DNA of 32,000 nucleotides, taken from Nonlabens ponticola. GTDB taxonomy: Bacteria; Bacteroidota; Bacteroidia; Flavobacteriales; Flavobacteriaceae. Location of the stretch: positions 2,250,001 to 2,282,000 of the forward strand of contig NZ_CP034549.1 of the NCBI RefSeq assembly GCF_003966335.1, read 5' to 3'. Positions 1 through 32,000 of this stretch are shown here, piece by piece (within the stretch, counting starts at the first letter, position 1; each line of letters opens with the position of its first letter). Position numbers and translations under genes: made by a program. A model generated the notes under the pieces. The model did not search any database. It was not told the origin of the DNA and saw only the letters and a program-made list of their open reading frames with translations.

Positions 1-1962
1 CGGTGGATCATAGGTTCCAGGACCCAGCGATCTTGTTCTAAAGGCACGAACGCTATAGGCGCCACCTGAGAAATATTGCTTACTGAAGGGCATCACATCG
101 CTATTGCCATAAGGCTTACCTAATCCCGCAAAAAACCTCGTGGCGATACGGCTATCCTCACTTAATAGATAGTGGTACCTAAAATCGACATCTGCCTTGA
201 CGTATTGCGCAAACTCTTGACCAAAAATGGCACCGTTACCTTCATCATTTTCAGGTGCGACCAGACTCAAGCTGTTACCAGCCACATCAAGAATGGTATT
301 GACATAGAACATGCTGCGTCTATCAGTGCGTATCAAACCGTTATAAGTAAATGAATAAATAGAACCTGCGATCAATTGCTGCTCAAAACTGTTGTCAAGA
401 AATGGGTTGTCCATTCTTATTTGCATGAATTCTTCTGACTCGTTTAAAAGATTGACATAGTTAATCGATATTGGATCGAGCTCGTGCGTGACATATTTAT
501 TTGCTTGCCATATGTAACCAAAGTTGGTGGTAAAAGTTAATAAACTATATAACTGGCTGCGTGTCAGTAGATCCACCTCAACTCCTATTTTAGTCTTTGG
601 AACGCTGTAGTCAAAGAAATCTTTATCAAATTTATAAGGGAATAACAGTCGTGGGAAAATGAGATCTGCACCTAAAGCAAACTCTGTACTGGTAAGTCCA
701 GCCTGGTCGCCACTAGCGATTTGCACCTCATAAGCGGCAGTGGCATTAATATTAAGTACTTCACCGCCTTTAAAAAGATTGCGATTTGAAAAGGTGACGC
801 CTAGATTGGGGCCTGCAAAGTCATTTGATTTTGTAACGCCTTGCAGCTCTGCACGTATAGAACGTTTTGATAGCGGTGATAGAAATATGTTTGCCTCGAG
901 AAAATTGAGGCTATCGTTAGCCTCCTCTTTAATCTCATTGTATTCAATATTTACAAATTTGTACGCGCCTATGGTACCCAAACGACGGCTGGTACCTTTT
1001 GATTTTTTGGGACTATATAAATCACCTTCTTCAATGACGATAAATGGATCTAGTCTTTTAGGTTTGAAAAATTCAATATCCTGTATGAAGTTCTTGTCGT
1101 TGTATCTAGTGGTGTCGTGTGCTACAGAATCTGCACCTACAATGTGATGTGGATAAATGTTTACTTTGGATACTTTATACGGCTTCACCGATTTTGAGGG
1201 AACGTCTTTTTTGAGCTTAAGAAATAGATCAAACTTGCGGTTATCGTACTGGTTTGTATCTGCCTGAAAAATTAAAAATCCGGAATTGAAATTATAATAT
1301 CCTTTATTCTTGAGGTTTTGATCAATGCGTTCTCGCTCCAGCTTCATAGCAGATAGATCAAATCGTGAACCTACTTTAATGGGCGATTCCTTAACCTGTG
1401 CTTCCAGCACATCATAAAACGGTATAGAATCTCGATCTACCGTATAGGTTTTCATGGTATAGGGCTGCGGTAGCTGTATATTGTACTTGACGGTAGCTCG
1501 TTGTGCGGCAGTGTCTCGATCGACACCAGATGTAATACCGCTAAAGAAAAAACCGCGATTCTCCAGTCGATTGCGCAATATATCTCGAGTGCCTTCTTCC
1601 TCTACTTGAGAAAGGTAAACCGGTTCCTCGCCTATTTTGCGTTCTAAAAATCTAGAGATAAATCCAGCGCTGTCTTTCTTGACCTTATAATGATAGTATA
1701 AGCCTGGCTGTAGCCCCAAGATTTTTGAATTCGGCTCTGGGTTAAGGACTTTTTGTAGTTCTGCCTTGAGAGCTTTTACATCTTTTACAGTGGCCGCACT
1801 ATCCACATTTACCTCAATTTTGTAAGCGTCTAGTAGCAATTCATCCTCAGGAATATACTTCTGCACATTGCAGGAGGTAAAGAACATAGCAGCAACTACT
1901 ATTGCTAGTACACTTCTAGAAATGGACATCATGTTTATACGTGAATTTATTATGCGTCTCAT
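1..1962 (-). CDS. BamA/TamA-family (Omp85) outer-membrane protein, lipoprotein TamL-like; C-terminus runs off the left edge
   Basis: My own minus-strand translation from ATG 1962 gives MRRIINSRINMMSISRSVLAIVVAAMFFTSCNVQKY... It stays open through base 1 (654 codons). It is absent from the ORF track because there is no stop in the window. It has a signal peptide with a Cys lipobox (FFTSC) and Omp85-like sequence. The ATG abuts the tamB stop (1963-1965). Confidence 0.8.
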   Translation of the reverse strand, partial: MRRIINSRINMMSISRSVLAIVVAAMFFTSCNVQKYIPEDELLLDAYKIEVNVDSAATVKDVKALKAELQKVLNPEPNSKILGLQPGLYYHYKVKKDSAGFISRFLERKIGEEPVYLSQVEEEGTRDILRNRLENRGFFFSGITSGVDRDTAAQRATVKYNIQLPQPYTMKTYTVDRDSIPFYDVLEAQVKESPIKVGSRFDLSAMKLERERIDQNLKNKGYYNFNSGFLIFQADTNQYDNRKFDLFLKLKKDVPSKSVKPYKVSKVNIYPHHIVGADSVAHDTTRYNDKNFIQDIEFFKPKRLDPFIVIEEGDLYSPKKSKGTSRRLGTIGAYKFVNIEYNEIKEEANDSLNFLEANIFLSPLSKRSIRAELQGVTKSNDFAGPNLGVTFSNRNLFKGGEVLNINATAAYEVQIASGDQAGLTSTEFALGADLIFPRLLFPYKFDKDFFDYSVPKTKIGVEVDLLTRSQLYSLLTFTTNFGYIWQANKYVTHELDPISINYVNLLNESEEFMQIRMDNPFLDNSFEQQLIAGSIYSFTYNGLIRTDRRSMFYVNTILDVAGNSLSLVAPENDEGNGAIFGQEFAQYVKADVDFRYHYLLSEDSRIATRFFAGLGKPYGNSDVMPFSKQYFSGGAYSVRAFRTRSLGPGTYDPP

Positions 1963-4900
1963 CTACTGCTTTTCTGGTTGTGAAGAATCGTCATTATTTT
2001 CTTCTTTCAAGGCATCCTTTTTTCTTTGATCCTTCTCGCGCTGCTCTTCTTCTTCTCTTTTAGCCTGTGCGGCTTCTTCTTGAACTGTCTTCTTGAATAG
2101 ATTAGAGAATTTGTTGAACTCTCTCGTAAAAATGACTGATATACCACTAATGACTAGTTGACCGTCGATGATGTTATCAAATTCATTGCGACGGAAACCT
2201 CTCAACTTCCACTTACCTTGTGGCGTTAACAGGTATTGAATATTCACATTACCTAAAACGGGCGCCCTATCGTTATCGCTAGAATTACCTTCTACACCTA
2301 CATCAGTACCTACACTTACAATCAATCTATCATCCAGAAGTTTCTTGCTGGCGCTTACTTCAAGGTCTGTACGTTGCTGGCTACCACCACCAGAATAATC
2401 TGTATAACTGTCCAAACCAAAGTTGAGTTCTACACCAGTATTGCCCAATAACTTACCGCCAAATTGATTTAATTGATCACTCAAAGCCTGATTGATGTTG
2501 TCACGCGCTATAGAAGCCGTACCACCACCAGCACCATCTGATCCACGAGTAGGGAAAAACTTATTGAGCACCAATAGAGAAAATACCTGCTTATTAAGTT
2601 CCTGCTCTTGCGAATTGAGTTGTTGCACCGTACCATAAACCTCGCCGCCGGCATAGCCCTGTGCATCTTCAGGCATGTCAAGTTTAAAGCTAATTTCAGG
2701 GGTCATGAGTTGACCATCGACATCTAGATAAACGAGAAAATCAAGTTCTTGCCTATAGATGGTATTGGTACCTAGATCTGCGCCACTGGTTCTTGCTGCC
2801 ATTAGCGGGCTGGCACTTGTCTCTATATCATAAACTGCGCGTACATCCATATTTGCGTCAAATGGATCGCCAGACCAGGAAACCGTACTACCCTTTTGTA
2901 AACTAAAACGGCGGTTCACAATCTCATAAAGACTTAGCTCATAGCCACCTTCTTCAACCGTGTACAATCCTGCCAGTGTTAAGCGACCATTGGGATACAT
3001 GTGAAATTGAAGATCTGCCTTACCAGACACTTGAAGATTGTCACCAGTATTGGGATCAACAATAATATTGAGCTTTGCGCCTTCGGTAACTTGGATATTT
3101 GCTTCAATGTCAAACCCTGTGACAACCGCACTTTCATCTTCAGTTTGGGTGAGTATGGCATCGGGATTTTCCTTATTTACAAACTGTACTATACCATCGC
3201 GCTGAACTAGATTAACCTCTGCAGCAGGAATGACATAGGTAAAGTCAGTCTCGTCGTCAATTTTAATTCTACCATCAACTATTGGAATGGCCAGGTCACC
3301 CTTAATAGTGGCGCTTGCGTCAAATGTTGCCTTACCATAATATAGATCATTGTCCTCACTACTAGAATCAAGAGCTGTAAATTGGTTTGCCTCTACTGAA
3401 AGATTAAATGTTGGGTTGATCAAATTTTCTGTGCCTATGAAACCGTCCACATTAATGTCATGATCTTCCTCGTCCTTGATTGTAAAATTGTTGAGCGTCA
3501 CACCATCATTATCTAGATTGATAGACTCGTTGTCTATATGATACGGCGCGTTGAGCATGCTTACTGTAAAAGCAGTCTCGTTAAAATTCAAATCACCTTG
3601 ATAAATGGGTTCTACAGTAGTACCTGTCAATGAAATGTTACCAGACAAGTAGCCACTACCATCTTCTAGAAATTCCTGCGAAAGACCAGCGATGGTTTCC
3701 ATATTGATCCTGCGCATTTGCAGTTCCATATCAAGTTGTGCGGCATTTTCATCTGCCACGTATCCACCTATCAACTCTACATCTACATTATCGCCTTGTA
3801 CCAGCAAATCAAGATCATAGGTTCCATTACCATTTGACGATGCGTCAAGATCTAATTGACCTAATGGTGTTTCAAGCGCTGTCAAATCTGTAATAGTGAG
3901 ATCTGCTACTATACCAATAGCGCCGAATAGGTCTTCAAAAATCACCTCGCCATTCATGGTTCCCGTAGCGATCTTCTCATCTGGATTGAGGTAGCTGAGA
4001 ATTGACTGTAATTTAAAATTTTCCAGCAGCAATCCTAGGTGATCTACTTCTTCCTGCGGTAGGTCTGTTCGCAATTCAATGGATTGCGCATTATTAGAAA
4101 GCCTAAAATTGCGAGCCTTGAGCTTACTCTCGCCATAGGCTAGCTCGTTATCTTCGGCAATTGTCCAGTTTTTCTTGTTTAGGATGAAATCGTCCAGCGA
4201 TAAATTAAATATCAAGTTATCAATTCCTTGTATGTCACGCTTTCGCGAAAGCTTACTCGCCACGTGCATTAATCGCTCCTCACCATCATAACTGGTAAAA
4301 TCAAGATCTAGAACATTTTGTGAAACTTTACCGTTGAGAGTTGTGCGCTGTACATCTAGAGGATCAAATTTCATCCCTTTGAATGCGATGTCAAAGCCTA
4401 GACTCTGCTCGTCTGATTGAGATTTAATAATCAGACTATCAATCTCGCTGCCTGCATATTTTACATAGGGTACGACGATATCACTGGAAAGTTTGCGTGC
4501 CTGCTCGTCAAAGTTTACCGCAAGAGTTATGGTGTCCAATGACTGCAATTGCGGTAGGATCACGTCACGCAATATGGGTGCTGGCGTGATACTACCCTTA
4601 ATTTTCATTTTGACTGGTTGAGCAGTATCGTTAGGTATCTCGTCTCTTAAATAGCGATCCACATGCCTACCTAAAGCGGCTATCAATGAAGATGGATCTG
4701 TATTTGAACGCAGCTCTAGATCCAGCATTCTATTGGCGACGTCCATAGATGTACTATCAGTACGCACGTATGCATCAATATCGACATCACCCAATAAATA
4801 AGACTGGTTGTCAAACACAGCGATACCTTCTTCAATATTTGAGCTTACCGTGTAGTTAGTGGCATCGCCCTCAAAAAAGGCGTAAATTTCTCCAGCGGCT

Positions 4901-7107
4901 TTTACATTTTGGTTGGTAATCCCAAAGGCATTGAGATCGATACCTTCAATGATCAATTCAAGATTAGCCTGACTGGCGATACTGTCCAGCGCGACGATAG
5001 CCTCAAGATTTGCGTTGATGTTGTCATCCTTATAAGAAGAGGTCAATTCGCCTTCACCGTTTTCAATCTCACCTTTTAGCGGCAAGTTTTTAATCTCGTA
5101 ATCTTTGTAAGTAAAACTCGTGACAGTAGCATCAAGCGTTGCGTCCAAAGTATTTATGGTCGTTCCTGATCCTTCTGTATCTAGTTCTAGATTTAAAATT
5201 CCTAGCTGCTCGTTTTGCAAAATGTTTCCTAGATTGAGCTCTATAACTTGCATATCTGCAGCAAAAGCAATGGTTTTTGTATTCTTGTAATTTCCTTTTA
5301 ATTCTACGTTACCTTCGGTAGTGGCTAGTGTTGCCACAGCGTCCATGTTTTGTAACGTTCCTTGAACGTCAGCAACAAGGCTTACATTTTCTGGATACTT
5401 CACACCCGATTCTTGCTCGTCCATGAACGTATTCAGGTCCGCGCGATTGGTTTTGATCTGCGCTCTAGGAAAGTTGACAAACAGATTATCAGGATCCATG
5501 GCGTTTTGCACATTACCAGATGCCGATACAGTTGTATTGTTGCCCCAAGTCAAATTGAAACTAGGTATCTGCATGTCCCGCGTGGTTCCGCGTGCTTGAA
5601 GGTTTCCACGGACATCACGTTGGGCAAGTTTGGCGAGATATTGATTTTCTCTCAACGCTGGCTGGAACCTAAAAATATCTGCAAGATCAAAAACGTATCT
5701 ATCAAAGTTGACCTGAACTTTTAATTGGTCAGGTTGATTGACTAGCGCATCTAAATCTTTATAAGTTACACGAGCATCACCTTGTAGGATGTTGTTATTA
5801 ATGTGAGCGTCGAGACCTGCAATTGAAACATTTGTTCTGGTGAGCTCGACATTTGCCGCAAATTGCTTGACGTTAATACCAGATGCTTCCTGCATTTGTA
5901 ATTCTTCCAATTCTAATTGTGCGCTGTCGTCACCCAATTTGATAATCGGCGAGATTAGATTGAATCCTTTTACATCAATCGCATTAGGATTGAAAGTTCC
6001 TTGAGTGGGTTGCTGATTGTTAACATTATACTCAAGGTTGTTGTTTACCAGGTTCAAATCCTGTAGATCGATTCTTATATCTGGCCATTCAAAACCCTGT
6101 GCATCTGGCTTGTCGCCATCATCTTGAGGATCTGTATCATTATCTACTAACGAATCCTGCATGACGATTTTGACATTGGAATCCAGCATATCGAAGTAAG
6201 ACAAGGCATAATCATTCTTGCCTACATCTGCTCTGGTGATTTCGGTCTCTAAGACTTTGAAAAATGAATCAATATTGATTTGATCTGGTACCGACTCATA
6301 TCCCATGAGCACATTGTCCAGTCGTATTTTACCTACCGTGATTTGAGGTTGCGGCGAGTTGTTGGCATCATCTACTAGGGCCTCGCCTATGGTAGTATCG
6401 GTGTTAGGACTGTAATCGGTGGTAGATTGGGTGATTTTGGTTACTGTATCCTTATCGTAAGCGATGATAGCGTCTGCGAGAACAATCTCATCAATGTCAA
6501 TGATCATTTCCTGCAGATCCAGTTTATCCATGGAAAAGTCCAGTGAACCAAATTTGACCAATCCATCAATATCTTGAACCTCATCTTGTAGCGTGATATC
6601 AAAGTCTGTAAAACTCAAATCGCCGATATCCAGCGTTAATGGTTCTGGCGTTGCCGTGGTATCCACAGTCACAAAAGTATCCATCAAAAACTGATAGTTG
6701 AATCCACTTGCGGTGTCCTGTCTCTTGATGCGTGCGACAAGTCCATTCCATTTGGCACTATTGATGGCTATGCCACCACCTTGAATGATGGGTAAAATAG
6801 GAATATCTGCCTCTAAAGATCTTGAATAAACTAAAGTATCGCCTCTTAGATCTTCCAGGTACAATCCATCCAACTGGATATTACCATCGAATGTGATGAA
6901 GAGATGCTCAATGTCAAGATTAGTTCCTGTTTCTTTCTCCACGTACTTGACGGCCTCGCCTACAATGATATTTTGTCCCCAAGGACTGCGTATGAATAGT
7001 AATAATAGAATGAGAAAAATCAGAATACCCAACATCACGCGACCTATGCGTCGCAGCCACCTATACTTCTTAGGCTGGGCAGTTTTCTCTTGTGTCTGTT
7101 CTTCCAA
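1963..7107 (-). CDS. tamB: Translocation and assembly module protein TamB-like (giant periplasm-spanning protein)
   Basis: 1714-aa ORF with a basic stretch plus a single N-terminal TM (KKYRWLRRIGRVMLGILIFLILLLLF). The body is long and beta-rich, with a DUF490-like C-terminus (GKWKLRGFRRNEFDNIIDGQLVISGISVIFTREF). It is directly followed by an Omp85 gene. The start is TTG; the basic residues before the TM argue against the internal ATG. Confidence 0.8.
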   Translation of the reverse strand: MEEQTQEKTAQPKKYRWLRRIGRVMLGILIFLILLLLFIRSPWGQNIIVGEAVKYVEKETGTNLDIEHLFITFDGNIQLDGLYLEDLRGDTLVYSRSLEADIPILPIIQGGGIAINSAKWNGLVARIKRQDTASGFNYQFLMDTFVTVDTTATPEPLTLDIGDLSFTDFDITLQDEVQDIDGLVKFGSLDFSMDKLDLQEMIIDIDEIVLADAIIAYDKDTVTKITQSTTDYSPNTDTTIGEALVDDANNSPQPQITVGKIRLDNVLMGYESVPDQINIDSFFKVLETEITRADVGKNDYALSYFDMLDSNVKIVMQDSLVDNDTDPQDDGDKPDAQGFEWPDIRIDLQDLNLVNNNLEYNVNNQQPTQGTFNPNAIDVKGFNLISPIIKLGDDSAQLELEELQMQEASGINVKQFAANVELTRTNVSIAGLDAHINNNILQGDARVTYKDLDALVNQPDQLKVQVNFDRYVFDLADIFRFQPALRENQYLAKLAQRDVRGNLQARGTTRDMQIPSFNLTWGNNTTVSASGNVQNAMDPDNLFVNFPRAQIKTNRADLNTFMDEQESGVKYPENVSLVADVQGTLQNMDAVATLATTEGNVELKGNYKNTKTIAFAADMQVIELNLGNILQNEQLGILNLELDTEGSGTTINTLDATLDATVTSFTYKDYEIKNLPLKGEIENGEGELTSSYKDDNINANLEAIVALDSIASQANLELIIEGIDLNAFGITNQNVKAAGEIYAFFEGDATNYTVSSNIEEGIAVFDNQSYLLGDVDIDAYVRTDSTSMDVANRMLDLELRSNTDPSSLIAALGRHVDRYLRDEIPNDTAQPVKMKIKGSITPAPILRDVILPQLQSLDTITLAVNFDEQARKLSSDIVVPYVKYAGSEIDSLIIKSQSDEQSLGFDIAFKGMKFDPLDVQRTTLNGKVSQNVLDLDFTSYDGEERLMHVASKLSRKRDIQGIDNLIFNLSLDDFILNKKNWTIAEDNELAYGESKLKARNFRLSNNAQSIELRTDLPQEEVDHLGLLLENFKLQSILSYLNPDEKIATGTMNGEVIFEDLFGAIGIVADLTITDLTALETPLGQLDLDASSNGNGTYDLDLLVQGDNVDVELIGGYVADENAAQLDMELQMRRINMETIAGLSQEFLEDGSGYLSGNISLTGTTVEPIYQGDLNFNETAFTVSMLNAPYHIDNESINLDNDGVTLNNFTIKDEEDHDINVDGFIGTENLINPTFNLSVEANQFTALDSSSEDNDLYYGKATFDASATIKGDLAIPIVDGRIKIDDETDFTYVIPAAEVNLVQRDGIVQFVNKENPDAILTQTEDESAVVTGFDIEANIQVTEGAKLNIIVDPNTGDNLQVSGKADLQFHMYPNGRLTLAGLYTVEEGGYELSLYEIVNRRFSLQKGSTVSWSGDPFDANMDVRAVYDIETSASPLMAARTSGADLGTNTIYRQELDFLVYLDVDGQLMTPEISFKLDMPEDAQGYAGGEVYGTVQQLNSQEQELNKQVFSLLVLNKFFPTRGSDGAGGGTASIARDNINQALSDQLNQFGGKLLGNTGVELNFGLDSYTDYSGGGSQQRTDLEVSASKKLLDDRLIVSVGTDVGVEGNSSDNDRAPVLGNVNIQYLLTPQGKWKLRGFRRNEFDNIIDGQLVISGISVIFTREFNKFSNLFKKTVQEEAAQAKREEEEQREKDQRKKDALKEENNDDSSQPEKQ
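4239..4252. repeat. Dispersed palindrome GCTTTCGCGAAAGC, copy 1 (inside tamB, read as LSRKR)
   Basis: Exact 14-mer read directly from the sequence. The TamB peptide here is ...ASKLSRKRDIQ... Confidence 0.95.
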
Positions 7108-7220
7108 TTTTAGGGTTCTAGGCGGTTGTAAAGGTTTGACTTTGCAAATTGCTAATTAACTAACGTTCAGACCGCTTTGAACAGGATAAAATTGTGTTAA
7201 TAAATGAGAGAGGCTGAAAC

Positions 7221-7247
7221 AAAAAAAGCCGCAGCAAGTGCGGCTTT
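7221..7247 (-). terminator. Rho-independent terminator downstream of icmF
   Basis: AGCCGCA (7227-7233) pairs with TGCGGCT (7239-7245) across a 5-nt loop. On the minus strand the stem is followed by a run of 7 T (A-run 7221-7227 on plus). Confidence 0.7.
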
Positions 7248-7314
7248 AATAGTGCAAAAATGAAATCTCTACCCACCAAAAAGTTTGCAGGTCTATAAAA
7301 GTTTTACTGGTCAA

Positions 7315-7336
7315 ACACTTCGGCTACGCTCAGTGT
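7315..7336. repeat. Small hairpin ACACT-N12-AGTGT with loop GAGCGTAGCCGA (minus sense), REP-like
   Basis: 5-bp stem and 12-nt loop in the icmF/tamB intergenic region. From memory, the loop resembles the GAGCGnAGnCGA loops of hairpin repeats common in Bacteroidota. There is only one copy in this window. Confidence 0.3.
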
Positions 7337-7378
7337 AAGCGATCTCCAAGGTTTTGCAGAGCAAAGTCAAGAGTCTTC

Positions 7379-10300
7379 TTACATATTACGCCTATACTGC
7401 CCACCTACTTCAAACAACGCCTCGGTGATCTGGCCTAGCGTACAGACTTTTGTAGCTTCCATCAAGTGTTCAAAGATGTTTTCTTGTTGTACTGCAGCTT
7501 GTTGTATGCTGGATAACTGTTGCTGTTGCGCTTTCGCGAAAGCGGAATGCAAACCATTTTTTGTAGCAATTTGTGCTTGCTTTTCCTCTTCTGTGGCGCG
7601 TATGACCTCAGCAGGTAAAACCGTTGGGCTACCTTTTGAACTCAAGAACGTGTTCACACCAATGATTGGGAACTCGCCTGTGTGTTTCAACATCTCGTAG
7701 TGCATAGATTCTTCCTGAATCTTGCTGCGCTGATACATGGTTTCCATCGCGCCCAGCACGCCGCCACGCTCTGTGATGCGATCAAATTCCTGCAGGACAG
7801 CATTCTCAACTAATTCTGTCAACTCTTCAATGATAAAAGCTCCTTGGATTGGGTTCTCGTTTTTGGTGAGACCCAACTCTTTGTTGATGATCAACTGGAT
7901 GGCCATCGCACGTCTTACAGATTCCTCAGTAGGTGTGGTAATGGCCTCGTCATAAGCATTGGTATGCAATGAGTTACAGTTGTCATTGATAGCGTAAAGT
8001 GCTTGCAATGTCGTCCTGATATCGTTAAAATCAATCTCTTGTGCGTGCAATGATCTACCACTGGTCTGAATATGGTATTTCAACATCTGCGCTCGCGGAT
8101 TTGCACCGTACTTGTGCTTCATGGCTTTGGCCCAAATCTTACGCGCCACACGACCTATCACAGAATATTCTGGATCGATACCATTTGAGAAGAAGAAACT
8201 CAGGTTAGGACCAAATTTATTGATGTCCATACCACGGCTCAGGTAATACTCTACATAGGTAAATCCATTAGCCAGCGTGAACGCCAGCTGCGTAATCGGA
8301 TTTGCTCCAGCCTCGGCAATGTGATAACCAGAAATCGACACACTATAGAAATTGCGTACTTTTTCTTCAATAAAATATTCCTGAACGTCACCCATGAGAC
8401 GAAGTGCAAATTCGGTCGAGAAAATACAGGTATTTTGCGCCTGATCTTCTTTTAAAATATCTGCCTGTACCGTACCGCGCACTTGAGCTAGCGTTTCTTT
8501 CTTGATGCGATCATAATTTGCCGCATCCAGAACTTGGTCTCCAGTAAGACCTAACAACATAAGGCCTAAACCATCGTTGCCTTCTGGCAGTTTGCTGGTA
8601 TCTACAGATCCGTTTTTAGAATATACTTTATCGCCATCAGCATTGAGATATGATGGACGATCTACATTATTATCGTCATAGACCTCCTTGAGCTTTGCTT
8701 CTACTCGATCGCCTAAATCATTTTCTTTGATAAAGCGCTCACAATTCTGATCTATGGCAGCATTCATAAAGAAACCTAGCAACATAGGCGCTGGCCCGTT
8801 GATGGTCATCGATACAGATGTCATGGGATGAGACAAATCAAATCCAGAATAGAGCTTTTTGGCATCATCCAGACAGCAAATGCTTACACCTGCATTACCG
8901 ATTTTACCATAAATATCTGGTCTCAAACCTGGATCATTACCATAAAGCGTGACACTATCAAAGGCTGTACTCAAACGCTTTGCGGGCATCCCTAAACTCA
9001 CATAGTGAAAACGCCTGTTGGTACGTTCTGGGCCGCCTTCTCCTGCAAACATTCTTGTAGGATCCTCGCCAGTACGTTTGAACGGATACAATCCTGCGGT
9101 ATAAGGAAACTCGCCCGGAACATTTTCCTGTAAACACCACTTGAGAATATCACCCCAAGCGCTGTATTTAGGTAAGGCTACTTTTGGTATTGGCTGGTGT
9201 GATAAGGACTCTGTATGCGTCTCAATCTTGATGACTTTATCACGCACCTTGAATTCATAAATAGGCTGCTTGTATTTATTGACCTTATCATCCCAAGTAG
9301 TGATAATTTCCCAATTGTAGGGATCTAGATCTTTGAGCGTTTTGTTGAATTGGGCAACTAATAAAGTGATGAGTTCAGAGTTATGAGTTAAGAGTAAATC
9401 CTCATTCAATCCTTTTTCAGCTAGTAACTCTGAACTTTGAACTCCAAACTCTGAACTTAAAACGGCCTGAATAGTCTTGTAAACACCATATAACTTCTGA
9501 GCAACCTCTGCTTGTACACTTGTTGTGTTATCATAAGCTCTGTTGCTTTCGGCAATCTCGCTTAGGTATCGTGTGCGCGCTGGTGGAATAACAAATATCT
9601 TCTCGCTTTGCTCCTTGATCAAATCTTGAGTTGGCGTGAGATCGACACCAGTCTTTTTGGTGACTTCCAGCATGAGCGACTCATATAAAGCGTTCATTCC
9701 CGGATCGTTAAATTGGCTTGCGATCGTTCCATAAACCGGCAAGGTTTCTGGATCTGCTTCCCAAAGATTGTGATTGCGCTGATATTGCTTCTTTACATCT
9801 CGCAACGCATCCAGTGATCCACGTTTGTCGAACTTGTTGATGGCAACCAGATCAGCAAAATCAAGCATGTCGATTTTTTCTAGCTGTGTAGCGGCACCAA
9901 ATTCTGGTGTCATTACATACAATGAGACATCGCTGTGTTCTAAAATCTCAGTATCGCTTTGCCCAATACCGCTAGTTTCAAGGATAATCAGATCATAGTC
10001 TGCAGCCTTGAGCACATCTACTGCTTCTTGAACGTGTTTGGAAAGTGCGAGATTGGATTGTCGTGTTGCCAATGATCTCATGTAAACACGATCGTTATTG
10101 ATGGCGTTCATTCTAATACGGTCTCCTAGGAGCGCGCCGCCAGTCTTACGTTTTGATGGGTCAACCGATATGATCCCGATATTTTTCTCTGGGAAATCAA
10201 TAAGAAATCTGCGTATCAATTCGTCAACTAGTGATGATTTTCCCGCACCACCAGTTCCTGTGATCCCTAATACAGGTGCTTGCTTTGGTGTTTTGTCTGC

Positions 10301-10861
10301 TTCGACAAAGTGTTTTTCAAAATCCTCATGACGATTCTCTGCCAATGATATCAATCTAGCAATTGTAGGCACGTGGTTTTGCAGTAATTCTCCATTTAAT
10401 TGCGCTTTCGCGAAAGCGGGAACTTCAACATCACACTGCTTGACCAAATCATTGATCATTCCCTGCAAGCCCATCTCACGACCATCGTCTGGACTGTAGA
10501 TGCGCGTGATGCCGTAATCCATGAGTTCTTTTATCTCCGATGGCAAGATCACGCCGCCGCCGCCGCCAAAAATCTTAATATGACCAGCGCCTTTCTCTTG
10601 CAGCAGATCATACATATATTTAAAGTACTCATTATGACCACCTTGATAAGAGGTCATCGCAATACCATTGGCATCTTCCTGAATGGCAGTATTGACAACT
10701 TCTTCTACACTCCTATCGTGACCTAGGTGAATCACCTCACAACCAGTGGATTGTATGATGCGTCGCATGATATTAATCGCTGCATCATGACCGTCAAATA
10801 GACTGGCAGCCGTAACGATTCTTACTTTGTTTTTAGGGATGTAGGGTGTTTGATCTTGCAT
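7379..10861 (-). CDS. icmF: Fused isobutyryl-CoA mutase (B12-binding domain + MeaB-like GTPase + mutase barrel)
   Basis: 1160 aa. N-terminal B12-binding domain with DxHxxG (FDGHDAAIN). Central G-protein P-loop GTGGAGKSS. Long C-terminal methylmalonyl-CoA-mutase-like domain. This three-part architecture is diagnostic for IcmF. Confidence 0.9.
7530..7543. repeat. Dispersed palindrome copy 2 (inside icmF, read as AFAKA)
   Basis: Exact 14-mer, extending to the 16-bp palindrome CGCTTTCGCGAAAGCG at 7529-7544. Peptide ...[11 protein letters not shown]... Confidence 0.95.
10404..10417. repeat. Dispersed palindrome copy 3 (inside icmF, read as AFAKA)
   Basis: Exact 14-mer, a 16-bp palindrome at 10403-10418. 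Peptide ...[11 protein letters not shown]..., in the linker between the B12 and GTPase domains. Confidence 0.95.
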
Positions 10862-10886
10862 TGCGATATCTTCAATTTAAGTGCTG

Positions 10887-10894
10887 CAAAATTA
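10887..10894 (-). promoter_or_regulatory. Putative Bacteroidota -7 box TAATTTTG for icmF
   Basis: The minus strand reads TAATTTTG (consensus TAnnTTTG) 25 nt upstream of the icmF ATG. A TTTG lies about 23 nt further upstream. Confidence 0.4.
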
Positions 10895-11008
10895 CGAAAA
10901 CGATAGCGTAATATTTTCAAAACACCACGGTTTTAAGGCAGTCTTACCATCTGAAAAATCCTACACGTCGCTAGGTGCTTTTTAAGATAACCGCAACATT
11001 GTGAAACC

Positions 11009-11016
11009 TATATTTG
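11009..11016 (+). promoter_or_regulatory. Putative -7 box TATATTTG for the DUF1206 gene
   Basis: Exact TAnnTTTG match 13 nt before ATG 11029. It overlaps the TTG at 11014 used by the ORF track, which favours the ATG start. Confidence 0.4.
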
Positions 11017-11028
11017 AAAATCAATATT

Positions 11029-11826
11029 ATGGGAGACAAAGCACACAGAGCGCGGAAATACGCCAGAGTAGGAATAGCCACCAAGGGAATCGTTTATTTA
11101 TTAATGGGTGGCCTTGCTGCATTAACAGCAACTAAACTGAATTCGGACTTCATGGATAGCCAGCAGGTACTTAAATGGATTTCAGAGCGCACCTTTGGTA
11201 GAGTGCTTTTGTTTGGGATGATTGTAGGACTGGTAGGTTATGTGATCTCTCGTGCCATTCTTGCCTTCAATAATTATGATTATGATCACAGTCACGGCAA
11301 GCCTTGGGTCAAGCGTGTAGGTTATGTGATCAATGGATTGGGTTATATCCTTTTGTGCTATTCTTCCATCACTTTATTGATAGGAATCAAGCAAAATGAA
11401 GGTAAATCGCCGTTCATTACTAGCATGTTGGACTCACAACTAGGTGTAGTGCTCGTGATTATAGTTGCGGCAGGTCTTGCTATCAGTGCGATCAATGAAT
11501 TTTATATGGCTTTCTGTGGACTTATGGAAGACATGATCCTTAAAGATGAAATGGATAAGGACAATTATAGTCGTTTGCTTCTTTTGGGCAAAATAGGAAG
11601 ATCTGCCAGAGGATTGGTCTTTGGTTGTGTGGCTTATACGCTATTCAAAGCAGCCTTTAGTGATTCTGCTGGTGTGCCTGGTGGTACCACGGTGGCGTTC
11701 AAATTCCTGGAAGACGCTTTTGGTGAAATCATCATGTGCGTGGTGGCTGGTGGCCTAGCCATGTACGGATTATATCTTATTATAGGTAGCAAGTATCGTA
11801 ATGTGCCTATACGCAGCGTCGATTAG
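11029..11826 (+). CDS. DUF1206-like integral membrane protein
   Basis: Repeated pairs of TM helices, each preceded by the basic G-rich motifs KGIVYLLMGGLA and RGLVFGCVAY. ATG 11029 is preferred over TTG 11014. Confidence 0.7.
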   Translation: MGDKAHRARKYARVGIATKGIVYLLMGGLAALTATKLNSDFMDSQQVLKWISERTFGRVLLFGMIVGLVGYVISRAILAFNNYDYDHSHGKPWVKRVGYVINGLGYILLCYSSITLLIGIKQNEGKSPFITSMLDSQLGVVLVIIVAAGLAISAINEFYMAFCGLMEDMILKDEMDKDNYSRLLLLGKIGRSARGLVFGCVAYTLFKAAFSDSAGVPGGTTVAFKFLEDAFGEIIMCVVAGGLAMYGLYLIIGSKYRNVPIRSVD

Positions 11827-11886
11827 TAGAATAGACTTATTGTGATCATCCCGCTTTTACTTTAGGTTTAATTATCTTCACGACCT

Positions 11887-14433
11887 ATGAAAAGTATCAT
11901 TTCAGCAGTTTTTGCTTTCTTCTTAATTTTCTCATTTTCTACTGCTCAAGAAAATAGATTGGGTAATAATCCATTGAGCAGTTCTGAAATTTATCACCAA
12001 ATAGAGAAGCTAGGTTTTCTAGGTTCTGCGCTATTTGTTGCAGCACATCCAGATGATGAAAATACCCGATTGATCTCATGGCTGGATAATGAAAAAATGG
12101 CCCGTACCGCTTATTTGTCGCTCACTCGTGGCGATGGTGGTCAAAATCTCATAGGTTCCGAATTGCGAGAGCAGCTGGGTATGATACGCACACAGGAATT
12201 GCTCGAAGCGCGCAACATTGATGGCGGCGAGCAGTTTTTTACTCGAGCAAACGACTTTGGTTACTCAAAACATCCTGATGAGACGCTGGAAATTTGGGAC
12301 AAAGAAGCTGTTTTGTCAGATGTCGTGCGCATCATTAGAAAATTCAAACCAGATGTGATCGTTAACAGATTTGATCACAGATCGCCAGGCAGCACTCATG
12401 GACATCATACCAGCAGTGCGATGTTAAGTGTTGAGGCCTTTGATCTTGCAGGGAATAAGTCGGCCTATCCAGAGCAATTGGACAACCTTGAGACCTGGCA
12501 ACCAGAGCGATTATTTTTCAATACAAGCTGGTGGTTTTATGGTAGTCGTGACGCTTTCGCGAAAGCTGACAAAACAAACCTCATCGAGGTAGAATCAGGC
12601 AATTATTATCCATATAGTGGTCGCAGCAACGGTGAGATCGCAGCATTAAGCAGAAGTCAACACCAATCTCAAGGTTTTGGATCCAGCGGCTCACGCGGCA
12701 CCTCGACGGAATATCTAGAATTTTTAAAAGGTAGCTTTCCTGAAGACAAATCAGATTTATTCTCTGGTATCAATACTAGCTGGAGTCGTATAGATGAGTC
12801 AGGATCTGTAGAAAAAGTATGGAGAAAGTTACTCGTGAACTATGATTTTAAAAATCCGTCGGCGAGTTTGAACCAGCTTTTAAAGCTTAAAACACAGCTG
12901 GAAAAATTACCAGACAGTTACTGGAAAGAGGTAAAACTGAAAGAGGTAAGACAATTAGTTCTTGATATGACAGGTGTTTATTTGAACGCAACGGTCAATC
13001 AACCTTATGCAACACCTGGCGAGACTGTAGATGTCGATATAGAAATAACAAATCGAGCACTGCAATCACTTAATTTCAAGGTAAACGGCAATTCGGACTT
13101 GCAAATAATTAAAAACAATCAGCGCGTATTACCCAACAATAGCTCAACTACGGTTGAGGCGCAGTTGTCAATTCCAAAAAATCAAAAACCTACAAATCCG
13201 TATTATCTCGAGCAAGAAGGCTCGCTAGGAATGTACGCAGTGGCAGACGAGAGCCTGATAGGCTTACCGGAAACGGATGAGCCATTTTCTGTTTCGATGG
13301 ATTTAATTTTTGACGGGCAAAAAATCAATTACGAAGTCCCAATCATTTATCAGACTACAGACCGTGTACGCGGTGAGGTCTATGAACCATTTCACATCAA
13401 ACCAGCAGTGAGTATTTCGTTTACTCAGCCTAATTACATCGTCACCAATTTTGAAGAGCCAACAGAGGTGATTGCAACGGTCAAGGCGTTTCAAGACGTG
13501 AAGAATTTTTCGATTGTGACCTCTGCAAAAGGAGATTGGAAAATTAGTACGACAAACGCCGATCTAAGTCCCATAAAAGCTGGGATGAGTAGAGAATTTA
13601 CATTCAACGTCCTACCCAAACCTGGCACTGAAGCAGATCTTCAATTTAGATTTATAGCAAATGGTCAAGTGTTTAATCAAGAAGTGGTAACAGTCGCCTA
13701 CAATCACATTCCAGATCAACAACTATTAAAGCCTGCGGCAAGTCGCATGGTGGCTCTCGATCTTAAAAATGCTGCTAAATCGGTAGCCTACATCAACGGC
13801 GCTGGCGATGATGTAACACAGGCCATTGAAGCAATGGGTACGACGGTGGTCAAATACAATCCTAATGAACTACCAGCAGATTTATCTATGTTTGACGCAG
13901 TGGTCGTTGGCATTAGAGCATTCAATGTAGCACCAGATGCGATGACAAATATCCAACCGCAGCTCAATGCTTTTGTCAACAACGGCGGCACTTTGTTAAT
14001 GCAGTATAATACAAATCGTGGTGTGCGTAGTGATGCACTAGGGCCATTGGAGATTACGCTTTCGCGAAAGCGTGTTACCGATGAAAACGCTGCTGTCGTA
14101 TTTCTTGCACCTGAACATCCAGTATTAAACACGCCTAACCAATTGACTGCCAAAGATTTTGAAGGTTGGGTTCAAGAGCGTGGCTTGTATTTTCCTGATG
14201 CCTGGGATTCAGCATTTACACCTGTTTTAGGGATGAGCGACAAAGGCGAGCCTATTACAAAAGGCAGCTTGATCGTCGCTGAATACGGCAAAGGTCATGT
14301 GGTTTACACAGGTTTGAGTCTTTTTAGGGAATTGCCTGCCGGTGTGCCAGGTGCTTACCGATTACTGGCTAATATGCTAAGTTTGAGTTCTAACAAATCA
14401 ACCATTGAAAAAGAAACCGACCAAAAACTCTAG
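11887..14433 (+). CDS. Secreted PIG-L/LmbE-family deacetylase with a long C-terminal extension
   Basis: Signal peptide MKSIISAVFAFFLIFSFSTAQ. LmbE/PIG-L motifs AHPDDEN and LTRGDGGQN, plus HxxH-like GHHTSS. 848 aa in total. The C-terminal ~200 aa look like a ThuA/GATase1-like fold; that assignment is from memory and unverified. Confidence 0.8.
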   Translation: MKSIISAVFAFFLIFSFSTAQENRLGNNPLSSSEIYHQIEKLGFLGSALFVAAHPDDENTRLISWLDNEKMARTAYLSLTRGDGGQNLIGSELREQLGMIRTQELLEARNIDGGEQFFTRANDFGYSKHPDETLEIWDKEAVLSDVVRIIRKFKPDVIVNRFDHRSPGSTHGHHTSSAMLSVEAFDLAGNKSAYPEQLDNLETWQPERLFFNTSWWFYGSRDAFAKADKTNLIEVESGNYYPYSGRSNGEIAALSRSQHQSQGFGSSGSRGTSTEYLEFLKGSFPEDKSDLFSGINTSWSRIDESGSVEKVWRKLLVNYDFKNPSASLNQLLKLKTQLEKLPDSYWKEVKLKEVRQLVLDMTGVYLNATVNQPYATPGETVDVDIEITNRALQSLNFKVNGNSDLQIIKNNQRVLPNNSSTTVEAQLSIPKNQKPTNPYYLEQEGSLGMYAVADESLIGLPETDEPFSVSMDLIFDGQKINYEVPIIYQTTDRVRGEVYEPFHIKPAVSISFTQPNYIVTNFEEPTEVIATVKAFQDVKNFSIVTSAKGDWKISTTNADLSPIKAGMSREFTFNVLPKPGTEADLQFRFIANGQVFNQEVVTVAYNHIPDQQLLKPAASRMVALDLKNAAKSVAYINGAGDDVTQAIEAMGTTVVKYNPNELPADLSMFDAVVVGIRAFNVAPDAMTNIQPQLNAFVNNGGTLLMQYNTNRGVRSDALGPLEITLSRKRVTDENAAVVFLAPEHPVLNTPNQLTAKDFEGWVQERGLYFPDAWDSAFTPVLGMSDKGEPITKGSLIVAEYGKGHVVYTGLSLFRELPAGVPGAYRLLANMLSLSSNKSTIEKETDQKL
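12553..12566. repeat. Dispersed palindrome copy 4 (inside PIG-L gene, read as AFAKA)
   Basis: Exact 14-mer. Peptide ...GSRDAFAKADKT... Confidence 0.95.
14058..14071. repeat. Dispersed palindrome copy 5 (inside PIG-L gene, read as LSRKR)
   Basis: Exact 14-mer, extending to the 18-bp palindrome ACGCTTTCGCGAAAGCGT at 14056-14073. Peptide ...EITLSRKRVTD... Confidence 0.95.
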
Positions 14434-14527
14434 TAAATGGCGCGTTGCCTATGCCATTGTCATAGGTGCCAATGTGTTGTTTGCCATCCTTCTCTATTTT
14501 TTAAGCCAGCACTATCATGGAATCTAG
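14405..14527 (+). CDS. Candidate 40-aa single-TM mini-protein (TTG start), below the ORF-track size cutoff
   Basis: Hand translation: (M)KKKPTKNSSKWRVAYAIVIGANVLFAILLYFLSQHYHGI*. A Lys-rich N-terminus is followed by one clean TM helix. The ORF overlaps the PIG-L stop by 29 nt and the symporter ATG by 11 nt, so it fills the whole 83-nt gap. Confidence 0.35.
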   Translation: MKKKPTKNSSKWRVAYAIVIGANVLFAILLYFLSQHYHGI

Positions 14528-16277
14528 CTGGTTTACCCAAAAATTAGGCGAGCTTTCCCACGTGGACTGGTTTATCCTGATCAGCACGATTGCGTTCATT
14601 GTTCTCTACGGACTTTATAAAACTCGCGGAAAGCAATCCAGTGAGGAATATATTAAAGGTGGCGATGCTCGCTGGTGGACCGTAGGTTTATCAGTCATGG
14701 CGACGCAAGCCAGTGCCATTACTTTTTTGAGCACGCCAGGACAAGCCTATACGGATGGTCTTGAGTTTGTGCAATTCTATTTTGGATTGCCTATCGCAGT
14801 CGTCATCATTTGTGTGACTTTTATTCCTATCTATCATAAACTCAAGGTTTATACGGCTTATGAGTTTCTGGAAAAACGTTTTGATTTAAAAACGCGAAGC
14901 CTTGCCTCCATCCTATTTTTAATACAACGTGGACTAGCAGCTGGAATCACCATCTATGCACCTGCCATCATCTTGAGTGCTGTACTCAATTGGGAACTGA
15001 AGTATTTGAATATTGCCATTGGTATTCTTGTTATTATTTACACCGTTTCTGGTGGTACCAAGGCAGTAAATGTTACCCAAAAACAACAGATGATTATCAT
15101 CATGAGCGGAATGATAACTGCTTTTGTATTGATCGTTACCCAATTGCCTGATAACGTCTCGTTTGATCAAGCGCTAACCATGGCAGGAAAGGCAGAGAAA
15201 ATGAAGATTATCGATACCAGTTTCTCACTGGATGATCGATACAATATCTGGAGTGCGATTTTTGGTGCGACTTTTTTGATGCTTAGTTATTTTGGGACCG
15301 ATCAATCACAGGTACAACGCTATCTATCTGGAAAGTCTGTGAAGCAAATGCGTATAGGTTTGCTATTCAACGGTTTGCTCAAAGTGCCGATGCAATTCTT
15401 TATCCTGATGGTAGGCGTTATGGTATTTGTGTTTTACCAATTCAACAGCACACCATTGAATTTTAATCCAGCGGCAGAGAAAGCTGTGTTGGAAAGTCCT
15501 TATGCTGCGCAATATGATTCCTTGCAACAGCGCCACGATAACATACTTGCTGAGAAGCAAGCCATGCAACTTAATTATGCCAAATACCTAAACAAAGAAT
15601 ACGTATCACCACCGGATAAACTAGAAAGACGTCTAGAGCAATTTAGAGTTGTTGAAGAAGAGAATCGTGAGGCTGCAAGACAACTCATCAAGAAAGCCGA
15701 TGATGGCATCGAGACCAACGACAAGGACTTTGTTTTTATCCACTTTATACTGAAGCATTTACCTAAGGGATTGATAGGATTATTGCTGGCTGTAATTTTA
15801 AGCGCTGCGATGTCATCTACAGCGTCAGAGCTTAATGCGTTATCCTCAACTTCTACCATTGATATTTACAAACGTTTTTCTGGTAAAGAGTATGACGATG
15901 ACCACTATGTAAAAGTTAGTAAATGGTTGACGCTGGCTTGGGGTTTGATCGCTATAGGCTTTGCCAGCGTGGTATCGCTGTTTGATAATTTAATACAGCT
16001 GGTCAATATTATAGGATCGCTATTCTACGGAACGATACTCGGTATATTCCTGGTAGCATTCTATCTCAAGAAAGTCAAAGGTCAAGCTATTTTTATAGCT
16101 GCCGTAATATCTGAAGCTGTTGTGATAGCCTGCTATAGTCTAGATGCAGCAGATAATGACATATCGATCCTACCATTCCTGTGGTTGAATCCATTGGGTG
16201 CAATATTGACCGTAGTGCTTTCTTTGATCATTCAAAAAACGCAACCACATCAAACTGAAACACTACCAACCTCATGA
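14517..16277 (+). CDS. Sodium:solute symporter (SSS/SLC5) family transporter
   Basis: 586 aa and polytopic, with about 13-14 TM segments. SSS-like N-terminal half (WWTVGLSVMATQASAITFLSTPG). A long charged helical loop sits between the TM bundles. Confidence 0.85.
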   Translation: MESSWFTQKLGELSHVDWFILISTIAFIVLYGLYKTRGKQSSEEYIKGGDARWWTVGLSVMATQASAITFLSTPGQAYTDGLEFVQFYFGLPIAVVIICVTFIPIYHKLKVYTAYEFLEKRFDLKTRSLASILFLIQRGLAAGITIYAPAIILSAVLNWELKYLNIAIGILVIIYTVSGGTKAVNVTQKQQMIIIMSGMITAFVLIVTQLPDNVSFDQALTMAGKAEKMKIIDTSFSLDDRYNIWSAIFGATFLMLSYFGTDQSQVQRYLSGKSVKQMRIGLLFNGLLKVPMQFFILMVGVMVFVFYQFNSTPLNFNPAAEKAVLESPYAAQYDSLQQRHDNILAEKQAMQLNYAKYLNKEYVSPPDKLERRLEQFRVVEEENREAARQLIKKADDGIETNDKDFVFIHFILKHLPKGLIGLLLAVILSAAMSSTASELNALSSTSTIDIYKRFSGKEYDDDHYVKVSKWLTLAWGLIAIGFASVVSLFDNLIQLVNIIGSLFYGTILGIFLVAFYLKKVKGQAIFIAAVISEAVVIACYSLDAADNDISILPFLWLNPLGAILTVVLSLIIQKTQPHQTETLPTS

Positions 16278-16783
16278 AAAAATACTTTTATAGCGATGGC
16301 TTTCGGGAATTTGGGCCATTTACTACTGCCGACCTAATGAGCAAAAAAATGCGTGCCGATTACCAAGTACGTGCAGAAGATGAAACCACACTCGTACCTG
16401 GTCATCAACATCCAGATCTCAAATTTCTTTTTGAGTCAAAACCAGAGTTTCAAAAACAAAAAGTGAGACAACAAAAGACTGACACTATTGTCAAACCGAA
16501 ATCTTTTATCAAAGAGAACTACGTTTTAGTTGGGATACTTTTTTGGTTTGTACTGCGCTTAGCCAGAGTGCCACTTAGTTCTAACTTTATTTCTTTTAAA
16601 ACCGCAACTATTGTTAGGACTGCATTAGGAATAGGCATAGGTTTCTTACCCTTGATATTTGCTTTAAGCGTTAGAGACAGGTCAAAGAAAGTCATCGCCA
16701 TCGTTATTGCTGCTGCGATCGCACTATGGCAAATTCACGATTCTATAAACTATGCGGTTACCATTTTTGAGCGCACACGGTAA
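16274..16783 (+). CDS. Membrane protein with an N-terminal GYF_2-like domain
   Basis: The start overlaps the symporter stop (ATGA). The N-terminus YFYSDGFREFGPFTTADL resembles GYF_2/DUF4339. The C-terminal half has about 3 TM helices. Confidence 0.55.
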   Translation: MKKYFYSDGFREFGPFTTADLMSKKMRADYQVRAEDETTLVPGHQHPDLKFLFESKPEFQKQKVRQQKTDTIVKPKSFIKENYVLVGILFWFVLRLARVPLSSNFISFKTATIVRTALGIGIGFLPLIFALSVRDRSKKVIAIVIAAAIALWQIHDSINYAVTIFERTR

Positions 16784-16784
16784 A

Positions 16785-17219
16785 CTAGCCGTTACTTTTT
16801 TGATTTAGGATAATTTCTAATTTGATGTCGGTTTTGAAAAGCTTTGAGACTGGGCATACATTCTTAGCCTTTTCAGCTATTTCTTTGAATTTTTCCTCGC
16901 TTATTTCGGGCACCTCACCTACTAGATTGAGATACACTTGAGTAATCTCACCATCTTCAAAAGTAACATTGGCATCAGTATGTAAATGGTCTGCCGTAAA
17001 ACCTTCTTCATTGAGTAGGAAGCTGAGCTGCATGGTGTAGCAACCTGCGTGAGCAGCACCTAGTAATTCTTCTGGATTAGTTCCTTTTTTCTCACCTTCA
17101 AATCGAGTTCCAAAAGAATATGGCGTGTCTTCAAGCACCTTACTGCCAGTATTGATGTGGCCTTTACCTTCTTTACCTGTTCCATACCAGTGTGCGTTTG
17201 CCTTCCTTGTAAATTTCAT
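16785..17219 (-). CDS. osmC: OsmC-family peroxiredoxin
   Basis: 144 aa with both conserved Cys contexts (AHAGCY and NVCPVS) and an OsmC-type N-terminus (ANAHWYGTGKEGKG). Confidence 0.85.
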   Translation of the reverse strand: MKFTRKANAHWYGTGKEGKGHINTGSKVLEDTPYSFGTRFEGEKKGTNPEELLGAAHAGCYTMQLSFLLNEEGFTADHLHTDANVTFEDGEITQVYLNLVGEVPEISEEKFKEIAEKAKNVCPVSKLFKTDIKLEIILNQKSNG

Positions 17220-17314
17220 GTGTTATGTTTTTATGTAAAATACTCAACATGCCAGATTGTAGCATGACCTTTAACGCAGGTTTAGATAATTGATGTGTGA
17301 CTGTAATTTGAATA

Positions 17315-17338
17315 ATTACGCTTTCGCGAAAGCGTAAT
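17315..17338. repeat. Dispersed palindrome copy 6, the longest form: 24-bp perfect palindrome ATTACGCTTTCGCGAAAGCGTAAT (core 17320-17333)
   Basis: Read directly from the sequence. It is intergenic, about 100 bp upstream of the osmC ATG and just downstream of the DUF2911-gene terminator. Confidence 0.95.
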
Positions 17339-17358
17339 CGCAAGAAACACTACTGCAT

Positions 17359-17391
17359 AAAAAAACCGATTGAATAAGACTCAAGCGGTTT
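17359..17391 (-). terminator. Rho-independent terminator downstream of the DUF2911 gene
   Basis: 10-bp stem with one mismatch (17364-17373 / 17381-17390) and a 7-nt loop. A T-run follows on the minus strand (A-run 17359-17365 on plus). Confidence 0.6.
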
Positions 17392-17414
17392 AAATTTTGA
17401 CTTGTAAGATCGTA

Positions 17415-18260
17415 CTACATCTTCACGCCCCATTCTTCTAAAGAGATCTTATTTAATCTCACATAATCTGGGTTGGGTGCTTCTTGAGCGAGTTTTAAAG
17501 AGGTTTTTGCACTAGCAATGGCCTTGTCTTTTTGCCCCATTTGAGCTTCCATCAGTGATTTTTTTCTCCACATCCAGTAAGCCTTAGGGCTCATCTCTAC
17601 CGCTTTATTGATCCATTCATAGGCTTGCTTCATGTCTTTACCAGAATCCATGTAGAAAGTCGCCGCACTATAATAATCTGAAGCCGTAGGACCTGTCATG
17701 ATACGATTGATACTGGCCAACATTTTGGCATCTGTAGGTACCGTGAATGGCGCTGATACCTTTACATCGTCCCACATGATATCCATCACGGCATTGTCCA
17801 TCTTCATGTCGTTTATACTGATGCTAAAGTTCTCCACCTTGCCATCAATTTTAGTTACTGGCACTTTTACTCTAGCAGCCACTAGGTTCTCATCCCAATC
17901 TTGTGGTGTACCCCAGTTATTAGTGTTAGAATAAAAAATCAATTCCCATTCTGATTTTCCTGGAATACTGTAAAGAGCATAATCGCCTGCGGCTAGCTTT
18001 GCACCACCTACAGTAACATCGTCGCCAAAACTTACAATGGTATTTGCATTTGCACCTGTACGCCATAATTTGTCATAAGGAACCAACGCACCAAATATAT
18101 TGCGATCTCTCATCGCTGGTCTTGAGTAGTCTAGTGTGACCTCGGTAAGACCTACTGTTTGTGTCACCTTTGCGCTAGGACTAGGCTGTACGGCCACGAT
18201 TTGTGCCTGTGCAAGACTTGCTGTCAAACAAACGGCTAATAATAAAATTACTTTTTTCAT
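17415..18260 (-). CDS. DUF2911-like secreted protein with a TPR-like C-terminus
   Basis: Signal peptide. The sequence SPSAKVTQTVGLTEVTLDYSRP...WRTGANANT is typical of DUF2911. The C-terminal helical repeats look TPR-like. Confidence 0.7.
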   Translation of the reverse strand: MKKVILLLAVCLTASLAQAQIVAVQPSPSAKVTQTVGLTEVTLDYSRPAMRDRNIFGALVPYDKLWRTGANANTIVSFGDDVTVGGAKLAAGDYALYSIPGKSEWELIFYSNTNNWGTPQDWDENLVAARVKVPVTKIDGKVENFSISINDMKMDNAVMDIMWDDVKVSAPFTVPTDAKMLASINRIMTGPTASDYYSAATFYMDSGKDMKQAYEWINKAVEMSPKAYWMWRKKSLMEAQMGQKDKAIASAKTSLKLAQEAPNPDYVRLNKISLEEWGVKM

Positions 18261-18281
18261 GATTTAGTTTTATTTATAAAT

Positions 18282-18686
18282 TTAATTAACTCCTTGTGCT
18301 TTAGAGAAGAATATCATTTTTATAGCCACAATGAGCAGCACTACTCCAAAGACTTTTTTCAATAATTGTTGATTGATGTTCACGGCGATTTTTGAGCCAA
18401 AATATCCACCTACCACAAATGCCAGCGCAATAATGAGCGCATAACGCCAGTCCAACGTATGACCGCTAGAATGATAAGTATATGCAGCAACCAGAGTTAC
18501 TGGGACTGCCAGCACGGCTAGACTCATTCCTTGTGCCTGATGTTGTGAATATCCCAGAAACCATATCGCTAGCGGTACCATCACCACGCCACCACCTACA
18601 CCTACACTACCGCTCAAGAAACCAGCAATTAGTCCTAACAGGAGAAGTAGTAAAACGATTTCTACAGTCATGGTTGGTTTTTTCAT
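18282..18686 (-). CDS. Half-size TauE/SafE-family (sulfite exporter-like) membrane protein
   Basis: 134 aa with 4 TM helices. It carries the TauE-like G-rich first helix (LIAGFLSGSVGVGGGVVMVP). That is about half the usual family length. Confidence 0.6.
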   Translation of the reverse strand: MKKPTMTVEIVLLLLLLGLIAGFLSGSVGVGGGVVMVPLAIWFLGYSQHQAQGMSLAVLAVPVTLVAAYTYHSSGHTLDWRYALIIALAFVVGGYFGSKIAVNINQQLLKKVFGVVLLIVAIKMIFFSKAQGVN

Positions 18687-18687
18687 A

Positions 18688-20151
18688 TTATAATAATGGC
18701 GCCCATAGTCTACAAAAAGACTCTTTGAACTTATCCACTTTTGATCTTTCTGCCCAGCGATCTAAAATGATTTCCTGGCTTGACTCTAGATCTTTCTCAA
18801 ATTGAACGTTGAGTTGCTGCGCAATATCGTCGTCATAGATAAGCGCATTGATCTCAAAGTTGATATCAAAACTACGATAATCCATATTAGAAGTTCCTAC
18901 AGTGGCAAACTTGTCGTCAACAACCATGGTTTTTGCATGTAACATGCCTTTGCAGTACCACGATACTCGTGCGCCGCTGCGCAAAATTTCTTCAAAATAT
19001 GATCGCGACGCATAGCGTGCTGCCCAGCTATCACCGGTTTCTGGCACTAGAATGTGGACGTCGATACCTGATCTTGAGGCACTTTTTAATGCTGTGAGAA
19101 TTGCCTCGTTGGGAATAAAATATGGTGTGGTAATTCTTATGCTATGCTCCGCGGTAGTAATGGCGCTAAAAATAGCCTCCATGATATTTGCCCAATCTGT
19201 GTCAGGTCCGCTGGCGGCAATTTGCACAGCGGCACCTATGTTCTCATCAATCTCTGGAAAATAACTTTCCTTGATAGGCAGATTATCATTTTTAGAAACG
19301 AAAAACCAATTGAGTAGCCACTGCGATTGTAGGCTCTTAACTGCGTGACCTTCAATACGCAAATGTGTGTCTCGCCAATACATCTTGCCTCGTTCACCAG
19401 TATTTACGTAGTCGTCACTTATATTCACGCCGCCTAGATAACCTATATGGCCATCGATAACTATAATCTTGCGGTGGTTTCTATAATTAGCCTTACGCGT
19501 AAAATTGCTAAAAATCACCGGCATGAAAGAGTTAAGCTCAATGCCTACGGCTCGCATCCTGCGTCGTGCCTTTCCTGATAGATTACTACCTACTGAGTCG
19601 TAGATGAGCTTGACCTCAACGCCGCGCTGTGCAGCACCTACTAATTTATCAATGATCTTATTACCTATAACGTCATCCTGAATGATGAAATATTCTAGAT
19701 GGATATGATCGGTAGCTTGATCAAGATCTTTAAAAATTGACTCAAAAGTCTTTTTACCATTGATCAACAATGTAAGATCATTGCGTCTCGTTAAAGGAGC
19801 ACTATCGTTGTGTCGCAATAATTTCACCATTTTCACGCGATCTTCTAAAAAATCATCGTCAAAATCCTCTAGCTCTTTATCTGAAATGAAAAGGCGATCA
19901 TTCCATTTTTTGATAAGATCATGGGAATTGATGTCCTTGCGTTTAAATATCTTGGACTTGCGATATTCCAGTCCAAAAAAGTAATAGATCACCAAGCCTA
20001 TAAAAGGAAAAGCGACTAGAAACAGCAGCGAAGACAAGGTTTTGCGTGGATTTTGATTGTTGCGCAGCAGGAAAAATGCCGCACTCAAGGCTACTACATA
20101 ATTAATTATGAGTAACGAGATAAACCAATTTCTAGCAAACCATTCCAGCAT
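18688..20151 (-). CDS. cls: Cardiolipin synthase (PLD superfamily)
   Basis: 487 aa. Two N-terminal TM helices and two HKD motifs (HRKIIVIDG... and HAKTMVVDD...). Confidence 0.9.
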   Translation of the reverse strand: MLEWFARNWFISLLIINYVVALSAAFFLLRNNQNPRKTLSSLLFLVAFPFIGLVIYYFFGLEYRKSKIFKRKDINSHDLIKKWNDRLFISDKELEDFDDDFLEDRVKMVKLLRHNDSAPLTRRNDLTLLINGKKTFESIFKDLDQATDHIHLEYFIIQDDVIGNKIIDKLVGAAQRGVEVKLIYDSVGSNLSGKARRRMRAVGIELNSFMPVIFSNFTRKANYRNHRKIIVIDGHIGYLGGVNISDDYVNTGERGKMYWRDTHLRIEGHAVKSLQSQWLLNWFFVSKNDNLPIKESYFPEIDENIGAAVQIAASGPDTDWANIMEAIFSAITTAEHSIRITTPYFIPNEAILTALKSASRSGIDVHILVPETGDSWAARYASRSYFEEILRSGARVSWYCKGMLHAKTMVVDDKFATVGTSNMDYRSFDINFEINALIYDDDIAQQLNVQFEKDLESSQEIILDRWAERSKVDKFKESFCRLWAPLL

Positions 20152-20156
20152 TTCTT

Positions 20157-21074
20157 TTACTTGTAATAACCGGCTTCAGGAATGGCGATGTGATAGAGCT
20201 TGCGTGACCTGTTGTTCAACTTAGCCTCTCGCAACCACGGATTATGGATTTTAAGTACTTTGTAGGATATTTTTTGCGCTTTCGCGAAAGCTGCCAAATC
20301 CTCAATCTCATAATCCACGTCAACATGCGTGACTGGAACCGAGGTGTATAAATGCTCAGGCGCTACCTGAAAACCGTACTTCTCAGGTTGTTCAATGATT
20401 TCCTTCAATGCCAAAATCCTAAAGACATATCGCGACGTTTCTGAATTAAGCAATAAATCATAGTAAGCATCCTCATCCTGTCGATCTTGCAGATTTGATA
20501 TTCCTGCCTTACCCGCGTTGTATGCTGCTGCGGCAAGTGTCCAGGTACCAAATCGCGCTTTACTTTCTTTTAAATACTCACAAGCGGCTCTAGTGGCCAT
20601 TTCAATGTGGTAGCGTTCATCTACATTAGAATTGACCTCAAGTCCTAGCTCGCGTGCGGTAGCTGGCATTAATTGCCAAAAACCTCTGGCTCCAGCTGGA
20701 GATACAGCTTGTGTCAAGGCACTTTCTGCGACGGCTAGATATTTAAAATCATCGGGTATGCCATTTTCTGCTAGGATAGGCTCTAGAATTGGGAAATACT
20801 TCTCGCTGCGCTTGATTAACTTGATAGCGTTTGACTGAAAGTACACGTTTGACAGCAGCTCGTTATCAAATCGCTCCTCTATATCAGGATCAGAAAGTGG
20901 GACAGATTCTCCTGCAAAATTCAAGTTTGCTGGCATCGCGAGAGAATGAACCACATAACCGTCCTTGACATGCATGTTGCTTGACTCTTGAGAATCATTT
21001 CTAGGTCCTTGAATTGCACCTACAATAGCTATTAATCCTACCGCAATGATACCACCTATCAATACTTTCTTCAT
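20157..21074 (-). CDS. Lytic transglycosylase (SLT domain, MltD-like)
   Basis: N-terminal TM/signal segment. SLT catalytic region AVAESALTQAVSPAGARGFWQLMPATARELGL and AAYNAG. The ORF track starts at TTG 21080; ATG 21074 is equally possible. Confidence 0.85.
   Translation of the reverse strand: MKKVLIGGIIAVGLIAIVGAIQGPRNDSQESSNMHVKDGYVVHSLAMPANLNFAGESVPLSDPDIEERFDNELLSNVYFQSNAIKLIKRSEKYFPILEPILAENGIPDDFKYLAVAESALTQAVSPAGARGFWQLMPATARELGLEVNSNVDERYHIEMATRAACEYLKESKARFGTWTLAAAAYNAGKAGISNLQDRQDEDAYYDLLLNSETSRYVFRILALKEIIEQPEKYGFQVAPEHLYTSVPVTHVDVDYEIEDLAAFAKAQKISYKVLKIHNPWLREAKLNNRSRKLYHIAIPEAGYYK
20278..20291. repeat. Dispersed palindrome copy 7 (inside the lytic transglycosylase gene, read as AFAKA)
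   Basis: Exact 14-mer. Codon phase was checked by hand. Peptide ...DLAAFAKAQKIS... Confidence 0.95.
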
Positions 21075-21121
21075 CTTCAAATTTTTGTTTAAAGATAAAA
21101 TATTGCTCAGATTAACTAGTC

Positions 21122-21772
21122 TTAATTGGCAATGATTTGGGGTAGGTTTTCATTAAACCACCTGTATCGATGGATTATCATAACATGCGTACCACCAGGC
21201 ACTTGTATATAATCATCTATATACTTGACAGGAAAAACGGGATCTGCATCGCCATGAATGTGCGCTAATGGTGTGCTTATCTCTTTTGACTGCCAATTGA
21301 TCAAAGTGTCGAGTGCCCATTTCATATAGATAGGGTCTACAACATTGAGGTATTGCTTGTAAAGAGCAGTTTTTTTAGGTGCGACCATACTCGCATACTT
21401 TGCAAGAAAGTCCACGTATTTTAATAATCCTGTAGGCAATATTTTGTGTAGCTGCGTGGCTCGTGACAATCGCATCCTACGAGGAAACTCTGCCGTAGAT
21501 TTGACGCTTGATATAACAATCACCTTGCGAGCGTTAACCATTCTAGATAATTCTTGAACGATAACAGCACCAAAGGAGACACCAATTAATACCACATCCT
21601 CGTGTTTTAGAGTCATGCTAAGTCGCTCACAGTAACTATGCATGGATTCCTTGACCGATAGCGGTGCCAGCCAATCCATTAAATGAATTGTATACTCCTC
21701 TTCTGGTAGTTTGATGTGTTCAAAAATCCTAGGTGAAGCGGCCATTCCAGGCATCATATAGACATGGATCAT
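21122..21772 (-). CDS. Alpha/beta-fold hydrolase
   Basis: About 216-221 aa. The short form starts MIHVYMMPGMAASPRIF. A nucleophile-elbow-like GVSFG is present. The ORF track uses TTG 21787; ATG 21772 is chosen here. Confidence 0.65.
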   Translation of the reverse strand: MIHVYMMPGMAASPRIFEHIKLPEEEYTIHLMDWLAPLSVKESMHSYCERLSMTLKHEDVVLIGVSFGAVIVQELSRMVNARKVIVISSVKSTAEFPRRMRLSRATQLHKILPTGLLKYVDFLAKYASMVAPKKTALYKQYLNVVDPIYMKWALDTLINWQSKEISTPLAHIHGDADPVFPVKYIDDYIQVPGGTHVMIIHRYRWFNENLPQIIAN

Positions 21773-21840
21773 AGTTTCAATAGGCAATTAAAAATCAGCA
21801 TATTAACATTGTTAAAAACTTAACATATACTGAAGTGTTG

Positions 21841-21848
21841 TATATTTG
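21841..21848 (+). promoter_or_regulatory. Putative -7 box TATATTTG upstream of the small GNAT-like gene
   Basis: Exact TAnnTTTG match 67 nt upstream of ATG 21915. Confidence 0.3.
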
Positions 21849-21914
21849 CAAAGTTAATCAAGCAATTTTTATCCTAGCTCTCATACCTATAATGACAATA
21901 CTTATAGGTGCTAA

Positions 21915-22253
21915 ATGTTGCGCGACTGGATCAAAAGAATGAATATGGATACTACAACGATTGAAATTACCGACAACGCTTTTCTACGTCAATATGAAAC
22001 GTTGCTCGATGGCAAAAAAGCCAAAATTGAATACGCACAACAAGAGCGCAAAATATTCCTTACTAAATTAATTATTCCAGAAAGTCACGCTGACGATGCA
22101 GACTTTAAGACTGATTTTCTCAAAGCAGTTTTTGCAGATATTAGAGACAACAAAAAGCTCAAGGTTGTGCCTACACACCCTACCATCGCAGGTTTTGTAC
22201 GTAAGCACCGCAATGAATACAAAGAAATGTTACCAGTAGGTATCAGTATCTAA
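21915..22253 (+). CDS. Small GNAT-like (YjdJ-type) protein
   Basis: About 100-112 aa. The C-terminal KLKVVPTHPTIAGFVRKHRNEYKEML resembles the ...kviP.Cpfv..y..khpey.dl tail of single-domain GNAT-like proteins. In-frame ATGs at 21939 and 21945 are alternative starts. Confidence 0.5.
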   Translation: MLRDWIKRMNMDTTTIEITDNAFLRQYETLLDGKKAKIEYAQQERKIFLTKLIIPESHADDADFKTDFLKAVFADIRDNKKLKVVPTHPTIAGFVRKHRNEYKEMLPVGISI

Positions 22254-22264
22254 ACACTTGTTTT

Positions 22265-22999
22265 TTAGCTTTTCATCCACAATTTTATAGCACGTTCTAG
22301 ATCTTGCGGTGTATCAATACCAATACTGGCTTGAGATGTCTTGATCATGCGTATTTTTTTACCATGTTCTAGATATCTTATACCTTCAATTTTTTCAGCT
22401 AGTTCTAGTGGTGTAGGTTGTGAATGGTAGAAGTCCATTAATGCTTTTTTCCTAAAAGCATAGATACCAATATGTTTATATACTGGCTGGATATGATGCT
22501 CATCTCGTTGAAATGGGATTGCGGCTCGTGAGAAATACATAGCGTTGCTACATTGATCTACAATCACTTTTACATTATTAGGATTCTCAACATCCGCTGG
22601 GTCTATTAATTCATGCATGAGCGATGTGAGATCAATGGATTGATCTTGATCCTTTTCAAAAATTTCAAGCAGTCGTGATAAATCCTCGCGATTTGTAAAT
22701 GGTTCATCTCCTTGTACATTGACCACAATGTCCGCATCTATATTCTGGGCAGCCTCGGCAATGCGATCTGTGCCGCACTCGTGCTCTTTTTGACTCATGA
22801 TTGCGTTACCGCCATGCTGTAGTATCACATCATGAATCTTACCGCTATCTGTCACGACAAATACCTCATCAAAAAGCTGGGTGTTTACCGTCGCTTCATA
22901 AGTGCGCACGATGACAGGCTTGCCAGCAAGATCCTGCAATAATTTTTCAGGAAAGCGAGAAGCTTGTAATCTGGCTGGAATGATGGCGATTTTGCGCAT
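22265..22999 (-). CDS. kdsB: 3-deoxy-manno-octulosonate cytidylyltransferase (CMP-KDO synthetase)
   Basis: 244 aa. N-terminus IAIIPARLQASRFPEKLL and VNVQGDEP are typical KdsB motifs. Confidence 0.9.
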   Translation of the reverse strand: MRKIAIIPARLQASRFPEKLLQDLAGKPVIVRTYEATVNTQLFDEVFVVTDSGKIHDVILQHGGNAIMSQKEHECGTDRIAEAAQNIDADIVVNVQGDEPFTNREDLSRLLEIFEKDQDQSIDLTSLMHELIDPADVENPNNVKVIVDQCSNAMYFSRAAIPFQRDEHHIQPVYKHIGIYAFRKKALMDFYHSQPTPLELAEKIEGIRYLEHGKKIRMIKTSQASIGIDTPQDLERAIKLWMKS

Positions 23000-23000
23000 G

Positions 23001-23453
23001 TTAGTAATTTAATGGGACTGTAAATTTACCACCAGCTTCTTCCACCTGAATACCTTTTGATCTCAAAAAGTCGGTAAAATCTGCTAATTGAGCATCTGTA
23101 TCAAAAGCTAATTGTCGGTATTTGATGACACTTAATTTCAAATTAACCGAACGTCCTTGAGAGCTTTTTCGGTACACTGCCTTTTCTATAGTTTCCAATT
23201 TAATTTCACGTGCCACACTATTTGTTATGAATAGTAGGAATGACAACAAAAACGCTATGACTCCAATACCTGTGATAATCACAGCCATTGCACTAGGAAC
23301 GTAATCAATTAATGGTCTTATCATATTGACGCCACTGAAGACTCCTATCATGATAAACGCCCATAATCTGTACCTAGCGTTATCTTCTATCATAACGTTC
23401 TGTGTGGATTCATCCCAGCTCCACTGTGCTGATTTTCTATCTAAAAAACTCAT
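23001..23453 (-). CDS. Hypothetical membrane protein (2 TM + soluble C-terminal domain)
   Basis: 150-aa ORF. It has a 4-nt overlap (ATGA) with the upstream DUF4126 gene and a 1-nt gap to kdsB. I recognise no domain. Confidence 0.6.
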   Translation of the reverse strand: MSFLDRKSAQWSWDESTQNVMIEDNARYRLWAFIMIGVFSGVNMIRPLIDYVPSAMAVIITGIGVIAFLLSFLLFITNSVAREIKLETIEKAVYRKSSQGRSVNLKLSVIKYRQLAFDTDAQLADFTDFLRSKGIQVEEAGGKFTVPLNY

Positions 23454-24055
23454 GATGTGGTTGTAGGTTTATTGTGATTATGCTTTCGCGAAAGCTGACT
23501 CCTCTTAAACATTTTCTTATACAATTTGCGTATCCCAAGAATGAGCAACACTACAAGAATGAATGCGATTACTGGAGCAAAAATAGATAGAAAACTAAGC
23601 ACAAGACTGAAGACGACTTCCACCACATTAATGATGGGATTTGCGATTCCTGCTGTGGCGGTCGTGCTGGCCGCTCTAGTAGCACCAGTGCTGCTGGCAA
23701 TTGTTGCTGCTGTACCACCACCTGCAATGATGGCCAGTGTCCAGCTGTAAATAGGGTCAAGATCTGTTACCACGCTTACCATTACTAATGTTCCTGCGAT
23801 AGTCGCGAGAGGTATGGTGATGCTGTCCAATAAGTTATCTACTACTGGAATGAAATAGGCTGCAATCTCTATCACAGATGCGACACTTAATAGCGTGATG
23901 GCCGTCAAGCTGCCAGCCCATTGCCAGCTCTCGTTGAGTGGTATCCAGCCTACATAACTTGCAATACTAAGCAGCAATAAAGGCACAAAAACACGGAAGC
24001 CTGCACTGGCGCTTAATCCTATTCCTAATAATACACTTGCGATGATTTCCCACAT
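23450..24055 (-). CDS. DUF4126-like integral membrane protein
   Basis: 201 aa and polytopic. The N-terminus IGLSASAGFRVFVPLL is typical of DUF4126. Confidence 0.7.
   Translation of the reverse strand: MWEIIASVLLGIGLSASAGFRVFVPLLLLSIASYVGWIPLNESWQWAGSLTAITLLSVASVIEIAAYFIPVVDNLLDSITIPLATIAGTLVMVSVVTDLDPIYSWTLAIIAGGGTAATIASSTGATRAASTTATAGIANPIINVVEVVFSLVLSFLSIFAPVIAFILVVLLILGIRKLYKKMFKRSQLSRKHNHNKPTTTS
23482..23495. repeat. Dispersed palindrome copy 8 (in the basic C-terminal tail of the DUF4126 protein, read as LSRKH)
   Basis: Exact 14-mer. Peptide ...KRSQLSRKHNHNK... Confidence 0.95.
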
Positions 24056-24057
24056 GA

Positions 24058-25482
24058 TCAGTACTCTACAAAATATTCTTTATTGAAGCCTATAAGGTAC
24101 AAATTTGATTTGGCTCGCGTGACAGCGGTGTACAACCATCTTAAATAATCCTTGCTGGGACCTTCTGGTAGATAGGGTTGCTCTACAATTACGTTTTCCC
24201 ATTGCCCACCTTGGGATTTATGGCACGTGATCGCATAGGAAAACTTGACCTGCATGGCGTTGAAAAAGGGATTAGCCTTGATTTCTTTGTACTGTTTCCA
24301 TTTAGGTAACTTCAAATAATCCATGCGTACTTCTTGATATAAGGAGTTGCTTTGCTCATAGGTGAGTGATGGAGACTCTGACGTTAGCGTATCCAGTATC
24401 AAGACGGTTTCAAAAGGTTTTTCATTAGGGTAATCGACCATGCGCACCTTGACTTCTGCAAAACGGAAGCCATATAAATTCTTGAAAGAGAATATCTCGA
24501 GTATTTCAATAATATCACCATTTGCTATAAAGCCAGCATCACTGGTAGGTTTGAGCCAGTGATAATTGTTCTTGACAACCATTAAATAATCGCCAGACTC
24601 AACCTCACTTTCTCTAAAAAGGATTCGAGACCTTATTTGCTGATTGTACAAGTTTGCTCTTTTATTAGAACGTACAATTATAGCTGTCTCTTCATGGCCT
24701 TGCTGGTCATAGGCGCCCATCACTGTTTCCATGATCTCGTGACCGTCGATAAGTCGCTGGATATCTTTGAAATGTGTCAAGTCAAACTTAAAATTGAACT
24801 GTTCTTGCTCAATATGATTTCTTATTTGAGTAGCGTTTGCGAGAATTCCTGAATTGACGGTTTGTCGCTTTACTTCATCCAGTTCTACATCTGTAACTTC
24901 TTTCAAGAATCGTTGCTCTAACAATTGAGAATCCAGTGCTGGCGATACGTCTAGCTTTACTGGAGGCAGTTGTGCGGTATCACCTATAATGATGAGTTTG
25001 CATTTCATACCGTTATATACGTATTCAATAAGGTCATCCAGTAAGGAGCCATTACCGCCGAACATGTTATTGTTTGCTTGCACATCTGGTATCATCGATG
25101 CCTCGTCGACTATAAATAGAGTGTTGCGATGTTTATTTGCCTTAAGTGTGAATTGGACATTGCCGCCGCCTTGACCTTTTGGGTAGTAAATCTCCCTGTG
25201 AATGGTAGCGGCTTGTTGATTTGAGTAACTTGAAATGACTTTGGCAGCTCTACCAGTTGGAGCAAGTAGCGTGGCGCTTTTTTTTACTTTCCAAAGACTT
25301 TTTACGAGGCTACTGATGATGGTAGTCTTACCTGTACCAGCGTAACCACGCAACATGAAAATGCGATTATGGGATAGATCCATGATAAAATCTGCTAGTT
25401 CTTCCAATGCTCGATCCTGCTGTGAGGTAGGCGTGAACGGAAAATCTAGCTTGAGAGTATTGTAAAATTCGTCTGAGGTCAT
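24058..25482 (-). CDS. SF1 RecD-like ATP-dependent DNA helicase
   Basis: 474 aa. Walker A GYAGTGKTT, Walker B DEASM, GDTAQLPPV, and C-terminal CHKSQG (UvrD_C_2-like). Confidence 0.85.
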   Translation of the reverse strand: MTSDEFYNTLKLDFPFTPTSQQDRALEELADFIMDLSHNRIFMLRGYAGTGKTTIISSLVKSLWKVKKSATLLAPTGRAAKVISSYSNQQAATIHREIYYPKGQGGGNVQFTLKANKHRNTLFIVDEASMIPDVQANNNMFGGNGSLLDDLIEYVYNGMKCKLIIIGDTAQLPPVKLDVSPALDSQLLEQRFLKEVTDVELDEVKRQTVNSGILANATQIRNHIEQEQFNFKFDLTHFKDIQRLIDGHEIMETVMGAYDQQGHEETAIIVRSNKRANLYNQQIRSRILFRESEVESGDYLMVVKNNYHWLKPTSDAGFIANGDIIEILEIFSFKNLYGFRFAEVKVRMVDYPNEKPFETVLILDTLTSESPSLTYEQSNSLYQEVRMDYLKLPKWKQYKEIKANPFFNAMQVKFSYAITCHKSQGGQWENVIVEQPYLPEGPSKDYLRWLYTAVTRAKSNLYLIGFNKEYFVEY

Positions 25483-25557
25483 GAAAAGTGTGGAAAACCA
25501 GCGTATAAACTTACTTCAAAAAAAAGACGAGCCATTAGGCTGAGTGAAAAAAAATTG

Positions 25558-25565
25558 TAGATTTG
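25558..25565 (+). promoter_or_regulatory. Putative -7 box TAGATTTG
   Basis: Exact TAnnTTTG match 36 nt upstream of ATG 25601. It lies inside the GTG-extended ORF (25544), which argues for the ATG start. Confidence 0.4.
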
Positions 25566-25600
25566 TTTGCTTTGGAAATAAGCTTTTAAACCCAACACTT

Positions 25601-26344
25601 ATGCTTAATTTAATCTTGTCGGTAGTTATTGGAATCATAGTTCTCGTGCTACTTGCGATTTTTATCAATAAAATACCACGCAAATTTCATATTGTTATCA
25701 TCATCGTGCTACTCGCGTTGATAGGTTTCTTTGGCTTTAAGTTATACCAATCCATCGCAGAGCCAGTGAAGTTTGAAGCAGTAAAAGAAGAGCGTTATAA
25801 GAAAGTGGTAGAGAAGCTTACTCAAATAAGAGATGCACAAGCAGCTCACAAAACCATTAGAGGTGTTTACACAGACGATATCAATGCACTTGCTGCTTTT
25901 ATCGACACGGCACAATTTGCTATAACTACAAAACGTGATACAAGTGTTGCAGATGAAGAGAAAAACCGCGCCTTTAGAGTAAGTGGTTACTACAAGGAAA
26001 TCACAATCACAGATACTCTAGGATTTACCTCAGTTAAGGATTCTATGTTCCGTAATGTAGATGTTAGAAACCTACTCGCCTATCCTATAGAAGGCGTTGA
26101 TCAAAAAATGACCTTGAAAACGGATGTCGTTATTGATGGTGAGAATAGAATTAGCGTTTTTGAAGCAACGGCTGATAAAGCAGTAATACTATACGATCAA
26201 CCGGAGAAGTTGGTACAACAAGAACTTGAGGTAAAAGCTGTAGAAGCGATCGATGGCCCAACTATTAAAGTAGGTAGCCTAGAAGAAGTAACAACTAGTG
26301 GTAACTGGCCTAGACAATATGCAGTCCAGAGAAACAACAAATAA
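25601..26344 (+). CDS. Hypothetical membrane-anchored protein (2 N-terminal TM helices)
   Basis: The ORF has two N-terminal TM helices followed by a soluble domain. I recognise no domain. The start is set at ATG 25601. Confidence 0.6.
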   Translation: MLNLILSVVIGIIVLVLLAIFINKIPRKFHIVIIIVLLALIGFFGFKLYQSIAEPVKFEAVKEERYKKVVEKLTQIRDAQAAHKTIRGVYTDDINALAAFIDTAQFAITTKRDTSVADEEKNRAFRVSGYYKEITITDTLGFTSVKDSMFRNVDVRNLLAYPIEGVDQKMTLKTDVVIDGENRISVFEATADKAVILYDQPEKLVQQELEVKAVEAIDGPTIKVGSLEEVTTSGNWPRQYAVQRNNK

Positions 26345-27080
26345 TTTACCTTCATCATATAGATTGTCCGTCCTGATTCATCAGGATGGACTTTCTTTTT
26401 TTATCGATAATGGTAACGAGATTGTCAATACGATCACTCGAGATTTCAAGCATCAATCCAATCCTATCGAGATCCTAGAATCAATTGAGCAAGCTTATGA
26501 ACAAGAGGATAAGCTGCAACAAAAATTTGATGAAGTAAACCTGATCTATCACCACTCTATACTTTCGTTGGTTCCAGCATCTTTATACGAGGAGTCGCTG
26601 CAGGCTGATTACTTAAAATATAACACCCGTATTTTACAGACTGATGTAATAAGCATTGACGAGAACGTAGGAAATATGAATGTGAATGTGGTCTATATCG
26701 CCTACTCTAACATTAATAATTTCTTCTTTGATAAATATGGTGATCACCAATACTATCATTACAGCTCTAGATTATTACCAATTATAAAAGAGGTAGATGG
26801 CCTCCATATAGAAATGATGGATTCTCATTTTTATCTTACGGCCATACAGCAGGGCAAACTCATTGCTCACAACAGCTTTCCCTATGACGAGATAGAAGAT
26901 GTGCTCTATTACACGCTATATGCTATGAGTCAACATCAACTAGATCCTGAAACGATTGACACCTATTTGCGTGGCGGCAATGTAGATCCCAAATTATTTG
27001 ATTTGCTCTACATGTATATACGCAAGCTGCACCGTGACAAAGAATATACTATACACTTGAACAAATTGATATGCGCATAA
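26319..27080 (+). CDS. DUF3822-like protein
   Basis: YRLSVLIHQDGLSFFI near the N-terminus is typical of DUF3822. ATG 26319 is preferred to GTG 26298. The 3' end overlaps the rsmD start by 10 nt. Confidence 0.65.
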   Translation: MQSRETTNNLPSSYRLSVLIHQDGLSFFIDNGNEIVNTITRDFKHQSNPIEILESIEQAYEQEDKLQQKFDEVNLIYHHSILSLVPASLYEESLQADYLKYNTRILQTDVISIDENVGNMNVNVVYIAYSNINNFFFDKYGDHQYYHYSSRLLPIIKEVDGLHIEMMDSHFYLTAIQQGKLIAHNSFPYDEIEDVLYYTLYAMSQHQLDPETIDTYLRGGNVDPKLFDLLYMYIRKLHRDKEYTIHLNKLICA

Positions 27081-27622
27081 TTTCTGGAATTCATAAGGGA
27101 CGACGCATTCAAGCACCCAAAAAGCTACCAGTGCGGCCTACTACTGATATGGCCAAGGAAGCTTTGTTCAACATTTTAAGACACCAGATTCATATTCACG
27201 ACATAAGCGTGCTGGAATTGTTTGCCGGTAGCGGTAACATGTCCTATGAATTTGCGAGTCGCGGCGCTGGTCAAGTGACTGCAGTAGATTCACACATGCC
27301 ATGTGTTGCCTTCATTCAAAAAACCGCTACTGAACTTGATCTACCCATTGATACCCTAAAGGCAGATGCATTCAAATTTCTAGAGAAGCATACAGGTAGT
27401 TACGACATCATTTTTGCCGATCCACCCTATGCGATTGAACAAGATGAATTTCTTAAAATACCAGAATTTGTCGCGAGTAACAAATTGCTTAAGGACGATG
27501 GTCTGTTGATAATTGAACATTCTAAGCATACAGACCTTAGCAATCACGAGACCTTTGATAATGCACGTCGATATGGCGGTACGGTCTTTAGTTTTTTCAA
27601 ACCAGCATCTCAAGAAGAATAA
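27071..27622 (+). CDS. rsmD: 16S rRNA (guanine966-N2)-methyltransferase
   Basis: 183 aa. MRIISGxxKGRRI N-terminus, RPTTDxxKEALFNIL, SAM-binding motif ELFAGSG, and the catalytic DPPY. Confidence 0.85.
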   Translation: MRIISGIHKGRRIQAPKKLPVRPTTDMAKEALFNILRHQIHIHDISVLELFAGSGNMSYEFASRGAGQVTAVDSHMPCVAFIQKTATELDLPIDTLKADAFKFLEKHTGSYDIIFADPPYAIEQDEFLKIPEFVASNKLLKDDGLLIIEHSKHTDLSNHETFDNARRYGGTVFSFFKPASQEE

Positions 27623-27629
27623 TAAAAAA

Positions 27630-27983
27630 GCAGGCCTGTAAGCTGGATTCTGTCGTTGCACATGCGCGCAACGCCTTATCATTTATCTAGGATCGTGATT
27701 ACTCACGACCTCTATCTGCCTACCCTTCAAAATCGCGCGGATCGCACTCAAGCTTTGATATACTGGGCATTGCACCACATAGAGTTTACCTGATTTCACT
27801 ACAGCATTACCTGTACATTCTTTCTGTTGCACTTGTCCTATTACGCTTTCGCGAAAGCTAACTCATCAAAGAGCGCCCTGCAAAAGCACAACGACGGTCG
27901 TTAACCGCTATGCCATCCTATGGTGTCCAGACTTTCCTCCTTGCGCAACACTAGGTCAAACGCACGGCGATAAGGCGGCCTGC
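27630..27983 (-). ncRNA. rnpB: RNase P RNA, bacterial type A-like
   Basis: The minus strand carries the conserved blocks in the canonical order: GGAGGAAAGUCUGGAC (P4 5' strand), AGUGCAACAGAAAG, GGUAAACUC, CCUAGAUAAAUGA and ACGACAGAAUCCAGCUUAC (P4 3' strand). P1 is GCAGGCC/GGCCUGC (27983-27977 with 27636-27630). P2 is GCCUUAUC/GAUAAGGC. A compensatory change in P4 relative to E. coli (CCGG to CUGG/CCAG) supports the call. The ends are good to about +/-5 nt, and a T-run follows the 3' end. Confidence 0.9.
27845..27858. repeat. Dispersed palindrome copy 9 (inside the mature rnpB RNA)
   Basis: Exact 14-mer. With its flanks it forms the hairpin UUAGCUUUCGCGAAAGCGUAA (RNA sense, 27861-27841, one bulged G). 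Confidence 0.95.
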
Positions 27984-27988
27984 TGCGG

Positions 27989-27996
27989 CAAAATTA
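27989..27996 (-). promoter_or_regulatory. Putative -7 box TAATTTTG for rnpB
   Basis: The minus strand reads TAATTTTG and ends 5 nt before the first P1 nucleotide (27983). That spacing fits a transcription start at the mature 5' end. Confidence 0.5.
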
Positions 27997-28087
27997 TCAC
28001 TATTTGTGCCGTTCCTGTTAATAATTTAATCAAATATGCTGCATTAATTACCGCTGCTAGAAATAGAAGAAATTATCTTTGAAATGC

Positions 28088-30016
28088 ATGGAACCTTTTA
28101 TCGTATCAGCCCGTAAGTATCGTCCAGAAACATTTGAAGATGTTGTGGGACAAGGTGCTATCACAAAAACGCTGGAGAATGCCATTGAGAGCAATCATCT
28201 AGCGCAGGCATTGTTGTTTACTGGGCCACGTGGTGTAGGTAAAACTACCTGTGCGCGTATTCTTGCTAAAAAAATCAACCAGCACGATGTTGAATATGAT
28301 GAGAACGAGGATTTTGCCTTTAACATATTTGAACTGGATGCCGCGTCAAACAACAGTGTTGATGGTATAAGAGACTTGATAACACAAGTGCGCATACCAC
28401 CGCAGGTAGGAAAGTACAAGGTGTATATTATCGATGAGGTACACATGCTGTCAACGGCAGCATTCAATGCCTTTCTTAAAACGCTTGAGGAACCGCCTAA
28501 ACACGCCATTTTTATCCTTGCAACTACTGAGAAGCATAAGATCATACCAACCATCTTATCACGGTGTCAAATATTTGATTTTAAGCGTATTACGGTAAGC
28601 GCGATGCGCGAGCATCTTAAAAAGATCGCTGCAAAAGAAGGTATCACCGCAGATGAGGAAGCACTCCAGATCATCGCTCAAAAAGCTGATGGTGCTCTTA
28701 GGGATTCACTATCGATTTTTGATCGCGTGGTGAGTTTCTCTGGTAAGGATCTTACAATCAAGGCTGTTACTGAAAATCTTAATGTTCTAGATCGCGATAC
28801 TTATTTCCAGATAACTCAATTGATTCTAGAGAATAACATTCCGCAGCTGTTGGTCGATTATGATCAAATCATGGTAAAGGGGTTTGACGGGCAACATTTT
28901 CTTAATGGGCTGGCATCACACTTTAGAGACTTAATGGTTTGTAAGGATCAACGTACCATACCATTGCTGGAATTGGGCGAAAGCACTAAGGCTAAATACA
29001 TTGAGCAATCCAGCGCAACCGACATGCGTTTCCTACTGGAAGCAATTGAAGTTACCAATACTGCTGATCTTAAATATCGATCCAGTCGCAATCAACGACT
29101 TCTGGTAGAATTATGCCTCATGCAGCTTGCCTCCATCACCGCACCACTTGCTGGTGAAAAAAAAAAGCCAGCTAGCTATATAATTCCAGCAGCCCATTAT
29201 AGCGACGCACAGGTAGCAGAGCCCAATACGCAACCATCTGCTGCAAAAACTAATGATACCACTGTATTAGAATCAAAGCCAGCAGAAAATACTCGGACCA
29301 CCTATCCTGAATCTCATAGTACGTCTGAAACCGCGCAAACATCGACACCTGCTAACACCTCATTGCAAAGCGCTGAACCAAAGCACGTAACTGATAACGA
29401 GCCAATCTCGCACCAGCAGAATCCTAAACAGAGTGATTCAAATGAAGCCAATGTCGATAGCAGTCAGCAAGACGTTCGCGCAACTGAAAATTCTAAGGAA
29501 TTATCCAATCAAGAGCGTTTAAAGCAAGCTCGCGAGGCTCTTTTAGCTAGAACTGGCAATCGATTTACAGAACATTCTTTATCTGGTATTGAGAAAAAGA
29601 AACAATTCCTTTCTCAAAAAGAAGATAAAGTGGTTCATACTGATAAGCTACCAGAACGTGATTTCTCACAAGAAGAGTTATTGTTGGTTTGGGATAAGTA
29701 TGTAGAACACTTGAGAGAAAGAGGTCAACGTATACTTGCCAGCGTGCTCAATATTGACAGGCCACAATTGGATGGTACAGTTATAAAGTTGCGTTTTCCT
29801 AATCAATCTATGAAAGAGGATCTTGAAAAAAGTCAAGGTCAGATATACGATTTCCTGAAACGTGAACTACAGAATTATAACCTTACCATTGAGGTTGCCG
29901 TCGATAAAGCGGTCACTAAAAAATACGTGTACACAGATGGCGATAAATACACCAAACTTGTTGAGAAAAACCCGGCCATAGAGGTACTGCGCAAAACTTT
30001 TGATCTAGAGTTCTAA
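28088..30016 (+). CDS. dnaX: DNA polymerase III subunit tau/gamma
   Basis: AAA+ clamp-loader motifs GPRGVGKTT, DEVHML and the SRC motif (LSRCQ). The C-terminal half is long and low-complexity, as expected for tau. ATG 28088 is preferred to TTG 28079. Confidence 0.9.
   Translation: MEPFIVSARKYRPETFEDVVGQGAITKTLENAIESNHLAQALLFTGPRGVGKTTCARILAKKINQHDVEYDENEDFAFNIFELDAASNNSVDGIRDLITQVRIPPQVGKYKVYIIDEVHMLSTAAFNAFLKTLEEPPKHAIFILATTEKHKIIPTILSRCQIFDFKRITVSAMREHLKKIAAKEGITADEEALQIIAQKADGALRDSLSIFDRVVSFSGKDLTIKAVTENLNVLDRDTYFQITQLILENNIPQLLVDYDQIMVKGFDGQHFLNGLASHFRDLMVCKDQRTIPLLELGESTKAKYIEQSSATDMRFLLEAIEVTNTADLKYRSSRNQRLLVELCLMQLASITAPLAGEKKKPASYIIPAAHYSDAQVAEPNTQPSAAKTNDTTVLESKPAENTRTTYPESHSTSETAQTSTPANTSLQSAEPKHVTDNEPISHQQNPKQSDSNEANVDSSQQDVRATENSKELSNQERLKQAREALLARTGNRFTEHSLSGIEKKKQFLSQKEDKVVHTDKLPERDFSQEELLLVWDKYVEHLRERGQRILASVLNIDRPQLDGTVIKLRFPNQSMKEDLEKSQGQIYDFLKRELQNYNLTIEVAVDKAVTKKYVYTDGDKYTKLVEKNPAIEVLRKTFDLEF
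29156..29175 (+). promoter_or_regulatory. Putative dnaX recoding site (A10-G slippery run with stops close by in the alternative frames)
   Basis: GAA AAA AAA AAG CCA at codons 357-361 contains the E. coli-type heptamer A AAA AAG and a run of 10 A. The -1 frame reads GCC AGC TAG (stop at 29173-29175). The +1 frame stops at TAA 29181-29183. Confidence 0.5.
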
Positions 30017-30020
30017 AGCG

Positions 30021-30053
30021 AAAAAGCCTGAAACTTAAAGTCTCAGGCTTTTT
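30021..30053. terminator. Bidirectional rho-independent terminator between dnaX and the convergent OMP gene
   Basis: GCCTGAAACT (30026-30035) pairs with AGTCTCAGGC (30039-30048) with one mismatch. AAAAA flanks one side and TTTTT the other. Confidence 0.7.
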
Positions 30054-30073
30054 GATTTGAATTGTTTTAGTAA

Positions 30074-30646
30074 TTACAATCTATAGGATATTCCTATTTG
30101 GTAAAATCTATTTTCTGCGTTGAAACCTTGATTTTCTAGGCTACCTTCAAAAACATTAGTAAGTCCGTAACCGTATCTAGCGTCAATACTAAATCCATCA
30201 AGAAACCTGAATCCTATACCACCAGTCGCCCATATATCGCTGTCATAGTAATCACCATCATCATTTTCTGAAACGTTGAGCGCATATTTTGCTCCAGCAT
30301 TTACATAAAAGAAATCAGTAATATTAATCTGACCCAATAATCCACCACTAGCCCAATTTACTTTGAGATCCACTGGGTTGCCATTTTCTAGTATGAGGCG
30401 ATCCTCTTTTACACCTAGGGCATCAAAACCTATCTCTGGTATTAGAGAAAAGGTTTTACCTAGCGGTATTTCTGCAAAGAAATAGACCGATGCGCCTATC
30501 CTATTATCTGGATCGTCAAGAAGATCTGTATCAAGATCAGAATAATTGGCTCCTAGACGAAAACCATAAGCGGTCTCATTACGCACCTGCGCCGTTGTAA
30601 AAAACGTCATCAATAATCCAGTGGTGAGAAGTAGATATTTGAACAT
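30074..30646 (-). CDS. Small outer-membrane beta-barrel (porin-family/OmpW-like) protein
   Basis: 190 aa with a signal peptide ending TAQ. Alternating amphipathic beta-strand pattern and a Y/G-rich C-terminal strand (YQIGISYRL). Confidence 0.7.
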   Translation of the reverse strand: MFKYLLLTTGLLMTFFTTAQVRNETAYGFRLGANYSDLDTDLLDDPDNRIGASVYFFAEIPLGKTFSLIPEIGFDALGVKEDRLILENGNPVDLKVNWASGGLLGQINITDFFYVNAGAKYALNVSENDDGDYYDSDIWATGGIGFRFLDGFSIDARYGYGLTNVFEGSLENQGFNAENRFYQIGISYRL

Positions 30647-30692
30647 ATCGTTGTTTTATAAATTGTTAGAGTAAAAATAGTCAATAATAAAA

Positions 30693-31598
30693 TTACTGCG
30701 ACTTATCATATTTCTGATTGTATATAGACTTAATAATACCATCTGCTAGACCTATTTTAGGAACATGAATGTTTTTGGCCTCACTCCACTTCATAGCTCG
30801 CAGATAAATACGACACGCTGGAATAATTACATCTGCCCTATCTTGATTAAGCGCTAGATGATAAATACGTTCTTCATAAGTATAACTCTGTAATTTCTCA
30901 TAATAGGAACTCAAATAGAAATAAGATAATGGACTACCTACTGACTTACCGCTATTCTTGAAGATGTTATTGATATTTCCGCCAGAACCTATTAGTTCAA
31001 TTTTATTGTACGGCTTACAGACCTCTTTGATCCATTGCTCAGCTTCTTGCCATAAATGGCTCTTTACCATGTCATTGAGCAATCTCACGGTACCTATCTT
31101 AAAGGATCTGGAAACGATCGATTTACCGTCTGCGTATAAGGTAAATTCTGTACTACCACCACCTACGTCAACATATAGGTATACTTTGTTGACATCAATC
31201 ATATTGTGCAAGTCAGTCATTGCAATAATTGCAGCCTCGTGAGAACCATCGATGATCTCAATATCGATACCGCAGTTCTTCTTTATGACTTTGCTTATGT
31301 CAGGCCCATTACTCGCATCCCGCATGGCACTAGTAGCATAAGCCTTATATTCAAGGACGTTGTGTACAGACATCAATCTACTGTACGCCTGCATGGTGTC
31401 TAACATGCGTGACTTATTACGATCTGAAATCTTACCATCGGTAAAAACATCTTGACCTAATCTAATTGGCACACGTACCAGACTGGTCTTTTTAAATACA
31501 GGTGGTTGATCATCAAATTGATTAACCGTCGCAACTAGTAGTCTGATCGCATTAGATCCTATATCAATCGCTGCGTATTTTTCAGTCAAAAATCCCAT
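30693..31598 (-). CDS. ppx: Exopolyphosphatase (Ppx/GppA family, short form)
   Basis: 301 aa. ASKHA-fold motifs AAIDIGSNAIRLLV and VDVGGGSTEF. The ATG overlaps the ppk1 stop by 1 nt (TAATG). Confidence 0.85.
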   Translation of the reverse strand: MGFLTEKYAAIDIGSNAIRLLVATVNQFDDQPPVFKKTSLVRVPIRLGQDVFTDGKISDRNKSRMLDTMQAYSRLMSVHNVLEYKAYATSAMRDASNGPDISKVIKKNCGIDIEIIDGSHEAAIIAMTDLHNMIDVNKVYLYVDVGGGSTEFTLYADGKSIVSRSFKIGTVRLLNDMVKSHLWQEAEQWIKEVCKPYNKIELIGSGGNINNIFKNSGKSVGSPLSYFYLSSYYEKLQSYTYEERIYHLALNQDRADVIIPACRIYLRAMKWSEAKNIHVPKIGLADGIIKSIYNQKYDKSQ

Positions 31599-32000
31599 TA
31601 ATCTAATTGATTTTTATAATACTCATAAGTGGCATATTGAGATCGAACTGCCTCTTTTTTATTTTGGACATATGCATTGCTTTGGTCCTGATCAATGACT
31701 CGCGCTTTAACGTTGTCGTTCCAGCATATATCCATCGTCTCAAGTATTTCATTCTTGATGTCCTTATCATATATAGGACATGCTATTTCTACACGACTGT
31801 CTAGGTTTCTAGGCATGAAATCGGCACTTGAAATATAGAGTTTGGTATCTCCATCATTGTGGAAATAATAAACTCTAGGATGTTCTAGGTAACGATCAAC
31901 TACACTTATTGCTGTGATGTTTTCGCTCATACCTTTGACACCAGGAACTAGACAACATATTCCTCTAACAATAAGCTCGATTTTTACACCTGCATTAGAG
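31598..32000 (-). CDS. ppk1: Polyphosphate kinase 1, C-terminal part (the gene continues beyond the right edge)
   Basis: Hand translation upstream of the track's internal Met stays open to base 32000. It reads ...[46 protein letters not shown]..., a typical PPK1 C-terminal domain. Confidence 0.85.

What the first reader, a model, noticed from the sequence alone, without database searches (positions are those of the whole stretch)
4239..27858. Nine perfect copies of the 14-bp palindrome GCTTTCGCGAAAGC scattered through genes, an RNA gene and intergenic DNA
A scan of every CGCG in the window finds the exact 14-mer at 4239, 7530, 10404, 12553, 14058, 17320, 20278, 23482 and 27845. A given 14-mer is expected about once per 4^14 (~2.7e8) positions, or roughly 1e-4 times in 32 kb. 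The core is invariant in all nine copies, while the flanks diverge beyond a loose TTRCGC...GCGYAA extension. Palindrome lengths are 14, 16, 16, 14, 18, 24, 14, 14 and 14 bp. I found only one plausible degenerate relative (10891-10912). Seven of the nine copies sit inside conserved housekeeping CDSs. That excludes classical intergenic REP/BIME elements and terminators, and the element is far shorter than a MITE or a Rickettsia RPE. An invariant core at about one copy per 3 kb, indifferent to coding status, is the pattern of DNA uptake signal sequences (Haemophilus USS, Neisseria DUS). It could also mark a very dense site for a dimeric DNA-binding protein; the half-site layout xxTTTCx|xGAAAxx recalls parS and the Noc-binding site. 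I know of no uptake sequence or architecture motif of this kind described for Flavobacteriia, and I cannot check the literature from here.
Basis: partly seen in the sequence, partly recalled or inferred. Interest (0 to 1): 0.9.

Follow-up and report, generated by a model that had tools for sequence, protein, structure and literature searches.

The report
Hyper-abundant 14-bp palindrome in marine Flavobacteria
The marine flavobacterial genera Nonlabens and Dokdonia carry an exact 14-base palindrome about every 3 kb, written into genes by point mutations and kept letter-perfect, which resembles the DNA-uptake or self-recognition signals of Haemophilus, Neisseria and cyanobacteria and has not been described for this phylum.

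Summary
GCTTTCGCGAAAGC occurs nine times at the stated coordinates, against about 1e-4 expected, and no copy has 1-3 mismatches. The window is from Nonlabens ponticola, so the motif is natural.

A scan of 185,579 species genomes found multi-copy tiles almost only in Nonlabens, Dokdonia and unnamed Flavobacteriaceae MAGs, at about one copy per 3-4 kb.

The copies are not insertions. They arise by substitution on peptides that were already close to the motif (LSRDR to LSRKR, AFEKA to AFAKA). Orthologous copies stay identical although third-codon identity is only 37-55%: 10 of 11 comparisons, against a 6.5% baseline.

Copies avoid each other. None of 77 gaps is below 856 bp, and the median gap is 2.9 kb.

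Each copy sits in a footprint of about 65 bp: the 5' flank is C-depleted and the 3' flank is G-depleted, with no pairing between the arms. True prophages carry the motif too.

MITE/RPE, REP, terminator and hairpin readings are rejected.

The best reading is a selected genomic signal read as duplex DNA by a two-fold symmetric protein. It is of the HIP1/USS/DUS kind and probably tags self-DNA for uptake or recombination. That function is inferred, not shown. I found no paper that holds the sequence.

The parts
4239..4252 (.). Exact copy inside TamB-family CDS (1963-7107, minus strand), read as L-S-R-K
   Evidence: It is absent from the N. antarcticus orthologue, which has a different copy elsewhere in TamB.
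7530..7543 (.). Exact copy near the C-terminus of fused isobutyryl-CoA mutase IcmF (7379-10861, minus strand), read as A-F-A-K-A; 16-bp palindrome
   Evidence: It is DNA-identical in N. arenilitoris, N. tegetincola and N. antarcticus, and decayed by a 1-nt insertion in N. xiamenensis. There is no indel against outgroup genera.
10404..10417 (.). Exact copy in the inter-domain linker of IcmF, read as A-F-A-K-A; 16-bp palindrome
   Evidence: In N. antarcticus it is split exactly at the dyad by a 27-nt in-frame insertion.
12553..12566 (.). Exact copy in PIG-L/LmbE-family CDS (11887-14433, plus strand), read as A-F-A-K-A
   Evidence: It is present in N. xiamenensis and N. antarcticus. N. arenilitoris has AFENA and many Nonlabens have AFEKA/AFDKA at this position.
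14058..14071 (.). Exact copy in the same PIG-L CDS, read as L-S-R-K; 18-bp palindrome
   Evidence: The family-wide LSRDR is LSRKR throughout Nonlabens. The copy is DNA-identical in two species and lost through a synonymous CGA>CGG change in N. antarcticus.
17315..17338 (.). Intergenic copy (core 17320-17333) between the OsmC and DUF2911 genes; 24-bp perfect palindrome ATTACGCTTTCGCGAAAGCGTAAT
   Evidence: A copy also lies just downstream of DUF2911 in L121 (2347) and L244 (2511). It was not called as a terminator.
20278..20291 (.). Exact copy in SLT-domain transglycosylase CDS (20157-21080, minus strand), read as A-F-A-K-A
   Evidence: It is absent at the aligned position in two Dokdonia orthologues, which read KFAERF and AFSERF.
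23482..23495 (.). Exact copy near the C-terminus of DUF4126 CDS (23450-24055, minus strand), read as L-S-R-K
27845..27858 (.). Exact copy inside the RNase P RNA gene (27623-27986, minus strand), within a 47-nt expansion at the position of the P9 hairpin loop
10891..10912 (.). Possible decayed copy: motif-like arms ATTACG...CGTAAT around a diverged, 2-nt shorter core, 487 bp from the copy at 10404
   Evidence: it was not recovered at up to 3 mismatches; uncertain

Best explanation
The 14-mer is the core of a lineage-specific genomic signal of Nonlabens and Dokdonia. It is of the same kind as the uptake signal sequences of Pasteurellaceae and Neisseriaceae and as HIP1 of cyanobacteria.

Shown:
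- It is about 1e5-fold over-represented.
- It is created in place by point substitutions at sites whose sequence was already close, changing the encoded protein where needed.
- It is then kept letter-perfect at the DNA level while surrounding synonymous sites saturate.
- It is about 3-fold enriched in non-coding DNA, where it extends to a 22-bp palindrome, tTAC-GCTTTCGCGAAAGC-GTAa.
- It is spaced so that copies avoid each other below about 1 kb, with a modal gap near 3 kb.
- Each half-site has a further 25-30 nt of composition constraint: the 5' flank lacks C and the 3' flank lacks G. The two flanks do not pair with each other.

Inferred:
- The signal is read as duplex DNA by a two-fold symmetric protein or complex with a long footprint of about 65 bp.
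- Each copy 'serves' a neighbourhood of a few kb.
- The core alone carries 28 bits, far more than the roughly 12 bits needed to find about 800 sites in a 2.9-Mb genome. The task is therefore probably to tell own DNA from any foreign DNA. I commit to a tag that favours uptake and/or recombination of conspecific DNA, accumulating through that bias plus selection.

I put about 0.85 on 'selected signal read by a symmetric protein' and about 0.4 on the uptake/recombination function.
For: - Enrichment.
- Natural origin and organism.
- Lineage restriction: about 85 of the first 120 matching tiles among 185,579 species genomes are from Nonlabens, Dokdonia or unnamed Flavobacteriaceae MAGs. Nearly all tiles with more than one copy belong to this group.
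- Density in loci chosen by a protein rather than by the motif: 7, 7, 5 and 5 copies per 23.5 kb in four Nonlabens species, and 6 and 3 per 20.7 kb in Dokdonia.
- Substitution origin: there is no indel at IcmF site 2. LSRDR becomes LSRKR and AFEKA becomes AFAKA. Dokdonia has KLSRKL where N. ponticola has RLSRAT.
- DNA-level constraint: third-codon identity is 0.37-0.55. The 14 nt are nevertheless identical in 10 of 11 orthologous comparisons where the peptide is conserved. Only 6.5% of 4,759 control windows with an identical pentapeptide are identical over 14 nt.
- Sharp specificity: about 180 perfect copies against 15 one-mismatch and 15 two-mismatch copies in 773 kb. The mismatches are scattered and none is compensatory.
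- All three reading frames are used (61 AFAKA, 23 FRES, 23 LSRK). Copies are 3.3-fold enriched in non-coding DNA.
- Even spacing: 0 of 77 gaps are below 800 bp where 17 are expected, and the test on the coefficient of variation gives P=0.0015.
- Flank footprint: present in both coding and non-coding copies. The two sides are independent.
- No arm-to-arm pairing: observed complementarity equals that expected from composition, and swapping partner flanks leaves the folding energy unchanged.
- Genuine prophage regions carry the motif at host-like spacing.
- Literature: USS in coding regions evolve in this way (PMC2817400). HIP1 is selected, quasi-periodic and linked to transformation (PMC5861425; bioRxiv 10.1101/2024.09.10.611283; 10.64898/2026.06.24.733823). 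Flavobacteriales include naturally competent species, and one of them prefers its own DNA with no signal yet identified (PMC7965970).
Against: - There is no evidence that Nonlabens or Dokdonia are naturally competent. No competence genes, receptor or methyltransferase were examined.
- Known uptake signals are 9-12 nt and asymmetric. This one is a perfect palindrome of 14-22 bp.
- The ratio of perfect to mismatched copies is sharper than I recall for USS/DUS.
- Even spacing and excess information also fit a repair or conversion drive, or a protein that spreads along the chromosome.
- Individual sites are not shared between the two genera in the two cases seen.
- The genome-wide distribution (ori/ter, genomic islands) could not be examined. 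Only about 0.8 Mb of tiles and six loci of 20-32 kb were available.
Confidence: 0.4

Rival explanations
1. The motif is the loading or binding site of a chromosome-organising protein: a ParB/Noc-like CTP clamp, a nucleoid-associated protein, a strong topoisomerase site, or a condensin-related factor. A homodimer binds the palindrome and acts over a few kb, so sites are selected to be evenly spread.
For: The motif is a perfect palindrome with an extended symmetric footprint of about 65 bp and no hairpin covariation. Copies are evenly spaced and exclude each other below about 850 bp. Positions are conserved within a genus. The half-site contains TTTC/GAAA, as in parS and NBS (sequence).
Against: The signal carries at least 28 bits where about 12 would suffice to locate the sites within the cell's own genome (inference). 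parS occurs in a handful of copies near ori and NBS in about 70 (own knowledge), whereas here the density is about 1 per 3-4 kb in seven unlinked loci. The TTTC block lies 1 nt from the dyad, not 2 as in parS/NBS, so the geometry differs. Prophages carry the motif at host density, which a purely chromosomal architecture role does not predict.
Confidence: 0.2
2. The motif is the by-product or target of a sequence-specific nicking/repair or methylation system, analogous to Dcm/Vsr very-short-patch repair. An enzyme recognises the palindrome (core TCGCGA/CGCG) and nicks or cuts at the dyad, and short-patch resynthesis follows. This restores near-copies to the perfect sequence, which acts as a conversion drive, and imprints a strand-asymmetric composition on the 25-30 nt on each side.
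For: Copies are nearly all-or-none: the ratio of perfect to one-mismatch copies is about 12 to 1. The flank skew has the length of a Pol I repair patch and the polarity expected if the 5' flank of each strand serves as the template that fixes C>T and A>G deamination (inference). One lineage has an insertion exactly at the dyad. HIP1 is tied to orphan methyltransferases (PMC4390886, abstract).
Against: C-depletion is as strong at codon positions 1 and 2 as at position 3, and the T excess goes beyond what transitions can give. This points to selection or site choice rather than mutation alone. TCGCGA outside the motif is not depleted: 8 observed against about 5 expected (plus my own calculation). 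No enzyme was identified. A pure drive does not obviously explain the even spacing.
Confidence: 0.2
3. The motif is a Chi-like self marker that stops a helicase-nuclease and promotes RecA loading, working in both orientations because it is palindromic.
For: The density of about 1 per 3-4 kb is close to that of Chi in E. coli (own knowledge). The 5' flank on each strand is G+T-rich, the side where RecA would be loaded and the composition RecA prefers (own knowledge). Even spacing would limit degradation. Phages resident in the host carry the motif.
Against: Known Chi sites are 5-8 nt, asymmetric and co-oriented with replication. A 14-22-bp palindrome is unlike any of them. The half-site GCGAAAGC alone is not enriched: 10 copies in the window, 9 of them inside the motif. 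The flank skew fades after about 30 nt.
Confidence: 0.07
4. The copies are a very small mobile element (MITE, REP/RAYT-type or Rickettsia-RPE-like) that inserts into genes.
For: There are many identical copies, some in-frame within genes. The copy in RNase P RNA lies in a 47-nt expansion.
Against: Orthologues and outgroups align without gaps across the copies and their flanks. The flanks are native, conserved coding sequence. Intermediate peptides one substitution away exist (AFEKA, LSRDR). No target duplications or arm pairing are seen. Copies avoid each other.
Confidence: 0.02
5. The motif works as an RNA or single-strand hairpin, such as a terminator, an RNA stability element or a priming signal. 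GCGAAAGC is known as an unusually stable DNA mini-hairpin (own knowledge).
For: The motif is self-complementary, and in non-coding DNA the stem extends to 9 bp. GCGAAAGC lies on both strands.
Against: There is no covariation or excess pairing beyond the core. None of 15 two-mismatch variants is compensatory. The flanks are T-rich upstream and A-rich downstream, the reverse of a terminator, and the terminator scan is negative. 68% of copies lie inside CDSs in either orientation. The half-site alone is not enriched. The predicted DNA hairpin is weak, -2.1 kcal/mol for the 14-mer.
Confidence: 0.04

Closest known systems
HIP1 (Highly Iterated Palindrome 1, GCGATCGC) of cyanobacteria
   Same: Both are perfect palindromes, hyper-abundant in coding and non-coding DNA of a whole lineage. 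Both are conserved at orthologous positions beyond what codon usage explains, are non-randomly spaced, and contain a CG-rich restriction-type core. The function of HIP1 was long unknown and is now linked to transformation (PMC5861425; bioRxiv 10.1101/2024.09.10.611283; 10.64898/2026.06.24.733823).
   Different: The sequence is unrelated and the phylum is different. This motif is 14-22 bp rather than 8. It occurs about 1 per 3-4 kb rather than up to more than 1 per kb. Very few one-mismatch relatives exist. There is a short-range exclusion (>850 bp, mode about 3 kb), whereas the period reported for HIP1 is tens of kb. I did not find the strand-asymmetric flank composition described for HIP1 in the passages I read. 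Methylation is untested here.
DNA uptake signal sequences (USS of Pasteurellaceae, DUS of Neisseriaceae)
   Same: Both have hundreds to thousands of copies and are shared by related genera. Copies arise by point mutation at permissive protein positions and in all reading frames, and are enriched between genes. Positions are conserved between species. The signal has a core plus weaker flanks (PMC2817400 for the coding-region behaviour; the rest is own knowledge).
   Different: USS and DUS are asymmetric and 9-12 nt, at a density of about 1 per kb. DUS often occur as close inverted pairs that act as terminators, whereas here copies never lie close together and the flanks are anti-terminator. Competence, uptake bias and a receptor are demonstrated for USS/DUS and unknown here.
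parS / Noc-binding site (ParB family)
   Same: Both are 14-16-bp perfect palindromes with TTTC...GAAA half-sites, recognised by a dimer.
   Different: The TTTC block is 1 nt from the dyad here and 2 nt in parS (TGTTTCAC|GTGAAACA) and NBS (own knowledge). The copy number is two to three orders of magnitude higher than for parS. There is no evidence of clustering near ori.
Chi sites
   Same: Both are over-represented lineage-specific oligomers at a density of one per few kb. Chi is embedded in G+T-rich DNA on its 5' side (own knowledge).
   Different: Chi is short, asymmetric and oriented with replication. This motif is long and palindromic.
REP/BIME, MITEs, Rickettsia palindromic elements
   Same: All are repeated palindromic DNA. 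RPEs can lie in-frame inside genes.
   Different: Those are insertions of 20-150 bp with imperfect, variable copies. Here there is no indel, the flanks are native, and the core is exact.

Membership tests
DNA uptake sequences (USS/DUS) | Genome-wide over-representation by orders of magnitude, shared by related species | tested here: met
   Nine copies against about 1e-4 expected. About 1 per 3-4 kb in seven unlinked loci from six species. Nonlabens and Dokdonia dominate the scan of 185,579 genomes. Whole genomes were not available.
DNA uptake sequences (USS/DUS) | Copies arise by point mutation in permissive coding positions and are enriched in intergenic DNA | tested here: met
   substitution origin; all three frames; 24% of copies against 7% of random positions in non-coding DNA
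DNA uptake sequences (USS/DUS) | The organism is naturally competent and takes up motif-bearing DNA preferentially | not testable with these tools
   This needs uptake or transformation assays. The only context is that Riemerella species (Flavobacteriales) are competent and R. columbina prefers its own DNA (PMC7965970).
DNA uptake sequences (USS/DUS) | A dedicated receptor or uptake machinery (e.g. ComP, type IV pilus, ComEA/ComEC) | not tested
   No whole genome was available to search.
HIP1-type highly iterated palindromes | A short perfect palindrome, hyper-abundant in genes and spacers and conserved beyond codon expectation | tested here: met
   (10 of 11 against a 6.5% baseline)
HIP1-type highly iterated palindromes | The sequence GCGATCGC in cyanobacteria | tested here: not met
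   The sequence is different (GCTTTCGCGAAAGC) and the host is Bacteroidota. It is an analogue, not a member.
HIP1-type highly iterated palindromes | The core is the target of orphan DNA methyltransferases | not testable with these tools
   This needs methylome data. TCGCGA outside the motif is not depleted.
parS / NBS (ParB-Noc family sites) | Half-site geometry xGTTTCAC|GTGAAACx or xATTTCCC|GGGAAATx | tested here: not met
   By direct comparison of the sequence, the TTTC block is shifted by 1 nt per half-site.
parS / NBS (ParB-Noc family sites) | Few copies (parS) or tens of copies (NBS) with regional bias | tested here: not met
   3-9 copies in every 20-32-kb locus examined
MITE / REP / RPE mobile palindromic elements | Presence or absence as a discrete insertion relative to empty sites, with copies that are imperfect | tested here: not met
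   Alignments are gap-free across copies and flanks. The ratio of perfect to one-mismatch copies is about 12 to 1.
Intrinsic terminators | A GC-rich hairpin followed by a T tract, located between genes | tested here: not met
   68% of copies are in CDS. Downstream T is depleted and A enriched on both strands. The scan is negative at the intergenic copy.
Chi | A short asymmetric oligomer co-oriented with replication | tested here: not met
   The motif is a perfect palindrome, so no orientation is possible.

The most novel reading that the evidence does not exclude
The palindrome is the recognition site of a dedicated two-fold symmetric nuclease or nickase-type machine that acts at the dyad about every 3 kb. 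In this reading the machine's short repair patches both restore near-copies to the perfect sequence and imprint the composition switch from C-poor to G-poor on the flanks. The motif would then mark a previously undescribed genome-maintenance or self-recognition system of marine Flavobacteriia, not merely a new dialect of an uptake signal.
Probability: 0.15. Interest if true: 0.9.

Novelty: new variant of a known kind. Interest (0 to 1): 0.75.

Why it matters
Nonlabens and Dokdonia are common marine Flavobacteriia, and Dokdonia is a model for proteorhodopsin physiology. I found no uptake signal, highly iterated palindrome or comparable genome-wide signal described for any Bacteroidota. The only competent Flavobacteriales studied prefer their own DNA without a known signal (PMC7965970).

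A 14-22-bp tag with about 800 copies per genome gives a direct handle on several questions:
- It predicts species-biased DNA exchange in the ocean.
- It offers a way to make these bacteria transformable, by adding the motif to constructs as was done for HIP1.
- It gives a bait for finding the binding protein.

It also shows how strongly a DNA-level signal can override protein sequence: a radical D-to-K change is fixed in a motif that is conserved across the family. Finally, it adds a new and unexplained feature, the symmetric switch in flank composition.

Tried and rejected
- **Planted or assembly artefact.** Rejected. The IcmF protein with both copies is 100% identical to the NCBI N. ponticola protein, and the motif recurs in dozens of independent genomes.
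- **Exact-protein look-ups.** Three window ORFs returned nothing, probably because the ORF listing starts at the most upstream start codon. I worked round this via homologue ids.
- **Insertion element.** Rejected by gap-free alignments.
- **Extended hairpin or cruciform.** Complementarity between positions -j and +j equals what composition predicts. Swapping partner flanks leaves the mean folding energy at -10.5 kcal/mol. No two-mismatch variants are compensatory.
- **Terminator.** Rejected.
- **One-sided skew from replication direction.** Rejected. The left and right skews are uncorrelated (r=-0.02), and both are present in 57% of sites.
- **Other abundant palindromes ('dialects').** No other repeated 12-mer palindrome turned up in the roughly 245 loci held, apart from one trivial case.
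- **Sites shared between genera.** Not found in the two genes that could be compared. A tblastx of the window against the random tiles gave only one syntenic Dokdonia fragment.
- **Viral collection.** Mostly single, chance-level hits. The multi-copy cases are low-GC prophage-like contigs with portal, capsid and protease genes.
- **Literature.** The 14-mer, its 16-mer and its sub-strings are absent from the searchable library. The single hit is an unrelated primer-like string. 'Dokdonia' or 'Nonlabens' combined with 'palindrom' returns only CRISPR mentions.


Full report
**Observation.** GCTTTCGCGAAAGC occurs exactly nine times in the window, at the coordinates given. No additional site has one to three mismatches, where dinucleotide shuffles expect 1.2. 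Markov models of order 0-5, trained on the window with the copies masked, predict between 3.5e-6 and 1.4e-4 copies.

Seven copies lie in CDSs: a TamB-family protein, the fused isobutyryl-CoA mutase IcmF (two copies), a PIG-L/LmbE-family protein (two copies), an SLT-domain protein and a DUF4126 protein. They are read as A-F-A-K-A four times and as L-S-R-K three times. One copy lies in the RNase P RNA gene and one is intergenic.

**Origin of the window and reality of the motif.** The IcmF protein that contains two copies is 100% identical to the public protein of Nonlabens ponticola. The motif is therefore part of a natural genome.

I scanned one genome for each of 185,579 species for the exact 14-mer. 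About 85 of these come from Nonlabens, Dokdonia or unnamed Flavobacteriaceae MAGs. Nearly all tiles with two or three copies belong to this group. The remainder are single hits, mostly in high-GC genomes and a few in other low-GC taxa, as chance predicts for a collection of that size.

Loci fetched through a protein rather than through the motif give a less biased density. Four Nonlabens species have 7, 7, 5 and 5 copies per 23.5 kb, and two Dokdonia have 6 and 3 copies per 20.7 kb. That is roughly one copy per 3-4 kb, or about 700-900 per genome by extrapolation.

**How the copies arise.** They are not insertions.
- At the C-terminal IcmF site, Nonlabens reads ...HSAFAKAQQ... and other genera read ...HKAFGEES..., with no length change.
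- At the second PIG-L site, the motif L-S-R-D-R, conserved across Flavobacteriaceae, is L-S-R-K-R in Nonlabens. This is the one amino-acid change needed to spell CTT TCG CGA AAG CG.
- At the first PIG-L site, part of the genus has AFAKA and the rest AFEKA or AFDKA.
- In an alpha/beta hydrolase, Dokdonia has K-L-S-R-K-L with the motif, where N. ponticola has R-L-S-R-A-T without it.

The motif is therefore written into sites that were already close to it, by point substitution, and it changes the protein where necessary. All three reading frames are used (61 AFAKA, 23 FRES, 23 LSRK among 107 coding copies). Copies are 3.3-fold enriched in non-coding DNA: 24% of copies against 7% of random positions. 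In non-coding DNA the consensus widens to a 22-bp palindrome, tTAC-GCTTTCGCGAAAGC-GTAa.

**Constraint at the DNA level.** Between N. ponticola and three other Nonlabens species, third-codon identity is only 0.37-0.55. Where the peptide is conserved, the 14 nucleotides are nevertheless identical in 10 of 11 orthologous comparisons. Only 6.5% of 4,759 control windows with an identical pentapeptide are identical over 14 nt.

Losses do occur:
- a 1-nt insertion in N. xiamenensis;
- a synonymous CGA>CGG change in N. antarcticus that keeps LSRKR;
- complete divergence in N. arenilitoris.

Gains occur at new places, for example a different TamB position in N. antarcticus. In the two genes that could be compared across genera, the sites are genus-specific.

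In 773 kb of Flavobacteriaceae DNA there are about 180 perfect copies, 15 with one mismatch and 15 with two. The mismatches are scattered along the motif and none is compensatory.

First, the copies avoid each other. Among 77 gaps between neighbouring copies, none is below 856 bp, where 17 below 800 bp are expected under uniform placement. The median gap is 2.87 kb. In the four long loci the coefficient of variation is lower than in all but 0.15% of simulations.

Second, each copy sits in a symmetric composition footprint. For about 25-30 nt on the 5' side, C falls from 0.18 to 0.02-0.09 and G+T rise. On the 3' side, G falls to 0.05-0.10 and A+C rise (GC skew +0.5 and -0.5). This footprint has four notable features:
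- It is seen in coding copies at all three codon positions.
- It is seen in non-coding copies.
- The two sides are independent of each other (r=-0.02; both skewed in 57% of sites, neither in 3.5%).
- It does not reflect pairing between the arms. Complementarity between mirror positions equals that expected from composition, and swapping partner flanks leaves the folding energy unchanged.

The T-rich upstream and A-rich downstream arrangement is the reverse of a terminator. The intergenic copy is not called as one.

**Other context.** Contigs in the viral collection with several copies have portal, major capsid and protease genes, and they carry the motif at host-like spacing. Temperate phage DNA therefore also bears it.

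In RNase P RNA the copy lies in a 47-nt expansion at the tip of P9. In the predicted fold it pairs with an upstream stretch rather than with itself, and the fold is not significant.

**Interpretation.** Several things are shown. The motif is a lineage-specific, extremely over-represented palindrome. It is created by substitution, kept exact by a force acting on DNA, evenly spread, and accompanied by an extended symmetric footprint.

Three steps are inferred:
- There is no arm covariation and no compensatory variants, and the predicted hairpin is weak. The signal is therefore read as duplex DNA by a two-fold symmetric protein or complex.
- The mutual exclusion suggests that each copy serves a neighbourhood of a few kb, so a second copy nearby adds little.
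- The core alone carries 28 bits, against roughly 12 bits needed to locate about 800 sites in 2.9 Mb. That excess fits discrimination of own DNA from any other DNA, or else a conversion mechanism that copies the sequence exactly.

The known systems with this profile are USS/DUS and HIP1. USS behave the same way in coding regions (PMC2817400). HIP1 is conserved by selection, quasi-periodic, methylated and now reported to enhance natural transformation (PMC5861425; bioRxiv 10.1101/2024.09.10.611283; 10.64898/2026.06.24.733823).

Natural competence exists in Flavobacteriales. Riemerella columbina prefers its own DNA, and a k-mer search limited to 10 nt or less found no convincing signal there (PMC7965970).

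I therefore commit to a self-DNA tag that favours uptake and/or recombination of conspecific DNA. I put about 0.4 on that function and about 0.85 on the more general statement that it is a selected signal read by a symmetric protein.

**Rivals.**
- A chromosome-organising binding site (0.2) fits the palindrome, the footprint and the spacing. It does not fit the excess information, the copy number or the presence in prophages. The parS/NBS resemblance fails on half-site geometry.
- A nicking/repair or methylation-linked conversion drive (0.2) would explain the all-or-none copies, and also the length and polarity of the flank skew. One lineage has an insertion exactly at the dyad. However, the skew is as strong at non-synonymous positions and includes a T excess that transitions cannot produce, and no enzyme is known.
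- A Chi-like role (0.07), an RNA or single-strand hairpin role (0.04) and a mobile element (0.02) are each contradicted by at least one tested feature.

**Novelty.** The 14-mer, the 16-mer and their sub-strings are absent from about 8 million full-text papers. Searches combining the genus names with 'palindrom' or HIP terms with Flavobacteria gave nothing relevant.

In kind it belongs with HIP1 and USS/DUS. It differs from them in six ways: sequence, phylum, length, perfect symmetry, short-range exclusion and the flank composition switch. I rate it a new variant of a known kind.

**Limits.** No complete genome could be scanned. The genome-collection scan was truncated, and most tiles were selected for containing a copy. 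Competence, methylation and protein binding are untested. The cause of the flank skew remains unexplained.

Noticed in passing
window, about 30 nt on each side of all nine copies; 173 sites in L001-L123 and the window: There is a symmetric switch in composition centred on the palindrome. The 5' flank is C-depleted and G+T-rich; the 3' flank is G-depleted and A+C-rich. The switch fades by about 30 nt. It is present at all codon positions and in non-coding copies, and it is not due to arm pairing. C is relatively tolerated at -2, -8, -14 and -20.
   Followed up: yes
L244:10430-10500 (N. antarcticus IcmF), aligned to window 10404-10417: The linker copy is split exactly at its dyad by a 27-nt in-frame insertion: CCC CCA TTT | CCT GTA AAG GAA TCA AAA GAC AAG GAC | GCG AAA GCG. 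The right half-site is left intact. The same PFPVKES(T/K)DKD insertion is present in at least seven Nonlabens IcmF proteins (P0008, P0014, P0022, P0024, P0025, P0041, P0055).
   Followed up: partly
window 27623-27986 (minus strand): In the Rfam alignment the RNase P RNA has a 47-nt expansion where the model has a 6-nt P9 loop. It aligns poorly, or lacks most of the sequence, at P12. The palindrome lies in the expansion and, in the predicted fold, pairs with an upstream GUGCUUUUGCAGGGC stretch.
   Followed up: partly
L176 (IMGVR_UViG_2617271332_000001) and L212: These are low-GC prophage-like contigs with portal, major head and protease genes. They carry three copies each at spacings of 3-6.5 kb, one of them inside the head-maturation protease gene.
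   Followed up: partly
window 10891-10912: ATTACGAAAACGATAGCGTAAT has the typical outer arms of the non-coding consensus (ATTACG...CGTAAT) around a diverged core that is 2 nt shorter. It lies 487 bp from the copy at 10404, closer than any pair of intact copies. It may be a decayed, redundant copy.
   Followed up: partly
L071:7055 and L110:157 (records titled 'uncultured Aquimarina sp.'): Two records labelled Aquimarina share an orthologous copy, and L110 has two copies in 8 kb. Either the motif extends beyond Nonlabens and Dokdonia, or these records are mislabelled.
   Followed up: no
window 4239-27858: TCGCGA (the NruI-type hexamer at the motif centre) occurs 17 times in the window, 8 of them outside the motif, against about 5 expected from base composition. 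The hexamer is therefore not avoided.
   Followed up: partly

Follow-up and report, generated by a model that had tools for sequence, protein, structure and literature searches.

An iterated 14-bp palindrome as a very probable DNA-level signal in the marine genus Nonlabens

The perfect palindrome GCTTTCGCGAAAGC is very probably a DNA-level signal that was written into Nonlabens genomes by substitution and is actively maintained, a degree of confidence that concerns the signal itself and not its function. It is restricted to the genus Nonlabens (marine Flavobacteriaceae), and it is neither a peptide motif nor a mobile insertion. The peptides AFAKA, LSRKR and RFRES that it specifies within genes are tolerated coding by-products. 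By analogy with USS (Pasteurellaceae), DUS (Neisseriaceae) and HIP1 (cyanobacteria), its most likely function is tentatively taken to be that of a self-DNA tag in uptake or recombination.

Copies and abundance of the palindrome

The window, which is the whole 32,000-nucleotide stretch of Nonlabens ponticola DNA that was analysed, contains nine exact copies of GCTTTCGCGAAAGC, against 0.00 expected from 100 dinucleotide-preserving shuffles. Allowing one, two or three mismatches added no further copies in the window. Seven of the nine lie in CDSs, and the remaining two differ from one another, the copy at 27845 being within an RNA gene and that at 17320 within a spacer. The copies, and the RNA gene that holds one of them, are as follows.

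4239..4252: TamB copy, in ORF 1963-7107, minus strand; K-LSRKR-D at aa 952
7530..7543: IcmF (fused isobutyryl-CoA mutase) copy, in ORF 7379-10861, minus strand; AFAKAQ at aa 1107
10404..10417: IcmF linker copy (B12/G domain junction), in ORF 7379-10861, minus strand; AFAKAQ at aa 149
12553..12566: PIG-L family copy, in ORF 11887-14433, plus strand; AFAKAD at aa 223
14058..14071: second PIG-L copy, in ORF 11887-14433, plus strand; T-LSRKR-V at aa 724
17320..17333: spacer copy, between DUF2911 (17415-18260, minus strand) and OsmC (16785-17219, minus strand)
20278..20291: SLT lytic transglycosylase copy, in ORF 20157-21080, minus strand; AFAKAQ at aa 264
23482..23495: DUF4126 C-terminal tail copy, in ORF 23450-24055, minus strand; Q-LSRKH-N at aa 187
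27845..27858: RNase P RNA copy, in the expanded P9 hairpin of rnpB
27623-27986: rnpB, bacterial RNase P RNA class A, minus strand (Rfam RF00010, 176 bits)

Pfam searches returned the host families that the initial annotation had named, TamB, IcmF, PIG-L, SLT and DUF4126. The IcmF ORF carries B12-binding, MeaB and methylmalonyl-CoA-mutase domains; these rule out the secretion-system protein of the same name and identify a fused isobutyryl-CoA mutase. The earlier readings of AFAKA at four sites (7530, 10404, 12553 and 20278) and of LSRK(R/H) at three (4239, 14058 and 23482), all in intact ORFs, were reproduced, as was the sequence GCTTTCGCGAAAGCGCAA (AFAKAQ) common to 7530, 10404 and 20278. That the 14-mer is stop-free in every frame can be read directly from it, as none of its 12 trinucleotides is a stop codon.

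The effective core of the motif is the 16-mer CGCTTTCGCGAAAGCG, which is found in 75% of copies; the -1/+1 flank is C/G in 86% of half-sites. Ten Nonlabens loci (244 kb, GC 35-45%) hold 63 exact copies and eight with one mismatch, a density of 1 per 3.9 kb, and genus-wide a copy occurs about every 3-4 kb. The palindrome is present in every Nonlabens genome sampled. Unlinked neighbourhoods (the flanks of loci L085 and L088, and metagenome contigs) share the density of 1 per 3.9 kb, and marine metagenome contigs contain 187 exact copies and 18 with one mismatch. Extrapolation from the Nonlabens sample of ~260 kb of assembled loci plus fragments suggests ~700-800 copies per genome.

No exact copy occurs in 79 outgroup Bacteroidota loci, each a single locus of ~20 kb, and a 12-mer repeat scan of 79 outgroup Flavobacteriaceae/Bacteroidota loci found no comparable iterated 12-mer that might represent another 'dialect'. 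The motif thus resembles uptake sequences in being a short exact motif over-represented throughout a clade, and HIP1 in being a palindrome that is hyper-abundant relative to composition. A literature search found no description of this 14-mer, of a Nonlabens palindrome or of iterated palindromes in flavobacteria.

Gain and loss of copies by substitution

The initial annotation had proposed that the motif accumulated by substitution at permissive positions, in the manner of USS, and not by mobile insertion. This proposal is supported by ten families of coding sites, which were compared among 8-11 Nonlabens genomes and numerous outgroups. Had the copies been extra insertions relative to orthologues, indels would mark their presence; motif presence or absence never coincides with an indel (0/10 families). 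Orthologues without the motif are of equal length, and their peptides are near-cognate, AFEKA, ATAKAQ and xFAK[ED]x among them. At IcmF column 508, for example, motif-less proteins have ATAKAQ, and also ASAKAQ with 13/14 nucleotides identical to the motif, and motif-less TamB orthologues have SFAKSE or SLAKAE.

Individual sites in the window follow the same pattern, and most copies are old and orthologous genus-wide rather than recent. The TamB copy is kept in three other loci (L082, L083 and L084) and has been lost by substitution in L001. The IcmF copy at 7530 has the same nucleotides in 9/10 Nonlabens species, and the site in other genera holds peptides of the A[FYK]x[ED] type, unchanged in length. 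The IcmF linker copy at 10404, found in 8/10 species, aligns without indels to TRYAPTT of the solved C. metallidurans protein (PDB 4xc6). The PIG-L copy at 12553 is present in 4/8 species, and the remainder have AFEKA, AFENA, AFDNA or NFEKA, again without indels. In the SLT protein, AFAKA occurs across Nonlabens and xFAK[E/D/K/S]x occupies that column, indel-free, in other genera; the DNA copy at 20278 is shared with L327 and L087. The sites were pre-adapted, in that they held peptides resembling A-F-x-K-A, basic tails or linkers of variable sequence.

In-frame insertion into genes of a REP-like repeat or a miniature mobile element would also produce a repeated palindrome, and Rickettsia palindromic elements (RPEs) do occur in frame within intact genes. 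Three indels known so far fall exactly at the dyad, namely in-frame insertions of 27 nt (splitting the 10404 IcmF linker copy in the N. antarcticus clade) and 39 nt (interrupting the TamB copy in L087) and a +1 nt change, and P9 of rnpB is enlarged at its copy. These dyad insertions break pre-existing copies and none creates one. Furthermore, a 14-bp insertion would be expected to shift the frame, and no gain or loss in the ten site families involves an indel. REP/BIME, MITEs and RPEs are likewise repeated palindromic DNA, but such elements insert as units of tens to ~150 bp, and REPs lie outside genes; the Nonlabens copies share only 14-16 bp, have flanks that are unrelated past +/-1 nt, and are 65-75% intragenic outside the window. 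Neither presence or absence by element insertion, nor an extragenic location or at least 30 bp of shared sequence, was found. Mobile-element insertion is therefore largely refuted, and it is barely conceivable as the source of the copies.

A few point substitutions create a copy at sites where coding or RNA sequence is already close. The starting sites are A-F-x-K-A, L-S-R-K-R and R-F-R-E-S peptides, basic tails, linkers and an RNA hairpin with a GNRA cap. From then on the copies stay unchanged, synonymous positions included, across species that are saturated at other synonymous sites.

Constraint on DNA rather than on peptide or RNA

Codons for invariant residues are the same in all species in just 4-5% of cases (pairwise 0.41-0.48). 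By contrast, the motif codons are identical in 9/10 species in IcmF and in 7/8 in PIG-L. The PIG-L codons at 14058 (CTT TCG CGA AAG) are unchanged in 7/8 species and one synonymous base off in the eighth, and TCG and CGA are rare elsewhere. Orthologous sites are thus conserved beyond coding constraint, as is the case for HIP1.

Could AFAKA and LSRKR be selected protein motifs? FAK is native to the SLT family, and conservation of the peptides through other codons would have pointed in this direction. Such conservation was not seen. In Nonlabens ORFs, taken as stop-to-stop gene calls, the motif encodes 41/41 occurrences of AFAKA, 16/18 of LSRK and 15/17 of FRES, so that AFAKA has a single codon choice, in every case the same 14 nt; the 79 outgroup loci, with 547,000 aa of ORFs, contain no AFAKA. 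One and the same orthologous copy can also be read in two frames: the DUF4126 copy encodes LSRK in the window and S-AFAKA-E in L327. The lack of the third frame among the seven coding copies (0/7), remarked on in the initial annotation, is a chance of sampling, as suspected there, since other Nonlabens loci encode (R)FRES four times and metagenomic contigs do so 30 times.

The same DNA therefore appears in three frames, on both strands, in spacers and in rnpB. In rnpB, P9 is 47 nt long compared with 6 in the Rfam model, and the copy is placed identically in the rnpB of L327. As with uptake sequences, copies are coding and non-coding, made by substitution and located at tolerant residues, and the encoded peptides are doubled or more. 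The frozen synonymous sites, the single AFAKA encoding, the frame switch, the spacer and rnpB copies and the even spacing (below) together argue for a DNA-level signal that yields the peptides as by-products, and peptide-level selection is refuted.

Action through RNA, with the hairpin terminating transcripts or affecting RNA stability, is similarly disfavoured. Some spacer copies are lengthened to palindromes of 22-26 bp, and the 17320 copy extends to the 24-bp palindrome ATTACGCTTTCGCGAAAGCGTAAT. Past +/-1 nt, the flanks show no co-variation except at a few spacer copies, so structure-driven symmetry is not supported. The hairpin formed by the 16-mer is weak (-4.3 kcal/mol, z = -0.9), no terminator-like calls were made at palindrome copies, and the GC-rich hairpin with a T-run at gene ends that defines an intrinsic terminator was not found at them; most copies are intragenic. 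Moreover, the spacer copy at 17320 adjoins a canonical terminator that is separate from it. The terminator or RNA-hairpin explanation is rejected on these grounds, and a selected peptide or RNA element as a whole has only the slimmest chance of being correct.

Perfect dyad symmetry, exactness and weak hairpin energy instead suggest that a homodimeric protein recognises the site as duplex DNA. The signal is thus probably read by a putative dimeric protein. Its upkeep may come from selection for binding, from recognition-biased gene conversion (molecular drive), or from both.

Spacing and candidate functions

Copies in the window are spaced far more evenly than random (CV 0.29, P = 0.0004). In independent metagenome contigs the CV is 0.55 vs 0.87, and intervals below 1 kb make up 9% vs 29%. 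Spacing pooled over orthologous loci is pseudo-replicated, and the window-only and metagenome tests are free of this. Spacers are ~3-fold enriched in copies, and long palindrome-free stretches correspond to lineage-specific Por_Secre_tail/LRR genes. The 17320 copy is placed after the canonical terminator in the window and before that terminator in five other genomes; its position on opposite sides indicates turnover of spacer copies. Where a copy has been lost, another can arise close by in its place.

Regular spacing of this kind could be selected if the palindrome were a chromosome-architecture site, bound by an abundant dimeric protein with a part in nucleoid organisation or segregation (ParB/Noc-, SlmA- or MatP-like in logic) and without a role for the site in uptake. 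The perfect 14-16 bp dyad is as expected for dimeric binders, and position turnover retains a copy in each neighbourhood. The sites parS (ParB), NBS (Noc), SBS (SlmA) and matS (MatP) are likewise dyad-symmetric over 12-16 bp and often intragenic; a dimer recognises them in duplex form, and their core is of the TTTC...GAAA type. The TTTC-N2-GAAA core of the palindrome loosely resembles parS/Noc sites, which serves as a lead only: the parS core is TTTC-N4-GAAA, and the half-site spacing is 2 bp off both parS and NBS. The known systems comprise few to tens of sites, clustered or often regional, whereas the Nonlabens copies are ~10-100x more numerous, at 1 per 3.9 kb in every sampled neighbourhood. 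Site conservation has been used for HIP1 as an argument for selection and a nucleoid role (PMC5861425) and can be applied here. The absence of the motif from recently acquired genes would not be explained by this reading alone unless accumulation is slow. This explanation is possible but rather unlikely.

Mutational drive without function is a further candidate, in which a genus-specific DNA methyltransferase or Vsr-like short-patch repair, of the HIP1/Elhai type, recognises CGCG or TCGCGA within the palindrome and converts near-matches as a by-product. The 16-mer contains four CpGs together with TCGCGA and CGCG, both of a kind that methylases commonly target, and one-mismatch copies are scarce. 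In addition, HIPs correlate with orphan methyltransferases (PMC4390886). Such a process predicts constant formation of new sites, as opposed to the strong orthologous conservation observed, and does not predict even spacing. A context of 14-16 bp for repair bias is unprecedented, and the one-mismatch variants include more than C-to-T transitions. A repair by-product is accordingly regarded as improbable.

A density of 1 per 3.9 kb also resembles that of Chi in E. coli, and evenly spaced sites would protect any break. On a Chi-like reading, the palindrome would halt a RecBCD/AddAB-type or defence nuclease, initiate repair from either direction and mark self DNA; a prophage-like contig bears copies spaced like those of the host. 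Known Chi sites are asymmetric 5-8-mers that are read on a single strand and co-oriented with replication, and a duplex palindrome of 14-16 bp fits none of these properties, since its perfect symmetry allows no orientation. A partly Chi-like role has been proposed for HIP1 (bioRxiv 10.1101/2024.09.10.611283). On balance, a Chi-like role is decidedly improbable.

The self-recognition reading rests on comparison with USS/DUS and HIP1. Like USS and DUS, the palindrome is a clade-specific, exact, short motif in hundreds or more copies, which lies within genes in preferred frames, inflates the encoded peptides and occupies poorly constrained residues. USS have been studied in proteomes (PMC2817400) and are evenly spaced (PMC1939737); the two systems further share spacer enrichment, absence from lineage-specific genes, spacing evener than random and formation by substitution (PMC2817400, PMC1939737). 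Unlike the asymmetric 9-12-mers of USS/DUS, the Nonlabens motif is a longer, perfect palindrome of 14-16 bp, a difference that counts against this reading; its density is ~3-fold lower, its one-mismatch copies are fewer, and its phylum is Bacteroidota.

HIP1 (GCGATCGC) is likewise palindromic and hyper-abundant in and between genes, and conservation of its sites between orthologues exceeds what codon usage accounts for (PMC5861425). It is reported to raise transformation, and recent work ties it to transformation and recombination (bioRxiv 10.1101/2024.09.10.611283). The Nonlabens palindrome is not HIP1 or a close variant of it, as sequence and phylum both differ; HIP1 belongs to cyanobacteria and goes with orphan GATC/CGATCG methyltransferases. 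It is ~2x as long, 3- to 10-fold less dense, confined to one genus as opposed to a phylum, evenly spaced over a short range (~3.5 kb) as opposed to the 10-90 kb periodicity of HIP1, and without a known cognate methyltransferase.

Taken together, these parallels make it conceivable, and the authors' tentative preference, that the 16-bp motif is a self-recognition signal for uptake or recombination, bound by a homodimeric receptor, and that recognition-biased gene conversion, overwriting proteins, spacers and RNase P RNA, keeps its copies ~3.5 kb apart. Riemerella, a competent member of the Flavobacteriales, has a preference for self DNA (PMC7965970). Counted against the proposal is that F. johnsoniae was not transformable (PMC7965970). 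The 32-kb window contains no competence genes. If the proposal is correct, Bacteroidota would gain their first USS/DUS-like system, which would also be the first of that kind to be palindromic. A loading site for a chromosome-organising protein, with ~750 sites per genome, would be equally novel.

Only a few clades are known to carry exact motifs that are hyper-abundant and written over coding sequence (USS/DUS in two proteobacterial families, HIP1 in cyanobacteria), and whether they originate by selection or molecular drive is still debated. Nonlabens would provide a third, independent case in another phylum and a clean natural experiment, with a long perfect palindrome, few degenerate copies, genus-wide orthologous conservation and even spacing. 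The proposal predicts sequence-specific uptake and natural competence in a marine flavobacterium, a dimer that binds the 16-mer and a genus-specific gene. The palindrome may be required on constructs for transforming Nonlabens, as HIP1 is for Synechococcus, and in metagenomes it is diagnostic of Nonlabens DNA. Among the viral matches listed, most are lone palindromes at chance level.

Copies and distribution of the palindrome

An exact search of the 32-kb window placed nine copies of the perfect 14-bp palindrome GCTTTCGCGAAAGC, against 0 expected from 100 dinucleotide-preserving shuffles, and detected no further copies with one, two or three mismatches. Seven of the nine lie inside long intact ORFs. 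The copies, hosts and frames described in the initial annotation agreed in every detail with exact search, ORFs and Pfam domains, and its shared 18-mer GCTTTCGCGAAAGCGCAA was recovered at 7530, 10404 and 20278.

Copies of GCTTTCGCGAAAGC in the window (4239, 7530, 10404, 12553, 14058, 17320, 20278, 23482 and 27845) and genes that hold them (ORFs by Pfam)
1963–7107, minus: TamB; LSRKR or LSRKH, one copy
7379–10861, minus: fused isobutyryl-CoA mutase IcmF; AFAKA, two copies
11887–14433, plus: PIG-L; AFAKA, one copy; LSRKR or LSRKH, one copy
20157–21080, minus: SLT transglycosylase; AFAKA, one copy
23450–24055, minus: DUF4126; LSRKH, one copy
27623–27986, minus: RNase P RNA gene; copy at 27845–27858

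All of the window's best protein matches come from Nonlabens (Flavobacteriaceae). Beyond the window, the sample took in the IcmF neighbourhoods (~23 kb each) of nine other genomes, Nonlabens or Nonlabens-like, together with one more syntenic locus. Across the ten IcmF-neighbourhood loci (GC 35 to 45%), the exact motif was counted 63 times in 244 kb (1 per 3.9 kb) and one-mismatch versions only 8 times; per-genome copy number is extrapolated from such sampled loci. At 86% of half-sites the 14-mer is preceded by C and followed by G, so its core is effectively CGCTTTCGCGAAAGCG, which is complete in 47 of the 63 copies. Among the matches listed, the exact 14-mer had 0 copies in 79 IcmF loci of other Bacteroidota (one locus sampled per outgroup), and no comparable iterated 12-mer native to these loci was found. 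A metagenome scan with the 16-mer matched at least 120 stretches; at least 42 low-GC marine contigs carry 2–4 copies each, and the matches listed total 187 exact and 18 one-mismatch copies. The taxonomic range given by these collection scans is a lower bound.

A prophage-like viral contig (L141, IMGVR_UViG_2617271332_000001), whose genes include a phage depolymerase domain, an S49 protease and an amidase, has copies at 4210, 7851 and 10955, a host-like density with spacings of 3.6 and 3.1 kb. Several more IMG/VR contigs among the matches listed have 2–3 copies. One outgroup locus, from a Chitinophagales MAG (L065), contains ~10 dispersed copies of an overlapping 12-mer set (e.g. GTTTCAGTACGA and GAATTAGTCGTA), perhaps a CRISPR array or some other family of repeats with no link to the Nonlabens motif.

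Spacing of the motif is far more even than random. The eight intervals in the window range from 1505 to 4363 bp, with a CV of 0.29 (P = 0.0004; P = 0.014 for a minimum this large). On independent metagenome contigs, the 67 intervals (median 3.4 kb) have a CV of 0.55, where 0.87 is expected; 9% of them fall below 1 kb, where 29% would be expected, and neither the CV nor the short-interval share was reached in any simulation. The pooled test on the ten orthologous loci, which is pseudo-replicated, gave a CV of 0.52 against 0.89. Non-coding DNA, ~8–10% of the sequence, holds 25–35% of the copies. The longest motif-free gaps, of 7–9 kb (L082, 13313–20431; L086, 10445–19812; L088, 13469–22514; all Nonlabens-type loci), match lineage-specific Por_Secre_tail, LRR and DUF285/CHU_C T9SS cargo genes. 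These cargo genes lie between IcmF and TamB in other species; the window lacks them, and its TamB abuts IcmF.

In the spacer downstream of DUF2911, five genomes (L081, L082, L084, L327 and L001) have a copy 12–20 nt past the stop codon and ahead of a canonical terminator. The window (17220–17414) has no copy at that position; its copy follows the same conserved terminator, so the motif is not itself the terminator. One genome has no copy in this spacer. The spacer copy appears to turn over, some copy in the neighbourhood being what is kept.

Origin of the copies and constraint on the DNA

IcmF, PIG-L and TamB were aligned by codon across 7–10 species, and SLT and DUF4126 as proteins with 120 homologues each, which yielded ten coding site families in which the motif is present in some genomes and absent from others. 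In none of the ten did an indel coincide with its presence or absence, and orthologues without it carry near-cognate peptides of the same length.

Aligned peptides with and without the motif
PIG-L column 263: with, AFAKA (GCT TTC GCG AAA GCG); without, AFEKA (GCT TTT GAA AAA GCA), AFENA, AFDNA, NFEKA
IcmF column 508: with, AFAKAQ in one genome; without, ASAKAQ (13/14 nt) in another, ATAKAQ in others
TamB column 254: with, AFAKAE; without, SFAKSE, SLAKAE
SLT: with, AFAKA; other genera, xFAK[E/D/K/S]x

The IcmF linker copy aligns ungapped to TRYAPTT of the solved C. metallidurans enzyme, and the DUF4126 copy lies within a basic C-terminal tail that other genera have in a shorter form than Nonlabens. 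The copies thus arise through a few substitutions at sites that were tolerant and already pre-adapted, in agreement with the proposal of the initial annotation.

The constraint acts on the DNA and not on the protein. Synonymous sites are saturated across the compared Nonlabens species: at invariant amino acids the codon is the same in all species in only 4–5% of columns, and pairwise codon identity is 0.41–0.48. At the IcmF C-terminal site, however, 9 of 10 species share the same motif codons; at the PIG-L LSRKR site 7 of 8 do, and the remaining species differs by one synonymous base. Such sites are written in codons of otherwise low frequency (TCG 4.6, CGA 4.7 per 1000). Out of 64 possible encodings, the single 14-mer accounts for every one of the 41 AFAKA peptides in Nonlabens ORFs, and 547,000 aa of outgroup ORFs contain none; the motif encodes 16 of 18 LSRK and 15 of 17 FRES. 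In the DUF4126 tail, one and the same 14-mer at orthologous positions reads Q-LSRKH in the window (23482–23495) and S-AFAKA-E in the Nonlabens-type locus L327 (7363–7376); the tail has shifted frame around a fixed DNA word. Absence of the third frame from the window (0/7) had been judged not significant, and with more genomes all three frames are used: stop-to-stop ORFs gave AFAKA 31, LSRK 12 and RFRES 4 in Nonlabens loci, and 62, 20 and 30 in metagenome contigs among the matches listed.

The seemingly intergenic copy at 27845 falls in an expanded P9 hairpin of RNase P RNA (47 nt against 6 in the Rfam model). There a long helix forms between the intact copy and a second, transition-degraded copy upstream of it (~27873–27889); in L327 (2807–3138) the motif is also in P9, which the 16-mer caps directly. 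A GNRA loop normally closes P9, and the motif has CGC-GAAA-GCG as its right half; P9 is another pre-adapted site.

Three independent indels sit exactly at the dyad of existing copies, and the palindrome centre may be a hotspot of breakage or slippage.

Indels at the dyad in three Nonlabens-type loci
L001, ~10445–10500, IcmF linker: 27-nt in-frame insertion between CCATTTC and GCGAAAGCG, common to N. antarcticus/dokdonensis-type proteins
L087, ~17860–17920, TamB: 39-nt in-frame insertion between ACGCTTTCA and CGAAAGCGT
L086, ~13350, IcmF C-terminal site: +1 nt, GCTTTCGCG-G-AAAGC, read AFAES, frame regained within 12 nt

Candidate functions and known systems

The motif is a clade-specific, exact, dyad-symmetric DNA word, made by substitution, frozen at synonymous sites and evenly spaced. 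It is found in every reading frame as well as in non-coding DNA, and new genes acquire it slowly. Its exactness and symmetry, and the weak single-strand hairpin of the 16-mer (−4.3 kcal/mol, z = −0.9), suggest recognition as duplex DNA by a putative homodimeric protein. Upkeep would come from selection on binding, recognition-biased gene conversion, or both.

The DNA uptake sequences (USS/DUS) double the peptides that they encode, keep away from conserved residues, do not occur in genes that lack homologues and show even spacing (PMC2817400, PMC1939737), and the cyanobacterial palindrome HIP1 is kept at orthologous sites (PMC5861425). The motif seems to work like both and belongs to neither, differing in sequence, length (14–16 bp, perfect palindrome), phylum, density (1 per 3.9 kb) and low degenerate fraction (~10%). 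Full-text literature searches returned no mention of the 14-mer or of an iterated palindrome in Nonlabens or flavobacteria. By the features that define these classes, the motif does not qualify as a REP, MITE or RPE element (no insertion, mostly intragenic), as Chi (it cannot be oriented), as a parS/NBS-type site (its copies are far too many, and everywhere) or as a terminator.

Both precedents for such words, USS/DUS and HIP1, are tied to natural transformation, and natural competence with a preference for self DNA is known from some Flavobacteriales (Riemerella; PMC7965970). From these precedents and from Riemerella, a self-DNA tag for uptake or recombination is tentatively ranked first among the possible functions. 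A binding site serving chromosome architecture comes second and is somewhat less probable. An origin in methyltransferase or repair bias is improbable, and a Chi-like signal slightly more so.

Host genes and their neighbours

The mutase carries B12-binding, MeaB and mutase domains (Pfam); "IcmF" here is the metabolic enzyme and not the secretion-system protein of the same name. It shares 94% identity with the nearest Nonlabens orthologue (L081), whereas the adjacent PIG-L protein reaches only 57%, and the TamB orthologues found in other loci are ~44–55% identical to that of the window (the L081 locus has none), a very large contrast in conservation within one neighbourhood. The TauE/SafE ORF (18282–18686, minus) encodes only 134 aa, and its match to the Pfam profile is confined to the C-terminal half (positions 129–237 of 237); its orthologues in other Nonlabens are likewise short, at 127–140 aa.
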